Shown in pieces: positions 1-64,000 of a DNA stretch of 64,000 nucleotides. Below the pieces are notes generated by a model. That model was not told where the DNA came from and ran no database searches. It saw only the letters and a list, made by a program, of their open reading frames with translations. Location of the stretch: NCBI GenBank assembly GCA_903930585.1, contig CAIYZD010000133.1:70-64069 (forward strand). Reading direction: 5' to 3'. The translations under genes were made by a program, and so were the position numbers. This stretch comes from an uncultured Geobacteraceae bacterium (GTDB taxonomy: Bacteria; Desulfobacterota; Desulfuromonadia; Geobacterales; Pseudopelobacteraceae). Within the stretch, counting starts at the first letter, position 1. The number at the start of each line of letters is the position of its first letter.

Positions 1-222
1 ATCGGTATCTGCACCTCCACCGATCCGGTTGCGATAGACCAGGCATGCGCAGATCTGGTTAATGCTGCACACGGCAACGAAGGTTCTGCCCTGCAATCCG
101 GCTTTGAACCGGGTGGCGACAAGTTCCGCGGCTGCTGGCCGGAGATACCGTGGGAGGTCCAACTGGAGCATGGGGAGAAGATCGGGTTGGGGAGCAGGGC
201 GTATGAGCTGGTGAGGGTGTGA
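1..222 (+). CDS. 3' end of a DUF362-like (putative Fe-S) protein, truncated by the window edge
   Basis: Frame 1 is open from the window edge to TGA at 220-222. The tail IGICTSTDPVAIDQACADLVNAA...WEVQLEHGEKIGLG resembles DUF362 C-termini by eye. Confidence 0.5.
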   Translation: MGICTSTDPVAIDQACADLVNAAHGNEGSALQSGFEPGGDKFRGCWPEIPWEVQLEHGEKIGLGSRAYELVRV

Positions 223-305
223 GGGGTTAGATCTGCATATCAGAAATCCAGCGGACTCTTCGCTTCTTTGGTTGTCCTGACCGGTACGCAATGAAAACAG
301 AACTC

Positions 306-334
306 TTGCATTGATCGTTTTGTTGGTCTATATT
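306..334 (+). promoter_or_regulatory. Candidate sigma70-type promoter for the toxin-antitoxin pair
   Basis: TTGCAT (306-311), 17-nt spacer, TATATT (329-334), about 40 nt upstream of the ATG at 372. Motif match only. Confidence 0.3.
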
Positions 335-371
335 TTGGCTATAAAAAAGATTTATATAAGGAACCAAAACC

Positions 372-662
372 ATGAGAGCTATTTCAATCAGTAATGACAT
401 TATCCCAATTGCAGAATTTAAAACTAATATTTCCAAGTGGTTCAAAACCCTTCAGACATCAAGACATCCGCTTATAATTACCCAAAACAGCAAACCTGCA
501 GGAGTGCTGTTGTCCGCTTCAGATTATGATGACCTGGTGTACCGGAAATCATTTCTTGATTCTGTTGAACGGGGAATTTCTGACACAGAAAATGGGCGAA
601 CCCAAACGACTGACGAGCTAAGGAAATCACTACACGCACGAAGAAGTGCGGGCAATCCATGA
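372..662 (+). CDS. Phd/YefM-family type II antitoxin
   Basis: 96 aa. The N-terminus IPIAEFKTNISKWFKTLQTSRHPLIITQNSKPAGVLLSASDYDDL is typical of Phd/YefM. Its stop overlaps the downstream toxin start by 4 nt (ATGA). Confidence 0.8.
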   Translation: MRAISISNDIIPIAEFKTNISKWFKTLQTSRHPLIITQNSKPAGVLLSASDYDDLVYRKSFLDSVERGISDTENGRTQTTDELRKSLHARRSAGNP

Positions 663-967
663 ACGTAACGTGGTCAATGGAAGCTGGCGAAAATCTGGTC
701 GACATTGAGGAGTTCATTGCACGTGACAGCTTGGAGCGCGCTATCCGGTTTGTTGATGCCCTCATTGATCATACAGAGGCTGTTTTGGCTGACAACCCGA
801 GAAGCGGTAGGAGTGTCCCGGAAACAGGCAATCCTGAAATTCGAGAGTTGATTTACCGAGGATACAGAATTGTATACCGATTGAATGGTGATCGGATTGA
901 AATATTTACCGTTTTTGAAGGACACCGACTATTGAGACTGAATGAATTAGGTGTCGATTATCACTAA
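659..967 (+). CDS. parE: ParE/RelE-family type II toxin
   Basis: 102 aa. The C-terminal core IRELIYRGYRIVYRLNGDRIEIFTVFEGHR is typical of ParE/RelE plasmid-stabilisation toxins. It is translationally coupled to the antitoxin. Confidence 0.8.
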   Translation: MNVTWSMEAGENLVDIEEFIARDSLERAIRFVDALIDHTEAVLADNPRSGRSVPETGNPEIRELIYRGYRIVYRLNGDRIEIFTVFEGHRLLRLNELGVDYH

Positions 968-1009
968 AGGCTCACCAACAAGCCATCATACCTGCAAAGG
1001 ATACAATAA

Positions 1010-1348
1010 ATGAGCGACCTGCCAAAATGCCCCACATGCAGCTCCGAATATACCTACGAAGACGGAGAAATGTACGTCTGCCCGGAATGCGCCTTCGAAT
1101 GGCTGATTACTGCGGCGAAAGAGGCAACGGGAGAACCTGTCGTGCGGGATGCGTTCGGCAACGAGCTTAAAGCCGGGGATTCCATAACCGTCATCAAGGA
1201 TCTGAAGATCAAGGGTTCGTCATCGGTCGTCAAAACCGGCGTCAAAATAAAGATCATCCGCCTTGTCTCAGGAGATCACGATATCGACTGCAAGATCGAC
1301 GGTATCGGCGCAATGCAGTTGAAATCGGAGTTTGTTAAAAAAGCGTGA
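1010..1348 (+). CDS. phnA: PhnA/YjdM zinc-ribbon protein
   Basis: 112 aa with an N-terminal CPTC...CPEC zinc ribbon and a C-terminal PhnA-type domain ([20 protein letters not shown]...[10 protein letters not shown]...LKSEFVKK). Confidence 0.85.
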
Positions 1349-1361
1349 AAGGAAGTAGCGG

Positions 1362-1799
1362 GTGAAAGCAGTTATCCAACGAGTCACCTCGGCCTCGGTC
1401 ACTGTTGATGACAGCATCGTCGGCCGGATCGGACAGGGAATCATGATCCTGCTCGGCGTGGAAAAGGGGGATACGGTGGGACAGGCCGACTGGCTGGTCG
1501 AAAAGATCCGTGGGCTCCGGATCTTTTCCGACGATGCCGGCAAGATGAACCTCTCTGTGCAGGATATCGGCGGTAGTCTGCTGGTGGTATCCCAGTTCAC
1601 CCTGGCTGGAAACTGTGCCAAAGGGAAGCGCCCCTCGTTCGATACGGCAGCCCCGACCGACGAAGGAAAACGGTTGTACGAATATTTTGTCGCGACTGCA
1701 AAACAGAGCGGCATACCGGTCGAAACCGGGATCTTCCAAGCCGATATGCAGGTTGCGCTGGTTAATGATGGTCCGGTAACCTTTATTCTGGAGAGATAA
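1362..1799 (+). CDS. dtd: D-aminoacyl-tRNA deacylase
   Basis: 145 aa with a GTG start. MKAVIQRV..ASV.V......IG.G...LLGV..GD and the SQFTL motif are typical of Dtd. Confidence 0.92.
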
Positions 1800-1802
1800 A
1801 TC

Positions 1803-2639
1803 ATGAGTCAAGCACTTACCCTCGGTTTCTCCCCCTGCCCCAACGACACCTTCATGTTTTATCCGCTCGTGCATGGTCTGGTCGATACCGGCGGCTTCGC
1901 CTGCCGGGAACGGCTGGAGGATGTGGAAACTCTCAACCAGCTGGCGCTTAAAGGGGAGCTGGATGTCAGCAAGGTCTCCTACCACGCGCTCGGGCATATC
2001 CGGGACCGGTACGCGCTCCTCCGCTCCGGCAGCGCCCTGGGACGCGGTTGCGGACCGCTGCTGGTAGCGACCACCCCGATCAATCCGGCCAACCTGCGCG
2101 GCAAGACCATTGCGATACCGGGACGCTACACCACCGCCAGGTTGCTGCTGCAGCTGTTCGACCCCACTCTGGAACATTTTATCGTCATGCCCTTCAATGA
2201 GATCATGGATGCGGTCCTGAGCGGCAACGTGGATGCAGGACTGATCATCCATGAATCGCGCTTCACCTACCACGGATTTGGTCTGCACAAACTGCTCGAT
2301 CTTGGGGAATGGTGGGAGGGAGAAACCGGTCTGCCAATTCCGCTCGGTGGTATTGTTGCCCGGCGTTCATTGGGAGCGGAAACGATCGGCGCTGTCGAAC
2401 GCGCACTGAGAAACGGAGTCGAATATGCCCGCAGCCACCCGGATGAGGCGGCCCGCTATATCGGCGAACATGCCCAGGAGATGAGCGCTGAGGTCTGCGC
2501 CGCCCATATCGAACTGTACGTCAACGACTTTTCGGCAGATCTGGGTGATGAAGGGATAGAGGCCATTACCTGTCTGATGCTGCGTGCCGAGCAGGCGGGG
2601 CTCATCCCGCCATCGCCTCTACCGCTTTTTATACGCTGA
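1803..2639 (+). CDS. mqnD: 1,4-dihydroxy-6-naphthoate synthase (futalosine menaquinone pathway)
   Basis: 278 aa. The N-terminal LGFSPCPNDTFMFYPLVHG signature and overall length match MqnD. Confidence 0.85.
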   Translation: MSQALTLGFSPCPNDTFMFYPLVHGLVDTGGFACRERLEDVETLNQLALKGELDVSKVSYHALGHIRDRYALLRSGSALGRGCGPLLVATTPINPANLRGKTIAIPGRYTTARLLLQLFDPTLEHFIVMPFNEIMDAVLSGNVDAGLIIHESRFTYHGFGLHKLLDLGEWWEGETGLPIPLGGIVARRSLGAETIGAVERALRNGVEYARSHPDEAARYIGEHAQEMSAEVCAAHIELYVNDFSADLGDEGIEAITCLMLRAEQAGLIPPSPLPLFIR

Positions 2640-2693
2640 TGAAAATTTATTTTATGGTATACACTAGATTGCTGCCGGTATGGAGGGGTGTAG

Positions 2694-4484
2694 ATGACGA
2701 TGAATATGGATCAGGAGTTGCTTGAGGGATTTATCTCCGAAATGAGCGAAATTCTTGAGAAGCTGGACGATGACCTGATTGCTGTCGAAAAAAAACCGGA
2801 CAATACAGAACTGCTCAATCAAATATTCAGACATGTCCATAATATCAAGGGCGCGTCCGGCATTATGGGGTTTGAACTGCTGATCAGGGTAACCCATGAG
2901 GCCGAAAGCATCCTCAATCGGCTTCGCAAAGGGGATATTCCGGTAACCGCGGAGGTTATGGATGTCATTTTGGAAGCTACCAGCCTGGTAAAACAGCTGG
3001 TGAATGACATCAAGAGAGGGGATGCGCAGGATCGGGAGATTGGTGAAACTATTGCCAAGCTTGCTCCGTTCATCGCCATGGAGGCATACTCGCTACCGGA
3101 GCCTGAAGCACCCGTTGAGGTGGCACCGCAACCCACCGTGACGCCGCAATCTGTACTTCCTCCCGTTTCTCCGGAGACGCCTGCAACTTCACCAGTCTCC
3201 CCCAGTGAAGCGGATCCGGTCCCGGCCACCAAAGCCATAAGCATCCCCCCCCCGGCAAAGAGAGCGCCCCCTCCCAGACAGGTGGAGACAAAGGAACCTC
3301 TTTCCGACAACAGCACCGTGCGTGTCGATGTAAAGCGACTCGACGACCTGATGAACCAGGTTGGTGAATTGGTGCTGGAACGTAACCGCATGATGCAGAT
3401 CAACCAGGACCGGCAGCAGGAAGGGGCAGATCAGCTTAACTTCAAAGAGGAGTTTGGCAAGCTTACCAAGCGAATGAGCTTCGTTACGTCGGAATTGCAG
3501 ATGCAGGTGCTCAAGATGCGCATGATCCCGGTAGGCAACGTTTTCAAAAAGTTTCCCCGCATCGTGCGCAGTGTGTCCCGCGACCTCTGCAAGGAAGTTG
3601 ATCTGCAAATCATTGGTGAAGAGACCGAGCTCGACCGTTCCGTCGTCGATGAAATCGGCGATCCGCTCATCCACCTGATCCGGAATGCCCTGGATCATGG
3701 CCTGGAAACTCCCGAAGAGCGTACCGCATCCGGCAAGCCACGCGTGGGCACGTTGATCCTGTCGGCTGTCCACGAGGGCAACCAGATCATTATCAGTATC
3801 AAGGATGACGGCCGCGGGATAGACACCGACAGGGTCGGTCGCAAGGCAATCGAGAAAGGGCTGATTAGTGAGGAGCAGCTGGTTTCCATGAGCCAGCGCG
3901 AGATGTTTGACTTGATCTTCCTCCCCGGTTTCTCCACCAAAGACGTAGCATCCGACCTCTCCGGCCGTGGCGTCGGCATGGACGTGGTCAAGACCAACAT
4001 CAAGAAGCTCAACGGCCTGATCGAAATAAAGAGCGAAAAAGGGGTCGGTTCTGAGTTCATCCTGCGGCTGCCGCTAACCCTGGCTATTATCCAGTCGCTT
4101 CTGGTCGAGGTCGAGGGTGAAGTGTACTCCATACCTCTCGCTTCGGTTCTGGAAACCCTGCGGGTTAACCAACGCGAGTTTCACCTCATCGGCGGCCAGG
4201 AAGTGCTCAAATTGCGTGATCGTGTACTGCCGCTTCTCCGTTTGCAACGCATCTTCTCGGTACGGCCGATCTACGACCCCGCCGATTTTTGTTATGTCGT
4301 CGTCATCGGATCGGCAGACAAGCGCATGGGACTGGTGGTAACACGCCTGGTCGGGCAGCAGGAGGTGGCAATCAAGTCGCTGGGAAATTATCTGGCCAAC
4401 ATACACGGCATTGCCGGCTCTACCATCCTTGGCGATGGCCGGGTTGCCCTGATTGTCGATCCCGTTGCCCTGAGCGACTGTTAA
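2694..4484 (+). CDS. cheA: Chemotaxis histidine kinase CheA
   Basis: 596 aa. It has an Hpt H-box (FRHVHNIKGASG), a Pro-rich linker, dimerisation and HATPase regions (DDGRGID, GRGVGMDVV) and a CheW-like C-terminus. Confidence 0.93.
   Translation: MTMNMDQELLEGFISEMSEILEKLDDDLIAVEKKPDNTELLNQIFRHVHNIKGASGIMGFELLIRVTHEAESILNRLRKGDIPVTAEVMDVILEATSLVKQLVNDIKRGDAQDREIGETIAKLAPFIAMEAYSLPEPEAPVEVAPQPTVTPQSVLPPVSPETPATSPVSPSEADPVPATKAISIPPPAKRAPPPRQVETKEPLSDNSTVRVDVKRLDDLMNQVGELVLERNRMMQINQDRQQEGADQLNFKEEFGKLTKRMSFVTSELQMQVLKMRMIPVGNVFKKFPRIVRSVSRDLCKEVDLQIIGEETELDRSVVDEIGDPLIHLIRNALDHGLETPEERTASGKPRVGTLILSAVHEGNQIIISIKDDGRGIDTDRVGRKAIEKGLISEEQLVSMSQREMFDLIFLPGFSTKDVASDLSGRGVGMDVVKTNIKKLNGLIEIKSEKGVGSEFILRLPLTLAIIQSLLVEVEGEVYSIPLASVLETLRVNQREFHLIGGQEVLKLRDRVLPLLRLQRIFSVRPIYDPADFCYVVVIGSADKRMGLVVTRLVGQQEVAIKSLGNYLANIHGIAGSTILGDGRVALIVDPVALSDC
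3245..3253 (+). repeat. C9 homopolymer inside the cheA linker
   Basis: Direct count: atc ccc ccc ccg encodes IPPP. This is the second-longest G/C run noticed in the window. Confidence 0.95.
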
Positions 4485-4587
4485 CAAGAGAGTGACGAGA
4501 TGAAATCATGAAGCAAAGCGGCATCCTGCCGGAAAACGACACCAATGAACGGGAAATCACCGTATAAAGCGGACAAGAGGAATTTAC

Positions 4588-6669
4588 ATGAAAATGAATT
4601 TGTCGTTGAAGGTTTTCTGTATTATCGGCATCACCCTGTTTCTGGGTTTCAGTATTCTCGGCACCACATCCCTCTGGTTAAGCATTGATTCGACGTTGCG
4701 ACAGCAGAAACTTGCCTCGCAAGGAAACTCTGCCATTATCAGAAAAACGGTTGAAGAGTTCATGTTGAAAGGGGAACGCGAAGCGGTCATTCGCTACATA
4801 GAGCAACTCCGTCACGATAAGATTGTAGTCGACCTTGCCATTTTTGGCGAGAATGGCAGGCAACCGGGCAGTACATCGGCTCCGGAACCGGCAGTACTTG
4901 ACTCGCTCAGGAGCGGAATGTCGCTGCATACCAACGGCGAGGCCAATGGCATTCACACGCTTACCAGCATCATTCCGCTGCCGAACGCCGAACGTTGCAA
5001 GGGATGCCACGGCACGGCAAAATTCAACGGCGCCATCAAACTGGTCACTTCGATGCAGGACGGCTACGACGGCGCCAAACGACTCGTGATGCTTCTTCTC
5101 GGAGTCGGCGCCGCCTGCTTCATCCTGATTGCGGGAGGAATGTACTTCTTCTTCCGCATCACCATTATCAGTACCATCGTTCAGGTATCGAAAAGCATCC
5201 ATGCCCTTTCGGAGGGTGGCGGCGACCTGACTGTGCAGCTGCCGGTAAAATCAAACGACGAAATCGGGGTTTTGACCGACGGGGTAAACAACCTGGTCAC
5301 AAAACTCAGGGATATCATGCTGGAGCTGTACGGTCAGGCCGGCCATGTTGCCATTACCTCCTGCCGTACAATGGCAAGCATAGAGCAGCTGGCAGCTTCA
5401 ATCTTTGAGTCGAGAGAGCTGGCCGAATCGGTTGCGGTCGCTTCCGAAGAGATGACCGCAACCCTGAACGATGTAGCCGGGACGACGGCCAAGGCGTCGA
5501 CTCTTTCCCAACAGGTGGATGACTCCGCCAAGGACGGCCAAAATGTCGTGAGTAAAACCGCAGAAAGCATCGAACAGATTCGGGCCGGGGTGGAAGAGAC
5601 ACTGGCGGTCATGAACCGGCTTGAAATTTCCTCCGTGCAGATTGGTGATATTATCGGCCTGATCGAAGATGTGGCAGACCAGACCAATCTACTTGCCCTC
5701 AACGCCGCCATCGAAGCCGCCCGCGCCGGTGATGCGGGGCGGGGCTTTGCAGTCGTTGCCAACGAGGTCAAGAACCTCTCCGGCAAGACCTCCACATCGA
5801 CTCAACAGATAGGAACAATTATTAAAGCAATTCAGAAGGACATCCGTGAAGCGATGAAATCCATCGAATCGGAAAAAGGGCGTGTCGAACATGGCGTAAC
5901 GAATTCAGCGCGCGCCAGCGACCAGATCACGACTATCCTTAACCTGGCTTCCGAATCAGCCGACATGATCAACTCCATTGCCATCGCCACGGAAGAGCAG
6001 AGCGCCACGACCGCAAATATTTCCACCAAAATCCACCAGGTTTCCGAGACGACCGGTGAGATACAGGTCCAGATGGAAAACTCCCTCGCCACGTTCGGAG
6101 TACTCTCCCAGACAGCGGAAAAGATCTACAATACGGTTGGAAGATTCAAGGTCGGCAACTACCACGACAGCATCAAAGATCTTGCCGGAGAACTACGTGA
6201 TCGTGCCACCGCTCGCCTCGAAAAAGCCATCAGCGAAGGCCGCATCACTCGTGAGGCCTTGTTCAGCGCCGATTACAAACCGGTCCCGAATACCATGCCG
6301 CAGAAATTCAACACCCCGTTCGACCGCCTGTTCGACGAGATCATTTCGCCCATCCAAGAGGAGATCGTTGCCAGGGACAGCAAACTCTTTTACACGATCT
6401 GCCTCGACCGCAACGGATACTGTCCATCGCATAACAAACGGTACACCCAGCCGCTTACCGGCGACCTGCAAAAAGACTCCGGCGGCAACCGCACCAAGCG
6501 TATCTTTGACGACAGGACCGGCTTACGCGCCGCCACCAACCAGGAACCGTTCCTTCTGCAAACCTACATGCGCGATACCGGCGAAGTCATGAACGACATG
6601 TCGACCCCCATCATCATCGGCGGTAAACACTGGGGTACCGTCCGCATCGGCTATCTCAACGAATACTGA
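4588..6669 (+). CDS. Methyl-accepting chemotaxis protein with a CxxCH periplasmic domain and an extra C-terminal domain
   Basis: 693 aa. It has two TM segments flanking about 130 aa that contain CKGCH (4996-5010), then a HAMP domain and the MCP signalling hairpin ([28 protein letters not shown]). About 170 aa follow the hairpin. Confidence 0.9.
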
Positions 6670-6760
6670 GGTGTTCCGCCATGCACAGACAACGTTCCAA
6701 ACGAAGGTACTACTGAAATAACATATTTATGGTTTTTCCACTTCTGAAAGGACAATTTTT

Positions 6761-8197
6761 GTGTCAGGAACGTATCCCTTGTCGGTAACCGGTAATGAAA
6801 TCAAAAAACTTGGTTATAGTCTCTACATTCGCATTTCTTCGGACCAGATGAAATGTCACTGTAGCTATATCCCGACTGATAAGGGGTCAATGATGACCCG
6901 CGAAGAGTTTACAACGTACCTGAATCAGTACAATGTCAATGAGGGGATCGACCTGCAAGCGGTGGAACAGTTCGTTACTAAAGCCACTGCCGGAATACAG
7001 CAGGTAGATATTCTGGTGGCGTCCGGAACTCCACCCGTCCCCGGCGGGGATGAGCGTTTGGAGGTAGTAGCCAGGGCCGACGATACGGACATTACGAACG
7101 AAGATGGTACGGTGAACATGTACCGGGTGCAGACCTTCATCAACGTCAATAAAGATGACGAGATCGGCATGATTGTCCCCGCCGGAGAAGGCACGCCCGG
7201 TAGCAACATCCTGGGCAGGCAGCTCCCGCCTGTTCCGGGTAAACCGTTGAAAATCAAAGTAGGAAGGAACATCCTCCGGGATAACGACGGGAAGCTGATC
7301 GCATCCATAACAGGTCGATTCGTACAGACGCCATACGAAATTTCGGTAGAAGACGAATACATCGTACTAGGGGACGTGAATTTCAGAGTCGGCATAATCG
7401 ACTTCAAGGGGGTAGTTGATGTCCGTGGTGAAATCCTTGACCACTTCAACGTCAAGGCATCCAAGGGAGTAAAAGTTTTCGGCAACGTTGGAGCCTGTGA
7501 AATCATCACCGATGGCAACGTCACATTCTGCGGGATGGACGGTCGCAACACGGGACGTATTGTGTCCGGCGGTAATATCTACGCAAACTACCTGCATGAT
7601 GTTACGATTGAGTGTGCCGGAGACATCGTCGTGTCGGTCGAGATTCACAACTGTACTATCAAGGCCCTCGGCAAGGTCGTGGTCGACAAAGGCGCAATAC
7701 TGGGCGGCAGCTGTATCGCGCTGGGTGGCATCGAAAGCAAAATAATCGGTTCCAAATCGTCATCCATCCCCACTATCCTCCATGCCGGTACCAGTTACTT
7801 CGATCTACATGAAATTGTACGTATTATGGCCGAGATAGAAAGGGTTCAGCGACGGTCTTACACGTCCGTATCGCTCGCGGAGATCACCGAATTGAGGAAG
7901 GAGATAGCAGCGTTGTCCGACCGGGTAGCGGCGATCCGGAATAAGGAATATCCAAATAAAAACCCAAAAATCAATGTAAAAGAGATGATGTACGAAAAAA
8001 CACATATTACTATTGGGGCTTCTACGGAAGACGTTACAGAACAAATCAGCGGCAGCAACAGCATTATAGAGAATACCATCACCGGCGGTTTCAGATATGT
8101 GCCGTTCACAAGCTTGTTTGTCAAGGCTGCGGATATCGAACAGTCAATTATCAGCGAGCTTGAGCAGGTATCATTAAACTGCCGGCACCAGCCGTAG
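6761..8197 (+). CDS. FapA/DUF342-family protein
   Basis: 478 aa with a GTG start. The architecture and repetitive beta-helix-like core (G.V.F.G.V.V.G.I...) with a C-terminal coiled region match DUF342/FapA proteins found in chemotaxis or flagellar loci. Confidence 0.75.
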   Translation: MSGTYPLSVTGNEIKKLGYSLYIRISSDQMKCHCSYIPTDKGSMMTREEFTTYLNQYNVNEGIDLQAVEQFVTKATAGIQQVDILVASGTPPVPGGDERLEVVARADDTDITNEDGTVNMYRVQTFINVNKDDEIGMIVPAGEGTPGSNILGRQLPPVPGKPLKIKVGRNILRDNDGKLIASITGRFVQTPYEISVEDEYIVLGDVNFRVGIIDFKGVVDVRGEILDHFNVKASKGVKVFGNVGACEIITDGNVTFCGMDGRNTGRIVSGGNIYANYLHDVTIECAGDIVVSVEIHNCTIKALGKVVVDKGAILGGSCIALGGIESKIIGSKSSSIPTILHAGTSYFDLHEIVRIMAEIERVQRRSYTSVSLAEITELRKEIAALSDRVAAIRNKEYPNKNPKINVKEMMYEKTHITIGASTEDVTEQISGSNSIIENTITGGFRYVPFTSLFVKAADIEQSIISELEQVSLNCRHQP

Positions 8198-11100
8198 CAG
8201 TACGCTCTTCGCCATTTCCAGAATCGCCTCGAACGACGTATCCTTCAACGTGCAGACCAGCTTGAAATCCGGGGTGAACTGGTATTTTTTCGGTTCGCCC
8301 CGCATCATGCCGATAATGGTGTCGGGTGAGGCGGGGGTGCGGGGGTGGAACGAGATGATCACCGCATGGCCGTCAAAGTCGATCTGGCGCACAATCAGCC
8401 GTTTCAGCAGCACCCGCAGCTTCATGATCTCGAACAGGTACGAAGTTGCCAGCGGATACGTGCCGAAACGGTCCAGCACCTCGTTCTGCACGTCCATCAC
8501 GTCATCCTCCGACTCCGCCTGAGTCAGCTTTTTGTAGATCACCAACCGCTGCCCGGCATCCTTGACGTATGCCTCGGGAATGAAAGCCGGAACTTTCAGG
8601 TTGATTTCAGGTTCGACACGCTCGACCATCTCTTCTCCCCGCATCCGGGCTATGGTCTCTTCCAGCATCTGGTTGTACAATTCGAAACCTATTTCGGTGA
8701 CGGTACCGGATTGGCGGTTGCCGAGCATGTCCCCTGCGCCGCGGATTTCCATGTCGTGGGTGGCGATCCGGAACCCGGCCCCCAACTCGGAGATTTCCTG
8801 CAGGACCCGCAGCCGTTCGCGTGCATCGGAACTGATGGCTCCCTCCCCCGGAATCAGCAGATAGGCGTAACCGCGCTGGGTGGAACGCCCCACCCTCCCC
8901 CGCAACTGGTAGAGCTGCGACAGACCGAACTTGTCGGCGTGATCGACGATCAGGGTATTGGCATTGGGAATATCAAGACCCGATTCGATGATGGTGGTGC
9001 AGAGGAGCAGGTTGGTTTCACCATGCATGAAACCGAGCATGACTTTCTCCAGTTCGTGCTCTCCCATCTGACCATGACCGACAGCAATCCTGGCCTCCGG
9101 CACCAGTTGCGCCAGCAGCTCCGCCCGCTTCGCGATGGTCTGGACCCGGTTATGGACGAAGAAAATCTGCCCGCCACGGCGGAGTTCGCGCAGCACCGCT
9201 TCGCGGATCAACTCTTCGGAAAAGCGGGAAACGATGGTCTTGACCGAAAGGCGGTCCACCGGAGGGGTATCGATGATCGACAGGTCACGAATCCCCATCA
9301 TCGACATGTAGAGCGTGCGCGGGATCGGCGTGGCGGTAAGGGTCATGACGTCGACCACGGCCCGGAATGATTTGAGCCGTTCCTTGTCCTTGACGCCGAA
9401 GCGTTGTTCCTCGTCGATGATCATCAGACCGAGATCCTTGAAGGCGACATCTTTCTGGAGCATACGGTGGGTACCGATTATGATGTCGATATTCCCCTTT
9501 TTGAGGCGTTCCAGTATATCCTTCTGTTCTTTGGGGGTACGAAAACGGGAAAGCACCTCGACCGTGACCGGATAATCCTTCAGCCGCTCGCGGAACGTTT
9601 CGTAATGCTGCTGAGCCAGAATGGTGGTCGGCACGAGAATGCCGACCTGTTTGCCGTCCAGCGCCGACTTGAAGGCACCCCGCAGGGCGACCTCGGTCTT
9701 GCCGTAGCCGACATCACCGCAGACGAGGCGATCCATCGGTTTCGAATGCTGCATATCAGCCAGCACATCATTAATTGCCGAGAGCTGGTCCGGCGTTTCC
9801 TCCCAGGCGAATGATGCTTCAAACTCGCGGTACATCTCGTCGGGGGGCGAAAACGAGTACCCCTCGCTCAACTGTCGCCGGGCATAGATCTCCAGCAATT
9901 CCCCGGCCAGCTCCTCGATGTTTTTACGCGCCTTCCCCTTGGATTTCTCCCACGAAACTCCGCCCAGCTTGTCCAGCGCCGGGCTGCTCCCCTCCGGCCC
10001 GACATACCGTTGCACCAGCCCGAGACGGTCCACCGGCAGAAATAATTTGTCCGAACCGGCATACTCCAGCAGCAGAAAATCTCCCGCGGTACTGCCGACA
10101 CTGATATGTTGCAAGCCGCGATAAAGGCCAATACCGTGATCGATATGCACCATGAAATCGCCAGGTTTCAGTTCGGCGAGGGAAGCGAGCAGCTGTTTCT
10201 TGCGCACCTCTGACACGCCGCGCCGCCTGGCCCGCCTGCCGAACAGCTCTTCTTCGGCGATCAGGATCAGGTGTGAAGATGGCAGCCGGAAGCCGCGCGA
10301 GATGTCGCCCATGAGAATGGCAATTCCCCCACTCGCAGGCGCTCCGTCTGGGGATGAGGAAATTACTTTGCCAAACCCCGCTTCACTGATGAAACAGGGG
10401 AGTTTGTACGGCGTCAGCAACTCCTTAAGCCGTTCGGCCTGCGGCAGCTGGTGGCAGACGATGGCAATTTTCTCCCCGTCGTCAAGCCAGCCGCGCAGCG
10501 TACGGGCGAGCGGCGCCAGGGCATTGCTGCTCTCCTTCGACACATTCACCCGTAAGTCGCTGTTGTCCTGACACGGTATGGCAATCTCCGTCCGTTCCGC
10601 TCCCCCGGCCATAACGAGGCCGGTCAGTTCGATGACGTGGCGTCCGGAAACTATTTCGTTCAGCTCCCCCTCGCCCAGAAACAGCTCGCCGGCGGGGGAG
10701 TGGGCGAATCCGGAAACAGCAGCCTTGGCAACCCCCGCCTCGACCTCGTCACTGGCGCTGAGGCAGGCATAATTAATCGCTTCGGGATCGAGTAAAACAA
10801 GCGGGGAAGCGGCAGGGATGTAGTCGAAAATTGTTTCGAGACCGGGGTGGAGCAGCGGTTGCAGAAAATCAATCCCCTGGAAATAGACCGCATTCTGCAG
10901 ATCGTCCTGAATCAGGCGGCGGCGATTGGCCGGGATGTCAAGATCGTCGCAGAGTTTTTTCAGGCGCGGTGCAATATCCTCCAACAGTTCGTCCGACAGC
11001 AGCAGCTCCCGCGACGGGAGCAGCACCAGCTCCTCCACCGGCTGCAACGAGCGCTGCGTCAGCGGATCAAAGGCGCGCATGGTCTCGGCGGTATCACCGA

Positions 11101-11677
11101 AAAACTCGATCCTGACCGGTGTTGTCAGGTTGGGGGGAAAGATATCCAGAATCCCCCCCCGCACGGCAAAGGTACCGCGATCCTCCACCAAAGGCACGTT
11201 GGCATATCCCATCCGGATCAGCCGCGCCAGCAGATCGTCCCGATCAAACTCTTCACCGGCAAGCAGGTAACAGGAGGCGTCATTGAGGGTCTTCCGGGGG
11301 AGCACCCGCTGCAGCGCCGCTGCTACCGGTAAAACGGTAATTCGGGAAAGGCCGTTTTGCAGGCGAAAGAGGGTATCCAGACGAGCACCGGTCACATCCG
11401 GGTGCGGAGAAGAGGCGGAGAGCGGCGAAGCATCCCAGGCGGGAAAGAGCGCCGCATGCAGATCGCCGCCCGAAAAAAACGTCAGTTCCCGGCAAAATTC
11501 CTCGGCAGCTTCCTGCGTTGCCGCGATTACCAGCGGATTGTCAAGGCCCGCCCGGACCAGTTCCGCCACGAGCAACGCAGGAGACGAGCCTTTCAGGCCG
11601 GGAACGGAAATACGCCGCTCACCACGACGAAGTGCGGCAATGATATCTATAGTGTGGGGAATACGTGTAGATGTCAT
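8174..11677 (-). CDS. mfd: Transcription-repair coupling factor
   Basis: 1167 aa with a UvrB-homology N-terminus, a CarD/RNAP-interaction region, superfamily-2 helicase motifs (GDVGYGKTEVA, DEEQRFG) and a TRCF C-terminal domain. Confidence 0.96.
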   Translation of the reverse strand: MTSTRIPHTIDIIAALRRGERRISVPGLKGSSPALLVAELVRAGLDNPLVIAATQEAAEEFCRELTFFSGGDLHAALFPAWDASPLSASSPHPDVTGARLDTLFRLQNGLSRITVLPVAAALQRVLPRKTLNDASCYLLAGEEFDRDDLLARLIRMGYANVPLVEDRGTFAVRGGILDIFPPNLTTPVRIEFFGDTAETMRAFDPLTQRSLQPVEELVLLPSRELLLSDELLEDIAPRLKKLCDDLDIPANRRRLIQDDLQNAVYFQGIDFLQPLLHPGLETIFDYIPAASPLVLLDPEAINYACLSASDEVEAGVAKAAVSGFAHSPAGELFLGEGELNEIVSGRHVIELTGLVMAGGAERTEIAIPCQDNSDLRVNVSKESSNALAPLARTLRGWLDDGEKIAIVCHQLPQAERLKELLTPYKLPCFISEAGFGKVISSSPDGAPASGGIAILMGDISRGFRLPSSHLILIAEEELFGRRARRRGVSEVRKKQLLASLAELKPGDFMVHIDHGIGLYRGLQHISVGSTAGDFLLLEYAGSDKLFLPVDRLGLVQRYVGPEGSSPALDKLGGVSWEKSKGKARKNIEELAGELLEIYARRQLSEGYSFSPPDEMYREFEASFAWEETPDQLSAINDVLADMQHSKPMDRLVCGDVGYGKTEVALRGAFKSALDGKQVGILVPTTILAQQHYETFRERLKDYPVTVEVLSRFRTPKEQKDILERLKKGNIDIIIGTHRMLQKDVAFKDLGLMIIDEEQRFGVKDKERLKSFRAVVDVMTLTATPIPRTLYMSMMGIRDLSIIDTPPVDRLSVKTIVSRFSEELIREAVLRELRRGGQIFFVHNRVQTIAKRAELLAQLVPEARIAVGHGQMGEHELEKVMLGFMHGETNLLLCTTIIESGLDIPNANTLIVDHADKFGLSQLYQLRGRVGRSTQRGYAYLLIPGEGAISSDARERLRVLQEISELGAGFRIATHDMEIRGAGDMLGNRQSGTVTEIGFELYNQMLEETIARMRGEEMVERVEPEINLKVPAFIPEAYVKDAGQRLVIYKKLTQAESEDDVMDVQNEVLDRFGTYPLATSYLFEIMKLRVLLKRLIVRQIDFDGHAVIISFHPRTPASPDTIIGMMRGEPKKYQFTPDFKLVCTLKDTSFEAILEMAKSVLLRLVPAV

Positions 11678-11682
11678 AATAG

Positions 11683-12246
11683 TTAGTTGTGTTTGCGAAG
11701 ACCGGCTTTAAGCTTCGGCTTACCGTTTTCTATAACAACCCTGAAGGCAATATTTTCGGTACCCAGTTTTGCCGCCAGCTCCGGTTTCTGTTTCTCGATA
11801 GTTGCCGCGACAAGTTCGCGGGTGATGGTGTGGTACGGCAGATTGCACGCTTTCCGCGCTTCGCGGAACTCCTGGACAAGACGATCCAGTTCGATTTCCG
11901 GCGCTGACTGCGGCGCCTCCACCTTCTTTCGTTCCGGAATATGTTTATTGCGCTGATGCAGATCGCTGATAAAACGGTCTCGCGAATAGCGCCCCTCTTC
12001 CATCAGCTTAAGTATCCGGTTCCAGTGTTCGCGATACGTGTTGAGACGGGCCACCAGCATGGTGTAGCGATGTTTGTACATCGTATTTGTAATTTGAACG
12101 GCGCTGTAGCGACGCACCAGCTTCCCCACTTCTTCCAGTAACTGGAGTGGTTCCCGCTTTTCCAGACCGATGAAGTACTGTTCGTACTTGAGAATCAGTT
12201 CGCCCAGTTTCTGATCGAGGAGTATGACATCTTCTGCAATAGCCAT
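11683..12246 (-). CDS. Conserved hypothetical protein (MXAN_5187-like, deltaproteobacterial)
   Basis: 187 aa, located 6 nt upstream of mfd on the same strand. The family is recognised only by overall resemblance, and its function is unknown. Confidence 0.55.
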   Translation of the reverse strand: MAIAEDVILLDQKLGELILKYEQYFIGLEKREPLQLLEEVGKLVRRYSAVQITNTMYKHRYTMLVARLNTYREHWNRILKLMEEGRYSRDRFISDLHQRNKHIPERKKVEAPQSAPEIELDRLVQEFREARKACNLPYHTITRELVAATIEKQKPELAAKLGTENIAFRVVIENGKPKLKAGLRKHN

Positions 12247-12415
12247 CAGTAAACCTTTAGTGGAGTCAGAAGCTGAGCACTATAGCCAAACCTTCAGATA
12301 AGTAAAGATGTAATAATAGCATATAACTTCGCAACTGCGCTAATCTCTTGACGCTTTGACCAACAATCGCATAAAGTGTCAGTATACATCATACCTATTT
12401 ATGGAGTTATTTGCT

Positions 12416-13789
12416 ATGGGATCACTTGCCTCTATTGTCCTTGCCGCCGGAAAGGGCACCCGCATGAAGTCCGGGCTTATCAAGGTTCTTCACCCTGTCG
12501 CCGGAATGCCGATGATCGCGTGGCCGGTTGCCGCAGCCCGCAATGCGGGTTCAGATCCGATTGTGCTGGTTATCGGCCACCAGGCCAACGCGGTACAGAG
12601 TACTTTTCGCGGCGCCACCGACATTCGCTGCGCTATGCAGGAAGAACAGCTCGGCACCGGACATGCGGTCGCCTGCGCCCTGGAAGCGTTGTCCGGTTTT
12701 CACGGCACGGTGCTGATCCTCTGCGGAGACACTCCCTTGCTCCGGAGCGAAACGCTGACGGCCATGCTGGAATTCCATCGTGATAATCAGGCTGCCGTAA
12801 CGGTGCTGACCGCCCTGATGGATGATCCGTATGGCTATGGTCGGGTCGTCCGGGATGTCTCCGGGCGGGTAAGCCGCATCGTAGAGCAGAAGGACGCCGA
12901 TCCGGACGAACAGGAAATTCGTGAGATCAACAGCGGCATCTACTGTATGGATTCGGAATTTCTCTCTGCAAACATCAGGGAGATCGGCAATGACAACGCC
13001 CAGAAAGAATATTATTTGACCGATCTGCTGGCGATTGCCGTCCGGAAGGGATTGACCTGTCTGGCTCTGCCAACTGCCGACGCCGACGAAATTATGGGAG
13101 TCAATGACCGCGTCCAGCTGGCGGAAGCCGCCCGCGTGCTGCGCCGACGCATCAACCGCAGCCATATGCTGAACGGCGTTACCATTATCGACCCCGATAC
13201 CACCTATATTGATAACGGTATCACCATCGGCGCCGATACCGTTATTCACCCCGGCTGCCGGATAGGTGAAGGTACAATCATCGGGGAGGGATGCGAAATC
13301 GAGGGAAACGTCACCATCATGGACTGCTTGATAGGCGATGAGTGCCATATCAAGGCGGCATCGGTTCTGGAGAGCTCAAAGCTGGGTGAGGACGTGGCGG
13401 TCGGGCCGATGGCCCATCTGCGCCCCGGCACACAACTTGGCGCCAAAGTAAAGATCGGCAACTTCGTCGAGACCAAGAAGATTGTCATGGGTGAAGGCTC
13501 CAAGGCCTCACATCTGACCTATCTGGGGGATGCCGAACTCGGTCGCAATGTCAATATCGGCTGCGGTACGATAACCTGCAACTACGACGGCGTCAACAAG
13601 CATCTCACCGTTATCGGCGACGATGTATTCATCGGCAGCGATGTGCAACTGGTGGCGCCGGTCAGCGTTGGCCACCGCTCCCTGGTGGCAGCCGGCACAA
13701 CCGTTACGATCGATGTCCCGCCCGATTCGCTGGCCATCTCCCGAGTCCCGCAGGTCAACAAAGAAGGATGGCGGTTGAAAAAAAAGTGA
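12416..13789 (+). CDS. glmU: Bifunctional UDP-N-acetylglucosamine pyrophosphorylase / glucosamine-1-phosphate N-acetyltransferase
   Basis: The start is reassigned to the ATG at 12416 (MGSLASIVLAAGKGTRM). It has an LAAGKGTRM nucleotidyltransferase motif and C-terminal left-handed beta-helix hexapeptide repeats. Confidence 0.93.
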   Translation: MGSLASIVLAAGKGTRMKSGLIKVLHPVAGMPMIAWPVAAARNAGSDPIVLVIGHQANAVQSTFRGATDIRCAMQEEQLGTGHAVACALEALSGFHGTVLILCGDTPLLRSETLTAMLEFHRDNQAAVTVLTALMDDPYGYGRVVRDVSGRVSRIVEQKDADPDEQEIREINSGIYCMDSEFLSANIREIGNDNAQKEYYLTDLLAIAVRKGLTCLALPTADADEIMGVNDRVQLAEAARVLRRRINRSHMLNGVTIIDPDTTYIDNGITIGADTVIHPGCRIGEGTIIGEGCEIEGNVTIMDCLIGDECHIKAASVLESSKLGEDVAVGPMAHLRPGTQLGAKVKIGNFVETKKIVMGEGSKASHLTYLGDAELGRNVNIGCGTITCNYDGVNKHLTVIGDDVFIGSDVQLVAPVSVGHRSLVAAGTTVTIDVPPDSLAISRVPQVNKEGWRLKKK

Positions 13790-13817
13790 CAACTTCCCGC
13801 AAAAAAGGCGCTCTTGC

Positions 13818-15935
13818 ATGAGCAACCCGTACCAGGACATTGCAGCAGGCGCGACACTTCTGATCATCGATGGCGATGCCGGTTGTGCCGGGCAGATATG
13901 CTCAACGCTCGACGCATCCGGCTATTTCTGCACGAAGATCATCTCTGAAAAGGATGCGCTTGAATGGCTGGGCTCCCACACAGCCGCCCTGATTATTCTT
14001 GATTATTCGCTACCGGATATGATCGGAAGTTCTTTTATCGATACACTGCGCAGCAGAGGAATAGAAACTCCTTTTGTTATGACGGGTTCCAATGATGCTG
14101 CCGACGTGGCGATTACGGCGATAAAGAACGGTGCGTGCGATTATATTCTCAAGGATGCCTCGTTTCTCGACCGGCTCCCTGCGGTGATTACCCGCACCCT
14201 GCAGGAGCAGAAAATCCGGCAGCAGTTGCAGTCGGTCGAAATGGCGTTACGCCAGAGTGAAATGAGGCTGGCCCGGGCTCAAAAGATTGCCCGGATGGGC
14301 AGTTGGGAGTGGAATTTTGTCTCCGGCGAGATTTACTGGTCGGACGAACTGTACCGGATTTTCGGTTTCCCGCCGGGACAGCCGGCAATCATTACCATGG
14401 ATTGGTTGTACACCCTCGTCAGCCCTCTTGATCTGGCCAACTTTAAAAAGGCGCTGCGAACCACCATCAAAAATGGCACCGCTCTCGACATCAACTACCG
14501 CATTGTTGCCGCTGATGAAGGGGAGATTGTCGTCAACAGCCAGGGAGAGATCGAGTACGACGAGACAGGCCACGCGTGTTTCCTCTCCGGAACGACGCTG
14601 GATATTACCGCCAGGATCAAGGCTGAAAGCGTCATCCAGCAACTGATCAACTTTGACTCCCTGACCGGGCTTCCCAATCGCACCCTTTTGCACGACCGGC
14701 TCCATATCGCCATTGCCCAGGCTTCCCGTGACAAAGAACGGCTTGGGGTACTGCTGCTTGATCTCGACCGTTTCAAAGGCATCAATGAAACGCTGGGACA
14801 CCGGGCGGGGGACAAACTGTTGAAGGCGGTGGCCCAGCGCCTGGTGGCGTGTATCCGCGACAGCGACACTCTGGCACGATTGGGAGGCGACGAATATGTG
14901 GCCATCCTGGTTGGCGTAACCCATGACGACAGCATCACCACCGTTGCAAAAAAAATTCTGACGGTCGTATCCGAGCCCTACTACATCGATGGCACGGAGA
15001 TTTTTTCAACCTGCAGCATCGGCATTGCCGTATACCCGATGGATGGCGAGGACAGCCACACGCTGCTGAAGCATGCCGACCTGGCCATGTACCAGGCCAA
15101 AGGCCTGGACAGGAACAATTTCCAGTTTTTCTCGCGCGAACTGAACCGACAGGCGCTGGAGCGAATGATGCTGGAAAGCTCCATGCGCAAGGGGCTTGAG
15201 CGTGGTGAATTTTTTCTTGTCTATCAACCGCAGGTAGATACGTGCTCCGGTACCATTTTCGGTATGGAGGCGCTGCTCCGCTGGCGGCATCCCGATATGG
15301 GCGTGCTGTCACCTGACCGGTTCATCGGTGTTGCCGAAGACAACGGCCTTATCATTCCGCTTGGCGAATGGGTGCTGCGGACCGCCTGCCGTCAGAACAA
15401 AAGCTGGCAGGAACAGGGACTCACCAAGGTGCGCTTTGCCGTCAATCTGTCGGCAAAGCAGTTTGGTCAGTACCATCTCGATGAAATTGTTGCCGCGACA
15501 CTCCTCGAAACAGGATTGGACCCGGAGTGGCTTGAGCTTGAACTGACCGAAAGTACCATCATGAAGGATGCCGAGCAGAACGCCGCTCTTATGAGAAAAT
15601 TCAAGACGATTGGGATTTCGCTGGCCATTGACGATTTCGGCACCGGCTATTCCTCGCTTTCATACCTGAAAAACTTCCCGATCAGTCGTCTCAAGATCGA
15701 CCGTTCCTTTGTACGGGATATCACCACCAACCCCGACGATGCCGCAATCGCCCAGATCATTATCGACATCGCCCGTTCCCTCAACCTGAGCGTCATCGCC
15801 GAAGGGGTTGAGACACGCGCCCAGATGCAGTTCCTTTTCTTCCACAATTGCGTCGAAATGCAGGGGTATCTTTTCAGCCGACCGGTACCGGCCGAAGAAT
15901 TTGCCGAACTGCTCAGAAATGGACTGCAGCAGTGA
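13818..15935 (+). CDS. Response regulator with REC-PAS-GGDEF-EAL architecture (c-di-GMP turnover)
   Basis: 705 aa. It has a receiver domain (LIILDYSLPDM), a PAS domain, a GGDEF domain (RLGGDEY) and an EAL domain (MEALLRW...DDFGTGYSSL). Confidence 0.9.
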   Translation: MSNPYQDIAAGATLLIIDGDAGCAGQICSTLDASGYFCTKIISEKDALEWLGSHTAALIILDYSLPDMIGSSFIDTLRSRGIETPFVMTGSNDAADVAITAIKNGACDYILKDASFLDRLPAVITRTLQEQKIRQQLQSVEMALRQSEMRLARAQKIARMGSWEWNFVSGEIYWSDELYRIFGFPPGQPAIITMDWLYTLVSPLDLANFKKALRTTIKNGTALDINYRIVAADEGEIVVNSQGEIEYDETGHACFLSGTTLDITARIKAESVIQQLINFDSLTGLPNRTLLHDRLHIAIAQASRDKERLGVLLLDLDRFKGINETLGHRAGDKLLKAVAQRLVACIRDSDTLARLGGDEYVAILVGVTHDDSITTVAKKILTVVSEPYYIDGTEIFSTCSIGIAVYPMDGEDSHTLLKHADLAMYQAKGLDRNNFQFFSRELNRQALERMMLESSMRKGLERGEFFLVYQPQVDTCSGTIFGMEALLRWRHPDMGVLSPDRFIGVAEDNGLIIPLGEWVLRTACRQNKSWQEQGLTKVRFAVNLSAKQFGQYHLDEIVAATLLETGLDPEWLELELTESTIMKDAEQNAALMRKFKTIGISLAIDDFGTGYSSLSYLKNFPISRLKIDRSFVRDITTNPDDAAIAQIIIDIARSLNLSVIAEGVETRAQMQFLFFHNCVEMQGYLFSRPVPAEEFAELLRNGLQQ

Positions 15936-16780
15936 TCGAAGTTTCAGGCGATAACTCTCTCTACCTGCCGTATGAGTGTGAACTTATCGCCGTCCATGAC
16001 CTGACTCCGGGCGAGAAACTATTCCGACTGCGGCGAACCGACGGCGAACCGCTTGACCATATCCCCGGGCAATTCGTACAGGTGTCCCTGCTCGGGTTGG
16101 GGGAAGCCCCCATTTCAGTGGCATCGTCACCGACCCGGGCTGGGGACGGGATTTTCGAACTCGGGGTCCGCCGCGCGGGAAGCCTCACCGGCGCCATGCA
16201 CCGGATGAAAGCCGGAGACACCCTCGGCATTCGCGGTCCCTTCGGCCGCCCGTTTGACCTGCCGCAGATGCGCAGCCGGGACCTGCTGTTGATCTCCGGT
16301 GGATGCGGTCTGGCGCCGATGCGCTCGTTGATCCAGTATTGCGAGGATCGCCCTGCCGATTTCGGTCGCATCTCCATCCTCTACGGTGCCAAAAGCCCGG
16401 CTGACCGGCTCTTCAAGGAGGAGTTCGCCGCCTGGGAAGCCTCGGCCCGTTTTGCCTGCAGCATGACAGTTGACAATAGTACCGGGGAAGAGTGCTTTAG
16501 CGGCAACATCGGCCTGATTACCTCCCTGATCCCTCCCCTCGCCGTTGTTTCCGATAACACCATTGCGGTCATCATCGGTCCGCCGGTCATGTACCTGGCC
16601 GTCATTGCCGAGTTGAAGAAAAAGGGGCTCACTTCCGACCGGATCGTCGTCTCCCTCGAGCGACAAATGCGTTGCGGTGTCGGCAAATGCGGCCACTGTA
16701 CTATCGAACACCTCTACTGCTGCCAGGATGGGCCGGTATTCCGGCTCGATGAGATTGAAAACCTGCGGGGGGCCCTTTGA
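15932..16780 (+). CDS. FAD/NAD(P)-binding iron-sulfur subunit (AsrB / sulfhydrogenase gamma-like)
   Basis: The GTG at 15932 overlaps the upstream TGA (GTGA). It has a ferredoxin-reductase-type fold (GQFVQVS, LLISGGCGLAPM) and a C-terminal 2Fe-2S motif CGVGKCGHC...C. Confidence 0.8.
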   Translation: MIEVSGDNSLYLPYECELIAVHDLTPGEKLFRLRRTDGEPLDHIPGQFVQVSLLGLGEAPISVASSPTRAGDGIFELGVRRAGSLTGAMHRMKAGDTLGIRGPFGRPFDLPQMRSRDLLLISGGCGLAPMRSLIQYCEDRPADFGRISILYGAKSPADRLFKEEFAAWEASARFACSMTVDNSTGEECFSGNIGLITSLIPPLAVVSDNTIAVIIGPPVMYLAVIAELKKKGLTSDRIVVSLERQMRCGVGKCGHCTIEHLYCCQDGPVFRLDEIENLRGAL

Positions 16781-16802
16781 GTCAAAGCAGAGGAAACATC
16801 CA

Positions 16803-18839
16803 TTGAAGCGAACCCTCACCGTATGCCCTTACTGTGGCGCCGGCTGTATGTTCTATCTGGTCAGCGACAAGGGTCGCCTCGTCGGGGTGGAGCCAAGCAC
16901 GACTCATCCGGTCAGTCGTGGCGGACTCTGCGTCAAGGGGTGGAATGCGTACGCCTTTGTCCATCATCCCGACCGCCTCACGACCCCGCTGCTGCGCCGT
17001 GACGGGGTGCTGAAACCGGCCTCATGGGACGAGGCTCTGAATCTGGTGGTTCAAAAATTGCGCGCAGTTCAAAAAAAGCATGGCGCTGACGCGGTCATGT
17101 TCGCCTCCTCGGCCAAGGCGACCAACGAGGAAAACTACCTGCTGATGAAGCTGGCCCGCGCGGTATTCGGCACCAACAATATCGACCATTGCGCCCGCCT
17201 CTGCCACTCCTCCACCGTAACCGGACTGGCCGAAACGTTCGGCTCCGGGGCAATGACCAACTCCATCTCCTGTATCGATCAGGCCGACGTTATCCTGGTC
17301 ATCGGCTCAAACACCACTGAACAACACCCGCTGATCGGCAGCCGGATTTTGAATGCCGTCCGGAACGGGACACACCTGATCGTGGCCGATAACCGCCGTA
17401 TACGTCTCGCCCGCCACGCCGATCTGCATCTGCGCCACAAGAACGGCAGCGACGTCGCCCTGCTGAATGGCATCATGCACGTCATCATTGCCGAAGAGCT
17501 CGAAAACCGGGATTTTATTACCGCCCGCACCGAAAATTTTGCCGCGCTGGCCAAAACCGTAGCCGGTTGGACACCGGAGCGGACCGCTGCCGCCACCGGC
17601 CTGGAGACTGGTGAGATCGTTACTGCCGCGCGTCTGTTCGCCGCTGCGGAACGTGGCATGATCGTCTACTCGATGGGAATCACCCAGCATAGCCACGGAG
17701 TCGACAACGTCCGCTGCATTGCCGCGCTGGCGATGCTGACCGGCAACGTGGGGCGGCCCGGCACCGGCGTCAATCCGCTGCGCGGACAGAACAATGTGCA
17801 GGGGGGGTGCGACATGGGGGCTCTGCCGGACCTCTACAGCGGCTACCAGAAAGTATCGGACCCACTGATGCGGGAAAAATTCGCCCACGCCTGGGGAGTA
17901 GCGCAGCTCTCCGCAACTCCGGGGCTTCCGTTGACTCGGGCCATGGATGCCGCCTCTGCGGGACAGCTACAGGCAATGTTCATCATGGGGGAAAATCCGG
18001 CTCTCTCCGACCCGGACCTAGGACACGCACGCCGGGTGCTGGAGAATCTGGAACTGCTGGTGGTACAGGACATTTTCATGACCGAAACCGCTGCCCTGGC
18101 CGACATCGTGCTGCCGGCAGCCTGCTACGCCGAAAAGGAGGGGACCTTCACCAGCACCGAGCGCCGCATCCAGCGGCTGAGCAAAGCGGTGGAGCCGCCC
18201 GGAGTGGCCCGCGCCGATTGGGAGATTATCTGCGCCATCGCCGAACGTGCCGGTTATCAGGGAATGCGCTATGCCGATCCGGCTGCGATTATGGACGAGA
18301 TCGCCGCCCTGACCCCGATATACGGCGGCATCGCCTATGGCCGCCTCGACCCGCACGGTCTGCAGTGGCCCTGCCCCGACCGGAGCCATCCCGGCACGCC
18401 ACTGCTGCATACGGAACGGTTCACCCGCGGTACCGGACGGTTCAGCACGGCCTTCCACCACCTGCCGGCCGAACTTCCCGACGCTCAGTACCCCCTGGTG
18501 CTCACGACCGGTCGTACCTACTTCCATTGGCATACCGGCAGCATGACCCGCCGCACCCACCTACTCGACAGAGAGGAACCCAGCTCCTTTATCGAACTGC
18601 ATCCGGACGATGCCGCCCGTCTCGGGGTCCGTAACCGAGATCTACTGCTTGTGTCGAGCCGCCGCGGCAAAGTACGGACAGAGGCACGGGTAACCGACAT
18701 GGTCATTCCGGGTGTCGTGTTCATGCCGTTTCATTTTGCCGAAGGGGCGGCCAACACCCTTACCAACAATGTGCTCGACCCCGAATCATCCATCCCCGAA
18801 TTCAAGGTCTGCGCGGTACAGGTGGAAAAACTGCCATGA
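16803..18839 (+). CDS. fdhA: Molybdopterin oxidoreductase, formate dehydrogenase alpha-like (Cys type)
   Basis: A TTG start at 16803 follows AGAGGAAA and gives MKRTLTVCPYCGAGC (4Fe-4S motif). IDHCARLCHSSTV aligns with the FdhH CARV-U-H motif, with Cys (TGC 17202-17204) at the Sec position. A C-terminal MopB beta-barrel is present. Confidence 0.85.
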   Translation: MKRTLTVCPYCGAGCMFYLVSDKGRLVGVEPSTTHPVSRGGLCVKGWNAYAFVHHPDRLTTPLLRRDGVLKPASWDEALNLVVQKLRAVQKKHGADAVMFASSAKATNEENYLLMKLARAVFGTNNIDHCARLCHSSTVTGLAETFGSGAMTNSISCIDQADVILVIGSNTTEQHPLIGSRILNAVRNGTHLIVADNRRIRLARHADLHLRHKNGSDVALLNGIMHVIIAEELENRDFITARTENFAALAKTVAGWTPERTAAATGLETGEIVTAARLFAAAERGMIVYSMGITQHSHGVDNVRCIAALAMLTGNVGRPGTGVNPLRGQNNVQGGCDMGALPDLYSGYQKVSDPLMREKFAHAWGVAQLSATPGLPLTRAMDAASAGQLQAMFIMGENPALSDPDLGHARRVLENLELLVVQDIFMTETAALADIVLPAACYAEKEGTFTSTERRIQRLSKAVEPPGVARADWEIICAIAERAGYQGMRYADPAAIMDEIAALTPIYGGIAYGRLDPHGLQWPCPDRSHPGTPLLHTERFTRGTGRFSTAFHHLPAELPDAQYPLVLTTGRTYFHWHTGSMTRRTHLLDREEPSSFIELHPDDAARLGVRNRDLLLVSSRRGKVRTEARVTDMVIPGVVFMPFHFAEGAANTLTNNVLDPESSIPEFKVCAVQVEKLP

Positions 18840-19816
18840 AAATTATAAGCGACGACCGCCTCGGTCCATTTTTTGACTCCCTTGCACAGACGTGGGAACT
18901 GCGGCTGCCAATCCTGCTCCCGGACGGCAGCCGTGTTATCAGCTCTCCGGGTGACGCCCCCCCTGCCCTGCTTGGCGGCGCAGTCCTGAGCAAGCCGACC
19001 GCTGCGTTTTTTCCTCAACAGGGAACGATATTCACCACCTCCAAAGAGGGATTGAAGGAACCGGCCGCTCCGGAGCGCCCGCTCTTCGTACTCGGCTTTA
19101 CCCCCCGTGACCTCGCCTGCCTCCGTTTCATCGATCGTTTTTTTGCCGACGGCCGGAGCGACGACATCTACTTCCGTCAACGTCAACATGCCGTAGTAGC
19201 CGGATTGTCCGGGTATTGCGGCCCGAACGGGGCACTGATTCCCCCGGCTGGCGGCGACTGCGATCTGGAATTTTTCCGGTATGAGGGCAACTGGCTGGTC
19301 ATTCCGTACAGCGAGGCGGGCAGGTCGATTATCGCGGCTCTGCCCGGCTCTGTTCCGCCCGAAGCGGTGGCACTCTACCGCCAGGCCGCGCTGACTCCTC
19401 CGGACGAAAATGAGCGACTGCTCCGGCGTGCCTCGGAACTGCTGCGTGCCAACCGCGTCCCCGATTCGTTCTGGGGAGAGATCGGCGACCGCTGCATCGC
19501 CTGCACCGGCTGCAATTTGTCCTGTCCCACCTGCACCTGCTTCGGCGTGCAGGATTGGCGATCAGCCAAACAGGTCGAGCGGAGCCGCATGTGGGATTCC
19601 TGTCAACTGGACGGTTTCATGCGTGAGGCAAGCGGTCACAACCCGCTCGGGAGCGAAGCACTCCGCACCCGGCGGCGCATCCATCACAAGCTGGCCGCGG
19701 ATCCGGAAAAATGGGGGGAAATAAGTTGTTTTCTCTGCGGACGTTGCGACGTAGTCTGTCCTACCGGGATCGGGATTATCGCCGTATCGCGGGAGTTGGT
19801 TGCGCGATTCGGGTAG
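18836..19816 (+). CDS. 4Fe-4S dicluster subunit (AsrA / sulfhydrogenase beta-like)
   Basis: 326 aa, with an ATGA overlap with fdhA. It has two ferredoxin-type motifs, CIACTGCNLSCPTC and CFLCGRCDVVCP. Confidence 0.75.
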   Translation: MKIISDDRLGPFFDSLAQTWELRLPILLPDGSRVISSPGDAPPALLGGAVLSKPTAAFFPQQGTIFTTSKEGLKEPAAPERPLFVLGFTPRDLACLRFIDRFFADGRSDDIYFRQRQHAVVAGLSGYCGPNGALIPPAGGDCDLEFFRYEGNWLVIPYSEAGRSIIAALPGSVPPEAVALYRQAALTPPDENERLLRRASELLRANRVPDSFWGEIGDRCIACTGCNLSCPTCTCFGVQDWRSAKQVERSRMWDSCQLDGFMREASGHNPLGSEALRTRRRIHHKLAADPEKWGEISCFLCGRCDVVCPTGIGIIAVSRELVARFG

Positions 19817-19834
19817 ACACAAAAACGACAAGTA

Positions 19835-21463
19835 CTATTCCCTGATCTGCTCCAATATCGCTTGGATGTCCGCCTGACCGGCGATCTCGCATTGTTCGTC
19901 AAGGACAGAGGCGAGTATTGCTTCGGTGGTCAGGGGGTTAGCCATCACCACGCGGAAAACGGTTATGGTGTCACCATTGTAGCGCCCCGGAGCGAGGCGA
20001 GTTCGGGAGACGAAGCTCCTTCCGGCCTCGCGCTGGCGTTTCTGCATGGTTTCGATGATTTTGTCGAGCAGTTCGTTAATGCGGGCTGCCAACTCCGGCG
20101 ACGCCTGGGCCAGGAGTGTTTGCACCCAGGCCGGGATGTAGCGGTAGGTAAGGATGTTGAGTTCGGGCTCGGATACCAGCTCGAAATCGGGATGGGCGTC
20201 GATGCGCCGGGCAAAGCGACTGGCGCGCTCGATACCCTGATCTATGAGCAGTTCATATCCCTTGCGACCAATGATGGAAAGACCGGCATGCACCAGCATG
20301 GCCATACCGGGGCGTGATCCTTCAAGGGTGCGACTCCCCAGATCCCTCGAACCCCGACGAATGATATAGGCGGCATGATGTTCGATGGAAGAGAGGGTTG
20401 CGGGATCCTTGAACAGTACCATACCGGCGCCCATGGGAACATAGAGTTGTTTGTGAGCGTCGATTGTCACCGAATCGGCCCGTTCGATCCCCTTCAGCAG
20501 TCCACGGTAGGTATCGGAAAACAGGGTCGGTCCACCCCAGGCAGCATCCACATGGAAGTGGCACCCCAGCTCCGCGGCCAGATCTGCCATGGCTTCCAGA
20601 GGATCGACGTTGCCCGTTTCGGTGGTGCCGCCGATGCCGACAAGGCTCAATAGACGGATCCCCTCGCCTCGCAGCCGTCTGCAGTGTTCCTGAAGCCGTT
20701 TCAGGTCGATGCGGTTGTTGTCGTCCGTTTCCACCGCGATGAGGTTGTCCCTGCCGATGCCCAGCAAGTCTGCGGCTTTGCCCAGGGAATAATGTCCGCG
20801 GCGGGACACCAGTATGGCCAACCCCTGGCAATCAAGGTGTTGCAGCGCCTTGAGCAGTCCCACCCGCGAGATCCCCTTAAAATCGCCCGAGGGCCCGCAG
20901 AGGCGGTTGCGGGCCGTCCAGAGGGCAGTGACGTTGGCAATGGTACCGCCGGAACAGAACGCCCCCAGAGAGTAGCTGCTGTTCTGAATCCACTGGCGGT
21001 AAAAATCATCACTGCCGTTGTAGATCAGGCGATGGATCATGGCCAGCACCTGCCGCTCCATGGGTGTAAACGCGCGAGAAGTTTCCACTTTGACCAGATT
21101 CTGGTTAAGAGCGGTCAGAATCCGGGAGAGCGGGAGCATAAAATACGGCAGGGCGGAGGTCATATGCCCGATGAACCCCGGTGAGGCCGTGTGCACGGAT
21201 TGGGAAACAAGTTTTTCCTTGAGGAATTCCGTGTAGTCCGAAACGTAGGTGGGATCTTCCGGGATACGTGACGTGGAAAAATCCATCTCGATTTCGTCGA
21301 GATCACGCTCAACAGCAACGATATGTTCCTGCAAAAAACCCATCAGATCATCGGAAATAGCCTGATCGATGCGCCCCAGAGTGGAGTCGGGGGCTTCCGG
21401 GATGGTAAAAATCCGGTAGATATTTTCCAGGTTGGCTTGGGCAAGTTCTCTTGATTTTGGCAT
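19835..21463 (-). CDS. Group II pyridoxal-phosphate-dependent decarboxylase
   Basis: 542 aa with a PLP-lysine motif (SVTIDAHKQLYVPMGAG) and a group II decarboxylase layout. The substrate cannot be told from the sequence alone. Confidence 0.8.
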   Translation of the reverse strand: MPKSRELAQANLENIYRIFTIPEAPDSTLGRIDQAISDDLMGFLQEHIVAVERDLDEIEMDFSTSRIPEDPTYVSDYTEFLKEKLVSQSVHTASPGFIGHMTSALPYFMLPLSRILTALNQNLVKVETSRAFTPMERQVLAMIHRLIYNGSDDFYRQWIQNSSYSLGAFCSGGTIANVTALWTARNRLCGPSGDFKGISRVGLLKALQHLDCQGLAILVSRRGHYSLGKAADLLGIGRDNLIAVETDDNNRIDLKRLQEHCRRLRGEGIRLLSLVGIGGTTETGNVDPLEAMADLAAELGCHFHVDAAWGGPTLFSDTYRGLLKGIERADSVTIDAHKQLYVPMGAGMVLFKDPATLSSIEHHAAYIIRRGSRDLGSRTLEGSRPGMAMLVHAGLSIIGRKGYELLIDQGIERASRFARRIDAHPDFELVSEPELNILTYRYIPAWVQTLLAQASPELAARINELLDKIIETMQKRQREAGRSFVSRTRLAPGRYNGDTITVFRVVMANPLTTEAILASVLDEQCEIAGQADIQAILEQIRE

Positions 21464-21677
21464 GGTGTCAGGTCACCGCTTTTCAACTGGTTGAATAAGT
21501 TGGCGAAAAGCATGTTTTCGCATGAGATGTAACGCCGTGATAAAAAAACGAATATCCCTGTATACAGAACCGACCCTCCTTCTGTCAAATCCAAAAAGGA
21601 TGGGGCGGTTGAATCACTTCATACTGAGGTCAAAGTGTGCTATATCTTGCCGTCACTCTGCAACTGAAGGAATCATC

Positions 21678-24578
21678 ATGGCACACGATAAAATCATCAT
21701 CAAAGGCGCCTGCGAGCACAACCTCAAGTGCATCGACGTCGAAATCCCCCGCGACCAACTGGTCGTCATTACCGGCCTCTCCGGTTCCGGCAAATCCACC
21801 CTGGCATTCGATACGATCTACGCCGAGGGGCAACGCCGCTATGTCGAGTCGCTCTCATCCTACGCCCGCCAGTTCCTGGAGCAGATGGAAAAACCGGATG
21901 TCGAATCGATAGAGGGGCTGTCGCCGGCCATCTCCATCGAGCAGAAGACCACCAGTAAAAACCCCCGTTCCACAGTCGGTACCGTCACCGAAATTTACGA
22001 CTACCTCCGGCTGCTGTTTGCCCGGGTCGGGCATCCACACTGTACCGCCTGCAATAAGGAGATCACCTCGCAAACGGTGTCCCAGATGGTGGACCAGATC
22101 ATGGCATTGCCGGCGGGGACGAAACTGACCCTGCTTGCCCCGATGATCCGCGGCCGCAAAGGTGAATACAAAAAAGAACTCAACCAGCTGCGCAAAGAGG
22201 GATTTACCCGCGTTGTGCTCGACGGAGCGCTCCGGGAGCTGTCCGATGACATTGAGATGGACAAAAAGAAAAAGCACGATATCGATATCGTGGTTGACCG
22301 GATCGTCGTCAAGGAGAGTATACAGCGCCGTCTGGCCGATTCACTGGAAACGGCCCTGCACCATGCCGACGGGGTGGTAAAAGTGGATGTGGTTACGCCG
22401 GTGGCCGATAATTCCGTAGGGGCGCATGGCATGCGCCCTGATGCCGACAAATCTGTTAAACCGGGCGGACGCCGTCCGCCCCCACCAACGACCCTCCTCT
22501 TCTCGGAAAAACTCGCGTGCGTCGATTGCGGCTTGTCATACCAGGAAGTTACTCCGCGGCTGTTTTCTTTCAACAACCCCCATGGCGCCTGCCCGGAATG
22601 TACCGGACTCGGTACCCGCATGTACTTTGATGCCGATCTGGTCATCCCGAATCAGGAGCTCTCCCTGCGTGAAGGAGCCATCGCACCGTGGGAAAAACGC
22701 CTCTCCGGCTGGTTTCACCTGATTCTGGATGCGCTGGCAAAAGCCTATGCGTTCGACATCCGCACCCCCTTCAAGGATCTGTCGGAACAGGTTCGCGACG
22801 TGATTCTGAATGGCTCCAAGGGGGAAAAGATTGAATTCTGGTGGGAGGAAGATGGTGAACGCCGCCACACCTACCAGAAGGAATTCGAGGGAGTACTGAA
22901 CAATCTGCAGCGCCGCTGGCGCGAGACCGAATCAGACGCGGCGCGTGAAGAGCTGGAAAAATATATGAACGTCATGCCCTGTCCGACCTGTCAGGGGGCC
23001 CGGCTTCGCCCCGAAGCGCTGCATGTGCTGGTGGGAGGCACGACCATCAGGGATGTGACGGCGCTTTCGATTCGCGACACTCTCCGCTTCTTCGAAGAGT
23101 TGACGCTGACCGACAAGGAGCAGGAGATCGCCCGCCGAATCTTGAAGGAAATTCGCGAACGGCTTTCATTCCTGGTCAACGTCGGCCTGGACTACCTGTC
23201 GCTCGACCGCACCTCCGGCACCCTCTCCGGGGGCGAGGGGCAGCGCATCCGCCTGGCAACCCAGATCGGTTCAAGCCTGGTCGGCGTGCTGTATATCCTG
23301 GATGAACCCTCCATCGGCCTGCATCAGAGGGACAACGCCCGCTTGCTCGGCACGCTCAAACGGTTGCGCGACATCGGCAACACGGTGCTGGTGGTGGAAC
23401 ATGATGAAGAAACCATCCTGGAGGCCGATCATCTGATCGACATGGGACCGGGCGCCGGAGTACATGGCGGCGAAGTCGTGGCCCAGGGGACTCCTGCCAT
23501 GGTTATGAATAACCCGGCGTCACTGACCGGGCGCTACCTCTCGGGCGAGCTCTCCATCGCCGTTCCGAAGAAACGACGCACGGGGGAGAAGTCACTCCGC
23601 ATTGTCGGCGCATCCGAGAACAATTTAAAGGATGTCACCGTCGATATCCCGCTCGGCGTCATGACCTGCGTGACCGGCGTTTCCGGTTCCGGCAAGTCAA
23701 CCCTGATTATCGACACTCTGCACAAGGTGTTGGGACAACGTCTCTACCGGAGCCGCGAAAAGGCCGGCGCCGTGCGGGACGTGCGGGGACTGGAGTTTCT
23801 CGACAAGGTCATCAACATCGACCAGTCTCCCATCGGTCGCACCCCGCGCTCCAACCCGGCCACCTATACCGCCGTATTCAGCGATATCCGCGACCTGTTC
23901 TCCAACCTCCCCGAATCCAAGCTGCGCGGTTACAAGCCGGGACGCTACTCGTTCAACGTCAAGGGGGGGCGCTGTGAGGCGTGCTCCGGCGACGGCATCA
24001 TCAAGATCGAGATGCACTTCCTGCCGGATGTCTACGTGGAATGCGAAGTCTGCAAAGGGGCCCGCTACAACCGCGAAACTCTGGAGGTACATTTCAAGGG
24101 GAAATCGATTGCTGAAGTGCTCGATATGACCGTCTCGCAGGCGCTGGAATTCATGGGAGCCATTCCTCGTATCAAGAACAAACTGGCCACGCTGGAAGAG
24201 GTCGGGCTCGGTTATATCAAGCTGGGGCAGGCGGCCACCACCCTCTCGGGGGGTGAAGCCCAGCGGGTCAAGCTGGCCAAGGAGCTGTCCAAACGCGCCA
24301 CCGGCCGGACTATTTATATCCTTGACGAACCGACCACCGGCCTGCATTTCCATGATATCGCCAAACTGCTGGAGGTAATTCAACGGCTGGTCGATTCGGG
24401 AAATACCATCGTGATCATCGAGCATAATCTTGACGTGATCAAGACAGCCGACTGGGTCATCGACCTGGGGCCGGAAGGGGGCGACCGGGGGGGAGAGATC
24501 ATCGCGACCGGCACCCCGGAGCAGGTAGCCAGGGTAACCAGATCGTACACGGGGCAGTATTTAAGGAAGTTGCTGTAG
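21678..24578 (+). CDS. uvrA: Excinuclease ABC subunit A
   Basis: The start is reassigned to the ATG at 21678 ([17 protein letters not shown]). It has two ABC ATPase modules ([18 protein letters not shown]), zinc modules and near full-length collinearity with E. coli UvrA, apart from a roughly 25-aa insertion. Confidence 0.96.
22420..22481. repeat. Two perfect 19-nt palindromes inside uvrA
   Basis: GGGCGCATG-g-CATGCGCCC (22420-22438) and GGGCGGACG-c-CGTCCGCCC (22463-22481), separated by 24 nt. They encode the extra peptide [22 protein letters not shown]. Confidence 0.9.
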
Positions 24579-24605
24579 ATACCAACTAACATCCATACCG
24601 GCAGC

Positions 24606-25457
24606 TCAGCTGACCAGACTCCGCAACAGCGCCAGATTTACGGCGTCCATCTCGTCGTTGTCCCCTTTCGGGGTCTCCAGAATTTTCGGCACCGTGGCAA
24701 AACGGGGATCATTCAGGATGAAACGGAACGGATTCAACCCCAGCGCCCCCTGCCCGATATGATCATGCCGGTCGACCCGTGAACCGAGCCCCTTTTTGGA
24801 ATCGTTGAAGTGAAAACAGTGCAGCCGGTCAAGGCCGATGATCCGGTCGAACTGCGCCATTGTGTCATGATACCCCTCTTGGGTGGCGGTGTCGTACCCG
24901 GCTGCAAAGGTATGGCACGTATCGAAGCAGACCCCGAATTTTTCCGGGAACCGTGAACCGGCGATTATCGCACCCAACTCTTCAAACGTCCTCCCCAGGT
25001 TACTCCCTTGCCCCGCCGTTGTCTCCAACAGCACCTTCCCCTCGAACCGGGGGACCTCTCCGAAAAGCTGGTCAAATGCCGCAACAACCCGTGCCAGGCC
25101 GCTCTGGGGAGAGTCAGCCAGGTGCGATCCGGGGTGCATAACAATCTTGTCGATGCCCAGCCGCACACAGGTTTCCAGCTCATCGCGAAATGCCGCCAGA
25201 CTTTTGTCGCGAGTTTCCCCCGGTGGGGCGGCCAGATTGATCAGGTAGATATCGTGGGAAATGACCTCATGCAAACCGGAAGCAGCAAGCTTACTGCGAA
25301 ACAGAACGACATCGGCCTCGCTGACCGGTTTGCCGCGCCACTGGTTGGAGTTGCGGGTAAATACCTGAAGAACATTGCAGCCGGCTGCGACAGCCCGGTC
25401 AATGGCGAAGTGCAGCCCCCCCGAGATGGACATGTGGGCACCCAGGTAATCTTTCAT
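24606..25457 (-). CDS. nfo: Endonuclease IV
   Basis: The start is reassigned to the ATG at 25457 (MKDYLGAHMSISGG), which overlaps the moeA stop (ATGA). It has a TIM-barrel AP endonuclease 2 pattern (HGSYLINL-like, CFDTCH, HFNDSK). Confidence 0.9.
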   Translation of the reverse strand: MKDYLGAHMSISGGLHFAIDRAVAAGCNVLQVFTRNSNQWRGKPVSEADVVLFRSKLAASGLHEVISHDIYLINLAAPPGETRDKSLAAFRDELETCVRLGIDKIVMHPGSHLADSPQSGLARVVAAFDQLFGEVPRFEGKVLLETTAGQGSNLGRTFEELGAIIAGSRFPEKFGVCFDTCHTFAAGYDTATQEGYHDTMAQFDRIIGLDRLHCFHFNDSKKGLGSRVDRHDHIGQGALGLNPFRFILNDPRFATVPKILETPKGDNDEMDAVNLALLRSLVS

Positions 25458-26680
25458 CGTGCCGCCTCCGTAAGGTCGCAATAGTTTCCGTAAAAATGGA
25501 CATCAACCTCATCGCCTGCGGCAAAGTAGCAGCTCTCGGCCGGCAGGACGGCAAGCGCCTGGGCGTCAACCATGGTTTTCAAAATGGCGGTCTGCTGATT
25601 ACCGGCCGAACCGGCAAACCAGCGTCCCTCTTCATACTCCAGCTTTATCCGGACAATCTGGATCTTGCCCGGTTTTTTGGTTATTTCCTCCCGCAGGATC
25701 GCCTTGAACAGTGGGCGCAACACTCGCTGATGCCCCTGCATCTTCAGCAGCGCGGGGCGAACAAATTCCTCGAACGTGATCATGGTTGAGACCGGGTTTC
25801 CCGGCAGCGAAAAGACCGGCGTTGCTCCGAACATGGCAAAAGCGGTCGGCCCTCCCGGCTTTACTCCGACTTTCCAAAAGATCCGTTCCGCGCCCATTTT
25901 CTCCAGTATCCCCCGCACCAGATCGCAATCTCCAGCCGAAACTCCGGCAGAAGTGATCAGGACATCGGCTTTCAACCCTTCCCGCAGTTTTTCAATATGA
26001 CTCTCCTCGGTGTCACGAGCGATACCGAGGAGACGGGGGACACATCCTGTCTCCCGAACGGCGGCAGCCAATGAAAGCATATTGCTGTTGACGATTTCTC
26101 CCGGACCGGGGCTCCGCCCCAGTTCGATCAGTTCGTCTCCGGTAGAAAGAATCGCCACAACCGGCCGGCGATAGACCGGAACCTGTGCGATACCGAAGTT
26201 TGCCAGAATATTTATTTCGGGCGCCCGGATAATCGCCCCGGCATGCACGAAAACGGCGCCGGACATCACATCTTCGCCACGTACGCGGATATGCTGCCCC
26301 TTTGTTACCGACTGCTGCAGCGTCACCTCCAGATGACCATCGTCGGTTTCCTCGACCGGTACAACCGCATCACACCCGGAGGGTGTCGGCGCGCCGGTCA
26401 TGATCCGCACGGCACACCCCTGTTCAACGCCAATACCTTCAGCCTTGGCTCCGGCCGGCAGAAAGCCGGTTACTCTCAGCCGGCAGAGCGGCTGGTTACA
26501 ATCGGCACTCCGGATCGCATAGCCATCCATGGCCGAATTGTCCCAAAGCGGCATATCCCACGGAGCAATCATGTCCTGTGCCAGTACCTGACCAACGGAA
26601 TCAAGTAATCCGACCTGTTCGACTCCGACCGGAATGATCTGTTCGAGAATAACCTGACGGGCCCGTTCAAATGTAAGCAT
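25454..26680 (-). CDS. moeA: Molybdopterin molybdenumtransferase
   Basis: 408 aa. It has the MoeA N-terminal pattern (PLWDNSAMDGYA), a central MoCF-binding domain (VAILSTGDEL, ITSAGVSAGDCD) and a MoeA C-terminal domain. Confidence 0.92.
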   Translation of the reverse strand: MLTFERARQVILEQIIPVGVEQVGLLDSVGQVLAQDMIAPWDMPLWDNSAMDGYAIRSADCNQPLCRLRVTGFLPAGAKAEGIGVEQGCAVRIMTGAPTPSGCDAVVPVEETDDGHLEVTLQQSVTKGQHIRVRGEDVMSGAVFVHAGAIIRAPEINILANFGIAQVPVYRRPVVAILSTGDELIELGRSPGPGEIVNSNMLSLAAAVRETGCVPRLLGIARDTEESHIEKLREGLKADVLITSAGVSAGDCDLVRGILEKMGAERIFWKVGVKPGGPTAFAMFGATPVFSLPGNPVSTMITFEEFVRPALLKMQGHQRVLRPLFKAILREEITKKPGKIQIVRIKLEYEEGRWFAGSAGNQQTAILKTMVDAQALAVLPAESCYFAAGDEVDVHFYGNYCDLTEAAR

Positions 26681-26810
26681 ACTATTTAACTCCCTTCAAA
26701 GCGAAAATCTGCCATAGCATAGCAGAAGATCAATAAAACACAATACGATTGCCAATACCACCGCGATTGCTATAATACGGACACCGACACGATGGGAGGA
26801 GCAGTCCCGA

Positions 26811-27587
26811 ATGCCCGATAACACATGCCTCACGCATTTTCCACTTTTCGACAGTCATTTCCATATTATCGACCGCAGGTTTCCGCTGACCCCCAACAAC
26901 GGCTACCTGCCGGACGATCTGACCTGCAGCGATTACCTGACGCACGTTTCCGCATATGACCTGCGCGGCGGCGCGATTGTTTCCGGGTCATTCCAGTCCT
27001 TTGACCAGAGTTATCTGCTGGATGCCCTTCGTACCCTCGGCCCCGGCTTTGTCGGAGTCACCCAGCTTCCCACAACGGCTACCGACGCTGAAATTCTGGA
27101 GTTGGACGGAGCGGGAGTTCGGGCCGTACGCTTCAACCTCAAGCGGGGCGGATCGGAAGACGTGCGGCATCTGGACACGATGGCACGGCGGGTACATGAA
27201 CTGGCCGGCTGGCATGTGGAGCTGTATGTGGATTCGCGGGAACTGGCCGGATTGGTTGAGACGCTGACCGCTCTTCCGGCAGTCAGTATCGACCATCTGG
27301 GGTTGGCACGGGAGGGTTTCGGGACGCTGCTCAAGCTGGCCGGATGCGGGGTACGTGTCAAGGCAACCGGTTTCGGCCGGGTGGATTTCGATGTGCCGGA
27401 CGCGCTCAAACAGCTCCATGCAGCCAATCCTCAGGCTTTGATGTTCGGCACCGATCTCCCCTCTACCCGTGCGCCGCGCCCCTACGCGGACAGCGATTTT
27501 CTGCTGGTAGCTGAAACACTGGGGGGCGAAGCGGCGCGGGCTGTTCTGTTCGATAATGCGGAAAATTTTTATCGACCGCTACGGTAA
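26811..27587 (+). CDS. Amidohydrolase-2 family metal-dependent hydrolase
   Basis: 258 aa with an N-terminal FDSHFHI (HxH) metal motif and TIM-barrel amidohydrolase length. The substrate is unknown. Confidence 0.7.
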   Translation: MPDNTCLTHFPLFDSHFHIIDRRFPLTPNNGYLPDDLTCSDYLTHVSAYDLRGGAIVSGSFQSFDQSYLLDALRTLGPGFVGVTQLPTTATDAEILELDGAGVRAVRFNLKRGGSEDVRHLDTMARRVHELAGWHVELYVDSRELAGLVETLTALPAVSIDHLGLAREGFGTLLKLAGCGVRVKATGFGRVDFDVPDALKQLHAANPQALMFGTDLPSTRAPRPYADSDFLLVAETLGGEAARAVLFDNAENFYRPLR

Positions 27588-27595
27588 CCTACCGG

Positions 27596-28459
27596 TTACG
27601 AATACTTCCCGACAAGCAGCGCCACCTTTTCTTTGGTCGCTGTGGGGATGGCGGCACGGTCGGTGATCACCGCATACCGCATGGCACTGCCGCAGGAGCA
27701 GGTCCGTTCAGCGGCAATTTCGGCCACAGCATGACGGATAATGTTTTTTGCCATGGCCACATTTTGATGAATGATCCGGATAATCGCTTCGACCGTCACA
27801 TCCTCGTGAGAATCGTGCCAGCAGTCATAATCGGTTGACAGCGCGATGATTCCGTAGCAGATCTCGGCCTCCCGCGCAAGCTTGGCTTCGGTCAGGTTGG
27901 TCATGCCGATAACCGAGGCCCCCAGAGCCAGATAGGAAAATGATTCGGAACGGGTCGAAAAGGCCGGCCCTTCCATGCAGATGTACGTGCCACCCTTGTG
28001 CGTTGTTGCTCCGGCCTGCTGGGCAGCGACAAACAGGGTGTCGGAAAGAGTGCCGCAGACCGGATCGGCGAAGCCGACATGAGCGACAATCCCATCGCCG
28101 AAAAAGGTATCCTTCCTGATCCCCTTGGTACGGTCGAAAAACTGATCCGGAATCACGATATGGCCCGGTGCTATGGCATCTTTCAGACTTCCCACCGCCG
28201 AGACGGAAATAATCCGCTCCACGCCGAGCGTCTTCATGCCGTAGATGTTGGCGCGGTAGTTGACCTCGGACGGGAGCAGTCGGTGACCCCGGCCATGGCG
28301 GGGAAGAAAGACCATCTTTACCCCGTTCAGCACCCCGGTGACATACTCGTCGGAAGGAGCACCGAAGGGGGTTTCAATCGTAATCCGTTCAACCCGCTCC
28401 AACCCTTCCATATCATACAGGCCACTGCCGCCAATAACGCCGATAGTTGTTTTGCTCAT
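27596..28459 (-). CDS. mtnP: S-methyl-5'-thioadenosine phosphorylase
   Basis: The start is reassigned to the ATG at 28459, preceded by GAGGAA (MSKTTIGVIGGSGLY). The PNP/MTAP family pattern continues through FLPRHGRGH and GMT..PEAKLAREAE. Confidence 0.9.
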   Translation of the reverse strand: MSKTTIGVIGGSGLYDMEGLERVERITIETPFGAPSDEYVTGVLNGVKMVFLPRHGRGHRLLPSEVNYRANIYGMKTLGVERIISVSAVGSLKDAIAPGHIVIPDQFFDRTKGIRKDTFFGDGIVAHVGFADPVCGTLSDTLFVAAQQAGATTHKGGTYICMEGPAFSTRSESFSYLALGASVIGMTNLTEAKLAREAEICYGIIALSTDYDCWHDSHEDVTVEAIIRIIHQNVAMAKNIIRHAVAEIAAERTCSCGSAMRYAVITDRAAIPTATKEKVALLVGKYS

Positions 28460-28603
28460 ACTGTCGCTTCCTCTCATGCTTTATATAATTTTGAATTCAT
28501 CCCTCATCCCCCCGCAATATATCAGAGATGAACCTGATCGTGAAGCCTATTCGGTTGACAAAATACCCTCCGTCACCGTAAAGTTGCTGACACTGGGACC
28601 GTT

Positions 28604-29086
28604 ATGATGTCTATCGACACACTCAAACAAAAATTCAAAAAGATCCTTTCACTGGATGCCCATCCCGGGCACATTTCCGCCGGTTTTGCCGTGGGAGTTT
28701 TTATCAGCTTCACCCCATTTTTCGGTTTGCACACGCCAATGGCAATCGCATTGGCCTTCCTCCTTCGCCTCAACAAGCTGACCTGCATTACCGGCGCCTG
28801 GATCAATACCCCGCTGACAATGGTTCCGGTGCTGGTGGCCAGCTATAATCTGGGACGGTTCCTGCGGGGAAAATCAGCCAAACCGCTCACCTTCACAAAC
28901 CTTGACTGGCACTCTCTCCAGCCCTACGCCAAGTCTATCCTGCTGGGGAGTTCCATCATCGGATTTCTGGCTGCGGTGGCCGCCTACTTTATCTGCTACT
29001 GGCTGGTAACGTTTTTTCGGCGCAAGGACGCCGCGCTGCGGGAGATAACGCGCGAGATGGAAGAGGTTGGCGAAGAACTGGAATAG
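28604..29086 (+). CDS. DUF2062 membrane protein
   Basis: 160 aa. HISAGFAVGVFISFTPFFGLHT...WINTPLT is typical of DUF2062, and three to four hydrophobic segments are present. Confidence 0.75.
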   Translation: MMSIDTLKQKFKKILSLDAHPGHISAGFAVGVFISFTPFFGLHTPMAIALAFLLRLNKLTCITGAWINTPLTMVPVLVASYNLGRFLRGKSAKPLTFTNLDWHSLQPYAKSILLGSSIIGFLAAVAAYFICYWLVTFFRRKDAALREITREMEEVGEELE

Positions 29087-29093
29087 ACCGTAT

Positions 29094-30341
29094 CTACAGG
29101 TTGCCGTATTCCCGAGCTCGGGAGTAGAGAAGGATGGCAAACGCCAACCCCGCTATCGGAAACATGAACGCCGTATGAAGTGCCGCAGCCGACATGCCAC
29201 CGGCCACAGGTCCGTGTGATCCCAGAATGATCCCCATCACCTGCTGCGTTACCGCAGCCCCCATCAATACATAGAAATTCAGCGACGTTAACGCCGTACC
29301 GACGATGCCGACCGGAAACATGGAGCGGATAATCGGATAAATCATCACGCCGCTGGAAACGGCAAGGCCGATGACAAAGAAAACCCCCGCCAGCAATGGC
29401 CGCGGAATGATTTCCGCCCACCCCTGGAATGCCGTCATGAACAACAGCAGCACCAACTGCCCGGCCACCAGAGTTTTCTTGTAGGACTTGAAAAAGCGCC
29501 GGGCAACCGTATCAACCAGCGAACTGCCGACGATAAACCCGATAGAGGTGAACATCAGCATACTGCCGGTTACCTGCCGGGAGAGATGCAGCACCTCCAT
29601 CAAATACGGCCCTCCCCATAGCGCCTGCAATGCCAGGTAATTGCCGTACCAGAAGAAGGCAATCCCCCCCAGAAGCCAGAAATCGCGCGTTCCGAAAATA
29701 TCGCCCCACGCCGCCATCAATGACGCCCTGGGGGGAGTTCCATTCTCCTGGGCAGCGTTTTCATCCGGCTTGTCCTGGACCTTGCAGAAAACCAGCAGCG
29801 TCACCACTGCCTGGACGATGCCGACGGCCAGAAAAGAGTTCCGCCAGCCGAAGAGCCCGACGGCAAACGCCAAAGGCGCCGTCGCCCCGAGATTACCAAG
29901 GTTCCCGAGTGCCACCATGAAGCCGGAGACCCGCCCGAACTCCTGCTTGCTGAACCAGTGACTGAAGAGCGTAAAGGTCGCCATCAACACGGACGCAGTA
30001 CCGATGCCGATAAACACCCTGGCGACCATCGCAATGGCAAGAGTATCGGCCTGCGAAAAGAGAATGCCACCAAGCGTGGTCAATACGCCGCAGCCGCTGA
30101 TCACCACTCGGCTACCGAGACGATCGATCATCGGCCCCAGAGGGATCTGAGCGGCGGCATAAACATAGAACAGCACCCCGGAGAGTGAGCCGAGCTGTTC
30201 CGGCGTCAGATGCAATTCGCGAGAAATATCGCCGGCAACCACCGCCAGCGAGACCCGGTAAAAATAGACGAGGATATACATCAACGCCAGGGTGGCGAAA
30301 ATGGTCCAACGCTTGCGTTTATCGGTAACAGAGAAGTTCAT
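29094..30341 (-). CDS. MFS transporter
   Basis: 415 aa with about 12 hydrophobic segments and an MFS loop motif (GPMIDRLGSR). Confidence 0.85.
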   Translation of the reverse strand: MNFSVTDKRKRWTIFATLALMYILVYFYRVSLAVVAGDISRELHLTPEQLGSLSGVLFYVYAAAQIPLGPMIDRLGSRVVISGCGVLTTLGGILFSQADTLAIAMVARVFIGIGTASVLMATFTLFSHWFSKQEFGRVSGFMVALGNLGNLGATAPLAFAVGLFGWRNSFLAVGIVQAVVTLLVFCKVQDKPDENAAQENGTPPRASLMAAWGDIFGTRDFWLLGGIAFFWYGNYLALQALWGGPYLMEVLHLSRQVTGSMLMFTSIGFIVGSSLVDTVARRFFKSYKKTLVAGQLVLLLFMTAFQGWAEIIPRPLLAGVFFVIGLAVSSGVMIYPIIRSMFPVGIVGTALTSLNFYVLMGAAVTQQVMGIILGSHGPVAGGMSAAALHTAFMFPIAGLAFAILLYSRAREYGNL

Positions 30342-30458
30342 GGCGCCAATTTCATAGCAGGATAACCGTCAAAACATTAGTGCATTTTAGATGATATCAG
30401 ATTACAATTGGCGTCGCTGAGGCTTTCAGTGTAAAAACGCCTTGGATATGGGGTTTAT

Positions 30459-31232
30459 ATGGTAAAATCTACAATAGTGTCGTCAACAGTATTCAAGGTT
30501 ATTGCTATCATGTTACTGACGGCGGTTAATGGGTGGGCTATTCCCGCATATACCCAAAAGTTCGGGGTGGGATGCAAGAGTTGTCATACATCCGGCCCCA
30601 TGTTAAACGATCATGGTGTGACATTCAAGAGAAACGGGCATACTATTGGCGGGAAAAAGGCTCCACAGGAGGAAAAGAGTAGGCAGAGGGTGCTCAAGGA
30701 TGATAACGGTTCGGCTTCGAAATCGTCAGACAAGAGCCAAGACAAACCGGGACCAGTCAATAGCGGCGTAACAACAGATCAACCGGCGGCAAAAAGTCCC
30801 GCGCCCGACATAGAACAACCTATACCGGAAACCATGATTTACAGCTGGAAAACCGAGGATGGTACACCGTATTTTTCAGATACGCCTCACATGGATATTC
30901 TGGATGAGAATATGCCTGCATCGGACAAGGCGAGGAAAAAGATTGCGCGGACCCGATTCAGGCCTCTCCCTGTAATAATTCCGAAACGGACATTGAAGAC
31001 TGCTGCGAAAGCGGTCGCTCCACGACCGGAAAAACCTGTTTTGCCCGGCTATGATTCCCCCGAATTGCCGGAGACCGGGCACATAGCAATAAAGCCTGAA
31101 GAAATGCCGATAAGCTACGAGAAATGCATGGAGCAGATACTGTCAGGGTATCCGACCCCGAAAGATTCGGAAACTGCTATGAAAGAATTTCAAGATGCGG
31201 AAAGCAGATGCGCTCCCTTTGAGAAGAAATAG
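30459..31232 (+). CDS. Secreted protein with one CxxCH motif and a DUF4124-like C-terminal module
   Basis: 257 aa with a signal-like N-terminus. YTQKFGVGCKSCHTSGPMLNDHG contains CKSCH at 30573-30587. A low-complexity linker precedes IYSWKTEDGTPYFSDTP (DUF4124-like). Confidence 0.6.
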   Translation: MVKSTIVSSTVFKVIAIMLLTAVNGWAIPAYTQKFGVGCKSCHTSGPMLNDHGVTFKRNGHTIGGKKAPQEEKSRQRVLKDDNGSASKSSDKSQDKPGPVNSGVTTDQPAAKSPAPDIEQPIPETMIYSWKTEDGTPYFSDTPHMDILDENMPASDKARKKIARTRFRPLPVIIPKRTLKTAAKAVAPRPEKPVLPGYDSPELPETGHIAIKPEEMPISYEKCMEQILSGYPTPKDSETAMKEFQDAESRCAPFEKK

Positions 31233-31291
31233 CATCCATAACCACTAGCTTCACAAAAGACGCATTCAACGACTTTAAAAGTGGATATACA

Positions 31292-31723
31292 ATGACATCA
31301 GCCCCATCCATTCAAAACCAGCAGGGCTTTACCATGATCGAAATGCTGATTGCCATGTTGATAATGACCGTTGGTGTAATTACCACTTTGAGCATGATCA
31401 GTGCATCAATGAGAGCAAATACAAATGCAAACCGGTTGACGACGAAAACGGCGCTGGCCCAGCAGACTGTCGAAGATCTGCTTTCCATGAAATCTGATGA
31501 CGTAGTCGCTCTCTGTCCAAGCACACTTACCGACTATAACCTGAACATGACCGGTCCCGTGACCGGTACCGCAAATTATCTGACAGTTTCGGGCGCTGGT
31601 ACGTATAATGCGAAATGCTCTGCAACTCAACTTCCCGCATTACTTCAAATAAATATCAGTGTGTCAACCGTGCCTGATGACGGAGCCCCCTTGCAAACCG
31701 CTGTCTACCGGTATCTGGAGTGA
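31292..31723 (+). CDS. pilV: Type IV minor pilin PilV-like
   Basis: 143 aa with a prepilin cleavage/methylation site (QGFTMIEMLIAMLIMTVG) and PilV-like continuation. Confidence 0.8.
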   Translation: MTSAPSIQNQQGFTMIEMLIAMLIMTVGVITTLSMISASMRANTNANRLTTKTALAQQTVEDLLSMKSDDVVALCPSTLTDYNLNMTGPVTGTANYLTVSGAGTYNAKCSATQLPALLQINISVSTVPDDGAPLQTAVYRYLE

Positions 31724-32574
31724 TCGGGATGTATTCGCAACGCAGAGATCAATACGGGTTCTCCCTGGTGGAATTACTGGTTGTGATGGTGATCTTCGGA
31801 ATCTTTTCCGGAGCTGTCTACTCCCTGTATATTACCCACCTTAAAACGGCATATTCCCGTGACGAGGTTATTGATGTACAGCAGAACGTCCGTATTGCCA
31901 TGGATCGTTTGAGCAGAGACATACGCATGGCAGGACTGTTTGTTACCCCTCCCGTTACGAAAACAATGAGCAACTATTCTACCATAAGCATCCGAACCAC
32001 TCCCATAGATATGACAAGAGTTACGATATCGCAGCTTTTGTCCGAACAGAGTGAAAAATTTGTTGTTACTCCCGCGGCAAATCTCCCCGTCAATATGCCA
32101 GTCGGTACTGCCGCCGTCGTTTTGCGCCCTACAACCAAGACACAGATAGGTGGTGTTTTTTCTGTGATCTCGTCAACGACAGCGGGACACCTGGCCGTAT
32201 CACCACTGCCGACATATCCCAATGTCCCTGTTTTGGGAGATATGGTTTTAAAAGTGGCCACAACTTTTCCGGTGACAATCCGGTACCGTATTGACCGCAC
32301 CGATACAAGTCTCGGCTGTGATCTCTCTCCATGTCTCATGAGAAACTCGGATGTCATTGCGCAAGGAATCAACAACATCCGCTTTACCTATTATCTTAGT
32401 GGAGTAAATACGGATCCTAAAACAGATGCAAGCGTACTGAGCGATGATGATGTCAAAAAAATATCCGCTCTCCGGGTGACTGTTACCGGCATGACAACCA
32501 AAAAATCCGGAACGGATAACAGCATTAAAACGCGCGAGCTGGTGACTTTTGTAAAATTGAGGAATTACCGGTGA
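31720..32574 (+). CDS. pilW: Type IV minor pilin PilW-like
   Basis: 284 aa, with a 4-nt overlap with pilV. It has YGFSLVELLVVMVIFGI and the PilW-like motif VQQNVRIAMDRLSRDIRMAG. Confidence 0.8.
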   Translation: MIGMYSQRRDQYGFSLVELLVVMVIFGIFSGAVYSLYITHLKTAYSRDEVIDVQQNVRIAMDRLSRDIRMAGLFVTPPVTKTMSNYSTISIRTTPIDMTRVTISQLLSEQSEKFVVTPAANLPVNMPVGTAAVVLRPTTKTQIGGVFSVISSTTAGHLAVSPLPTYPNVPVLGDMVLKVATTFPVTIRYRIDRTDTSLGCDLSPCLMRNSDVIAQGINNIRFTYYLSGVNTDPKTDASVLSDDDVKKISALRVTVTGMTTKKSGTDNSIKTRELVTFVKLRNYR

Positions 32575-33089
32575 CGTGCGCGGAGCACATTGATACGGCA
32601 TGCACTGACACGCTGCCGCCTGTACAGCCGTCATGTGCCAACGAGCGCGGAGCGGCTCTGATTATAGTACTGGTCATGCTGCTGCTGCTGACTGTTCTCG
32701 GGGCAACGTTACTGTCAACATCCACCACCGACTTGCAGATTGCCGGAAACTATCGAAACAATCAGAGGGCGTTCTATGTCAATGACTATGCCTTTGAGTT
32801 ATTGAAAACAAGCGATAGCGAAGTGAACGTTTATCTCCGAAGCGATCTGGCTCAAAAAGGCGATACCAGAACATTTACAACTAATCTGCCTACAACCGGA
32901 GAGGCGGTCACGTATACTGTCTCCAACGTTGGCTGCCTGGGAGGCGCTCCTGCCGGCAGCGGCAGTGATGCCGATTCCAGCAATTACTACAACATCTATG
33001 AAATTGAAATTACCGGCAATGGCCCAAACAACGCCAAAACAACTTCCCTGGCAGGAAATCTGTATCAGAGAAGCAGACCGTGCGAATGA
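32571..33089 (+). CDS. pilX: PilX-like minor pilin/assembly protein
   Basis: 172 aa with a GTG start overlapping the pilW stop. ERGAALIIVLVMLLLLTVLGATLL...LQIAGNYRNNQRAFYVNDYA resembles the PilX N-terminal domain. Confidence 0.7.
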   Translation: MTCAEHIDTACTDTLPPVQPSCANERGAALIIVLVMLLLLTVLGATLLSTSTTDLQIAGNYRNNQRAFYVNDYAFELLKTSDSEVNVYLRSDLAQKGDTRTFTTNLPTTGEAVTYTVSNVGCLGGAPAGSGSDADSSNYYNIYEIEITGNGPNNAKTTSLAGNLYQRSRPCE

Positions 33090-33111
33090 TCGTAAACGGC
33101 ATGGAGATTCT

Positions 33112-33477
33112 ATGAAAAAAACAGTTCTTGCGACGATACTGACAGTCCTTATACTGCTGACAACCGTTTCCGGACTCATGGCCGAGAACAGCCCGGAGAG
33201 TCTCTTTACCCGTCAAGCCTACAATCCCGCGGTGGTTTATAACGGGTCATTCAGGACAAATGCCATCTATTTTCATAATCGACGCAATCCCGTCTGGTAC
33301 CCTGGCCTGAAAGAAGAGCTGGATTCCATAAATTGCAAAGCGGCACAGGACAGTTTCAGGAAGAGCGGCAGATGGAATGGTCATTTTGTACAGGGGAGCT
33401 CCTGTGGTGAAACGTCCGAACCGACTGAATGGGCAGTTGGTAACTGGCTTAATTTCAGCGCTGTAAAGGGCAAATAG
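33112..33477 (+). CDS. Hypothetical secreted protein within the pilus operon
   Basis: 121 aa starting at the ATG at 33112 (MKKTVLATILTVLILLTTVSGLMA, signal-peptide-like). No family was recognised. It lies between pilX and pilY1. Confidence 0.55.
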   Translation: MKKTVLATILTVLILLTTVSGLMAENSPESLFTRQAYNPAVVYNGSFRTNAIYFHNRRNPVWYPGLKEELDSINCKAAQDSFRKSGRWNGHFVQGSSCGETSEPTEWAVGNWLNFSAVKGK

Positions 33478-33522
33478 TAAAGAAGGCTATTCGTTACACG
33501 TTTCCGGATGTGGAGGTGATGT

Positions 33523-36500
33523 ATGAAGCAGTTGATTACGGTGTTAATTTTATATTCCTTTACGATAGTATGCGCGACAGGCTCGGCTTTTGCGGCATCC
33601 TGCGATCAATATCCGGGTGACACCTGGATCTACGGTGGTATAACATCAGTCATCAACCCCAATGTTCTCATCATAATCGACACATCGACCAGTATGAGCG
33701 ACACCGTACCCGGTACAGCCGGAGATTATGACCCGTCTTCGACATATTCAACGATGAGAGTATGTTACAGCAGCAACAACAGCAATAATTCTTCAAACTG
33801 TTCCGCAAATGAGATATATAAGTGGAATTCCTCCAGCAGCAGGTGGGTGGATGACGGCTACACACTTTCCAACGTCACCACAAGCTGCAACAACGCAAAT
33901 CCCAAGAACCTGCTGTCTACTACCGGCAAGTATACCGGACGTTCACTCAAAACCAACAATACCGCAGGCGCCTGTGCATCAAGCGGAACCAGCATATATG
34001 CAACCGGCAACTGGATCAACTGGGATGCCGGCGGAACCGTTAATGTGCCTAAAATCGATGTTGCCCGCACTGTTGTCAAAAATCTGATTTCCAACACTAC
34101 CGGCGTAAATTTTGGCGTTATGATCTACAGGAGCAGTGACGATCAGGGTTCACGCTTTTTCGATTACAAGGCTGACGGGACAAACAACTACGAAACAACC
34201 ATCAAGGATATGGATGCCATTTACAGCGGCAGCATAACAAACCGTGATGCCCTGATAGCCTCCATCAACACAACAACCGTCAAAGCGTCTGGGTATACCC
34301 CGCTCGCGGAGTCGCTCTATGAAGCGGGCAGGTATTTCGGAGGGGGGCAAAGCGCATTCTCCAATACTGTGGGGCTTTCCGGCACCCCTCTCAAATATAC
34401 AACCCCTATTACCGCCAGTTGCCAGAAAAACTTCATAATTTTTGTCACCGATGGCATGTCTACATCCGACAACTCATCTATTCTTAAGACAATTTACCCG
34501 GCTGGCTGTTCCGGTTCGGCCTGTACCGGCGATTTTGATGGGGACGGAGTAGAACCGGGTGACATGTCCCACAGCATGGACGATGTGGCAAAATACCTTC
34601 ACGATACCGATCTGCTTTCTGACAGCACCGCCGTAGGCAAAGAGTATACGATCGGTAAACAGTACGTTTCCACTTATACCATCGGTTTTGGCACTGTCGG
34701 GGCCGATGCGGACGCAGTTGCTCTTCTTGAACGTACGTCTGACAGCAGTCATGGAAATGGCAAGGCATATCTGTCGACAGATCAATCCGGCCTGACAACA
34801 GCCTTTACCCAGATAATCTACGCCATACTGTCGGTAGACACCTCCTTTGTTGCCCCTGTTGTGCCGATAAGCCCTGACAACAGAACATATGGCTCCAACA
34901 GGATCTACATGGGGTTCTTCAAGCCTGAAAACCAGACCTACTGGCGCGGCAACCTGAAGAAATACGGTCTCGATGCCAACAACAACATCATCGACAGGAA
35001 CGGCAACGCTCCTTTTACGCCGACCAGTTTATCTTACTGGAACGCAAGCACAACACCGGATGAGGACAAAGTTGATCTGGGCGGGGCAGGAGCAATGCTG
35101 TTGAGTAGAACCACAGCCAGAAACCTCTACACATACACCGGGACAAACGCCGACTTGACCAACACAAGCAATCTGTTCATCAAGACTAACACGGCCATTA
35201 CGGCAACCACGCTTAATGTTGCCGATGACGCTACAAAGGCCGATCTTGTTGATTTCGTCCAGGGCTATGATACGTACGGCAAGGGTTCAGGAACGACCAT
35301 CAAACGGGAGTGGCTTTTTGGTGATGTTCTCCATTCCAAGCCGCTGGTAGTCAACTATGCAACCTATACAATGTCATCTGCCAATGAGAGTAACTGTACC
35401 GTAAACAAATCAATTATCTATGTCGGCAGCAATGACGGCATGCTGCATGCCATTAATGATTGCGACGGCAGCGAAGCATGGGCCTTCATTCCCCCTGAAG
35501 TTTTGCCGAACCTCCAGGAAATCCCGAACGATATTCACACCTACGCGGTGGACGCATCTCCCTCCGTGTATATCTACGATGCCAACAAGGACGGGAATAT
35601 TGATACAACGACCGACAAGGTAATACTGATGATCGGCCTGAGACGGGGGGGGGGACCGAACAATTACAGCGGCGTAGCAGCGAAAGGCTCGTATTATGCC
35701 CTGGATGTCAGTAACCCGGCAACGCCCAGGTATTTATGGAATCTTTCCAATGCGACAACCGGTTTTTCTGAACTGGGAGAAAGCTGGGGAGAGCCGAAAA
35801 TTGTAAAGATGAAGATCGGAACCGCTTCCAAGGTAGTGGCATTTATTCCGGGAGGGTATGACAATATGAATGAAGACAGCCGATACGGCGCTACCCTCAA
35901 CTTTACCGGCACGGGTACGGTCAGTAATTCAACCAGCGGCGCCGGGAATCTGATAAGTACCCCCATTACTCCGGCAGTTTCCCCGTTCAGTCCGAAAGGG
36001 CGGGGAATCTACGCCGTCGAGATTGCCACGCTGTCCAGCAACGGAACATCAACCATCGCCACAACCCCCACCAGGATCTGGGGAGTCGTACAAGGTTCAA
36101 CGACCAGCTACACCTCCTCACCAGCCACGGATGCTGGTATGACTTTTCCCATAGTGTCCGACACCACTACACTTGACGTGGACGGCAATGGCTACATCGA
36201 CCGGCTATATGCAACCGACCTGGGGGGTAATCTGTGGCGTTTCGATGTGGGAAGCACGAATACCGCATCATGGACAGGATATAAAATCTTCAGCGCCAAT
36301 CCGGCTTCGGGCGCAGATACGGGACGCAAACTTTTCTTCAAGCCGGTTGCGACGTTAGATACCAAAGCGACCGTATCTTCACGAGGCCTTGATGCATTGA
36401 TTTTCATGGGAAGTGGCGATCGTGAGCATCCTACGAATACGTCCGTAGTTGACAGGATATATGCCGTTAAAGACAAGGGGCAGACCAGCAGCAAAACGGA

Positions 36501-37035
36501 AGCTGATCTCACCGACGTCACCACCAATGATCTCCAGGGGGCAACGGCCACCAACGCTACGGTAAACTCCCTTTTGAGCAGCCTGAACTCATCGTACGGC
36601 TGGTATATACAGCTGAGTCAGAATAGTGGTGAAAAGGTACTGGCGCAACCGGTGCTTTCAAACAAGATTGCCTACTTAACTTCGTTCACCCCTGGAGCAT
36701 CAATCAATGTCGATCCCTGCCGCCCTTCCAACCTGGGAACAAGCCGTCTTTATGTGCTTAATTACGCTACCGGCGAAGCGGTTATGAATTATGATACCAG
36801 CAACGACGGTTCCCTCTCATCAACCACAAATAAAAGGGCAATATCAGGCGGGGCGGTCCTCCAGCGGAGTGACAGGTCAAAAACACTCGGATCCGGCATC
36901 GCTTCCGGTGTTGTAATTGTGGGTAACAAAGCGTTGATAGGGGACGAAGGTGAAATTAAAACGGAGATGACCAAAGCAGGATCCCCCGGGAGCTCGGGTG
37001 GAAGGATAATCAATCTCTATTGGGGTCAGAAGTAG
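33523..37035 (+). CDS. pilY1: PilY1/PilC-like pilus tip protein with an N-terminal vWA domain
   Basis: 1170 aa with a signal peptide and a vWA MIDAS motif (IIIDTSTSMSD, VTDGMSTSD). The C-terminal PilY1 propeller carries EF-hand-like loops DANKDGNID (35578-35604) and DVDGNGYID (36175-36201), followed by DLGGNLWRFD. Confidence 0.88.
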   Translation: MKQLITVLILYSFTIVCATGSAFAASCDQYPGDTWIYGGITSVINPNVLIIIDTSTSMSDTVPGTAGDYDPSSTYSTMRVCYSSNNSNNSSNCSANEIYKWNSSSSRWVDDGYTLSNVTTSCNNANPKNLLSTTGKYTGRSLKTNNTAGACASSGTSIYATGNWINWDAGGTVNVPKIDVARTVVKNLISNTTGVNFGVMIYRSSDDQGSRFFDYKADGTNNYETTIKDMDAIYSGSITNRDALIASINTTTVKASGYTPLAESLYEAGRYFGGGQSAFSNTVGLSGTPLKYTTPITASCQKNFIIFVTDGMSTSDNSSILKTIYPAGCSGSACTGDFDGDGVEPGDMSHSMDDVAKYLHDTDLLSDSTAVGKEYTIGKQYVSTYTIGFGTVGADADAVALLERTSDSSHGNGKAYLSTDQSGLTTAFTQIIYAILSVDTSFVAPVVPISPDNRTYGSNRIYMGFFKPENQTYWRGNLKKYGLDANNNIIDRNGNAPFTPTSLSYWNASTTPDEDKVDLGGAGAMLLSRTTARNLYTYTGTNADLTNTSNLFIKTNTAITATTLNVADDATKADLVDFVQGYDTYGKGSGTTIKREWLFGDVLHSKPLVVNYATYTMSSANESNCTVNKSIIYVGSNDGMLHAINDCDGSEAWAFIPPEVLPNLQEIPNDIHTYAVDASPSVYIYDANKDGNIDTTTDKVILMIGLRRGGGPNNYSGVAAKGSYYALDVSNPATPRYLWNLSNATTGFSELGESWGEPKIVKMKIGTASKVVAFIPGGYDNMNEDSRYGATLNFTGTGTVSNSTSGAGNLISTPITPAVSPFSPKGRGIYAVEIATLSSNGTSTIATTPTRIWGVVQGSTTSYTSSPATDAGMTFPIVSDTTTLDVDGNGYIDRLYATDLGGNLWRFDVGSTNTASWTGYKIFSANPASGADTGRKLFFKPVATLDTKATVSSRGLDALIFMGSGDREHPTNTSVVDRIYAVKDKGQTSSKTEADLTDVTTNDLQGATATNATVNSLLSSLNSSYGWYIQLSQNSGEKVLAQPVLSNKIAYLTSFTPGASINVDPCRPSNLGTSRLYVLNYATGEAVMNYDTSNDGSLSSTTNKRAISGGAVLQRSDRSKTLGSGIASGVVIVGNKALIGDEGEIKTEMTKAGSPGSSGGRIINLYWGQK
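35645..35654 (+). repeat. G10 homopolymer inside pilY1
   Basis: Direct count: cgg ggg ggg gga encodes RGGG near codon 708. This is the longest homopolymer noticed in the window. Confidence 0.95.
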
Positions 37036-37053
37036 TAAATCCGGAAAACTGCC

Positions 37054-37557
37054 ATGAAGAAAACAGGCTTGTTAACATATAACCGGTTGCTTTCCCGTAC
37101 CGGTTTTACCCTGACCGAAGTGATATTAGGTATCGGCTTGATGGCGATACTCAGCGCTATGGCCCTGCCGTCATTTATTGGATGGCGGCGGAATCTGTAT
37201 TTCAAACAGGCCGCAAGTGATATTGCCAATTCGCTTAAGACTGCAAAAAGCAAGGCAATTACATTAAATCAGCAGTATGGAGTTCAATTTGTTCCTGCGG
37301 ATAGATCTTACCAGTTCGGCAAATACAGTACCAATCAATGGGTATATTTCGGGAACAAAGGATACCTGTCAAACCAGGTCGTAATGAACTTGAACGGAAC
37401 AGCCAGCGCCAACACCCCGCCAACTCCAAACATCTGGTTCGATACAAATGGCGCCAGTTTTAACAATTACAGCATTCGTATCAAGGATGCAACCACAGTC
37501 AAATATACCGTTTCTGTGGAAAGGTCAGGCAGGATCAGGAATACCAGGATAAAATGA
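37054..37557 (+). CDS. fimT: GspH/FimT-family pseudopilin
   Basis: 167 aa. TGFTLTEVILGIGLMAILSAMALPSF is followed by a GspH-like segment (AASDIANSLKTAKSKAI). Confidence 0.78.
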   Translation: MKKTGLLTYNRLLSRTGFTLTEVILGIGLMAILSAMALPSFIGWRRNLYFKQAASDIANSLKTAKSKAITLNQQYGVQFVPADRSYQFGKYSTNQWVYFGNKGYLSNQVVMNLNGTASANTPPTPNIWFDTNGASFNNYSIRIKDATTVKYTVSVERSGRIRNTRIK

Positions 37558-37622
37558 TCCGGTTTCAAGTACGTCGGGGACGGAGGTGACACACGGATGC
37601 AGGTTGCCTACCGAGCTGCACC

Positions 37623-38009
37623 CTACGGCGCCGGCGGCGCCGGAACCACTCTCATCCACCCTTTCGGACATTGCTTCACGTACGGATAATACCCCTGCGG
37701 ATCCTGGCAATAGTACCAGTACACCTGTTCCGGCAGCGGTGCAGGGGCATACTGCGGCGCCGGTTGCACATACACTTCGGGCAGAGGTTGCTGGATGATG
37801 ACCGGCACCGGAGCGTAATACACTTCATGTGGGTAGGAATAATAGGGATGAGACAACTCCCACAATCCGATACCGAGTCCCAGACCGACTACCGGCCACC
37901 ATCCCGGGCCGCCCCGTCCGCCGCCATGAAAATGTTCGGCCTGACCTGACCCCGCGCACATAAAAAGCAGTGCGATAACGCTCACCAACATACCCATATA
38001 CTTTTTCAT
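37623..38009 (-). CDS. Secreted Pro/Tyr-rich small protein with a C-terminal two-Cys motif
   Basis: The ATG at 38009 is preceded by GGAGG with a 5-nt spacer. It has a signal peptide (MKKYMGMLVSVIALLFMCAGSGQA), a Gly/Trp stretch and a Pro/Tyr-rich body ending WYYCQDPQGYYPYVKQCPKGWMRVVP. Confidence 0.65.
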   Translation of the reverse strand: MKKYMGMLVSVIALLFMCAGSGQAEHFHGGGRGGPGWWPVVGLGLGIGLWELSHPYYSYPHEVYYAPVPVIIQQPLPEVYVQPAPQYAPAPLPEQVYWYYCQDPQGYYPYVKQCPKGWMRVVPAPPAP

Positions 38010-38198
38010 ATAAACCTCCACATCACTACAACCGTAATCCTTGATGTCACACCCAACCGCTACTTCTACGTAACATCAGTGTAGTCTTTAATTGTGGAGT
38101 AAATAAGGAATAAATAAGGATTTTAACAAGAGTACCATGACCGCCAGGAGCGTTCTGCCGCTATGTCGTCTGATACGTTCCGTTTTGGCATAAAACCG

Positions 38199-38486
38199 TC
38201 AGTACCGATTAAAAAGCAGATAAATATCATCCACAAAGACGACAAACAGCACAAAGATAATAATTATGCTGAATAATGCCACGGAAGACAGAAAGTCATA
38301 TTGTATCCAAGGGAAAGGGGTCCGGTTTGTCCCGTGAGCATACTCAGTGACAGAAGTTTTATCGCAACCCGGACGTTCACGGGAAGCAATCCCGAACATC
38401 AGATCAACTTTCCTGTATGCCTCTTGGAGTTTTTCCGTATCCAATTCTGAATCATCATTGTTATTCCACTCACCATCCGCCTGCAA
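38199..38486 (-). CDS. Hypothetical small membrane-anchored protein
   Basis: 95 aa with a TTG start at 38486, preceded by AGGAGG with a 5-nt spacer. It has an acidic N-terminus and one C-terminal hydrophobic segment (SSVALFSIIIIFVLFVVFV). No family was recognised. Confidence 0.4.
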   Translation of the reverse strand: MQADGEWNNNDDSELDTEKLQEAYRKVDLMFGIASRERPGCDKTSVTEYAHGTNRTPFPWIQYDFLSSVALFSIIIIFVLFVVFVDDIYLLFNRY

Positions 38487-38594
38487 GGAAACCTCCTGTT
38501 TAGATGGTTATGAATCGTACAATCAACATTTACTTCCTACAATTTCGGATTTTTGCTCTGTTCCGTCAAGAAAAAATACCATATCAGAACAGTA

Positions 38595-38623
38595 TTGACA
38601 TTTTCGAACAGCGCTGTTATCTT
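38595..38623 (+). promoter_or_regulatory. Candidate sigma70-type promoter of the AOR gene
   Basis: TTGACA (38595-38600), 17-nt spacer, TATCTT (38618-38623). This would give a leader of roughly 215 nt before the ATG at 38845. Confidence 0.35.
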
Positions 38624-38655
38624 GCATACGAGAGTTATTGCACGTACCAAACCCA

Positions 38656-38728
38656 CCAGCGAGCCCACGCATCATGAAAGGACATCTTCGGGAATTATGG
38701 CTAAATCCGATGCAATGTCCGCTCCTGG
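38656..38728 (+). promoter_or_regulatory. Nested stem-loop element in the AOR leader (possible riboswitch or attenuator)
   Basis: The outer helix pairs CCAG-c-GAGC (38656-38664) with GCTC-c-TGG (38721-38728). It encloses the helix GGACAT (38680-38685) / ATGTCC (38715-38720). Pairing was read by eye. Confidence 0.3.
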
Positions 38729-38844
38729 AGTCAGGGTTTCGGCTTAAAAGATTAACTCATCAATATATCTTGTATACTAGACATGTTGGAGCAATTCGTA
38801 CTCAGCTTTACATTCCGCTATAATGAAAAATGTGGAGGTACTTA

Positions 38845-41169
38845 ATGGATATCAGGGCAAAGGTTGAACGACTCACGGCGCGTATGCACGACGGTCCCCA
38901 GTATACAACTCAAGGTGCTGTGTTGTTTGTAGACCTGGAACAGAAAAAATTCTTTTCCCGCTACCTGCCGAAAGATGTAATTCATACGGTTCTCACCAAC
39001 CGCGGGGCAAACATGTATCTGCTCTACAATCTTCTGCTGGATGGAAAAGATCCGCTGGATCCACAAATTCCGATTATTTTCGGAAGCGGCGCCCTGACGG
39101 GAACCGTTCCCACGGCCACGCGCGGCAATGTCAGCAGCATCTCTCCGGAAAGCTATGCCATCCTCGACAGTAACTGCGGCGACGCCTTTCCCACGTTTCT
39201 CAAATTTCATGGCTACGACCATCTGGTCCTGTACGGTCAGGCCACTGACTGGACCCTGCTCAAAATTTCCGGTCAGGAGGTCAGCTTCCATGATGCCACA
39301 CCTTATCTGGGTATGGATAACCATGATGTCACGCAAGCGGTGGAAAGGGATTTTTCCTGCACCGAGCGCAAGGATATGGCCATGGCCCGCATTACCAGTG
39401 CGGGAGAGAACCTGAATCTCTTCGCCGGCATCATGGGCGGCGTCAAGGCGATCTATGCGCGGGGTGGTGGCGGGGCCAAAATGGGTTCCCTCAGACTCAA
39501 GGCAATCATGATCCAGGGGCGCGGAGAGCAACCCGCTCTTTCTCCGGCCTTCAAGGAGAACAACCGGGCCATTGCCCAAAAGATCCTCTCTGCCAGCGTC
39601 ATCAAGAATGCCCTGAAAACGGTCGGCACCCCTTTCCTTTACAAGCCGAGCCGCATTCTCGGCGCCATGGGGACCAGAAACAACCAGGAGACCAGCTGGA
39701 GTGATTCACTTGATGCCGACAACTTTGACGTCTATCGACCAGGTATGGACGGATGCCTCAAATGTCCGGTCCGCTGTCGGCCACTCAACGACCTTACCCC
39801 CGAAGGGAAAGGGGGGTGGGGAACTGCCGCACTCAAGGGGCTGACCGGCAACGCCAGCTACGATCAAGCTCAGGCAAGAGTCGAACATGGTAAGGCAAAA
39901 ACGTACCGGGGAATCAACAATGACGACAGGTTTGACCGATACGACAGGGGTGACGGTCCCGAATACACCACCCTGCAGAAGATGGGTCCCATGATCGGCA
40001 TCAGCGAGCCGGAGCAGGTTGTGCGACTGAACAATATCCTCAATGAGCTCGGACTTGACTCGGCCGGCGCCGGCAGCGCCATTTCCTGGGCCATGGAACT
40101 CTACCAGAGGGGGATCATCACGGATAAGGAAACCGGAGGGCTCGATCTGAGCTGGGGCAATTACCCGGTGGTGGAAAAGCTGCTCTTCATGTCCGCCAAA
40201 CGGGAGGGCTTTGGCGATGTCATTGCCGATTCCAGCCGGGCGGCGGACAAGGGCAAGTATCCCGCGGAGGCTCTGAAATACCGGATGACGATCAAGGGAC
40301 TGGCCCAGTCCGATCCCCACGATGCGCGCATTCTCAAGGGGTTCGCTCTTGGTCTTGCCGTAGCGACCCGCGGCATGGATCATCTCCGCAATCGCCCCAC
40401 ACTGGAGATAAATGCCAAGATCAACTCAAACCGTAAAATCAAGGCCGCCCTGTATGGTGGCGATGTGGCTCCGGAACCTACCGGCTATCAAGGCAAGGAA
40501 TATGCGGTCCGCCGCTGCGAAAACAGTTATGCCGTCGGTGACTCGGTCGGCATGTGCCGCTTTACGACCAAGTATTTCAATTCCCCTTCGACGGCCGATA
40601 ACGAGGACTTTTCCGGACAACTCACCGAACTGACGGGAGAGTCGTTCACCGGAGAGCAACTCAACGAGATCGGTCGCAACATCACGGGACTGGAGCGGCT
40701 GATAAATGCGCGGATCGGACTGACCGAAAAGGACGATACCCTGCCCGACCGGTGGTTCGACGAAGAGATCACGGTTGGCCAGTTTGCAGGAGAGAAAATC
40801 GACCGGGCACAATTCGCGGAGCTCAAGTCACGTTTTTACGCGGTGACCGGTTTGAATGCTTCCGGAGTACCGGCACTGGAGTGGCACCGGAAACTGGCCG
40901 GGGTGATCACAGGATTTGCCGTCAAGGTCTGGCTTCCCTATGGCTTGCCGGGTGCTCCGGAAGGAGCGGTCATCGTAGACCAACCGGTTGGCACTGTAGC
41001 CGAGCTACGCGAGGCGCTGAAAAACAGGCTTCCCCATGCGGTACTGCAGTTGGAGGATAGCAGCCTGAATGTTGTGGTTAATGGCTCCGTGGTGCTTTCC
41101 AATGAGCAGGCTGTTCCTGTTACGAATGGAGATGAGGTTACTATTATGGCCATGCTCGCCGGCGGGTGA
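38845..41169 (+). CDS. Aldehyde:ferredoxin oxidoreductase-family tungsten/molybdopterin enzyme fused to a C-terminal MoaD/ThiS-like domain
   Basis: The ATG at 38845 follows GGAGG. It has an AOR N-terminal domain, a cluster motif CLKCPVRC, GPEYTTL and VGMCRF. The last 85 aa (40912-41166) align by eye with E. coli MoaD and end in Gly-Gly. Confidence 0.85.
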   Translation: MDIRAKVERLTARMHDGPQYTTQGAVLFVDLEQKKFFSRYLPKDVIHTVLTNRGANMYLLYNLLLDGKDPLDPQIPIIFGSGALTGTVPTATRGNVSSISPESYAILDSNCGDAFPTFLKFHGYDHLVLYGQATDWTLLKISGQEVSFHDATPYLGMDNHDVTQAVERDFSCTERKDMAMARITSAGENLNLFAGIMGGVKAIYARGGGGAKMGSLRLKAIMIQGRGEQPALSPAFKENNRAIAQKILSASVIKNALKTVGTPFLYKPSRILGAMGTRNNQETSWSDSLDADNFDVYRPGMDGCLKCPVRCRPLNDLTPEGKGGWGTAALKGLTGNASYDQAQARVEHGKAKTYRGINNDDRFDRYDRGDGPEYTTLQKMGPMIGISEPEQVVRLNNILNELGLDSAGAGSAISWAMELYQRGIITDKETGGLDLSWGNYPVVEKLLFMSAKREGFGDVIADSSRAADKGKYPAEALKYRMTIKGLAQSDPHDARILKGFALGLAVATRGMDHLRNRPTLEINAKINSNRKIKAALYGGDVAPEPTGYQGKEYAVRRCENSYAVGDSVGMCRFTTKYFNSPSTADNEDFSGQLTELTGESFTGEQLNEIGRNITGLERLINARIGLTEKDDTLPDRWFDEEITVGQFAGEKIDRAQFAELKSRFYAVTGLNASGVPALEWHRKLAGVITGFAVKVWLPYGLPGAPEGAVIVDQPVGTVAELREALKNRLPHAVLQLEDSSLNVVVNGSVVLSNEQAVPVTNGDEVTIMAMLAGG

Positions 41170-41195
41170 AGCAAGCTTTATCTGCTTCACCCGCC
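41161..41195. terminator. 13-bp perfect stem-loop between convergent genes (candidate bidirectional terminator)
   Basis: GGCGGGTGAAGCA (41161-41173), a 9-nt loop, then TGCTTCACCCGCC (41183-41195). The AOR stop codon (41167-41169) lies in the left arm. No clear U-tract is present on either strand. Confidence 0.5.
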
Positions 41196-41254
41196 GGCGA
41201 TATCCGTGGCAGCGGGGTGTAACTTCGAGCCCTTCTTATATGCTCTTTTGGCGC

Positions 41255-42184
41255 TTACCTGGCGTAGTAACCGACACCCACCAGAAAGTTGCCTACCTTA
41301 CGTACAAAGGTATGCTTTTTCTCATTCTTGCTTGTCACCGGGTTACGCCAGACATAATCAAGCTCGCCTTGTCCCTTCGCTTTGACGATGGAAACCATCT
41401 CCTTGATAATCGGCTTGCCGGTGGGATCGGTCAGGGTTTGCGCGTCGCTGCCGACAAGACGCGGAGAAGCTCCATGGGCGCGAAAAAGTTTCTTGTCGAT
41501 ATCGATGACGAATACATACAAATCGTCCTCAATGTACTTGCCACCCAGATCATTAAATGCTGTAAATGCACTCTCGGGATCATTTTTTACCGCTTCCGAA
41601 GCCCTGTTCAGCATGTCTTTTGCCTGCTTGGCCGATGCCCGTGGGATGTAATACCCCACGGATAGTATTGCATCCCCAACTTTCTGGAAATAGGCGACCT
41701 TGCGTTCCACTTTGCGATCAACACGATTCAGCCAGCGGTACTCCACGGAACCGGAATTCTGGGACTTGGCAATATCCAGCATTTCCCGAAAGAACGGCTT
41801 TCCTTCCGCGTCACGCAGGTTGGTAATGTTGGTGCCGATCAGGGCCGATGATGATCCGCCACTCGACAGCATGACGCCATTCGTGTTGATCACATATACA
41901 TACAGATCGCCCTGGATGAATTCACCCTGGCGCATGAATGCGGCCAAAGCCAGCTCTTTTTTCTCCCGATAAGAGGCAACTGCACGATCAAGCAGTTCCT
42001 TGGCACGCTTGGCGTCATCGCGGCTGTCCGCTGCAGGTTCCGGTTTTGCCGCGGATTTTTCAGCGGCACAGACAATGCCGGAGAACATCGTGGAAAGCAG
42101 CAGGGATACAATAAAAGCCATACAAACGAAGCGGACAGTTCTTGCAAACGGATTGTTTTTTGATTCGATGAACATGTGATTCAC
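41255..42184 (-). CDS. Secreted or membrane-anchored protein made of two Cache-like (sCache_2-type) domains, with no output domain
   Basis: 309 aa with an N-terminal hydrophobic anchor. There are two similar halves: GDLYVYVINTNGVMLSSGG...VEYRWLN...KVAYFQKVGDAILSVGYY and DDLYVFVIDIDKKLFRAHG...LDYVWRN...KHTFVRKVGNFLVGVGYY. Confidence 0.7.
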   Translation of the reverse strand: MNHMFIESKNNPFARTVRFVCMAFIVSLLLSTMFSGIVCAAEKSAAKPEPAADSRDDAKRAKELLDRAVASYREKKELALAAFMRQGEFIQGDLYVYVINTNGVMLSSGGSSSALIGTNITNLRDAEGKPFFREMLDIAKSQNSGSVEYRWLNRVDRKVERKVAYFQKVGDAILSVGYYIPRASAKQAKDMLNRASEAVKNDPESAFTAFNDLGGKYIEDDLYVFVIDIDKKLFRAHGASPRLVGSDAQTLTDPTGKPIIKEMVSIVKAKGQGELDYVWRNPVTSKNEKKHTFVRKVGNFLVGVGYYAR

Positions 42185-42248
42185 CTCGGAGTTACAATTT
42201 TTTTATTCACGTCATCGCGCTGGCACGTTCGGCTTGTGCTGTGGCGTC

Positions 42249-44273
42249 CTATTTCTTAAAATCCGGTTTACGTTTTTCCAGGAAGGCATACACCCCTTCC
42301 TTGGAGGCATCGATACAGGAGATGTCACCGCTCCCCTGGTAGTTGATCTCCAGAGCTGCTTCCAGTGAACCGGCGGCTGCCGCCTGGTTAACGACCCGTG
42401 CCACGATGGACAGAGCCTCTTTGCTCAGAGCCATTTTGCCCGCAACCGGGTTTTCGGGTACGGTGAACTCGACAATATTGACCGGGGCATCGCTGATGCG
42501 CGGAACATTGCCGATGAGTCGGTTGACTTCGCTGATGGCGGCATCGATCATTTCAATGTAGCCGTTGGTAACCTGTTTGACGATGCCGATCTCCTGGGCC
42601 TCTTTGACGGTCAGGCGCTTGGCCGCGCCGATCATGGCGTTGAAGGTCTCGGAGGCGTGCGGCCATTTGCGGTAAGGAATAACCGCCCCACCCATGCCGG
42701 GCAGGATCCCCAGGGTGATTTCCGGCAGTTGGAAGAAGGCATCCTTGTCGGCTACCAGGCTGTGGCAGCGCAGGGCCACTTCAACACCGCCCCCCATGGC
42801 CAGACCGTTTACTGCGGCGACGACCGGCTTGTCCATCTTGTCCATGAAGTGCAGGACTTCCGAGTTGCCCCGGGCCAGATCCACCCCGGCGGTATGGTTG
42901 TCGATGGTGGCAATGAAGCCGTTGATGTCGGCTCCGGCGCAGAATGCCTTGGTGCCGTAACCGGTGATGACGAAGCCTTTAACAGCCGGATCGTTGGCCC
43001 CTTTTTTCAGTTCGGTGAGAATCTCGCTGCAGGTACCGCCTCCCAGTGAGTTGGCGACCTGGGGACGACGGATTGTGATGATCCGTACCCCTTCCTTGTC
43101 ATCCACCAGGATGTCACGGGAGAAGTTCAGGTAGTCGGCAATCGGTCGTTTGGCACGGGGGAAACCGGGACGCTCATTATTGAAAGCGGCCATGATGCGC
43201 TCCACTTCCCGGGTGCCCATCTCTTCCATGATGTCGAAGACACCTTTCTTGAAGCCCAGGGCGATCAGGCTGCCGAAGTTCAGGTCTTCACGGGTACCGA
43301 TGGTACGGTCGGCGATGTCGAAACATTGGGAGAAGACCAGACCGATCATGCGATCACGGATCCATTCCTTGAGGTCTTCAGGTACGTCGATTCTGGTGCC
43401 CGGTTTGGCCACGTTCCACTTATCGACGGACAAGAGGACCGGTGAAGGGGCATAGCATGCCCGCTCGGCGGTGCGGCGCAGTTGTGATTCATAGGTAATC
43501 GGGTTGCCGCCGGCCATGTTGAGGACGAAGAAGGGGCCGGCGCCGACCCACTCTTCACAGACGGAGTCGACCTGGTAGGTGGTTGCTTTGTCCACCAGGT
43601 AGGCGGCTTCGTTGGTCCAGTTCTCAAAGACGCGGTTGAGCAGGAAGGAGAAGACGTTATCGGTGACGACCGGTGCTTTGCCGGTGTTGGCGAAGAACCA
43701 GATCAGATAGTTGAGCAGTTCCCGGCTGGCTCCTTCCCAGTTGATTACTTCCACGGCCATGCTGCGCCAGGCCGGGGCAAAGAAGTGGGTGATGGTGGAG
43801 CGCTCGGGGTGTTTCATGCCACTGAAGATCTGCTGGGCCGGGATTCCGCTGGTGTTGGAGGTCAGGACGCATCTTTCGTCGACAATCTCTTCCAACTGAG
43901 CGAAGATCTTCCGCTTCAGGGGCAGACTTTCGGTGGCTGCTTCAATGACCAGTCCGCAGTTTTTAAGCTGGCTGTAGTCGGTGGTGTAGACGATGTTGCC
44001 CAGGATCTGGTCGGCTTCAGCCTGGGTCATCTTCCGGCGGTCGAGCCCTTTCTGGGCGTAGGATTGAAAACGCTTTTCGGCTTTCTTGAGCGGTTCCTCA
44101 GCCACGTCCACCAGATAGAGTTTCTTGTCCGGTGCCCCGGTCCTCAGGTAGTAGGCGATGTCCGGGCCGATATGGCCGGCGCCGATGACCGCCATTTCGT
44201 CCGGGATGGGACGGTCGGTCTGGACCAGGTAAGGGTTGAAGTAGGATGGGTAGAGTTTCTTTTCAGCGGCCAT
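42249..44273 (-). CDS. Fused 3-hydroxyacyl-CoA dehydrogenase / enoyl-CoA hydratase
   Basis: 674 aa with an N-terminal NAD-binding HAD domain (VIGAGHIGPDIA) and a C-terminal crotonase fold (KAFCAGADI, VAAVNGLAMGGG). Confidence 0.85.
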   Translation of the reverse strand: MAAEKKLYPSYFNPYLVQTDRPIPDEMAVIGAGHIGPDIAYYLRTGAPDKKLYLVDVAEEPLKKAEKRFQSYAQKGLDRRKMTQAEADQILGNIVYTTDYSQLKNCGLVIEAATESLPLKRKIFAQLEEIVDERCVLTSNTSGIPAQQIFSGMKHPERSTITHFFAPAWRSMAVEVINWEGASRELLNYLIWFFANTGKAPVVTDNVFSFLLNRVFENWTNEAAYLVDKATTYQVDSVCEEWVGAGPFFVLNMAGGNPITYESQLRRTAERACYAPSPVLLSVDKWNVAKPGTRIDVPEDLKEWIRDRMIGLVFSQCFDIADRTIGTREDLNFGSLIALGFKKGVFDIMEEMGTREVERIMAAFNNERPGFPRAKRPIADYLNFSRDILVDDKEGVRIITIRRPQVANSLGGGTCSEILTELKKGANDPAVKGFVITGYGTKAFCAGADINGFIATIDNHTAGVDLARGNSEVLHFMDKMDKPVVAAVNGLAMGGGVEVALRCHSLVADKDAFFQLPEITLGILPGMGGAVIPYRKWPHASETFNAMIGAAKRLTVKEAQEIGIVKQVTNGYIEMIDAAISEVNRLIGNVPRISDAPVNIVEFTVPENPVAGKMALSKEALSIVARVVNQAAAAGSLEAALEINYQGSGDISCIDASKEGVYAFLEKRKPDFKK

Positions 44274-44322
44274 GGGTTCTCTCCTTGATGATTGAATACG
44301 ATATATGCGTCTCGATATGGTT

Positions 44323-45513
44323 TTAGTTCACCTTGATTACGATTGATGCGGCGGTGTCACCGGCGGCGCAACCGGAGAAGAGCAGGTAGCCGCCACCTTT
44401 TGCGGCCACCTCCTCGATCCCTTCGATCATCAGACGGGCGCCGGTAGGCGCCTGGGGATGGCCGTATATCAATGAGGAGCCGAAGTTGTTCATGCTGTTA
44501 ACATCCAGACCGAGGGTTTTCGCCATGGCGATGTCGTTGGCGGCAAAGGGGTTATGCGTCTTGACCGCTTTTACATCAGCCACTTTTATGCCGGCCCGGT
44601 CGAGCGCCATCTGGGCGGACGGGGCGACGGCGGCGGCCATATAGGCTTTTTTCGTGCGGGCGTAGCCGAAGGAGAGAAGCTGGATTTCGATGTTCGGGTC
44701 GGCGCTCAGTTCGCGCGCTTTGTCCCGGGTAGTTACCGAAACCCCGCAGTTGCCGTCGGCCGGGAAGGTCTGAGCGCCGAAGGTGTGGACGCCGTCCGGG
44801 AGGACGGGACGCAGGCCGGCAAGTCCTTCCGCCGTGGTCGGCATGACCCCTTCATCGGCTTCAACGGTGATGGTTTTCTTCTTGGATATCTGTACTTCGA
44901 CCGGGAACATGTAGCGTTTCTGGAATTCACGGTCGTTGGCCAGGGCGTCCTGGTACTGTGCGTAGCGCCTGAGGGTGAGTTCATCGCACTGTTCGCGGGT
45001 GATGCCGGCCTCTTTGCTGACGTTCTCGGCGGTCTGGATCATCGCCTGGCCGGCCCATGGATCTTTGTTAACGTTGTCCATGAACCAGTCTTCGGCGATC
45101 GGTTTGCCGCCGGGGCCGTTCGGGTTCGGCCAGATGGCGTGCGGGCCGTTGGAGCAGCGGTCGGCCAGCAGGCACCAGCTGTTTTCAAACATGCCGGTTT
45201 CAATCCCCTGGCCGGCCTGGTAGAGGGAGAAGGCAGAGGTGGAGCAGGCCTGGGTGATGAGGACGCCGGGGGAGTTCACGGCGCCCAGCATGGCGGCGGC
45301 CCAGGGACCGGTGTAGAACCAGGACTGCTGGTAGACGGTACTGCCGACAAATACGTATTCGATGGCCATCGGGTCCCACCCTTTGCTCTCCAGAAAACGT
45401 TTGGAGGTGGCAGCGCCGAGGGCGATGGCGTTCTCATTGGCCAGTGTCCCCTGCCATTTGACAAACGGGGTGCTGTAGTAGCCGCGATAGGGGATGAATG
45501 CTTTGGTTAACAT
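44323..45513 (-). CDS. Thiolase-family acyltransferase
   Basis: 396 aa with a thiolase N-terminal active-site region (TQACSTSAFSL) and a C-terminal region (NNFGSSLIYGHPQAPTG...GCAAGD). Confidence 0.8.
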   Translation of the reverse strand: MLTKAFIPYRGYYSTPFVKWQGTLANENAIALGAATSKRFLESKGWDPMAIEYVFVGSTVYQQSWFYTGPWAAAMLGAVNSPGVLITQACSTSAFSLYQAGQGIETGMFENSWCLLADRCSNGPHAIWPNPNGPGGKPIAEDWFMDNVNKDPWAGQAMIQTAENVSKEAGITREQCDELTLRRYAQYQDALANDREFQKRYMFPVEVQISKKKTITVEADEGVMPTTAEGLAGLRPVLPDGVHTFGAQTFPADGNCGVSVTTRDKARELSADPNIEIQLLSFGYARTKKAYMAAAVAPSAQMALDRAGIKVADVKAVKTHNPFAANDIAMAKTLGLDVNSMNNFGSSLIYGHPQAPTGARLMIEGIEEVAAKGGGYLLFSGCAAGDTAASIVIKVN

Positions 45514-45662
45514 GGATGTTCCTCCTCGTGTAAAATAAATGGCATAAACTGGTATTATATCATGGTATGATTACCCGTAAAAAAGATATTGTCAATCAGG
45601 CACCTTTTCAATACAGAGTACCCAATTAGGTACCCTGAACCGTCTACCGGAGATTTGGGAAA

Positions 45663-46076
45663 ATGGAAGAGAGTTATCAACCACAAGGAAAATTCCAGTA
45701 CCGGGGCAAGGAGTACTACTGTCCGGTGGACGTGACCCTGGCCATTATTGGCGGGAAATGGAAACCGGCCATCCTTTGGCACCTCAAAAAAAGAACCATG
45801 CGCTTTTCCGAATTGCAGCGCAGATTTCCCGACACGACACGAAAAATGCTGACCCAGCAACTGCGGGAACTGGAAGCTGACGGGGTGATCCAGCGTAAGG
45901 TCTATGCCGAGGTACCTCCACGGGTGGAATACTCCTTTACCGAAAAGGGGCATACTGTTAATAACGTTCTTATTTTGATGTACGACTGGGGAAAACAATT
46001 TTTACAGGAATCAAACGCAAACGTCTACACAGCCGAGATGCCGCCATCCACCACCAGTTCCGTACCAGTAATGTAG
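45663..46076 (+). CDS. HxlR-family winged-helix transcriptional regulator
   Basis: 137 aa. CPVDVTLAIIGGKWKPAILWHL....MRFSELQRRFPDTTRKMLTQQLRELEADGVIQRKVY..VPPRVEYSFTEKG is a textbook HxlR core. The 3' end overlaps the convergent SDR gene by 52 nt. Confidence 0.88.
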   Translation: MEESYQPQGKFQYRGKEYYCPVDVTLAIIGGKWKPAILWHLKKRTMRFSELQRRFPDTTRKMLTQQLRELEADGVIQRKVYAEVPPRVEYSFTEKGHTVNNVLILMYDWGKQFLQESNANVYTAEMPPSTTSSVPVM

Positions 46077-46837
46077 CAGGCTGCATCGGAGGCCAGAAAG
46101 TGCACCGCCGCGACAACATCGGAGGTTTCGCCGATGCGCCCCAGCGGCGTGCTGCTTTTGATGAAATTCAGCCCCTGCTCGAAGTCACCGCCGAAGATCA
46201 GGTTGGCAACGTCCTGAACAGCCTTGTCCCCCATCTCGGTCCTGGTAACACCGGGGTGAACGGAGTTCACCCGGATATTCATAGCGCCGAACTCCGCCGC
46301 CACAGCCTTGCTGAACAGGCGCACCGCCCCCTTTGATGCACAGTAGCCGGCGAAACCGGGGACACCTACCAGACCCGCCACCGATGACAAGTTGATGATG
46401 GACCCGCCTCGGCCTTCTCTACCTTCGCTTGTCATGGCGGCAAGGGCATGTTTTGTCCCCAGAAAAACTCCCTCGACATTAATAGAGTGCATGCGCCGCC
46501 ACTCCTCGACGCTCATCTGAAGCAGCGGCTTGGCAATCTCGATACCGGCATTATTGATCAGTACGTCCAGCCCGCCGAATGCCTCCAGGGTGGCGGCAAT
46601 TCCCCGCTGCCAATCCTCCTCGCGGGTCACGTCCAGTGTGCAGAAAGCCGCTTCCCTCCCCTGTTCACAGATGGAACGGGCCACATCCTTACCGAGCTCA
46701 TCAAGAATATCGGCCAGCATTATTTTTGCACCGGCCTGCGCCAGAGACCGAGCGCAATCCAGGCCGATCCCCCGGGCAGCACCGCTGATTAAAACAACTT
46801 TGCCATTAACATCGAAGTTTGTTTTTTGTTTCGTCAT
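46025..46837 (-). CDS. Short-chain dehydrogenase/reductase
   Basis: 270 aa with GAARGIG (TGxxxGIG), NNAG and a YCASK catalytic motif. Confidence 0.88.
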   Translation of the reverse strand: MTKQKTNFDVNGKVVLISGAARGIGLDCARSLAQAGAKIMLADILDELGKDVARSICEQGREAAFCTLDVTREEDWQRGIAATLEAFGGLDVLINNAGIEIAKPLLQMSVEEWRRMHSINVEGVFLGTKHALAAMTSEGREGRGGSIINLSSVAGLVGVPGFAGYCASKGAVRLFSKAVAAEFGAMNIRVNSVHPGVTRTEMGDKAVQDVANLIFGGDFEQGLNFIKSSTPLGRIGETSDVVAAVHFLASDAACYITGTELVVDGGISAV

Positions 46838-46883
46838 ATCCGTATCTCCTTCCGCCCTCGCGGTTCAACATGTCAACGTTCCG

Positions 46884-47999
46884 TCAGTATCCGACCGGCT
46901 CCAGACACCAGAGTCCCGCCTCCTGCATGGCGCTGATCAGTTCACGGTGTCCAAAAGCAGCCGTTGCCGGTTGGTAGCCGACCTTTTTCAGACGCCCGAT
47001 AAGGATGCGCCGGCAGGCCTCAGCAATCAGAAATCCGGTCTGCAGGTACCCCGAAGTACCGTAAAACGCCAGGTGCTTACCAACCGTATTGCCACGGGCA
47101 AAAACAGAAATCATACAGCGCTGGATAGAAGGATCTTCCTTGATCAGCGCATCGGGGTCCGGCGACATGGCGCGTCCCCAGGCGTTGGTGATTTCTTCCA
47201 TCTCCGCCGCGGTTCTGGTTTTTGCCAGTTCGTGATATTCGACTATGCGCCCGTGGACCAGATTGACCACTTCCCGGCTCGTGAACGAGACGGCAACCTT
47301 GCAATTGCGCACACGGCTGTCGTTTTCAAACCAGATCGGCTCAAAACCACCCCCCCAGGGTACCGCCGCCTGAATCTGATGGTTGCCGGGGACGAACACA
47401 TCGAACTTGGCCAGCGGATCCCACTGTTTCATGACACCGTCTTCCTTGTAGAGCTGCGGCAGGCAACACATGCGCAGGAACGACAGGGTCGATGCGGGGG
47501 TGGGATTGCCACGCGGGGCATAGAGGATGTCCAGACTGTCGATGCCGGGTGTTTCGAGCGCCACTTCCGCAGCAACCATACCGGTAACCCACATGGCGGC
47601 ACACTCGGAAATGGCGACGGTATTATTGGCGGCGAACTGGCCGCCATAGGTGTCACGCAGCATGAGGGTGTAGTCCGGTTCTCCCGTTGTATCAAGGTAG
47701 TGACACTTGTTGGCAAGTGCCGCCTTGATGACCGGCTCCGCCAACTGGCCGAACGGACCGACGACGTTGGCGACAACCTGCGCGCCTTCGAATAATTTTG
47801 TGAGTGCAGCTTCCGTATGTTCACAGGCCACAATGTCCACGACATGATTGCCGGGCACTTTTTTAAGTTCAGCTACTATTCTGTCGCGACTGCGTCCCGC
47901 TGCCACAAACGGAATACCTTCCCGTGTGAGGTATTCGGCGATTATCTTGCCGGTATAGCCGCTGATGCCGTAGACGACGAGTGGGTATTTGCTGGCCAT
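46884..47999 (-). CDS. Saccharopine-dehydrogenase-like NAD(P)-binding protein (trans-acting enoyl-reductase-like)
   Basis: 371 aa. The N-terminal Rossmann fold (LVVYGISGYTGKIIAEYL) resembles the saccharopine dehydrogenase NADP-binding family. The function is not assignable. Confidence 0.6.
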   Translation of the reverse strand: MASKYPLVVYGISGYTGKIIAEYLTREGIPFVAAGRSRDRIVAELKKVPGNHVVDIVACEHTEAALTKLFEGAQVVANVVGPFGQLAEPVIKAALANKCHYLDTTGEPDYTLMLRDTYGGQFAANNTVAISECAAMWVTGMVAAEVALETPGIDSLDILYAPRGNPTPASTLSFLRMCCLPQLYKEDGVMKQWDPLAKFDVFVPGNHQIQAAVPWGGGFEPIWFENDSRVRNCKVAVSFTSREVVNLVHGRIVEYHELAKTRTAAEMEEITNAWGRAMSPDPDALIKEDPSIQRCMISVFARGNTVGKHLAFYGTSGYLQTGFLIAEACRRILIGRLKKVGYQPATAAFGHRELISAMQEAGLWCLEPVGY

Positions 48000-48011
48000 G
48001 ATGTATCTCCT

Positions 48012-49625
48012 TTATCGGTGATTTTCCGTATAGACGGATGTAGGTTGTGTTTCGAACAATTCAATCAGGAAACGGTCCTGCGGTTTTTCAGATGCAGTTT
48101 TTGGTATGATATCGAGCAGTTGCAGATACCTTGGCATCTGACTTGGCTCCAGTTTCTGCCGGCACATCATGTAGATAGCCTCAGGTTTAAACCCGGCCCG
48201 GTCCTTGGGCACAATCGCTGCGACCACCTCCTTCTCACCAGGCGTACCGTTAGTGGAGGTGATGCCATAGACGTAGACGTCGTCTACGGTATCGTTCTCG
48301 GCGATTACCTTCTCGATGAAGCCGGAATTGATGAACTCGCCATTACGACGGATGGCGCCACCCTTGCGGTACAGGAAAAAGATCCAGCCATCCTGATCAG
48401 CGACAACAATATCGCCCATATGCAGCCAGCCATCTTTGACCTTTGCAGCCGAGGCCTCGGGATTGCGGTAATACTCGACCTTTGCCGGCGAACCGTCGCC
48501 TGGCCGGAACAGCAGCTCGCCGGAAATACCGGGAGCGCAATCGTTGCCATTTTCGTCTACAATGCGGTAGAGAAGAGTGACTGGAGGTTTGCCGATGCTG
48601 CCGATGGGCCCGACGCCGACCGGTTTGATCGACATACCACCTTCAATGGCCGCATAGAATTCGAGGATTTGCACATTGTAGCGTTGTTCGAACTCTTCCC
48701 AGATCGCCTTGGGCATGCCGGAACTGATGATGAGACGCACCGGATTATCAGCGTCGTCCGGCTTGCGTGGATCGGCGAAAACTGCGGTCATCATCCCGCC
48801 TAACAGATTAAACGAAGTGCAGCCATAGCGGCGGGTAATATCCCACAACCGGCTTTTGCTGAATTTGCGTGACAGCACACAGGGAAAGCCCCCAACCAGG
48901 GCGGAACCAAGCGTGATGAATTGAGCATTGCCATGCGTCAACGAGAGTCCCGAATAGAGGATGTCGCCGGTCCGATAACCGATCAAGCCCGGTGTCATTG
49001 CACCCAGCCCGCAATAACGGGCATGGGTCGTGATGATTCCCTTGGGGTCACCGGTTGTGCCGGAGGAAAAAATCAACTCCATGGCACGTTCCGGATCAAC
49101 AGTTCGAATGGTGATATTCGGCGCCTCCAGCGGCAGCGCATCCGCATACGGTGCGACCCCCGGATAAGAAGTCAGCGGCTTTTTTCCTTCATCCGTCTCA
49201 AAACCTATAATCCACTGTAGTCGGGGTAACTGTGAACGAACCTTGACCACGTTATCCAGCGCATAGTCGGCAGCTATCACCCCCTTGCACTCAGCCATCT
49301 CCAGCATGAACGTAAGCTTGTCACCACTGGTACGAGCGTCGATAGGCACAAACACGGTGCCGCTGATGGAGGCAGCGACCATCGCATCGACAAACTCCAC
49401 GTGGTTGTTCATCAGGAGCGCAAAATGGTCTCCCACCCCCATGCCGTGATCAATCAGTACCTGGGCCAGTTTCTGCCCCTGTTCCCACAACCCGCGATAG
49501 GTGCGCAGATCATCCGGTCGCACCCCGCCGTTTTCAAAGGTTACAATGGCACGGTCGGGCCGTGCGGCCATACGATTGGCAATAACTCCTGCCAGTACTT
49601 GTTCACTGTACATCATGACCGTCAA
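48012..49625 (-). CDS. AMP-dependent acyl-CoA synthetase/ligase
   Basis: 537 aa with the AMP-binding motif IFSSGTTGDPKG, then YG.TE-like and GDI...D.DGW motifs, and a C-terminal lysine region (PKTASEK). Confidence 0.88.
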   Translation of the reverse strand: MTVMMYSEQVLAGVIANRMAARPDRAIVTFENGGVRPDDLRTYRGLWEQGQKLAQVLIDHGMGVGDHFALLMNNHVEFVDAMVAASISGTVFVPIDARTSGDKLTFMLEMAECKGVIAADYALDNVVKVRSQLPRLQWIIGFETDEGKKPLTSYPGVAPYADALPLEAPNITIRTVDPERAMELIFSSGTTGDPKGIITTHARYCGLGAMTPGLIGYRTGDILYSGLSLTHGNAQFITLGSALVGGFPCVLSRKFSKSRLWDITRRYGCTSFNLLGGMMTAVFADPRKPDDADNPVRLIISSGMPKAIWEEFEQRYNVQILEFYAAIEGGMSIKPVGVGPIGSIGKPPVTLLYRIVDENGNDCAPGISGELLFRPGDGSPAKVEYYRNPEASAAKVKDGWLHMGDIVVADQDGWIFFLYRKGGAIRRNGEFINSGFIEKVIAENDTVDDVYVYGITSTNGTPGEKEVVAAIVPKDRAGFKPEAIYMMCRQKLEPSQMPRYLQLLDIIPKTASEKPQDRFLIELFETQPTSVYTENHR

Positions 49626-50857
49626 CCCTCTCTCCTTAGAATGGTAACTACCGTCGACGCGGCGTCCATACCGATCAATCCCCCGGCATTGTGCGCCATA
49701 CCAATGCGGGCATGCTCAATCTGGCGCCGCTCTGCGCGTCCTTGCAGTTGTTTGGTGAGCTCAACGATCTGGGCACAACCGGTTGCCGCAATTGGGTGCC
49801 CCTTGCGCAGCAGACCACCGGAGGTATTCACCGGCAAGCGCCCCCCGATTCGGGTGGCGCCGCTTTCGATCAACTTTGCGCCCTCGCCCGGCCGGCATAG
49901 GCCGAGGTATTCGTAAGCCATGATCTCGGATGGCGCCGAGGCGTCATGCAGCTCGACGCAGGAAATATCCTGTGGACCGATGCCGGCAGCTTCATACGCC
50001 AGATCGGAAGCCAGGGTGCCGACATTGTCGTTTTCGTGCTCCCAGTCCCAACCGGTAGCCAGCGCCGATGCCATGACCCGGACCGGATTGCGCAGCCCGA
50101 GTTCACGGGCCTTCCTCTCGCTGACAAGAATGACCGCTGCCGCGCCATCACCGATGGGGGAACACATGGTCAACGTCAACGGTTCGATGATGGTCCGGGA
50201 CGCCAGTACCTCCTCGACCGTCAACACCTTTTGGAACTGGGCCAGCGGATTCAGGCTGCCATGAAAGGAGTTCTTGGCGGAAACCATGGCAAAATGCTTT
50301 TTGGTCGAACCGTATTTTTTCATATGCTTCCTGGTCATCAGTGAATAGATATCCATGAACACCGAGCGATTGACGCCGACATCCGTGGCAATCGGCTCCT
50401 TGGCCGCCAGAGACAGCATCTCAAGGATTTTGAAAGTCCCACCCTCTTCCTCGACATCAATGGCGCCGGCAAAAGCGCCCATTGCACGTGCCCGGTCCTC
50501 ATGAAACAATTTTTCCGAACCGCAGGCCAGCACGACATCGTACATCCCGGCGCTGACCATCGCGCAGGCCTGCTGGAAGGCGGTAGCACCCGATGCACAG
50601 GCGTTTTCAACGTTTATGACCGGTATCCGGCCAATACCCATGCTGCGCAGCACAACTTCGCCGGGAATCATCACCTGTCCCTGAACGACACTGGCGGCGG
50701 CATTGGCCATCCATGCCGCCTGGAGCAGAGATTTGTCCATACCGGCGTCATCCAAAGCTGCCTGTATTGCTTCGCCGGCAAGCGCCTTCAAGGTTTTATC
50801 GAGATGATTGCCAAACGAGGTCATACCAATACCGGCAATGTAGGCGTTCATTTTCAT
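49622..50857 (-). CDS. SCP-x-type (nonspecific lipid-transfer-like) thiolase
   Basis: 411 aa, with a 4-nt overlap with the ligase gene. The active-site region is VENACASGATAF and the C-terminus is GHPIAATGCAQI...AHNAGG. Confidence 0.8.
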   Translation of the reverse strand: MKMNAYIAGIGMTSFGNHLDKTLKALAGEAIQAALDDAGMDKSLLQAAWMANAAASVVQGQVMIPGEVVLRSMGIGRIPVINVENACASGATAFQQACAMVSAGMYDVVLACGSEKLFHEDRARAMGAFAGAIDVEEEGGTFKILEMLSLAAKEPIATDVGVNRSVFMDIYSLMTRKHMKKYGSTKKHFAMVSAKNSFHGSLNPLAQFQKVLTVEEVLASRTIIEPLTLTMCSPIGDGAAAVILVSERKARELGLRNPVRVMASALATGWDWEHENDNVGTLASDLAYEAAGIGPQDISCVELHDASAPSEIMAYEYLGLCRPGEGAKLIESGATRIGGRLPVNTSGGLLRKGHPIAATGCAQIVELTKQLQGRAERRQIEHARIGMAHNAGGLIGMDAASTVVTILRREG

Positions 50858-50917
50858 GGATATATCTCCTGGTTATCCTATTGATAAAACAGAGTCTTTC
50901 ATAGACCTATGCTTCAC

Positions 50918-51691
50918 TCAGCGTGCGGTATAGCCGCCGTCAATCACCAACTCGGCTCCGGTCATGTAGCTCGACTCATCTGAAGCCACAAAGAGGATCG
51001 CCTGGGCAATTTCACTGGCTTCGGCAAGTCGCCCCAGGGGAATCCTGCCCAACAGATCTTTCTGCATTGCCTCGGCCACATCGGGTGGCAACGCATTTAT
51101 CGTATCAGTGACCATCGGGGTGATGACATAACCGGGATGAACTGAATTGACGCGGATACCATAGCCTTTCTCTGCACAGTGCAGGGCCGCCGACTTGGTA
51201 AAGATGCGCACTCCCCCCTTGCTGGCGTTATAGGCCGCCAGAACACATTCGCCAATGATCCCCTCAATTGAAGAAATATTAACGATTGATCCACCCCATT
51301 CCTTCATGGCCACAATGGCCTTTTGCGTACCCATGAACACCGCATCCAGGTTGATGCCGAGTACATGCCTCCACCCCTCCATGGTCTCGTCTTCCACGCT
51401 GGCCAGGTGGCCGACTCCTGCGTTATTCACCACTATGTCAAGGGCGCCATACCGCTCCAGCGTGCCTGTGATAATCCGGTCCCAATCATCAGCCTGGGTG
51501 ACATCATGGGCGGCGACCGTTACTGACAGCCCTTCGGCAGTCATGCGCCGCCCCTGTGCCTCCAGCTTGCCAATATTGATATCTGTCATCACCACTTTTG
51601 CCCCTTCACGGGCGAACAGTTCTGCAGTGGCCAGACCTATGCCGCCGGCTGCCCCTGTGATGATTGCTATCTTGTTTTCAATGCGACCCAT
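50918..51691 (-). CDS. Short-chain dehydrogenase/reductase
   Basis: The start is reassigned to the ATG at 51691, preceded by AAGGGGG. It has ITGAAGGIG, NNAG and a YNASK catalytic motif. Confidence 0.88.
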   Translation of the reverse strand: MGRIENKIAIITGAAGGIGLATAELFAREGAKVVMTDINIGKLEAQGRRMTAEGLSVTVAAHDVTQADDWDRIITGTLERYGALDIVVNNAGVGHLASVEDETMEGWRHVLGINLDAVFMGTQKAIVAMKEWGGSIVNISSIEGIIGECVLAAYNASKGGVRIFTKSAALHCAEKGYGIRVNSVHPGYVITPMVTDTINALPPDVAEAMQKDLLGRIPLGRLAEASEIAQAILFVASDESSYMTGAELVIDGGYTAR

Positions 51692-51756
51692 GATACCCCC
51701 TTCAGCGTAGTGATCTGTCCTTGTTTTGTTCATCTGCCACCTTCATTCAGCCCGAC

Positions 51757-52992
51757 TCATGCAAAATCCCTGATCAACTTGTGGGCACCGACCAATGACA
51801 AGACTTCGTTTGAGCCATCCTCAATCCTGCTGGAACGGGCATCGCGGAAAATTTTCTCGATCGGATACTCCTTGCTGACGCCGTATCCTCCGAACAGTTG
51901 CACGGCCTCATTGGCAACCTCGAAAGCGGTATCCGTGGCGGTGACCTTGGAAACGATCGAGTATTTGAGATCAGGTGTTCCCGAAGCCAGATTGTACTGC
52001 ATTGCAGCCCGGGTCATGGCGCGGGAGATCTCTACCTTGCGAAACATGTCGAAGAGGGTCTTCTGGACCAGTTGGTGCTCGCACAAGAGTTTCCCCCCCT
52101 GAGTCCGTTCCGTACAGTGCTTCAAGGCCAAATCCAGGGCCGACTGGGCTACCCCGGTGAAGGTACAGGCCATCATGAGGTTAGCGTGGGTGAGAACGTC
52201 GGTTAACGCATGCTCGTACTTATCCGGACCAAAGATCAGGTTCTCTTCGGGAATTTCAGCATTGTCGAAGAATATCTCGCCTTGTGGCATATCGCGCTGC
52301 CCGAGTTTGTTGAGGGGCGTTCCCTTGGAAATGCCGGGCGTACTCAGGTCAATCACGAACAGACCGCCTCCGGACATCCCTTTACTAGAGTCGATGCCGC
52401 AGAAAAGACCGGCATGGGTTGCTACGGGACTGACGCTGACCCAGGCGCTTTTCTGACCGTTCAACACCCACCGGTCCCCTTTTTTTGTTGCCTTTACCTG
52501 TTGCGTGATGCCGGGATCACGAAACTGTTCACGCCCCACTGCCAGATTATCGCTGCCATGATTTGGCTCCGTAATCGCCCAGCAGCCGATGATGCTGGCA
52601 TCTTTACAATTAATATATGGGGTTACAAATTTTTCATGAACTTTGGGGTCAGCCGACATGGCGGCAAACGTCGCGTGAAACCCGGTAGCCCCAATCCCCA
52701 GTGCCATGCCGGCACTGGCATACCCAAGCTCTTCGAAAAAAATTTGAATTCCGAGGGGATCCAACCCGGCGCCACCAAGTTCCGCAGGAAACAGGGTAGT
52801 ATGATAATCCAGGGCATACGCTTGTTTGTAGACATTCAGCAAAAGTGAATCTTTTTGCACAACCTCACCAGGCGTCATTGCATCAAGGGCAATAGATGCA
52901 GGACGCAGCACCTCTTGACCGAACTGACGCAGGCTGTCCCTCAGTATTCTGTGTTCATCTGTAAGTGTGAGACCAATTTCCTTGAAAGCCAT
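51757..52992 (-). CDS. Acyl-CoA dehydrogenase
   Basis: 411 aa. It has the ACAD three-domain layout, a middle-domain motif (CWAITEPNHGSD) and a C-terminal helical domain ending IEDGSNEV. Confidence 0.88.
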   Translation of the reverse strand: MAFKEIGLTLTDEHRILRDSLRQFGQEVLRPASIALDAMTPGEVVQKDSLLLNVYKQAYALDYHTTLFPAELGGAGLDPLGIQIFFEELGYASAGMALGIGATGFHATFAAMSADPKVHEKFVTPYINCKDASIIGCWAITEPNHGSDNLAVGREQFRDPGITQQVKATKKGDRWVLNGQKSAWVSVSPVATHAGLFCGIDSSKGMSGGGLFVIDLSTPGISKGTPLNKLGQRDMPQGEIFFDNAEIPEENLIFGPDKYEHALTDVLTHANLMMACTFTGVAQSALDLALKHCTERTQGGKLLCEHQLVQKTLFDMFRKVEISRAMTRAAMQYNLASGTPDLKYSIVSKVTATDTAFEVANEAVQLFGGYGVSKEYPIEKIFRDARSSRIEDGSNEVLSLVGAHKLIRDFA

Positions 52993-53129
52993 GGTAATAT
53001 CCCCTTTACTGTTCTAGTTATTGCGCAGGCGCGCAGATGATTTTCCTATTTGCTGTGACTGTCCACATTCCTAATAATCGGGGCAGAGCCATCCTGCCCC
53101 TTGAATTGCATTGAAGGAGACACTGCGTG

Positions 53130-55634
53130 CTACACTTTTGAACATTCGATCGTGTCAATCTGCGACCGCATCGATGCTCTGATGTTTTCATTGCCGGTTT
53201 CAGCCTTACTCTCCTCTACTTCAGCGGTCACCGTTACCTTCCTCAACAGAAAATGGGAGAGTGCCGGTATCAGTATCAGTGCTCCGACCATGTTCCAGAG
53301 AAACATAAAGGTTAAGAGAATACCCATGTCGGCCTGGAACTTGATCGGCGACAGAACCCAGGTAACAACCCCGCCAGCCAGGGTGATTCCGACCAGGCCC
53401 ACTACCTTGCCGGTGAACTGAACCGCCTTCTGGTACGCCTCGCCCAGAGCCATCCCCTGGCGCTGATAGGTCAGTTGCATGCTGAGCAGATACAGTGCAT
53501 AGTCAACCCCGATGCCGACACCCAGGGCGATTACCGGCAGGGTCGCAACCTTCACACCGATGCCGAGCGCCACCATCAGCGCCTCGCAGAGGATCGAGGT
53601 CAGGACCAGCGGCAGGACCGCCACCACCACCGCCCGCCAGCTGCGGAAGGTGATGAAGCAGAGGATAATCACCGCGCTGTAGACATAGAACAGCATGGTA
53701 CGGTTTGCCTGTTTGACCACGATGTTGGTGGCCGCCTCGATGCCCGAATTACCGGCCGCCAGCAGAAACTGGTACTCTTTGGTGTTATGTTCCCTGGCAA
53801 AATCTTCGGCAACCTTCAACACCCGGTCCAGAGTTTCCGCCTTATGGTCGGTTAGATATGCAATCACCGGCGTAACCGACAAGGCTTCATTTACGATATC
53901 CGGATTATCGACCGTTGTCTGTTGCGCACCAAAGTTAAGCACCTTCTGGTTGCGGTTAAGCGTGTACCACTTGGGATTCCCCTCATAGGTGCCGGCAGTT
54001 ACCATCCGTACCGAATCGGCCATGGTGACGGTGGTCTGAACCCCCTCGACCTCGCGCAGCGCCAGGGCCAGACGGTCGGCCTCAATCAGCGACTGGTACA
54101 TCATGCAGCCATCCGGCGGCGTCTTCAGAATTACGGCAAACTGGTCGCTGGAGAGTGAGTAGTTCGAGGTAATGAAGGCGTTGTCCTTGTTGTAGCGCGA
54201 TTTGGAACGCAGTTCGGGAGCACCCGGATCCAGATCGCCGATTTTCAGGTTGAGACTGACGATAAAGCCGGCCACCGCCAGCAGCAGTGAGATGACGACT
54301 GCACGGGTCGCCCAGCGTCGCTCGGTGAAGTGATCCAGAAGACTCCAGAGCGCACCGGCCCCCTTACCTCTGCTCTCTTCGTTCTCTTCCTGCAGACTCC
54401 GTTTAGCCGCCTTGAGGCTCACCCCGGTAAAGGAGAGAAAGACCGGCAAGAGCAGCAGGTTGGTGATTACCAGTCCGGCGACGCCAATACTGGCGGTCAA
54501 CGCCAGATCCTTTATGACCGGAATATCGATCAGCATCAGCACCGCAAAGCCGACCGCATCAGCCATTAAGGCGGTGAGGCCGGCCAGGAACAGCCGGCGG
54601 AAGGTGTAACGGGCCGCAACAAGTTTATGCGTACCACGACCAATGTCCTGCATGATGCCGTTCATCTTTTGTACACCGTGGGAGACCCCGATGGCAAAAA
54701 CCAGGAACGGCACCAGTATGGAGTAGGGATCCAGCTCGAAGCCGAAGAAGGCCACCAAGCCGAGCTGCCAGATGACCGCCACTACGGAGCAGGCGATCAC
54801 GAGGGCCGTGCTCCTGATGCAGCGGGTGTAAAGGAATATGACTATTGCCGCGATCAGGGCAGCAATGCCGAAGTAGGTCATCACCTGCATTAAACCGTCG
54901 ATCAGGTCTCCTACCAGCTTGGCGAAACCAACCACATGCACCTTTATCTTGCCCTTACCCATCGCCTCGTACTTGGTGCGAATGTTTTTCTCGATCTGCG
55001 TGGAGAATACATTATAATCAAGGTGCTTGCCGGTATCTGACGCAGTATCAAGCAGGGGAACAAAAACCATGGCAGATTTGAAGTTAGTGCCCAGCAGGCT
55101 GCCAACGATGCCGGAACGGGTGATATTCTGCTTGAGCTTTGCTACCTTCTCCGGCGATCCGTCAAAGTTGTCCGGCATGACCGGACCACCCTGAAAGCCT
55201 TCCTCGGTCACTTCCGTCCAGCGCACCACCGGTGTCCAGATCGATTTTACCCAGGCCCGGTCCACACCTGGGGTCAGCACCAGTTCGTCATTGATCTGGC
55301 GAAGCAGGTCCAGGTATTCCGGGTCAAAGATATCTCCCTGCGTGTTTTCCACAACGACGCGGATCGAATTGCCAAGACCGCGCAGGTCACCCTTGTTGGC
55401 CAGATAGTTTTTGATATAGGGGTGGCTCTGGGGCAGCATCTTCTCGAAGCTGGCGTTGAAGACAATCTTGCTCCCCTGCCAGGCCAGCAGCAGGGTTATC
55501 GCTACACAGGCTATCATCACAACCATGCGGTTGTTGAAGATCAGCCGTTCCAAAATGTTGCCGGATTTCTGATCAAAGTCCTTGAGCTCCTTGACGACCG
55601 GCATTTCATCTATTTGTCCTGTTCCAACGGCCAT
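53130..55634 (-). CDS. RND-superfamily (MMPL/COG1033-like) membrane transporter
   Basis: 834 aa with two blocks of about 6 TM helices, each preceded by a large periplasmic loop. It is the last gene of the four-gene envelope module. Confidence 0.8.
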   Translation of the reverse strand: MAVGTGQIDEMPVVKELKDFDQKSGNILERLIFNNRMVVMIACVAITLLLAWQGSKIVFNASFEKMLPQSHPYIKNYLANKGDLRGLGNSIRVVVENTQGDIFDPEYLDLLRQINDELVLTPGVDRAWVKSIWTPVVRWTEVTEEGFQGGPVMPDNFDGSPEKVAKLKQNITRSGIVGSLLGTNFKSAMVFVPLLDTASDTGKHLDYNVFSTQIEKNIRTKYEAMGKGKIKVHVVGFAKLVGDLIDGLMQVMTYFGIAALIAAIVIFLYTRCIRSTALVIACSVVAVIWQLGLVAFFGFELDPYSILVPFLVFAIGVSHGVQKMNGIMQDIGRGTHKLVAARYTFRRLFLAGLTALMADAVGFAVLMLIDIPVIKDLALTASIGVAGLVITNLLLLPVFLSFTGVSLKAAKRSLQEENEESRGKGAGALWSLLDHFTERRWATRAVVISLLLAVAGFIVSLNLKIGDLDPGAPELRSKSRYNKDNAFITSNYSLSSDQFAVILKTPPDGCMMYQSLIEADRLALALREVEGVQTTVTMADSVRMVTAGTYEGNPKWYTLNRNQKVLNFGAQQTTVDNPDIVNEALSVTPVIAYLTDHKAETLDRVLKVAEDFAREHNTKEYQFLLAAGNSGIEAATNIVVKQANRTMLFYVYSAVIILCFITFRSWRAVVVAVLPLVLTSILCEALMVALGIGVKVATLPVIALGVGIGVDYALYLLSMQLTYQRQGMALGEAYQKAVQFTGKVVGLVGITLAGGVVTWVLSPIKFQADMGILLTFMFLWNMVGALILIPALSHFLLRKVTVTAEVEESKAETGNENIRASMRSQIDTIECSKV

Positions 55635-55653
55635 TTCCGTTCTCCCTGTTTTA

Positions 55654-56697
55654 TTACTTTATCGACTGTACCTTCGCACCAAGCGGACCGACCATAGCAA
55701 CCGTTTCCGTGCCAAGGGCCACAACAGCGGCAGCAGGGACCGGGTGGTCCATTTTTATCGGCACAAAGCTTGCGCCGTTATCGCTACTCACCAGAATGTG
55801 ACCTCCTTGGCTCACCAGTACGAGTTTCCCCTCCCCGGTCATGGTGGCGCCAACCAGGCCGACCGGTACACCGGTCTCAACTTTCTGCCAGTTTGAGCCG
55901 TTGTCACGGCTCCGATACGCATTACCGCGCATGCCGAACGCCACAAGCGCTCCGGACGTGCCGGTAATTCCGAAATACGAGCCTGCGTATGGGGTCTTGA
56001 TCGCCGTGAAGCGACCCGCCTGCCGGTCAAGCTTGAATACGGTACCCTGCTCGGCGGTTATATAGATATCCTGACCAATGGAGCGTATGGCATAGAGGTG
56101 GAAACGCCGGGGGTTGTCAATCCGGTCGTACCAGGGTGACCAGTTTTTACCGCCGTCCGTGGTACGAAAGATCAGACTGAAGGCGCCGACGATGAAGCCG
56201 GTGGTTTCATTCTCGAAGCAAACGTCCATAAATGGTTTGTCCGCTTCCTGGGAACTGTTTTTTTGGATCTCGTCCGCAGCGGCACTGCCGGCGTAGACAC
56301 TCTCCATGAGTCTGGCGGCGACGCGACCATCAAACTGCTTCACCCACGTGGCGCCGCCATCGGAACTGTGCAGCACCACGCCGTCATGACCTACGGCCCA
56401 CCCTTTCTGCGGAGTGGGAAATTGCACCGCCACCAGATCGGAGCTGACCGGTACCGATGCCTGTAGCCATTTTTTCCCCTGGTCGTCCGAATAGACGATG
56501 TGGCCGTGCTGCCCCACACCGACTATGCGCATGCCGGCCATGGCGACGCCGATCAATAGTGATGTGGCTGCATATCGACTTGCAGCGGAAGGCAACTCGA
56601 GCACATCCCGGAACGTAGCACTGGCAACGGCTGTAGCCATGGAGGCGGTCAGCAACATGGCCGCCATCACTATCGCTGGTATCTTTTTTGTTTTCAT
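55654..56697 (-). CDS. Ycf48-like / BNR-repeat beta-propeller protein, secreted
   Basis: 347 aa with a signal peptide and repeated SxDxGxxW-type motifs (SDDQGKKW, SSDGGATW, TTDGGKNW, SRDNGSNW, SSDNGASF). Confidence 0.8.
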   Translation of the reverse strand: MKTKKIPAIVMAAMLLTASMATAVASATFRDVLELPSAASRYAATSLLIGVAMAGMRIVGVGQHGHIVYSDDQGKKWLQASVPVSSDLVAVQFPTPQKGWAVGHDGVVLHSSDGGATWVKQFDGRVAARLMESVYAGSAAADEIQKNSSQEADKPFMDVCFENETTGFIVGAFSLIFRTTDGGKNWSPWYDRIDNPRRFHLYAIRSIGQDIYITAEQGTVFKLDRQAGRFTAIKTPYAGSYFGITGTSGALVAFGMRGNAYRSRDNGSNWQKVETGVPVGLVGATMTGEGKLVLVSQGGHILVSSDNGASFVPIKMDHPVPAAAVVALGTETVAMVGPLGAKVQSIK

Positions 56698-56822
56698 AGC
56701 TTCTCCCGGTAGTTCTTTCCGGCAGGGTGGGCACTCGCATCACCCTGCCGGCATTACTGTATTGAAATTTTCTTGCGGCGTTGTCTACGCGTCAATCGCC
56801 GGAAGCGCTCAAGATTGACATC

Positions 56823-58175
56823 TTACCGAACCCCTCCGGAGGCAATCGATTCAGGCGTCCAGTCACTTGCAGGGCGCTTCTGGGTATAGCGGAAGCCACC
56901 TCTGTTCTCAGCCGGCCAGGCGTTAAGGAAGTATTGCTCGCTGATCAGGTCATAGCCGCCCTGAATATCGTTCATCGGGGCAGGAACTTCGTAGGCCGGT
57001 GTTATATAGGCAAAGCTCACCCGGAACAGTTGACCGCGGGCGTCATAGGCATCACTGGCCACAGCAACCCAGCTGTCCTCATCCAGATAAAATACCCGTT
57101 TGCTGTAGAGGTGCCGTTTGCCCGGCTTTAAGGTGGCTTCAACCACCCAGACGCGATGCTTTTCCCAGCGCACAACATCAGGGTTCAGGAAGTGCGGTTT
57201 AAGCAAATCCTCATTTTTGGTAAAAAAAGCCATTTTGTAGTCGTTATACGGAATCATTAACTCCTTCTTGCCGATGATCTTGAAGTTGAAGCGCTCCATG
57301 GAGCCGCTGAACAGATAGAGATCGTCCCACGTGGCGGCGCCGCCAACCGTAGCGTTGGGGGTGTCGAACGAGAGGTCCGGCGCGAGTTTCACCCGTCTCT
57401 GACCGGGCAGGTACTGCCAGGCACGACGGGCATTTTTTCCGAAGTCGATCGGATCGACAATCAGAAGCGCCTCTCCAGCACGACGGGGTGGACCTTCATA
57501 GGTGATTCTAAGTCCATAGTAATCTTTGGTGTCAGGCTTTGCCGGGTCGTAATAGGCGTACTCCAGACTGACATTCCCTTCCGCCTGCATGGTCGCGCGA
57601 CCGGACCGGTCTACGGTAAAGGCCCTGTAATTTACTTCATTGGCCAGACCGTTGAAGCGCAATTGGTGGTTCCACATTGCTTCATTGCCTGTTTGCGGTA
57701 TGGGGAATGGGTACCCCGCATGGGCGCCGGTGAGCGACAGTCCTTCATTGGTTGTCTTTGCCGTAGTCGCATGCTTTACCGTGTTATCCAGCACGTACTT
57801 GGGAAAAGCCGCCGTACGATGGGTCTTGTAGACATCGATACGATAGGTCGGGTACTTTTTCATCAGGGCTTTGGCGCCTTCGGTAAGTTCCCCTGCATAC
57901 TTATCCATATTTTTTGCGTTTATCGAATAAAGCGGCTTCTCACCTTCAAACGGGTCCGGTCGTATCCCGGAACCCTTCTTGTAGCTAGCCGGCGGCGTGG
58001 TCAGTCCGCCACTGTATTCGGGAATCGAGCCATCCTTGTTGCCGGCCTTTTCAGCGCCGACCAGTGTCAGGTTTTTACCGAGTTGCGAAGCCTTATCGGC
58101 AGAGACGGCCCCGAGGGCTACTCCCGCATATGTCAGCGTTAAGCCGACGGTAATGAGACAGTTGCGTATAGTCAT
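56823..58175 (-). CDS. DUF1329 protein (LolA-like, periplasmic or outer-membrane associated)
   Basis: 450 aa with a signal peptide. The N-terminal LTLVGAEKAGNKDGSIPEYSGG is typical of DUF1329. Confidence 0.75.
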   Translation of the reverse strand: MTIRNCLITVGLTLTYAGVALGAVSADKASQLGKNLTLVGAEKAGNKDGSIPEYSGGLTTPPASYKKGSGIRPDPFEGEKPLYSINAKNMDKYAGELTEGAKALMKKYPTYRIDVYKTHRTAAFPKYVLDNTVKHATTAKTTNEGLSLTGAHAGYPFPIPQTGNEAMWNHQLRFNGLANEVNYRAFTVDRSGRATMQAEGNVSLEYAYYDPAKPDTKDYYGLRITYEGPPRRAGEALLIVDPIDFGKNARRAWQYLPGQRRVKLAPDLSFDTPNATVGGAATWDDLYLFSGSMERFNFKIIGKKELMIPYNDYKMAFFTKNEDLLKPHFLNPDVVRWEKHRVWVVEATLKPGKRHLYSKRVFYLDEDSWVAVASDAYDARGQLFRVSFAYITPAYEVPAPMNDIQGGYDLISEQYFLNAWPAENRGGFRYTQKRPASDWTPESIASGGVR

Positions 58176-58191
58176 GATTAACCTCCGTTTC

Positions 58192-59901
58192 TTAGAATGT
58201 GGTTTTCAGTGTCAAGGAAAGCATGTCGCGGTCCTTGAGCAGTGCGAAGATGTCTCCGGCTCCGGTGTGTTGTCCCGGAGCTGCCCCGCCCGGTCCGGGG
58301 ATTCCACCGGTCGAATCCGTGCCGTAGGTGCCGAAGAAGCTCGCATAGGTGAGATCGACCTTGTACTTGGCAAAAATATCAAAGGAGAGACCGGCACTGT
58401 ACGAACCATTGGCGTCGGCGCCGCCACCGGAAACCGCAGATGTGCCGTAAATACCGGATGCGATGCTGAGAGGCATGGTCAGGTCAACCCCAGGGAAGAC
58501 CTGAAACCATTGCGGGGCAAAATTCAGGGCAGCAGTGACGTTGTCACGTGTTACACGGTCCACACCGGAATAGCCATTGCGACCGAGAAAGTAGTCTTGA
58601 CCCTGGGTTACACGGTCCCAACGGCTGTAGGTGAACTCAGCCAACCAGGAACCGGCATCGAACACCGGTGTCTTGGGCAGCAATCCAAGGAAATTTATCA
58701 GTGCATGTATGGTGTTGCCGCGAGCACCGGCGGTATCGCCCGAACCGGGGACTGCGGGGGCACCGGGAACGCCGACCACTATGCCCGACAGGCTCGCCAG
58801 CGTCATGTTCTTGCGATAGGAAACTTCAGCCCCGACACTGACTCCCAGGATATTTTTCGCCAGACTGATGCCGTACAGATCGATGTTGTCGGCATAGGCA
58901 AAACGGTAAGTCGGACCGGCGTGACTGGCATCAACCAGCAGATGTGGCATCTTGTCGGAGAAATTGCGATAGTAGAACCCGACCGTTCCATCCAGCCATT
59001 CCGGATTCCAGCGGGCCGAAACACCCCAGTCACGGGCCTGCTTCGGTGTTATGTCACCACCATTCCTGATTGGACCACCGGGAGTCCACAAGGATTCACC
59101 GCTGTTCAGGTACGGGTCGGCAAACCCCAGATAGCTACCTCCCTCAGGAAAGGTATTCGATTCCCATTGCAGAAAATATTGACCGGCAATGGTGAGAGAC
59201 TTAATGGGTTGAACCTGAACCGATACCTGGTTCAGCGGACGGAATATCTCTTTCAGCTCGACACCGGGCATCGCCAGAGCCTTGCCGAGGTCGAGCGGGG
59301 ACTGGCCGGCGGATATGCCGTTCGCACCGCCATAGGGAAGAAAGCTCTCGCCCCAGTACACCGTATGTCGGCCAACACGCATATTGACCGGGACTTCGCC
59401 GACCTGGACTTTGCCAAAGGCGAACGCATCCAGCAGTTCACCGTTCACGCCGCCGAAACGGTCCTTGGTGTAGCCGTTCAATCCAACAGTCGGCACACCA
59501 TTTACAAGGTGGTTTGAAGTGTTGTTTGCTGTAGTGGCCTTGTTGTCCAGGGTATCCCGGTATCTCTGGTCGTACCATGAGGCGGCGCTCAACCGGACCC
59601 CATAGTTCTTCTGGTAAACGACATCAAATTCGGAGAGGACGTCCAGGCGGTTCGAGACAATACCCACATTGAAATTGCGATCGCCGTCATCATTCTGCGG
59701 ACTTTTGAGAATATCCGGGTTCTGGCCGCGAAGACGTTGCGCCAATGTATAGCGCAGGGTGTTGTCCAGATTAATCTTCACATCATCGTTACCGGTCGGA
59801 ATTACAAATGCACCGGCATCAGCGTATAATGCCAAAACCGACGCCAGCGTTACGGCCGTACTGCATACACCACACTTTCGTACCAGCTCATACATCCTCA
59901 T
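58192..59901 (-). CDS. DUF1302 protein (putative outer-membrane beta-barrel)
   Basis: 569 aa with a signal peptide and an aromatic C-terminal residue (..LKTTF). The alternating beta-strand pattern and LDNTLRYTLAQRL are typical of DUF1302. Confidence 0.75.
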   Translation of the reverse strand: MRMYELVRKCGVCSTAVTLASVLALYADAGAFVIPTGNDDVKINLDNTLRYTLAQRLRGQNPDILKSPQNDDGDRNFNVGIVSNRLDVLSEFDVVYQKNYGVRLSAASWYDQRYRDTLDNKATTANNTSNHLVNGVPTVGLNGYTKDRFGGVNGELLDAFAFGKVQVGEVPVNMRVGRHTVYWGESFLPYGGANGISAGQSPLDLGKALAMPGVELKEIFRPLNQVSVQVQPIKSLTIAGQYFLQWESNTFPEGGSYLGFADPYLNSGESLWTPGGPIRNGGDITPKQARDWGVSARWNPEWLDGTVGFYYRNFSDKMPHLLVDASHAGPTYRFAYADNIDLYGISLAKNILGVSVGAEVSYRKNMTLASLSGIVVGVPGAPAVPGSGDTAGARGNTIHALINFLGLLPKTPVFDAGSWLAEFTYSRWDRVTQGQDYFLGRNGYSGVDRVTRDNVTAALNFAPQWFQVFPGVDLTMPLSIASGIYGTSAVSGGGADANGSYSAGLSFDIFAKYKVDLTYASFFGTYGTDSTGGIPGPGGAAPGQHTGAGDIFALLKDRDMLSLTLKTTF

Positions 59902-60213
59902 CTAACACCTCCTTGCAAGTTGTTTACTGCTCATACGTGGAATAACAAACACATCCTCATCCAGTAACGGTTTTTTGCCCTGGTTTATCTCTCCCTTCAT
60001 TTTATTTACCTTTTCCCCATCTGCTCATCCATGGCAAAGGTTACGCTGTTTTAAAATTGACAACGGAACAACGTTTTATTCTCTTAAAATCACTTATACG
60101 GAATGTAATGATGTTTTAAATCGTCCAACAGGACAGTTTATAAAAACAAATCAAAATTTATCCGGACGAATGCCCGTCTGAATAGACAGGTATCCGGCAG
60201 CCCACATGAAATA

Positions 60214-63066
60214 ATGAGTACTTCATGGATAAACCGGAGACGAAACAGGTCCCCGGATCAACGAAAAACACGTTTACAATCGCATAGAACTGCGTTTAAA
60301 ATGTGCCGCATGGATACAATCGATAAATTGCCCGTAAAAAAATCTCCACTCAGGCGTCTCCTGCAATCGAAGTTGACCCCACCTATCGGCAGTCGCAGAC
60401 TGGTGTCACGCACGCGTATCGTCAGTTGGCTGCAGTCCTCCGAGCATGCCCGGCTGATCATGTTGCGCGCTCCGGCCGGATTCGGCAAAACCACCTTGAT
60501 GGTGCAATTGCTGATGCAACTGCGGAATCAGGGGATTCAAACCGCATGGCTGACACTTGACGAAGGGGATAACGATCTCGGACAATTTCTTACGTATCTG
60601 ATTGCCGCCATTGAAAAGGGCATACCAGGGTTCGAGCGGGATGCCCAGGAGACGGGTCATATCGGCCTCGGGCTCAATCCGACCGGAGTGCTGTTATACC
60701 TGATAGACCGCATATCAACCTTCGAAGCCCCTTTCACCATCTTTTTAGACGACTTCGGAGCACTGCACTCTCCGGAGGCGCTTGAGCTCGTCCGGCAACT
60801 CTTGCAGCACCTTCCCCACGGAAAAAGAATTATCATCTCCCTCAGACATGTGCCGGACCTCAGTCTCGGCAGACTTCGGGCACAAGGCGAGCTTGTGGAT
60901 ATAGACCTGGAAGGACTGCGCTTCTCTCGTGAGGAAACAGCGGAATTTATTAGTCAGACACAGGGAATGGAACTGGATGAAAGCGGCGTAGAATACCTCT
61001 ACCAAACAACCGAAGGGTGGGTCGCAGGCCTGCAGCTTTTCACCCTCTCCTCGCTCTGGCGGGATAACAAGATAAATAGAAGCCAGACTTTTTCATCGGC
61101 CTTTTACAATATCTCCGAATATCTGGCTGAAGACGTACTCACCCGTCAGCCTGAAAACGTTCAGTCATTTCTTCTTCGCACCAGCATACTGAACCGCCTC
61201 TCCGGCTCTCTTTGCAATGCCCTTACCGGACAATCAGACGGGGATATGATGCTCACCTATCTGGAGAAACATAACCTCTTCCTTATCCCGCTGGATGAGG
61301 ACCGGAGCTGGTATCGTTTCCACAGTCTCTTTGCCAAGTTTTTGCAGAAGCAGCTTGACCGCCAGGGAAACGACGTTCACATAGAACTGCACCGCGCCGC
61401 CTATGACTGGTATGCCGCATCCGGCGAGGCTATTGAAGCCGCTAACCATGCCATGCTGGCCGGCGCGACGGAACTTGCCGCACAGCAGTTGGAAAACTCT
61501 TCTTTATCGCTTTCAAAAAACGGCATGACCACCACGGTCGCCGAATGGGCGGAGCGTTTGCCGCAAGAGGTACTTGACCAGCATCCGGAACTGCTTCTCA
61601 GTTACATATATGCACTGATATTCGCTGAGCGCTACGAAAAGGCCCATGAAATGCTCGACCGGCTTACAAACAATGTGCATCGGCTAAAAAACGAAACCTA
61701 CACCCAGGATCTGCGCATAGCACGGGGATTTATCCTGATGAGCCAGGAAAGGATGAAGGAGTTCGAGTGCGTTATTTTGGAAGGCTTGACGGCATATGAC
61801 CCGGCAGCAAACGATTCCCATACCAGGTTTTTGCCTGTACTCCTGAACATGGCCGGGATGCTGAAACTGACCGTCGGGAGGTTGGAAGAGGCACTTAATA
61901 TTATCTGGGAGGGTGCGCGGCTGATCAATCCGTATAGAGATGAAGTACTGGTTTACAATAAATATTTTGAAGGGCGCATCTATCTGGCGCAGGGGAAGCT
62001 TCAAGAGGCACTCTTGCTTACCCGCTCCATTCTTGAAGAGAAGGCCTACGGCCCAAGCCACTATGCGGCTGGCGGAACAGCCGTGGCGGTTCTGGAAGCC
62101 GAAGTACTCTACGAGAAAAACGACCTGGAAAATTCCGAGAAGCTGCTTACCGCGTACATCAGCATACTGCCGACCGTAATCGCGGTGGAGGCTATGATTG
62201 TCGGCTTCAGACTCCTGGTCCGTATTCGGCGCGCCAAGGGAGATGCAAACGGGGCCCGGCATTTCCTGAACGATTTGGAACGGATCGGCATCCAGCGTGG
62301 AATTCCGCGAGCCTGCGCATCCGCACGCCAGGAACGTATTCGAATTGCATTGCAAGACGGCGAAACCGGATATGCTCTCAAAATTTCCGGTGACTATACG
62401 GACCAACCCATTTGGGACAGGTTCAATGGCTACAAAATGGCGGGCAACGACCCTGAAACACCGGAAATTACCCGGATTCGGTTGATGATTGGGCAAAACC
62501 GGCACAAAGAAGTATTGGAGCCTTTGAAAAGTGAGCTAAAAAAAGCGGAGTCTTCGGGGTATTTTCGGCAGACACTCCTCTTACGTATCCTTTTGGCAAA
62601 AGCCTGTGAGGGTTACGGGGAGCGGAGTTTAGCTATCAAGTATGTGAAGGAGGCCATACTATTGGCGCAAGATGAGGAATTCATCCGTTGTTTCCTGGAT
62701 GAAGGTGAGCCAGTGCCGAAACTGGTTTACGAACTTTACCGAATTACCATTGAGGACGGTCACGCAGGTGACGGAAGTATCTCAATAGAATATGTCGAAA
62801 AGCTCATGCGCGCCATGGGTCTTGTCATCCCCTCTCCAGACAGGACTTCTGAAGATGACTCATCCCTCCTTGACCCATTGACAAACCGTGAGAAGGAAAT
62901 TTTGGAAAAACTGGCCCTGGGTTTTTCAAACTATGAACTGGCCGACAAGATGTGCATCTCCGTTAACACTATCCGTTACCACTTGCGAAACATATTCTCA
63001 AAACTTGGCACAAAAAGTCGCGCACAGGCAATTGTCATGGCCCGCCGTCTGGGACTCATTAAATAG
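60214..63066 (+). CDS. MalT-like STAND ATPase with a LuxR-type HTH (large ATP-dependent LuxR regulator)
   Basis: It has a Walker A motif (LRAPAGFGKTTL), a long helical/TPR-like middle and a C-terminal LuxR HTH (LTNREKEILEKLALGFSNYELADKMCISVNTIRYHLRNIFSKLG). The true start may be the ATG at 60301 or 60310. Confidence 0.85.
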   Translation: MSTSWINRRRNRSPDQRKTRLQSHRTAFKMCRMDTIDKLPVKKSPLRRLLQSKLTPPIGSRRLVSRTRIVSWLQSSEHARLIMLRAPAGFGKTTLMVQLLMQLRNQGIQTAWLTLDEGDNDLGQFLTYLIAAIEKGIPGFERDAQETGHIGLGLNPTGVLLYLIDRISTFEAPFTIFLDDFGALHSPEALELVRQLLQHLPHGKRIIISLRHVPDLSLGRLRAQGELVDIDLEGLRFSREETAEFISQTQGMELDESGVEYLYQTTEGWVAGLQLFTLSSLWRDNKINRSQTFSSAFYNISEYLAEDVLTRQPENVQSFLLRTSILNRLSGSLCNALTGQSDGDMMLTYLEKHNLFLIPLDEDRSWYRFHSLFAKFLQKQLDRQGNDVHIELHRAAYDWYAASGEAIEAANHAMLAGATELAAQQLENSSLSLSKNGMTTTVAEWAERLPQEVLDQHPELLLSYIYALIFAERYEKAHEMLDRLTNNVHRLKNETYTQDLRIARGFILMSQERMKEFECVILEGLTAYDPAANDSHTRFLPVLLNMAGMLKLTVGRLEEALNIIWEGARLINPYRDEVLVYNKYFEGRIYLAQGKLQEALLLTRSILEEKAYGPSHYAAGGTAVAVLEAEVLYEKNDLENSEKLLTAYISILPTVIAVEAMIVGFRLLVRIRRAKGDANGARHFLNDLERIGIQRGIPRACASARQERIRIALQDGETGYALKISGDYTDQPIWDRFNGYKMAGNDPETPEITRIRLMIGQNRHKEVLEPLKSELKKAESSGYFRQTLLLRILLAKACEGYGERSLAIKYVKEAILLAQDEEFIRCFLDEGEPVPKLVYELYRITIEDGHAGDGSISIEYVEKLMRAMGLVIPSPDRTSEDDSSLLDPLTNREKEILEKLALGFSNYELADKMCISVNTIRYHLRNIFSKLGTKSRAQAIVMARRLGLIK

Positions 63067-63394
63067 GCCCAGTGACCACGAACGAGTCAAAAGTGCCATT
63101 TAACATCAAATATATCTACAAATTAAAGAGTTACAAATAAATATCCAAACATAATCCATATTTATCAGCGGAAGCCGATATCAAGCTACAATACATTAAG
63201 TCTGGTAGCGACAAGTTGGCATTCGAGCACCGTTAAAAATCCACTTGTCATTACTAATGGCAAATGGTTAATTGTAAAGGTATGTTGGAAAATCCAGCCC
63301 CCGTATATGGATCGCACCCTTGGAAAGCATGTTGTTCTCCAGCCCATTGAAATGGATCACTCGCCAAAGAGTTAAAGAAAGGCAGGGTTCAAAT

Positions 63395-64000
63395 ATGCAA
63401 GGCTACAAAAATATATTAAGAAATAAAATATCTGTCATTGTATTAGCTGCATGTTCTCTCATTTTCCTGAGTATAATTTCCCCTGAAACATCGTTAGCTT
63501 CCGTAACCGTTTCAGTTATGCCAACATCTGAAACCGTGCTTCCCAACAGCTCCTGGTCCGTCTACTCAAATGTTGACGGTTCAGGAGACACATCCGTCAC
63601 CTGGCAAGCAACATGTGGTACATTTGTCAATTCTTCAGGATTTACAACATGGACTGCTCCGACGACCACAGGCACATGTATAGTTACCGCTACCAGCAAT
63701 GCTGACCAAACTCAATCAGCCTCTTCAACTTTTACTATAGTTAACGCCACCATAAGGCTCTCCAATATCCCGATGCAAGCGACCATATATAAGGACCAGT
63801 CTCTTGATATTCAGTCAATACTGTGGGGCAACACAAACAATGCCGTAACTTGGAGTTTTTCTGGTGGTACGCTGAATGCGTCAGCCCGCGAAGCCGTCTT
63901 CAATGCAACCGTTCCCGGCACCTATACTGTCACTTCTACCAGTGTTGCCGATAATACCAAAACCGCAACTTCAACCATTGTTGTGACAGACGATGAGTGG
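63395..64000 (+). CDS. 5' part of a secreted protein with tandem Ig-like (Big_2-like) repeats, truncated by the window edge
   Basis: This ORF is absent from the ORF track because there is no stop before the window end. The ATG at 63395 gives a signal-like N-terminus (ISVIVLAACSLIFLSIISPETSLA) and two Thr/Ser-rich repeats of about 85 aa (..VTWQATCGTF..TCIVTATS.., ..VTWSFSGGTL..TYTVTSTS..). Confidence 0.6.
   Translation, partial: MQGYKNILRNKISVIVLAACSLIFLSIISPETSLASVTVSVMPTSETVLPNSSWSVYSNVDGSGDTSVTWQATCGTFVNSSGFTTWTAPTTTGTCIVTATSNADQTQSASSTFTIVNATIRLSNIPMQATIYKDQSLDIQSILWGNTNNAVTWSFSGGTLNASAREAVFNATVPGTYTVTSTSVADNTKTATSTIVVTDDEW

Follow-up and report, generated by a model that had tools for sequence, protein, structure and literature searches.

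The stretch of DNA analysed here (the window) comprises 64,000 nucleotides from an uncultured Geobacteraceae bacterium. Nucleotides 38845..41169 (+) form one intact open reading frame of 774 amino acids plus a stop codon. The frame is open from 38830 and offers two candidate starts, at 38830 and 38845, with an end at 41169 (+). Translation probably begins with the ATG at 38845, since a Shine-Dalgarno-like GGAGG (38834..38838, +) was read from the sequence 6 nt before it and since the homologues begin with MDIR or MGIR. On the combined evidence of the ORF and Pfam, 38845..41169 (+) is the complete coding sequence of an aldehyde:ferredoxin oxidoreductase (AOR) fused to a MoaD-type domain. A public protein (P0001) is the same but for one residue, N359H.

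A candidate sigma-70-type promoter (TTGACA-17-TATCTT; 38595..38623, +), a 10/12 consensus match only, lies ~220 nt upstream of the start codon; the number of sigma-70-type sites in the region was no higher than the shuffled expectation. A scan of the upstream DNA for a Moco/Wco riboswitch or other RNA element gave none, the single match being below threshold (E=0.92). At the other end of the gene lies a perfect 18-bp hairpin (41156..41200, +; dG -47.4 kcal/mol, z=-7.9 on folding), with a 5' arm that extends over the final four codons and the stop codon. Lying between convergent genes, it probably marks the transcript end or insulates the genes from each other; an intrinsic-terminator scan made no call at this site because the hairpin lacks a U-tract. 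The hairpin is specific to this window and is not conserved in homologous loci.

The AOR body contains two Pfam domains. AFOR_N, the pterin-binding N-terminal domain (residues 25-225; 38917..39519, +; E=1.6e-45), scored 155.7 bits against a gathering cutoff of 29.8; this region was modelled with pLDDT >90 and has structural matches to 1aor and 9mqx. AFOR_C, corresponding to domains 2 and 3 (residues 241-684; 39565..40896, +; E=1.2e-85), scored 288.4 bits against a cutoff of 27. The AlphaFold2 model has the three-domain AOR fold, with TM-target values of 0.78-0.83 to 9mqx_D, 1aor_A, 9g7j_A, 8c0z_A, 1b25_A and 4z3w. Alignment placed three of the four [4Fe-4S] ligands in a CxxCxxxC motif (Cys304, Cys307 and Cys311; 39754..39777, +) and the fourth at Cys571 (40555-40557, +). 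These residues align with Cys288, Cys291, Cys295 and Cys494 of Pyrococcus furiosus AOR, and all four are invariant among 73 aligned homologues.

The cofactor-binding residues are largely kept. We take the pterin-binding motif to be DxxGL(C/D)x, present twice per AOR, and apply it to residues 400-406 and 566-571. The second motif is retained (DSVGMC, Asp566..Cys571); in the first (NELGLDS) the leading Asp, Asp338 in P. furiosus, is replaced by Asn400, and this Asn is nearly invariant in the homologues. Glu313 of the P. furiosus enzyme, which we take to be catalytic and to pair with His448 in AOR sensu stricto, has Thr375 at its position (Val in most homologues), and His513 aligns with His448, so that the pair is incomplete, with the His kept and the Glu replaced. 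Against the NCBIfam AOR equivalog the protein scored 96.9 bits, the cutoff being 868, and it is probably a member of the AOR superfamily that falls outside the AOR sensu stricto subfamily. Alignment and HMM matching also delimited a subclade-specific insert of ~45 residues (~318-364; 39796..39936, +) after the Cys motif. It is missing from P. furiosus AOR and from the Acidobacteriota, archaeal and Myxococcales relatives, in which the HMM match breaks at 318-364; inside the subclade it is conserved, yet its pLDDT in the model is low. Taken together the gene product is predicted to be a metallopterin oxidoreductase of the AOR family, with a [4Fe-4S] cluster and a W/Mo-bis-pyranopterin cofactor.

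The remaining 85 residues (690-774; 40912..41166, +) were assigned to a MoaD/ThiS-type beta-grasp domain by Pfam, modelling and BLASTP. The ThiS profile (PF02597) matched residues 709-774 with 29.9 bits in the whole protein and 35.0 bits with the tail alone (gathering cutoff 22.5). A profile of the tail searched against PDB sequences aligned end to end with CysO-type proteins (3e-8) and with Escherichia coli MoaD (1.2e-6). The AlphaFold2 model of the tail (pLDDT ~85-90; 84.6 for a tail-only model) has the order beta-beta-alpha-alpha-beta-beta-beta, and among PDB folds it comes closest to the E. coli MoaD of MPT synthase (1nvi_D/1fm0_D; 31% identity, rmsd 2.7 A, TMq 0.72, TMt 0.78-0.79) and then to mycobacterial MoaD2, CysO, SAMP1 and a MoeB-MoaD complex. 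The top hits of the tail model were all MoaD, CysO, SAMP1, ThiS or Urm1, with probability 1.00; judged on the model, the match to a MoaD-type fold is far beyond chance.

The codons for Gly773-Gly774 are followed directly by TGA (41161..41169, +, read from the sequence). The original prediction, an AOR-family enzyme joined to a MoaD/ThiS beta-grasp domain with a free C-terminal Gly-Gly, was borne out by Pfam, by the fold match and by this Gly-Gly-TGA end, and the last 85 residues are exactly as it had quoted them. The concern that the C-terminal domain might turn out not to be a beta-grasp fold was answered by the model, which is a beta-grasp with MoaD as best match. The alignment with E. coli MoaD had been described as almost position for position. 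The end-to-end register stands, with the G-D-E-V motif and terminal Gly-Gly aligned and the BLASTP alignment finishing on the Gly-Gly of both proteins, but the resemblance was overstated (34% identity over 74 residues, E=7e-8, two small gaps). The tail fell under every curated NCBIfam cutoff for MoaD, ThiS and SAMP (for PRK11130, TIGR01682 and moaD_arch, 23.8, 18.2 and 20.1 bits against 94, 66 and 49.5), and by these scores it is classed as a MoaD/ThiS-family domain that is not a canonical (housekeeping) MoaD orthologue. In the model, helix 678-688 passes straight into strand 693-696 at pLDDT >90 (pTM 0.89), with no flexible linker at the junction, which suggests a rigidly docked domain; the last four residues of the protein were modelled as flexible and not packed.

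The fusion is genuine and conserved, with both domains intact. At least 118 homologue clusters from independent assemblies, at 67-100% identity, share the architecture and the stop after Gly-Gly, and 118 of 120 clusters have ~774 residues ending in this pair. In these homologues the residue at -3 from the end is always Gly, Ala or Ser and those at -4 and -5 are hydrophobic. Two homologues, P0076 and P0090, have a truncated tail, which probably reflects errors or decay. The stop exactly after Gly-Gly holds in ~98% of members, bacterial and archaeal, down to 48% identity, and in related loci it follows at once despite differences in stop codon (TGA, TAG or TAA) and downstream DNA. Such strong constraint is to be expected of a carboxylate that enters an E1 active site, not of a purely structural domain. 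A few relatives depart from it, with 2-9 residues beyond the Gly-Gly or with the Gly-Gly missing (L030, L031, L028, L032 and L034, the last having lost it). The tail is under purifying selection: its dN/dS was 0.12-0.28, and in the closest pair ~0.16, as against ~0.08 (0.075) for the body. The junction residues T689, G690 and F691 are ~99-100% conserved, and the continuous frame is also present in the genomes of the isolates Aromatoleum toluclasticum, A. evansii and Azoarcus sp. PA01.

The fused AOR clade was found in Geobacterales, Rhodocyclales/Burkholderiales, Myxococcales and some archaea, and the window protein groups with those of Geobacter-type MAGs (84-88% identity). In Acidobacteriota the same clade is split into aor and an adjacent moaD-like gene of 75-91 amino acids, often with moeA next. 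The AOR ORF of these relatives ends exactly at the junction (HMM position ~689), and a Gly-Gly-terminated ORF of 75-91 residues overlaps or follows it; at six split loci moeA comes after the moaD-like ORF. Fused and split proteins together are monophyletic relative to tail-less AORs in a neighbour-joining tree, so that the two forms alternate within one AOR clade. The statement that small moaD-like genes adjoin AOR genes thus proved correct within the very clade of the window protein. The free-standing relatives of the tail were found by an exhaustive HMMER search; a word-indexed search that used just the tail as query recovered nothing but fragments of this fusion at contig ends. Multi-stretch HMMER matches to three repetitive proteins (P0130, P0168 and P0208) were discarded as spurious.

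Split pairs with overlapping or abutting ORFs, together with the truncated tails of P0076 and P0090, are what might be expected had a sequencing or assembly frameshift joined aor to a downstream moaD, a possibility raised with the original prediction. It was rejected, and we regard it as scarcely credible: independent projects have yielded the same frame in at least 118 clusters, isolate genomes included, and codon-level purifying selection extends across the junction and the tail.

The surroundings of the gene were searched for partners in cofactor synthesis. Of the Moco genes the window has moeA alone, on the opposite strand at a distance of 12 kb, and no E1 gene was found in the window or in any flank. 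The fused genes examined have no moeB, moaE, moaA or moaC in the 10 kb to either side, and no linkage of these or of a JAMM gene was detected in the window, in three long contigs or in 41 genome loci, the last having been searched by phmmer with single E. coli sequences, which very divergent partners could escape. A JAMM gene was likewise not found beside the variants that carry residues after the Gly-Gly. Clustering of all neighbouring ORFs gave shadow ORFs of GC-rich DNA as the top clusters; the interpretable lower ones comprise IOR, PaaK-like ligase, ApbA, ACT, XylR/sigma-54 regulators and MoeA.

The architecture itself is already known: it is widespread, annotated in databases and described in the literature as early as 2006. 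Iyer, Burroughs and Aravind (2006; Genome Biol 7:R60, Fig. 3, Table 1; PMC1779556) described a MoaD at the C-terminus of an Azoarcus AOR and suggested that the MPT of AOR's tungsten cofactor is made by AOR-linked MoaDs. The AOR-MoaD proteins of Azoarcus and Aromatoleum (P0101, P0110, P0116 and P0117) have the same three domains, 774 residues and Gly-Gly end and are 67-68% identical to the window protein, although their host lineage is unlike the Geobacter-type group of the window. NCBI labels these proteins 'MoaD/ThiS family protein'. No experimental work on the fused protein was found in the open-access literature. The remark that no characterised example was known therefore holds as regards experiment but not as regards the novelty that it implied. 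As a sequence finding the fusion adds nothing new, and this instance of it is ordinary.

Several known systems bear on its function. MoaD-type ubiquitin-like proteins (Ubls) are tied by gene position to AOR-family tungstoenzymes in Thermococcus kodakarensis (TK1066/TK1065, UblC) and Aromatoleum aromaticum (aorABC-aorD/aorE). The split Acidobacteriota pairs fall in the AOR clade of the window protein itself, and their ORFs break precisely where the two domains of the fusion meet. In such adjacent systems the carrier is free and diffusible, whereas that of the window is covalent and, in the model, apparently rigid, at a ratio of 1:1. AorD and AorE of A. aromaticum did not co-purify with AOR. In T. 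kodakarensis, a 2024 study found that deletion of TK1065, the AOR-adjacent MoaD-type Ubl, lowered AOR activity and left no detectable FOR activity in pyruvate medium; Ubls of this organism act both as sulfur carriers and as protein modifiers. Its authors suggested that molybdopterin may be sulfurated after the apo-cofactor has bound its target protein, and considered the mechanism linking specific Ubls to specific enzymes unknown.

With E. coli MoaD, the small subunit of MPT synthase (PDB 1FM0/1NVI; MoeB complex 1JW9-1JWB), the tail shares the beta-grasp fold and Gly-Gly but differs in being joined through its N-terminus to a 690-residue enzyme and in having no linked moaE or moeB. MoaD is likewise fused to a molybdopterin-pathway partner in Mycobacterium tuberculosis MoaX and in the MoaD-MoaE protein of Deinococcus radiodurans, which is cut by DRJAMM. 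In these MoaD-MoaE fusions MoaD is N-terminal, its Gly-Gly is internal and activity needs cleavage (PMC4326299, PMC8832034); in the window protein MoaD is C-terminal, its Gly-Gly is free as translated with no protease implied, and the partner is the enzyme that uses the cofactor instead of the synthase. That MoaX and the Deinococcus protein must be cleaved to free the Gly-Gly shows the free carboxylate to be the decisive feature. P. furiosus AOR (1AOR), 9MQX, 9G7J, 8C0Z, FOR, WOR5 and BamB share the AFOR_N/AFOR_C fold (TM-target ~0.8), and P. furiosus AOR and other solved AORs share the four Cys, the His448 equivalent and the second pterin motif, although the window protein is only 19-26% identical to the solved enzymes of the family. 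None of the solved AOR structures has a MoaD domain; the window protein adds this domain and the conserved ~45-residue insert.

Our preferred explanation, which we hold to be somewhat better than an even bet, is that the tail serves as a dedicated in-cis sulfur carrier for the enzyme's own W-bis-pyranopterin cofactor. The AOR would have absorbed a small MoaD-like carrier, encoded in related organisms by a separate gene directly downstream of aor. A MoeB-type E1 of the cell would adenylate the free carboxylate of Gly774, which would then become a thiocarboxylate; with MoaE, the sulfur of this group would form the dithiolene groups of the two pyranopterins needed by the same polypeptide, after which MoeA would insert the metal. 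As an in-cis maturation module the carrier would couple cofactor synthesis to the cognate apo-enzyme. The AOR cofactor ligands are kept, so the enzyme presumably depends on the very cofactor to whose synthesis MoaD contributes; and its C-terminal position would spare the carrier the proteolytic step of the MoaD-MoaE fusions. Also in favour of this model are the conserved terminal Gly-Gly and stop, the purifying selection on the tail, the split relatives and the tree, as well as the T. kodakarensis deletion and the proposal of Iyer et al. Because moeB, moaE, moaA and moaC are missing from the +-10 kb around the fused genes, MoeB, MoaE and MoeA are assumed to act in trans from elsewhere in the genome. 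Against the carrier model, rigid docking of the tail, as modelled, might occlude the face that binds MoeB and MoaE, a tethered carrier in stoichiometric amount would need four cycles for each W-bis-MPT, and the tail lies below the NCBIfam cutoffs, with a few relatives that have residues after the Gly-Gly or lack it.

The rigid, high-confidence junction (no linker, pTM 0.89) would also suit a tail that has ceased to be a sulfur carrier and acts as a docked module which stabilises the apo-enzyme, binds or passes on the finished pterin or W-cofactor, or recruits MoeA, the Gly-Gly being kept for binding and not for chemistry. Consistent with such a role are the lack of sulfur-transfer genes nearby, the identity of the only linked Moco gene (moeA, for metal insertion, and not moeB or moaE), the sub-cutoff MoaD scores and the loss of Gly-Gly in L034; in addition, Burroughs et al. 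(2007) found that beta-grasp domains, including AOR-N itself, repeatedly evolved metallopterin binding. A stop placed exactly after Gly-Gly in ~98% of members, behind a small, E1-compatible residue at -3, is nevertheless hard to explain without carboxylate chemistry, and the last four residues are modelled as flexible instead of packed; we consider this role doubtful. An improbable variant of the carrier idea would have the thiocarboxylated tail sulfurate a precursor or metal centre that the AOR body has already bound, either by MoaE-independent dithiolene formation on the apo-enzyme or by supplying a terminal sulfido or other small ligand to tungsten. It would accord with the two ideas of the T. 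kodakarensis authors, sulfur arriving after the apo-cofactor is bound and an as yet unknown link between particular Ubls and enzymes; with a carrier that is fused or strictly adjacent to the enzyme and not to moaE; and with the atypical active site (Glu313 replaced by Thr375, mostly Val, and the conserved 45-residue insert). Canonical MPT synthase chemistry, however, requires MoaE, and the broader proposition that a fused or adjacent carrier represents an enzyme-resident, MoaE-independent last step of tungsten-cofactor assembly seems to us a long shot.

Conjugation of the SAMP/Urm1 type, in which the Gly-Gly would be joined to lysines by isopeptide bonds so as to cross-link the enzyme with itself or with partners, or to tag it for turnover, is suggested by the fold matches to SAMP1 and Urm1 and by the double role of the T. 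kodakarensis Ubls. It is, however, most unlikely: the loci examined contain no linked E1, JAMM or other conjugation genes, and in sequence the tail is closest to the CysO/MoaD sulfur carriers. We know of no precedent for a 'modifier' of 774 residues. The ubiquitin-like maturation or cleavage that had been suggested at the outset was not supported either, there being no JAMM protease nearby and the Gly-Gly being already C-terminal.

As a natural 1:1 fusion of carrier and client, the protein could serve as an experimental handle on the making of the labile pyranopterin/tungsten cofactor and its delivery to one particular apo-enzyme. Enzyme-resident sulfuration, if true, would explain the matching of particular Ubls to particular tungstoenzymes. 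Closely related split versions are at hand for comparison with the fusion, and in Aromatoleum, the isolates of which also carry the fusion, AOR has been purified before, after overexpression in a mutant strain.

The AOR-MoaD gene (38845-41169, +) reads through 774 codons as a single ORF without interruption. Translation could also begin at an ATG at 38830, but both a GGAGG (38834-38838) and the way in which the homologues start favour 38845. The product contains the aldehyde:ferredoxin oxidoreductase (AOR) domains AFOR_N (residues 25-225; Pfam, 1.6e-45) and AFOR_C (residues 241-684; 1.2e-85), followed by a ThiS/MoaD domain (PF02597, residues 709-774), for which the tail taken alone reaches 35 bits (gathering cutoff 22.5). 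The TGA stop directly abuts the codons for Gly773-Gly774, and the last 85 residues, as quoted in the original prediction, agree exactly with the translated ORF. Using BLASTP, the tail shows 34% identity to E. coli MoaD across 74 residues (E=7e-8), the alignment reaching the terminal GG of both proteins. A profile of 21 tail sequences could be aligned over the full length with CysO-type carriers (3e-8) and with E. coli MoaD (1.2e-6). The NCBIfam MoaD, ThiS and SAMP models also match; since all of these scores fall far under the curated cutoffs, the tail is best assigned, by sequence, to the MoaD/ThiS family and not to the canonical MoaD orthologues.

A whole-protein AlphaFold2 model built from a 73-sequence alignment (pTM 0.89) gave a pLDDT of about 90 for the tail, with low confidence only in the last four residues, and a predicted beta-beta-alpha-alpha-beta-beta-beta order. 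Foldseek matched the whole model to AOR-family structures (9mqx_D, 1aor_A, 9g7j_A, 8c0z_A and others; TM-target about 0.8) and then, over the tail, to sulfur carriers, E. coli MoaD among them. Modelled alone (pLDDT 84.6), the tail is predicted to adopt a beta-grasp fold closest to E. coli MoaD in MPT synthase (1nvi_D/1fm0_D; TMq 0.72, TMt 0.78-0.79, rmsd 2.7 A, 30-31% identity), with mycobacterial MoaD2, CysO, SAMP1 and the MoeB-MoaD complex as subsequent matches. Pfam, BLASTP and fold matches thus all bear out the original prediction of an AOR fused within one ORF to a MoaD/ThiS-type carrier with a free terminal Gly-Gly. Because helix 678-688 continues with high confidence into strand 693-696, with no flexible linker in the model, the tail may be docked instead of tethered.

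Homologues were sought among about 5.8 billion proteins. At least 120 clusters share 67-100% identity with the window protein, nearly all of them 773-775 aa long and carrying the three Pfam domains together. Many projects contributed them independently, and the sources include isolates: Aromatoleum toluclasticum, A. evansii and Azoarcus sp. PA01. The exact GG terminus is present in 118 of the 120 clusters listed, the two exceptions being truncated inside the tail. Only G, A or S occurs at position -3, and hydrophobic residues occupy positions -4/-5. Mean identity to the window protein is 77% in the body and 63% in the tail, with 97-99% conservation at G773, G774, G762 and D763 and 99-100% at the junction residues T689, G690 and F691. 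The fusion protein, tail included, is under purifying selection: in the comparison with the closest genomic relative, dN/dS comes to 0.075 in the body and 0.156 in the tail, and tail values range from 0.12 to 0.28 in other pairs with estimable dS. In related loci the stop codon varies (TGA/TAG/TAA) and the 3' DNA is unrelated; the stop abuts the GG every time. A sequencing or assembly frameshift joining two genes, the objection which the original prediction raised against itself, is rejected as having next to no chance of being correct, given the recurrence of this architecture and conserved junction across independent projects and isolates and the selection on the tail. In the two exceptions, P0076 (740 aa) and P0090 (724 aa), the MoaD domain is cut short or disrupted by a frameshift, which reflects either assembly error or decay of the copy.

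The original prediction had pointed to small MoaD-like genes as neighbours of AOR genes and proposed a survey of fused and split forms; both forms were found. An exhaustive HMMER search with the tail profile over 1.84 billion representatives placed the fused family, apart from divergent fused fragments, in what is in effect a single cluster at 50% identity (P0132), and recovered many free-standing, GG-terminated proteins of 82-93 aa with the same motifs. Two of these could be placed, directly 3' of an AFOR_C ORF, one with a 4-nt overlap and the other after an 18-nt gap. A scan of GTDB species genomes yielded 41 loci, to which tail states were assigned by HMM mapping. Fused, GG-terminated genes occur in Geobacter/Geobacteraceae, Desulfuromonadales, Rhodocyclaceae and Burkholderiales, and in one gammaproteobacterial, one Myxococcales and one archaeal MAG. 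Split genes occur in Thermoanaerobaculia and other Acidobacteriota, where the AOR ORF stops near HMM position about 689 and a MoaD-like ORF of 75-91 aa either overlaps it or lies no more than 0.9 kb behind it; the tail is absent from more distant AORs (29-40% identity). In an unbootstrapped neighbour-joining tree of AOR bodies, fused and split forms alternate within a single clade, the split forms making up one Acidobacteriota subgroup and the window protein lying beside Geobacter-type MAGs. Residues follow the GG in two archaeal fused genes (7-9 residues; L030, 165-2447, and L031, 9998-12286) and two free-standing genes (2 and 8 residues; L028, 3165-3488, and L032, 11908-12213), and a fused Solibacteraceae gene (L034, 9023-12061) ends in GEA in place of GG. 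No JAMM protease gene lies beside these five variant loci. In L028 a proline-racemase-like gene immediately precedes the carrier gene, and a rhodanese-methyltransferase gene is found some 1 kb downstream of it.

All fetched loci were screened to +-10 kb of aor with phmmer, using E. coli MoaA-E, MoeA and MoeB. MoeB, MoaE, MoaA, MoaB and MoaC were not found in this range at any locus; at six split loci MoeA comes directly after the moaD-like ORF. The order aor - moaD-like - moeA, shared by the split Thermoanaerobaculia loci L024-L027, L036 and L039, connects the small carrier with metal insertion. In the window, moeA (25454-26680, -) lies 12 kb upstream of the AOR-MoaD gene, and neither moeB, moaE nor a separate moaD was found elsewhere.

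The fusion is genuine, ancient and widespread, and is already present in the literature and in database annotation; the window adds a Geobacter-type orthologue. Iyer, Burroughs and Aravind (2006, PMC1779556) described a MoaD at the C-terminal end of an Azoarcus AOR and proposed that AOR-linked MoaDs make molybdopterin for the tungsten cofactor of AOR. The Azoarcus/Aromatoleum proteins share 67-68% identity with the window protein and therefore belong to the same family as the fusion described there. The association of archaeal MoaD-type ubiquitin-like proteins (Ubls) with AOR was confirmed by Makarova and Koonin (2010). The A. aromaticum aor operon carries two free MoaD-like genes, aorD and aorE, whose products did not co-purify with the enzyme (Arndt et al. 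2019). In T. kodakarensis the AOR-adjacent Ubl TK1065 contributes to tungsten-cofactor-dependent activities, and the mechanism matching specific Ubls to apo-enzymes was described as unknown (2024 study). Unlike MoaX and the Deinococcus MoaD-MoaE fusions, whose internal GG is freed only by cleavage, the window protein carries its MoaD C-terminally, so cleavage is unnecessary. In the mainly open-access literature searched, no experimental study of an AOR-MoaD fusion was found.

The best-supported reading, which we consider somewhat probable, is that the tail is a dedicated in-cis sulfur carrier for the enzyme's own cofactor, the chemical steps of which we infer as follows. The free Gly774 carboxylate would be adenylated by a MoeB-type E1 encoded elsewhere and converted to a thiocarboxylate, which with MoaE would form the dithiolenes of the two pyranopterins bound by the same polypeptide; the metal would be inserted afterwards by MoeA. 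The rigid junction of the model and the absence of linked sulfur-transfer genes would also suit a tail that is docked as a structural or chaperone module and performs no sulfur chemistry, a reading made rather unlikely by the near-absolute conservation of the GG stop. Direct sulfuration, in situ, of an enzyme-bound precursor or of the metal seems less likely still, and SAMP/Urm1-like conjugation is quite improbable. Whatever its role, the fusion could provide a naturally occurring system in which to study how tungstoenzymes are paired with their sulfur carriers.

The body was compared with P. furiosus AOR by alignment and through the invariant columns of the homologue alignment. All four [4Fe-4S] cysteines (C304, C307, C311 and C571) are retained, as are the second pterin motif (D566..C571) and H513, the counterpart of His448. 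P. furiosus Glu313, a catalytic residue, aligns to Thr375 (39967-39969; Val in most homologues), and Asp338, the first pterin-motif Asp, to Asn400 (40042-40044); these two replacements suggest a substrate or chemistry unlike that of classical AORs. A conserved insert of ~45 residues with low pLDDT follows the CxxCxxxC motif (residues about 318-364; 39796-39936) and is limited to the Geobacter/Rhodocyclales subclade; neither the Acidobacteriota, archaeal and Myxococcales relatives nor the solved AORs have it. Given the retained ligands, the two replacements, the insert and only 19-26% identity to any solved AOR-family structure, the enzyme is probably a cofactor-competent member of the AOR superfamily from an uncharacterised subfamily.

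Fused genes recurrently neighbour IOR/POR-type 2-oxoacid:ferredoxin oxidoreductases, PaaK-like CoA ligases, ApbA-like reductases, ACT-domain proteins, TRAP transporters and XylR/sigma-54 regulators (L002/L010, L011, L012, L016, L003, L014, L015, L020 and L035), which hints at a setting in organic- or aromatic-acid metabolism. In the window the AOR-MoaD gene stands alone, with no riboswitch or other Rfam element found upstream. Directly upstream is a minor-pilin/PilX/PilY1/GspH-like type IV pilus cluster (31292-37557, +), and just upstream a 132-aa Pro/Tyr-rich ORF with no Pfam match (37623-38021, -). A DMSO-reductase-family molybdopterin enzyme (15848-19816, +) is encoded with Fer4_22 and NAD-binding/Fe-S partners. 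A Cache-domain protein gene and a beta-oxidation-like cluster (42249-52992, -) converge from downstream; the latter encodes a 3-hydroxyacyl-CoA dehydrogenase/enoyl-CoA hydratase fusion, two thiolases, two SDRs, a DUF5938/saccharopine-dehydrogenase-like protein, an acyl-CoA ligase and an acyl-CoA dehydrogenase, and is followed (53130-63066) by MMPL/BNR/DUF1329/DUF1302 genes and a MalT/LuxR-type regulator. Between the convergent genes lies a perfect 18-bp hairpin (41156-41200; dG -47.4 kcal/mol, z=-7.9), without a U-tract or a counterpart in homologous loci and specific to the window, whose 5' arm is formed by the last four codons and the stop of the AOR-MoaD gene.

Follow-up and report, generated by a model that had tools for sequence, protein, structure and literature searches.

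Envelope cassettes of the AmeABCD and PP_0765-0766 type have been described before. Deletion of ameABCD lowers tolerance of monoterpene hydrocarbons as well as growth on them; the alcohol, the aldehyde and the acid still support growth as before (PMC6394551). In P. putida, mutants in PP_0765, PP_0766, PP_0767, PP_2018 and PP_2019 do not grow on Tween 20; laurate and myristate, given as free fatty acids, do support their growth. Butyl stearate also fails to support the PP_0765, PP_0766 and PP_2018 mutants (the count given is four of five, with PP_0767 and PP_2019 not included). Price et al. put forward export of a cell-wall component as the role of the cassette; cassette mutants in Shewanella and P. 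stutzeri have pleiotropic phenotypes. Earlier publications also associate the cassette with LuxR regulators and catabolic genes.

The window analyzed here is a 64,000-nucleotide stretch of a contig from an uncultured Geobacteraceae bacterium. All ORFs and domains named in an initial annotation of this DNA were present (Table 1), and the orientations given to the regulator, divergent at one end, and to the AOR-MoaD gene, convergent at the other, were borne out. Its count of fourteen minus-strand genes out of fifteen had to be corrected, as 59901-41255 contains 14 genes, 13 of them on the minus strand. The overlap at 49622-49625 was also recovered and depends on a TTG start; on identical metagenome contigs, gene callers set the thiolase/ligase overlap at 1 or 4 nt. 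The arrangement from LuxR to DUF5938 was found at 98-100% identity on contigs of four independent metagenome assemblies, so that chimeric assembly can be excluded for this part. For the RND, DUF1329 and HAD/ECH proteins, members of the same 90%-identity clusters had one common largest-contig size (87,938 bp), which suggests that all three may lie on one contig.

Table 1. Predicted genes and control region of the locus, with the matches or observations behind each assignment.
Feature	Position	Strand	Evidence
MalT-family STAND/LuxR transcription activator, 950 aa	60214-63066	+	STAND/TPR_MalT/GerE; divergent
Divergent control region, regulator/DUF1302, 312 bp	59902-60213	.	read directly
DUF1302 protein, AmeA-like predicted outer-membrane beta-barrel	58192-59901	-	PF06980, E 1e-106
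DUF1329 protein, AmeB-like, LolA-like, periplasmic	56823-58175	-	PF07044, E 2e-135, and LolA_like
BNR/Ycf48-like beta-propeller, AmeC-like, periplasmic	55654-56697	-	PSII_BNR, BNR
RND permease, HAE3 type, AmeD-like	53130-55634	-	MMPL
Acyl-CoA dehydrogenase (ACAD)	51757-52992	-	four ACAD domains
Classical SDR (SDR2)	50918-51733	-	adh_short
SCP2-type (SCP-x-type) thiolase	49622-50857	-	Thiolase_C_1
AMP-forming acyl-CoA ligase	48012-49625	-	AMP-binding, AMP-binding_C
DUF5938 NAD(P) oxidoreductase, saccharopine-reductase fold	46884-47999	-	Sacchrp_dh_NADP and DUF5938
Second SDR (SDR1), final gene of core operon	46025-46837	-	adh_short
HxlR-type regulator	45663-46076	+	HxlR, E 1e-34
Degradative thiolase, native backbone	44323-45513	-	Thiolase_N/C
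3-Hydroxyacyl-CoA dehydrogenase/enoyl-CoA hydratase (HAD/ECH) fusion	42249-44273	-	3HCDH_N, ECH_1
Secreted protein, two sCache_2-like repeats, without output domain	41255-42184	-	sCache_2, dCache_2
W/Mo aldehyde:ferredoxin oxidoreductase (AOR) with fused ThiS/MoaD-like (WorX-like) C-terminus	38830-41169	+	AFOR_N, AFOR_C, ThiS; convergent

Envelope cassette and regulator

The window RND was 62-85% identical to the RNDs of 80 cassettes in Geobacter, Pseudomonas and Burkholderiales. The four-gene order starting with DUF1302 was kept in 71 of these 80 loci, and their flanks differed greatly. RND pumps are exporters; the best NCBIfam match of this one was TIGR00921 (HAE3), under the cut-off of that model, and a crude hydropathy scan gave 11 hydrophobic segments and two large loops. 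Signal peptides were present in the DUF1302 protein (at its N-terminus), in the Ycf48-like propeller and in the DUF1329 protein, in which the lipobox cysteine is absent.

The regulator matched the Pfam TPR_MalT, GerE and NTPase models, and its best NCBIfam match was MalT (378 bits, under the cut-off of 537). Both its Walker A (GFGKTT) and Walker B (FLDD) motifs are intact. We propose that it is dedicated to the divergent operon. Inspection of the intergenic region between the two revealed short repeats and palindromes only, with no operator found. Promoter and terminator scans gave no excess over shuffled controls. A weak GC-rich hairpin (z -1.67) lies in the gap between RND and ACAD and could split the operon.

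The acyl-CoA module and its recurrence with regulator and cassette

ACAD is the first gene of a conserved enzyme module, for which DUF5938 serves as marker gene. The nearest solved structures to ACAD were short- and medium-chain acyl-CoA dehydrogenases, and its orthologs in class A loci were 36-41% identical. SDR2 had R-specific alcohol dehydrogenases and hydroxysteroid dehydrogenases as nearest solved relatives, with orthologs of 54-59% identity in L097, L159 and L166. The best solved match of the SCP2-type thiolase was an SCP2-thiolase type-1 (6hsj, E 2e-63); it retains the nucleophile Cys and the GHP motif, and its active-site loop is a variant, HDAS instead of HDCF, which lacks the HDCF cysteine. 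This HDA[ST] form was kept in all class A orthologs; at the same loop BbsB has HDAF. The acyl-CoA ligase did not reach any NCBIfam equivalog.

The AF2 model of the DUF5938 oxidoreductase (pLDDT 92) was matched by Foldseek to carboxyspermidine dehydrogenase, lysine dehydrogenase and saccharopine reductase (TM 0.70-0.75, 14-18% identity), a predicted fold that points to amine/imine chemistry as much as to acyl-CoA chemistry. The family comprises 224 clusters at 50% identity (E<=1e-30), and identity among relatives falls from 89% to 59%, where the next ones belong to Beta/Gammaproteobacteria and actinomycetes. The minimal triad in class B loci is SDR-DUF5938-ligase. An enoyl-CoA hydratase was absent from the conserved module in every variant examined, and a simple β-oxidation reading may therefore be wrong.

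The initial annotation had linked the envelope genes, the β-oxidation-like set and the STAND-LuxR regulator functionally, and this link was supported by the recurrence of their adjacency. The ACAD-thiolase-ligase-DUF5938 set recurs with identities of 47-76% for the thiolase, the highest to orthologs from unrelated lineages, and of 47-62% for the ligase, whose orthologs always stood beside thiolase and DUF5938. Regulator, cassette and module occur together in at least four differing gene orders, including a conjugative plasmid and unrelated metagenome contigs. In the sister locus L085, the closest module-bearing relative, the module has the cassette and/or a MalT-LuxR neighbour, as here, and the SDR1 ortholog is 78% identical. 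L086 is ordered LuxR, then ACAD, SCPx, ligase, DUF5938, D1302, D1329, BNR and RND, and L112 is ordered BNR, D1302, D1329, reductase, ACAD, SCPx, ligase, DUF5938, then LuxR. In L091 the module is followed by RND, a BNR-like gene and a further ORF clustering with the DUF1302-like gene of L112. The conjugative plasmid of Pseudomonas sp. MPC6 carries D1302, D1329, YCF48, RND, MFS, hydrolase, LuxR, ACAD, thiolase, ligase and DUF5938. Regulator homologues (25-31% identity) flank the module in L086, L088, L093, L112, L153, L161 and plasmid pMPC6-328K, and a MalT-type regulator adjoins it in most loci having enough flank. Between L086 and the window the enzymes are 59-72% identical and the cassette proteins only 25-39%, a gap that fits either independent recruitment or a faster divergence of the cassette.

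The module also occurs with LuxR only and without the cassette in Cupriavidus, alone beside alkB-rubredoxin in Spirillospora, a Gram-positive actinomycete, beside a P450 and a luciferase-like oxidoreductase on a marine contig, and, on plasmids, beside hydrolases, PhaZ among them. It is missing from the two nearest cassettes in Geobacter (L001 and L002). As the adjacency is found in distant lineages and in several orders, it did not arise by chance in this genome alone, and the core at 46025-63066 is a real, recurrent unit of regulator, cassette and module.

The HxlR, second thiolase, HAD/ECH, Cache and AOR genes

The initial annotation had read the whole ~22 kb as one pathway, and in this form all sixteen genes would act together under LuxR control, from envelope traffic through aldehyde-to-acid oxidation by AOR and CoA activation to both β-oxidation sets. 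The genes do follow one another at short distances on the DNA, and the only hydratase of the region, missing from the conserved module, is carried by the HAD/ECH fusion of the second set. However, the array is broken by HxlR, which lies on the opposite strand, overlaps the 3' end of SDR1 convergently by 52 nt and diverges from the second thiolase gene over a 149-bp region. Both strands of this region carry promoter-like hexamers, and it holds a near-palindrome, GTACCCAATTAGGTAC, at 45618-45633. No HxlR homologue was found in any related locus. HxlR marks a separate transcription unit for the second thiolase and HAD/ECH, which also differ from the core in GC3 and GC3 skew (0.78 and -0.38 for the thiolase).

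HAD/ECH identity between the Geobacteraceae, Desulfuromonadaceae, Desulfobacteraceae and Deferrisomatales was 70-93%, and in other genomes the gene is part of CoA-transferase/ACAD operons that have no cassette. Its ortholog in Geobacter sp. AOG1 and in Desulfocicer is preceded by a 396-aa thiolase. This is a vertically conserved Desulfobacterota gene pair with its own HxlR here and other contexts elsewhere, and its place in the pathway was not upheld. In L085, the ~9.5 kb following DUF5938 contained no second thiolase, HAD/ECH, HxlR, Cache or AOR gene. On the side of a single pathway, one Desulfuromonadaceae contig has HAD/ECH but no accompanying thiolase, with DUF1302 and DUF1329 as a divergent pair a few kb off. 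The Cache protein, in whose translation a signal peptide and two repeats can be read, has an ortholog (65%) immediately after the RND gene in Geobacter sp. UBA698; the ortholog is part of the cassette in L002, so that the thiolase-HAD/ECH pair is flanked by two cassette-associated genes; no other homologue was found among the 80 cassette loci.

The AOR-MoaD protein ends in LAGG, and its gene, convergent, has its own upstream region. The family is conserved at 67-88% in Geobacterales and Aromatoleum. In related genomes its orthologs (85-86% identical) adjoin cofactor-maturation genes and neither cassette nor module, and in Geobacter sp. UBA698 the ortholog is ~38 kb from the cassette. AOR as a fixed step of the island is not supported by this; it is a native neighbour and no conserved partner of the core. 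At family level only, three Geobacterales loci do have other AOR paralogs no more than 10 kb from their cassettes, accompanied by aldehyde-producing enzymes: in L002 these are FAD-linked oxidases and an Fe-ADH, in L007 and L017 a quinohemoprotein amine dehydrogenase operon. An AOR link may hold. On balance, a single pathway of sixteen genes appears unlikely.

We consider it probable instead that three units with separable evolutionary histories make up a mosaic here, with a core of regulator, cassette and acyl-CoA module for a hydrophobic compound. This reading is based on the drop in DUF5938 identity, the native conservation of HAD/ECH and AOR, the distinct GC3 and the divergent HxlR promoter region.

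Proposed function and comparison with described systems

In the first unit (46025-63066), the activator would, by analogy with MalT, bind ATP and an inducer and then turn on the divergent operon. At the envelope, the cassette would deal with a compound that is very hydrophobic and probably non-ionic: DUF1302 and DUF1329 would see to its passage and transfer at the outer membrane, and RND and propeller would hold membrane and periplasmic levels under toxicity. The ligase may activate the compound, or its oxidised acid form, with CoA for a β-oxidation-like shortening round through ACAD, SDR and thiolase, with DUF5938 as the putative catalyst of NAD(P)-dependent redox chemistry at a non-standard position; in this genome the second unit may supply the hydratase. 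That unit (41255-46076) would contribute HxlR-controlled thiolase and HAD/ECH as ordinary, vertically inherited Desulfobacterota β-oxidation, and it also holds the predicted secreted double-Cache protein, whose sister-genome ortholog belongs to the cassette. The third, a stand-alone, native class I AOR with fused WorX, may feed acids to the ligase. We agree with the initial annotation that the substrate is not deducible.

Alternatively, the core might be biosynthetic, its enzymes making or remodelling a lipid that RND, LolA-like protein and barrel deliver to the outer membrane, for example by a reverse β-oxidation-like chemistry with a condensing thiolase, ketoreductase SDRs and a DUF5938 reductase. 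Saccharopine-dehydrogenase-family proteins include a mycobacterial trans-acting enoyl reductase, and lipid export is known for HAE3 and MMPL relatives such as HpnN. The module, without hydratase, has two reductase-type enzymes, and the proposal of Price et al. and the pleiotropic Shewanella and P. stutzeri mutants point the same way. We nevertheless give this little credence, as ACADs and AMP-forming ligases typically belong to catabolism, the published cassette phenotypes have to do with tolerating or growing on exogenous hydrophobic substrates, and the module has alkB-rubredoxin, P450 and PhaZ-type neighbours, including in a Gram-positive organism with no outer membrane to supply. That cassette and enzyme genes are functionally unconnected, brought together by chance or recent rearrangement, would agree with the variable cassette flanks, the module-free L001 and L002 and the cassette-free modules of Cupriavidus and Spirillospora, but is hardly credible given the recurrence in several orders and unrelated lineages and the usual presence of a MalT-type regulator.

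The mosaic reading with its recurrent core bears on the earlier view of this gene combination as the likeliest candidate for an undescribed system. That view may stand for the partner module, a widely shared but uncharacterised fatty-acid-type enzyme set: a full-text literature search for DUF5938 returned nothing, and no published description of the ACAD-thiolase-ligase-DUF5938 combination was found. It does not stand for the four-gene envelope cassette, which is of the published AmeABCD / PP_0765-0766 type, nor for the LuxR regulators and catabolic genes linked with it.

Gene map and flank of the locus

The ORF map and Pfam scans reproduced the gene list of the initial annotation gene for gene, with one correction: 14 genes rather than fifteen lie between 59901 and 41255. 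Thirteen of these 14 are on the minus strand, and neighbouring genes are separated by gaps of 12-137 bp or, at 49622-49625, share a 4-nt overlap. Contigs of four independent metagenome assemblies carry the arrangement from the LuxR gene to the DUF5938 gene with 98-100% identity, so it is not an assembly artefact. The remainder of the window carries ordinary chromosomal genes (chemotaxis, Mfd, UvrA, GlmU, MoeA and a type IV pilin cluster). The minor-pilin cluster, which includes a 1170-aa PilY1-like protein, forms a lower-GC stretch (GC 0.48-0.51) immediately upstream of the AOR-MoaD gene (AOR). Since none of the 16 proteins attained an NCBIfam equivalog cut-off, generic SDR subfamilies excepted, no specific enzyme names were obtained.

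The 22 kb had been regarded as one unit, a view that our data do not uphold: the second thiolase (Thl), the HAD/ECH fusion and AOR fall outside the core and form a native backbone. The best-supported reading is a mosaic, in which the core stands next to native HxlR-Thl-HAD/ECH genes, a cassette-associated Cache gene and a native class I AOR gene. The core itself is best read as a LuxR/STAND-controlled cassette of the AmeABCD type, fused to a conserved and apparently horizontally shared ACAD-SDR-thiolase-ligase-DUF5938 module.

Table. Positions of features in the window and in comparison loci.
Feature	Position	Strand	Description
Core	46025-63066		STAND/LuxR regulator, cassette and enzyme module
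STAND/LuxR regulator	60214-63066		Intact Walker A/B NTPase, MalT-type TPR region, GerE helix-turn-helix (Pfam)
RND-ACAD hairpin	53080-53100	minus	GC-rich, 8-bp stem (GGGGCAGG...CUGCCCC), within the 137-bp RND-ACAD gap
SCP2-type thiolase	49622-50857		Module thiolase
HxlR	45663-46076	plus	Divergent regulator gene
Near-palindrome	45618-45633		GTACCCAATTAGGTAC, hxlR-thiolase intergenic region
Thl	44323-45513		Second thiolase
HAD/ECH	42249-44273		Fusion protein
Cache	41255-42184		Secreted, two sCache_2-like repeats, no output domain
AOR	38830-41169		AFOR_N, AFOR_C and fused C-terminal ThiS/MoaD-like domain ending in GG (Pfam)
Minor-pilin cluster	31292-37557		Type IV pilus genes
L081 and L082 (window's population)	5110-7875 in each		Regulator called as two ORFs (464 and 442 aa)
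L002 (Geobacter sp. UBA698)	2161-18878		Cassette, Cache and AOR paralog
L017 (Desulfuromonadaceae MAG)	12515-22421		Cassette, amine dehydrogenase operon, AOR
L007 (Geobacter argillaceus)	12588-22442		ORF layout as in L017
L177 (Spirillospora)	2897-11083		PucR-like regulator between module and AlkB/rubredoxin
L172/L173 (pMPC6-328K)	NZ_CP034782.1, 117-161 kb		Cassette and module amid five class III aminotransferase genes, amidase, agmatinase, serine hydrolases and several MFS transporters

For the HAD/ECH fusion, identity is 70-93% across Geobacteraceae, Desulfuromonadaceae, Desulfobacteraceae and Deferrisomatales. A 395-396-aa thiolase precedes HAD/ECH in Geobacter sp. AOG1 and Desulfocicer, inside CoA-transferase/ACAD operons that have neither cassette nor module. 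On one Desulfuromonadaceae contig HAD/ECH occurs without the thiolase; a divergent DUF1302-DUF1329 pair lies a few kb away, and an XylR-type regulator stands in between. In the window, Thl and HAD/ECH have a distinct GC3 (0.75-0.78) and a GC3 skew of -0.34 and -0.38; the divergent HxlR gene precedes them across a 149-bp region with promoter-like hexamers on both strands. The near-palindrome in this region is a candidate HxlR operator. At the sister locus L085, the closest module-bearing relative, DUF5938 is followed by EthD, two SDR genes and a chemoreceptor gene; Thl, HAD/ECH, HxlR, Cache and AOR were all absent from the ~9.5 kb downstream of DUF5938.

In Geobacter sp. UBA698, the Cache protein belongs with the cassette: a 65% identical ortholog is encoded directly 3' of the RND gene, the sole such case among 80 cassette loci. 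The idea that Cache is a truncated chemoreceptor related to the L085 MCP was rejected, as the two share no similarity and the UBA698 ortholog is intact and of the same length.

Geobacterales, Deferrisomatales and Aromatoleum/Azoarcus share the AOR fusion (~774 aa) with 67-88% conservation, and its orthologs adjoin YqeC and MobA-like cofactor genes. It combines AFOR_N and AFOR_C with a ThiS-like module, no Fe-S/flavin subunit genes being adjacent, as in class I WOR/AOR enzymes. In Geobacter sp. UBA698, an 85% ortholog lies ~38 kb from the cassette beside cofactor-maturation genes, and ~6 kb downstream of it come a sigma-54 activator, then a CoA-transferase, two transporter genes and a thiolase; a second ortholog (86%) has neither cassette nor module nearby. 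Other AOR paralogs of Geobacterales, 23-30% identical, lie no more than 10 kb from cassettes associated with aldehyde-generating enzymes. At L002, two FAD-linked oxidases (of the family containing p-cresol methylhydroxylase) stand before cassette and Cache, and an Fe-ADH, an acetate-kinase-like protein, an SDR and an AOR paralog come after them. At L017, the cassette is followed by a complete quinohemoprotein amine dehydrogenase operon (alpha subunit, radical-SAM maturase, propeller, peptidases, ABC exporter) and then by AOR, with a histidine kinase and a sigma-54 response regulator as regulators; because the ORF layouts match, L007 very likely holds the same genes. These paralogs make a sequence of envelope cassette, aldehyde-making enzyme and acid-making AOR plausible in Geobacterales. 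The aldehyde oxidation step of the initial annotation is plausible as general logic, but the AOR of the window is not a member of the conserved unit. It may well serve the ligase.

No match was returned by tRNA and Rfam scans of the window, nor was any integrase, transposase or IS seen among its ORFs scanned with Pfam, and a classical integrative element or mobile genomic island was rejected on the lack of tRNA, integrase or IS. Codon and GC differences were modest. A homologous unit is carried by pMPC6-328K, a conjugative plasmid of Pseudomonas sp. MPC6. Promoter and terminator scans gave counts not above shuffles (19 vs 14.4±3.8 and 25 vs 19.3±4.4), and folding of the RND-ACAD, SDR1-downstream and Cache-AOR gaps revealed no significant terminator (z -1.0 to -1.7). 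The RND-ACAD hairpin (z -1.67, not significant against shuffles) could be an attenuator or stabiliser between transport and enzyme genes.

The envelope cassette and its probable regulator

Pfam scans identified four co-directional genes in the AmeABCD order, namely DUF1302, DUF1329, a COG4447/Ycf48-like BNR protein and an RND permease. By inspection, the first three proteins have hydrophobic N-termini indicative of signal peptides. The best NCBIfam match of the RND protein was TIGR00921 (HAE3), with 142.6 bits against a cut-off of 351.9. A crude hydropathy scan counted 11 hydrophobic segments and two loops (~residues 61-243 and 468-642), to be set beside the 12 TMS and two large periplasmic loops of the HAE3 family.

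When the RND protein was searched against one genome per species, 80 loci were recovered, with 62-85% identity in the best segment. The closest were in Geobacter MAGs, G. argillaceus and Desulfuromonadaceae, the others mainly in Pseudomonas and Burkholderiales. The four genes kept an identical order in 71/80 loci, with varying flanks: within 10 kb of the cassette we counted a CoA ligase in 26 of the 80 loci, an SDR in 21, a MalT-LuxR in 14, an SCP-x-like thiolase in 13, an ACAD in 7 and DUF5938 in 2.

The regulator has the architecture of MalT-family STAND proteins, with Walker A (GFGKTT) and Walker B (FLDD) motifs, a MalT-type TPR sensor and a C-terminal LuxR/GerE helix-turn-helix. MalT was its best NCBIfam match, yet at 378.3 bits the score is below the NF003420 equivalog cut-off of 537, so the protein is MalT-like in architecture and not MalT itself. 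In the LuxR-DUF1302 intergenic region, only short, chance-level repeat matches were found. The regulator is split into two ORFs on two of the four metagenome contigs of the window's population and is elsewhere a single ORF of 921-950 aa; the split is either a frameshift/nonsense variant, with loss of the regulator, or an assembly error.

The conserved enzyme module

A class A module (ACAD, SCP2-type thiolase, ligase, DUF5938, often with an SDR) was defined from gene-context look-ups, a plasmid search and a metagenome scan based on a DUF5938 alignment; its thiolases and ligases are 47-76% and 47-62% identical to those of the window. The synteny search proposed in the initial annotation bore out the core, since cassette, module and LuxR recur together in several arrangements. 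DUF5938 homologs are 89% identical in the sister population and then at most 59%, in Steroidobacteraceae, Burkholderiaceae, Cupriavidus, Pseudomonas and Spirillospora.

Table. Arrangements of the class A module (a slash separates the LuxR gene from the others, as recorded).
Locus	Arrangement
Window and L085	Module behind cassette
L086/87	LuxR / ACAD, SCPx, ligase, DUF5938, D1302, D1329, BNR, RND
L112	BNR, D1302, D1329, CurA-like reductase, ACAD, SCPx, ligase, DUF5938, DUF3237 / LuxR
L091	Module, RND, BNR-like gene, further ORF clustering with the DUF1302-like gene of L112
pMPC6-328K (conjugative, Pseudomonas sp. MPC6)	D1302, D1329, YCF48, RND, MFS, serine hydrolase, LuxR, hypothetical, ACAD, thiolase, ligase, DUF5938
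Cupriavidus	Module with LuxR only; no cassette
Spirillospora	Module without cassette, directly beside AlkB-type hydroxylase and rubredoxin

At L086, the enzymes are 59-72% identical to those of the window and the cassette proteins 25-39%, which fits either independent recruitment or a faster divergence of the cassette. Spirillospora, being Gram-positive, has no outer membrane; its AlkB-type hydroxylase contains all four histidine boxes (HEMGHR, EHNRGHH, NYLEHYGL, LQRHSDHH). Elsewhere the module neighbours alkB-rubredoxin, a P450 with a luciferase-like oxidoreductase, a CurA-like enone reductase, serine hydrolases with PhaZ, or class III aminotransferases, all of which point to neutral, hydrophobic aliphatic or alicyclic substrates and name no single one. 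The amine/ester theme around the plasmid copy may be relevant to the saccharopine-reductase fold of DUF5938. Soil bacteria and plasmids commonly carry a more distant class B module (SDR, DUF5938 and ligase, in some cases also thiolase), and the DUF5938 family as a whole comprises ~224 clusters at 50% identity (E<=1e-30).

The module thiolase is closest to the SCP2-thiolase type-1 structure 6hsj (E 2e-63). Reading of the translation and alignment to 6hsj located the motifs NACASG, KGHP and AHNAGG, and the protein has the type-1 loops: a CxS loop with the nucleophilic cysteine and a histidine loop of the GHP type. A C-terminal CxG cysteine is lacking. In place of the acid/base cysteine loop HDCF, it carries HDAS (residues 302-307), and HDA[ST], mostly HDAS, was found in every class A ortholog; the DUF35-dependent BbsB (7pxp) and 7yvy have HDAF. 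Among other thiolases, class B members keep HDCF, and more distant ones beside Pseudomonas cassettes have HDQS. A DUF35/BbsA-type partner for the thiolase was rejected, as the ORF map contains neither such an ORF nor a gap large enough for one.

An enoyl-CoA hydratase (ECH or MaoC) was absent from the conserved module in every locus examined. A textbook turn of beta-oxidation is thus not encoded by the conserved genes: ligase, ACAD, hydratase, 3-hydroxyacyl-CoA dehydrogenase and thiolase are not found together, and the island has its sole hydratase in the adjacent HAD/ECH fusion, whose linkage to the module is not conserved. The model of the DUF5938 protein (pLDDT 92) matches, over its whole fold, saccharopine reductase, carboxyspermidine dehydrogenase and lysine dehydrogenase (TM 0.70-0.75, 14-18% identity), enzymes of NAD(P)-linked amine, imine or aldehyde chemistry in a fold family said to include enoyl reductases. 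SDR2, the SDR encoded between the ACAD and thiolase genes, resembles R-specific alcohol dehydrogenases and hydroxysteroid dehydrogenases. PDB sequence searches yielded generic short- and medium-chain relatives for ACAD and, for the ligase, no match at E<=1e-40.

Functional reading and comparison with known systems

Our literature searches found no paper mentioning DUF5938 and none on the gene combination of the module. The suggestion of a candidate undescribed system holds in part: hydrophobic-substrate clusters with an AmeABCD-like cassette and LuxR are known, whereas this partner module and its conserved coupling have no earlier description in the literature that could be searched. We infer the direction of transport, the substrate and the DUF5938 reaction. 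It is possible, although we consider it unlikely, that LuxR, the AmeABCD-like cassette and ACAD/SCP2-thiolase(HDAS)/ligase/DUF5938 form a horizontally mobile, unrecognised system for acquiring and activating neutral aliphatics. Its substrates would be compounds like alkane-derived products, esters, ketones or long-chain amines. DUF5938 would replace or bypass the hydratase step by a new reaction, the candidates being an NAD(P)-dependent amine/imine or an enoyl/keto-acyl-CoA conversion on the saccharopine-reductase fold, and the long-sought way in through the outer membrane would be formed by the DUF1302/DUF1329 pair. If true, this would assign functions to three DUF families together.

DUF1302 and DUF1329 are without a solved structure or an experimentally established function, and the cassette is linked to growth or tolerance on monoterpenes and fatty esters. 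As the locus shows, one specific conserved enzyme module accompanies the cassette and a MalT-type regulator in Geobacter-like bacteria, in uncultured lineages and on a Pseudomonas plasmid. A concrete handle on the functions of DUF1302, DUF1329 and DUF5938 comes from the cultured Pseudomonas sp. MPC6 together with a small set of substrate classes. For a Geobacter-like organism, the module is an accessory capacity whose closest relatives outside the lineage are in aerobic Proteobacteria and actinomycetes, which suggests horizontal acquisition of a route for the anoxic use of hydrophobic compounds.

The regulator shares NTPase, TPR sensor and helix-turn-helix with E. coli MalT and differs in its sub-cut-off score and its unrelated target operon. 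Class I tungsten oxidoreductases consist of a large subunit without further redox subunits and an optional ThiS-like WorX, which in a 2026 classification adjoins some of them as a separate protein (PMC13328260). The window AOR has the same AFOR_N/AFOR_C large subunit and ThiS/MoaD-like module ending in GG, but WorX is fused at the C-terminus instead of separately encoded, and adjacency to the island is not conserved. As for the thiolase, the nucleophilic cysteine and GHP loop are common to it and peroxisomal SCPx/SCP2-thiolase type-1 (6hsj being the closest), and BbsB of the benzylsuccinate-degrading BbsAB also has an alanine replacing the HDCF cysteine. It differs from both in its HDAS loop, neither HDCF nor HDAF, in lacking an SCP2 domain and a DUF35/BbsA-like partner gene in the island, and in belonging to a conserved module without hydratase.

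In P. putida, growth on Tween 20 needs PP_0765/0766, the LuxR PP_0767 and the BNR/RND pair PP_2018/2019, and PP_0765/0766 and PP_2018 are also required on butyl stearate, whereas none of these genes is required on free fatty acids; an esterase function was proposed (Thompson et al. 2020, bioRxiv 10.1101/2020.07.04.188060). Price et al. found the four cassette genes to be cofit and proposed export of a cell-wall component. DUF1302/DUF1329 are conserved in 629/635 P. aeruginosa strains in one survey, a 2026 survey again co-located DUF1302 with DUF1329 and LuxR regulators, and the cassette or the pair also occurs in aromatic and steroid catabolic clusters. As in the window, PP_0765/0766 (DUF1302/DUF1329) are under a LuxR-type regulator near acyl-CoA ligase and fatty-acid genes; in P. 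putida, however, the cassette is split over two loci (PP_0765-0767 and PP_2018/2019) and the ACAD-thiolase-ligase-DUF5938 module is not reported.

The module of DUF1302, DUF1329, COG4447 propeller and RND permease, the last putatively of the HAE3 type, is the already known AmeABCD cassette type. In Castellaniella defragrans, AmeABCD is a tetrapartite HAE3-RND system within a monoterpene island, and deletion mutants tolerated monoterpene hydrocarbons less well and grew less on them, whereas growth on the corresponding alcohol, aldehyde and acid was unaffected (Puentes-Cala & Harder 2018, PMC6394551). The two cassettes are alike, by family and order, in their four proteins (with HAE3 as the putative family of the window's RND permease), in the signal peptides of the first three, and in being embedded in a catabolic cluster of an anaerobe adjoining CoA ligase and ACAD-type genes. 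Their partners differ, with mrcABCDEFGH and geoA/geoC in C. defragrans and ACAD, SDR, SCP2-thiolase, ligase and DUF5938 in the window, whose host is a Geobacter-like member of the Desulfobacterota with a cassette-associated secreted Cache protein in its lineage.
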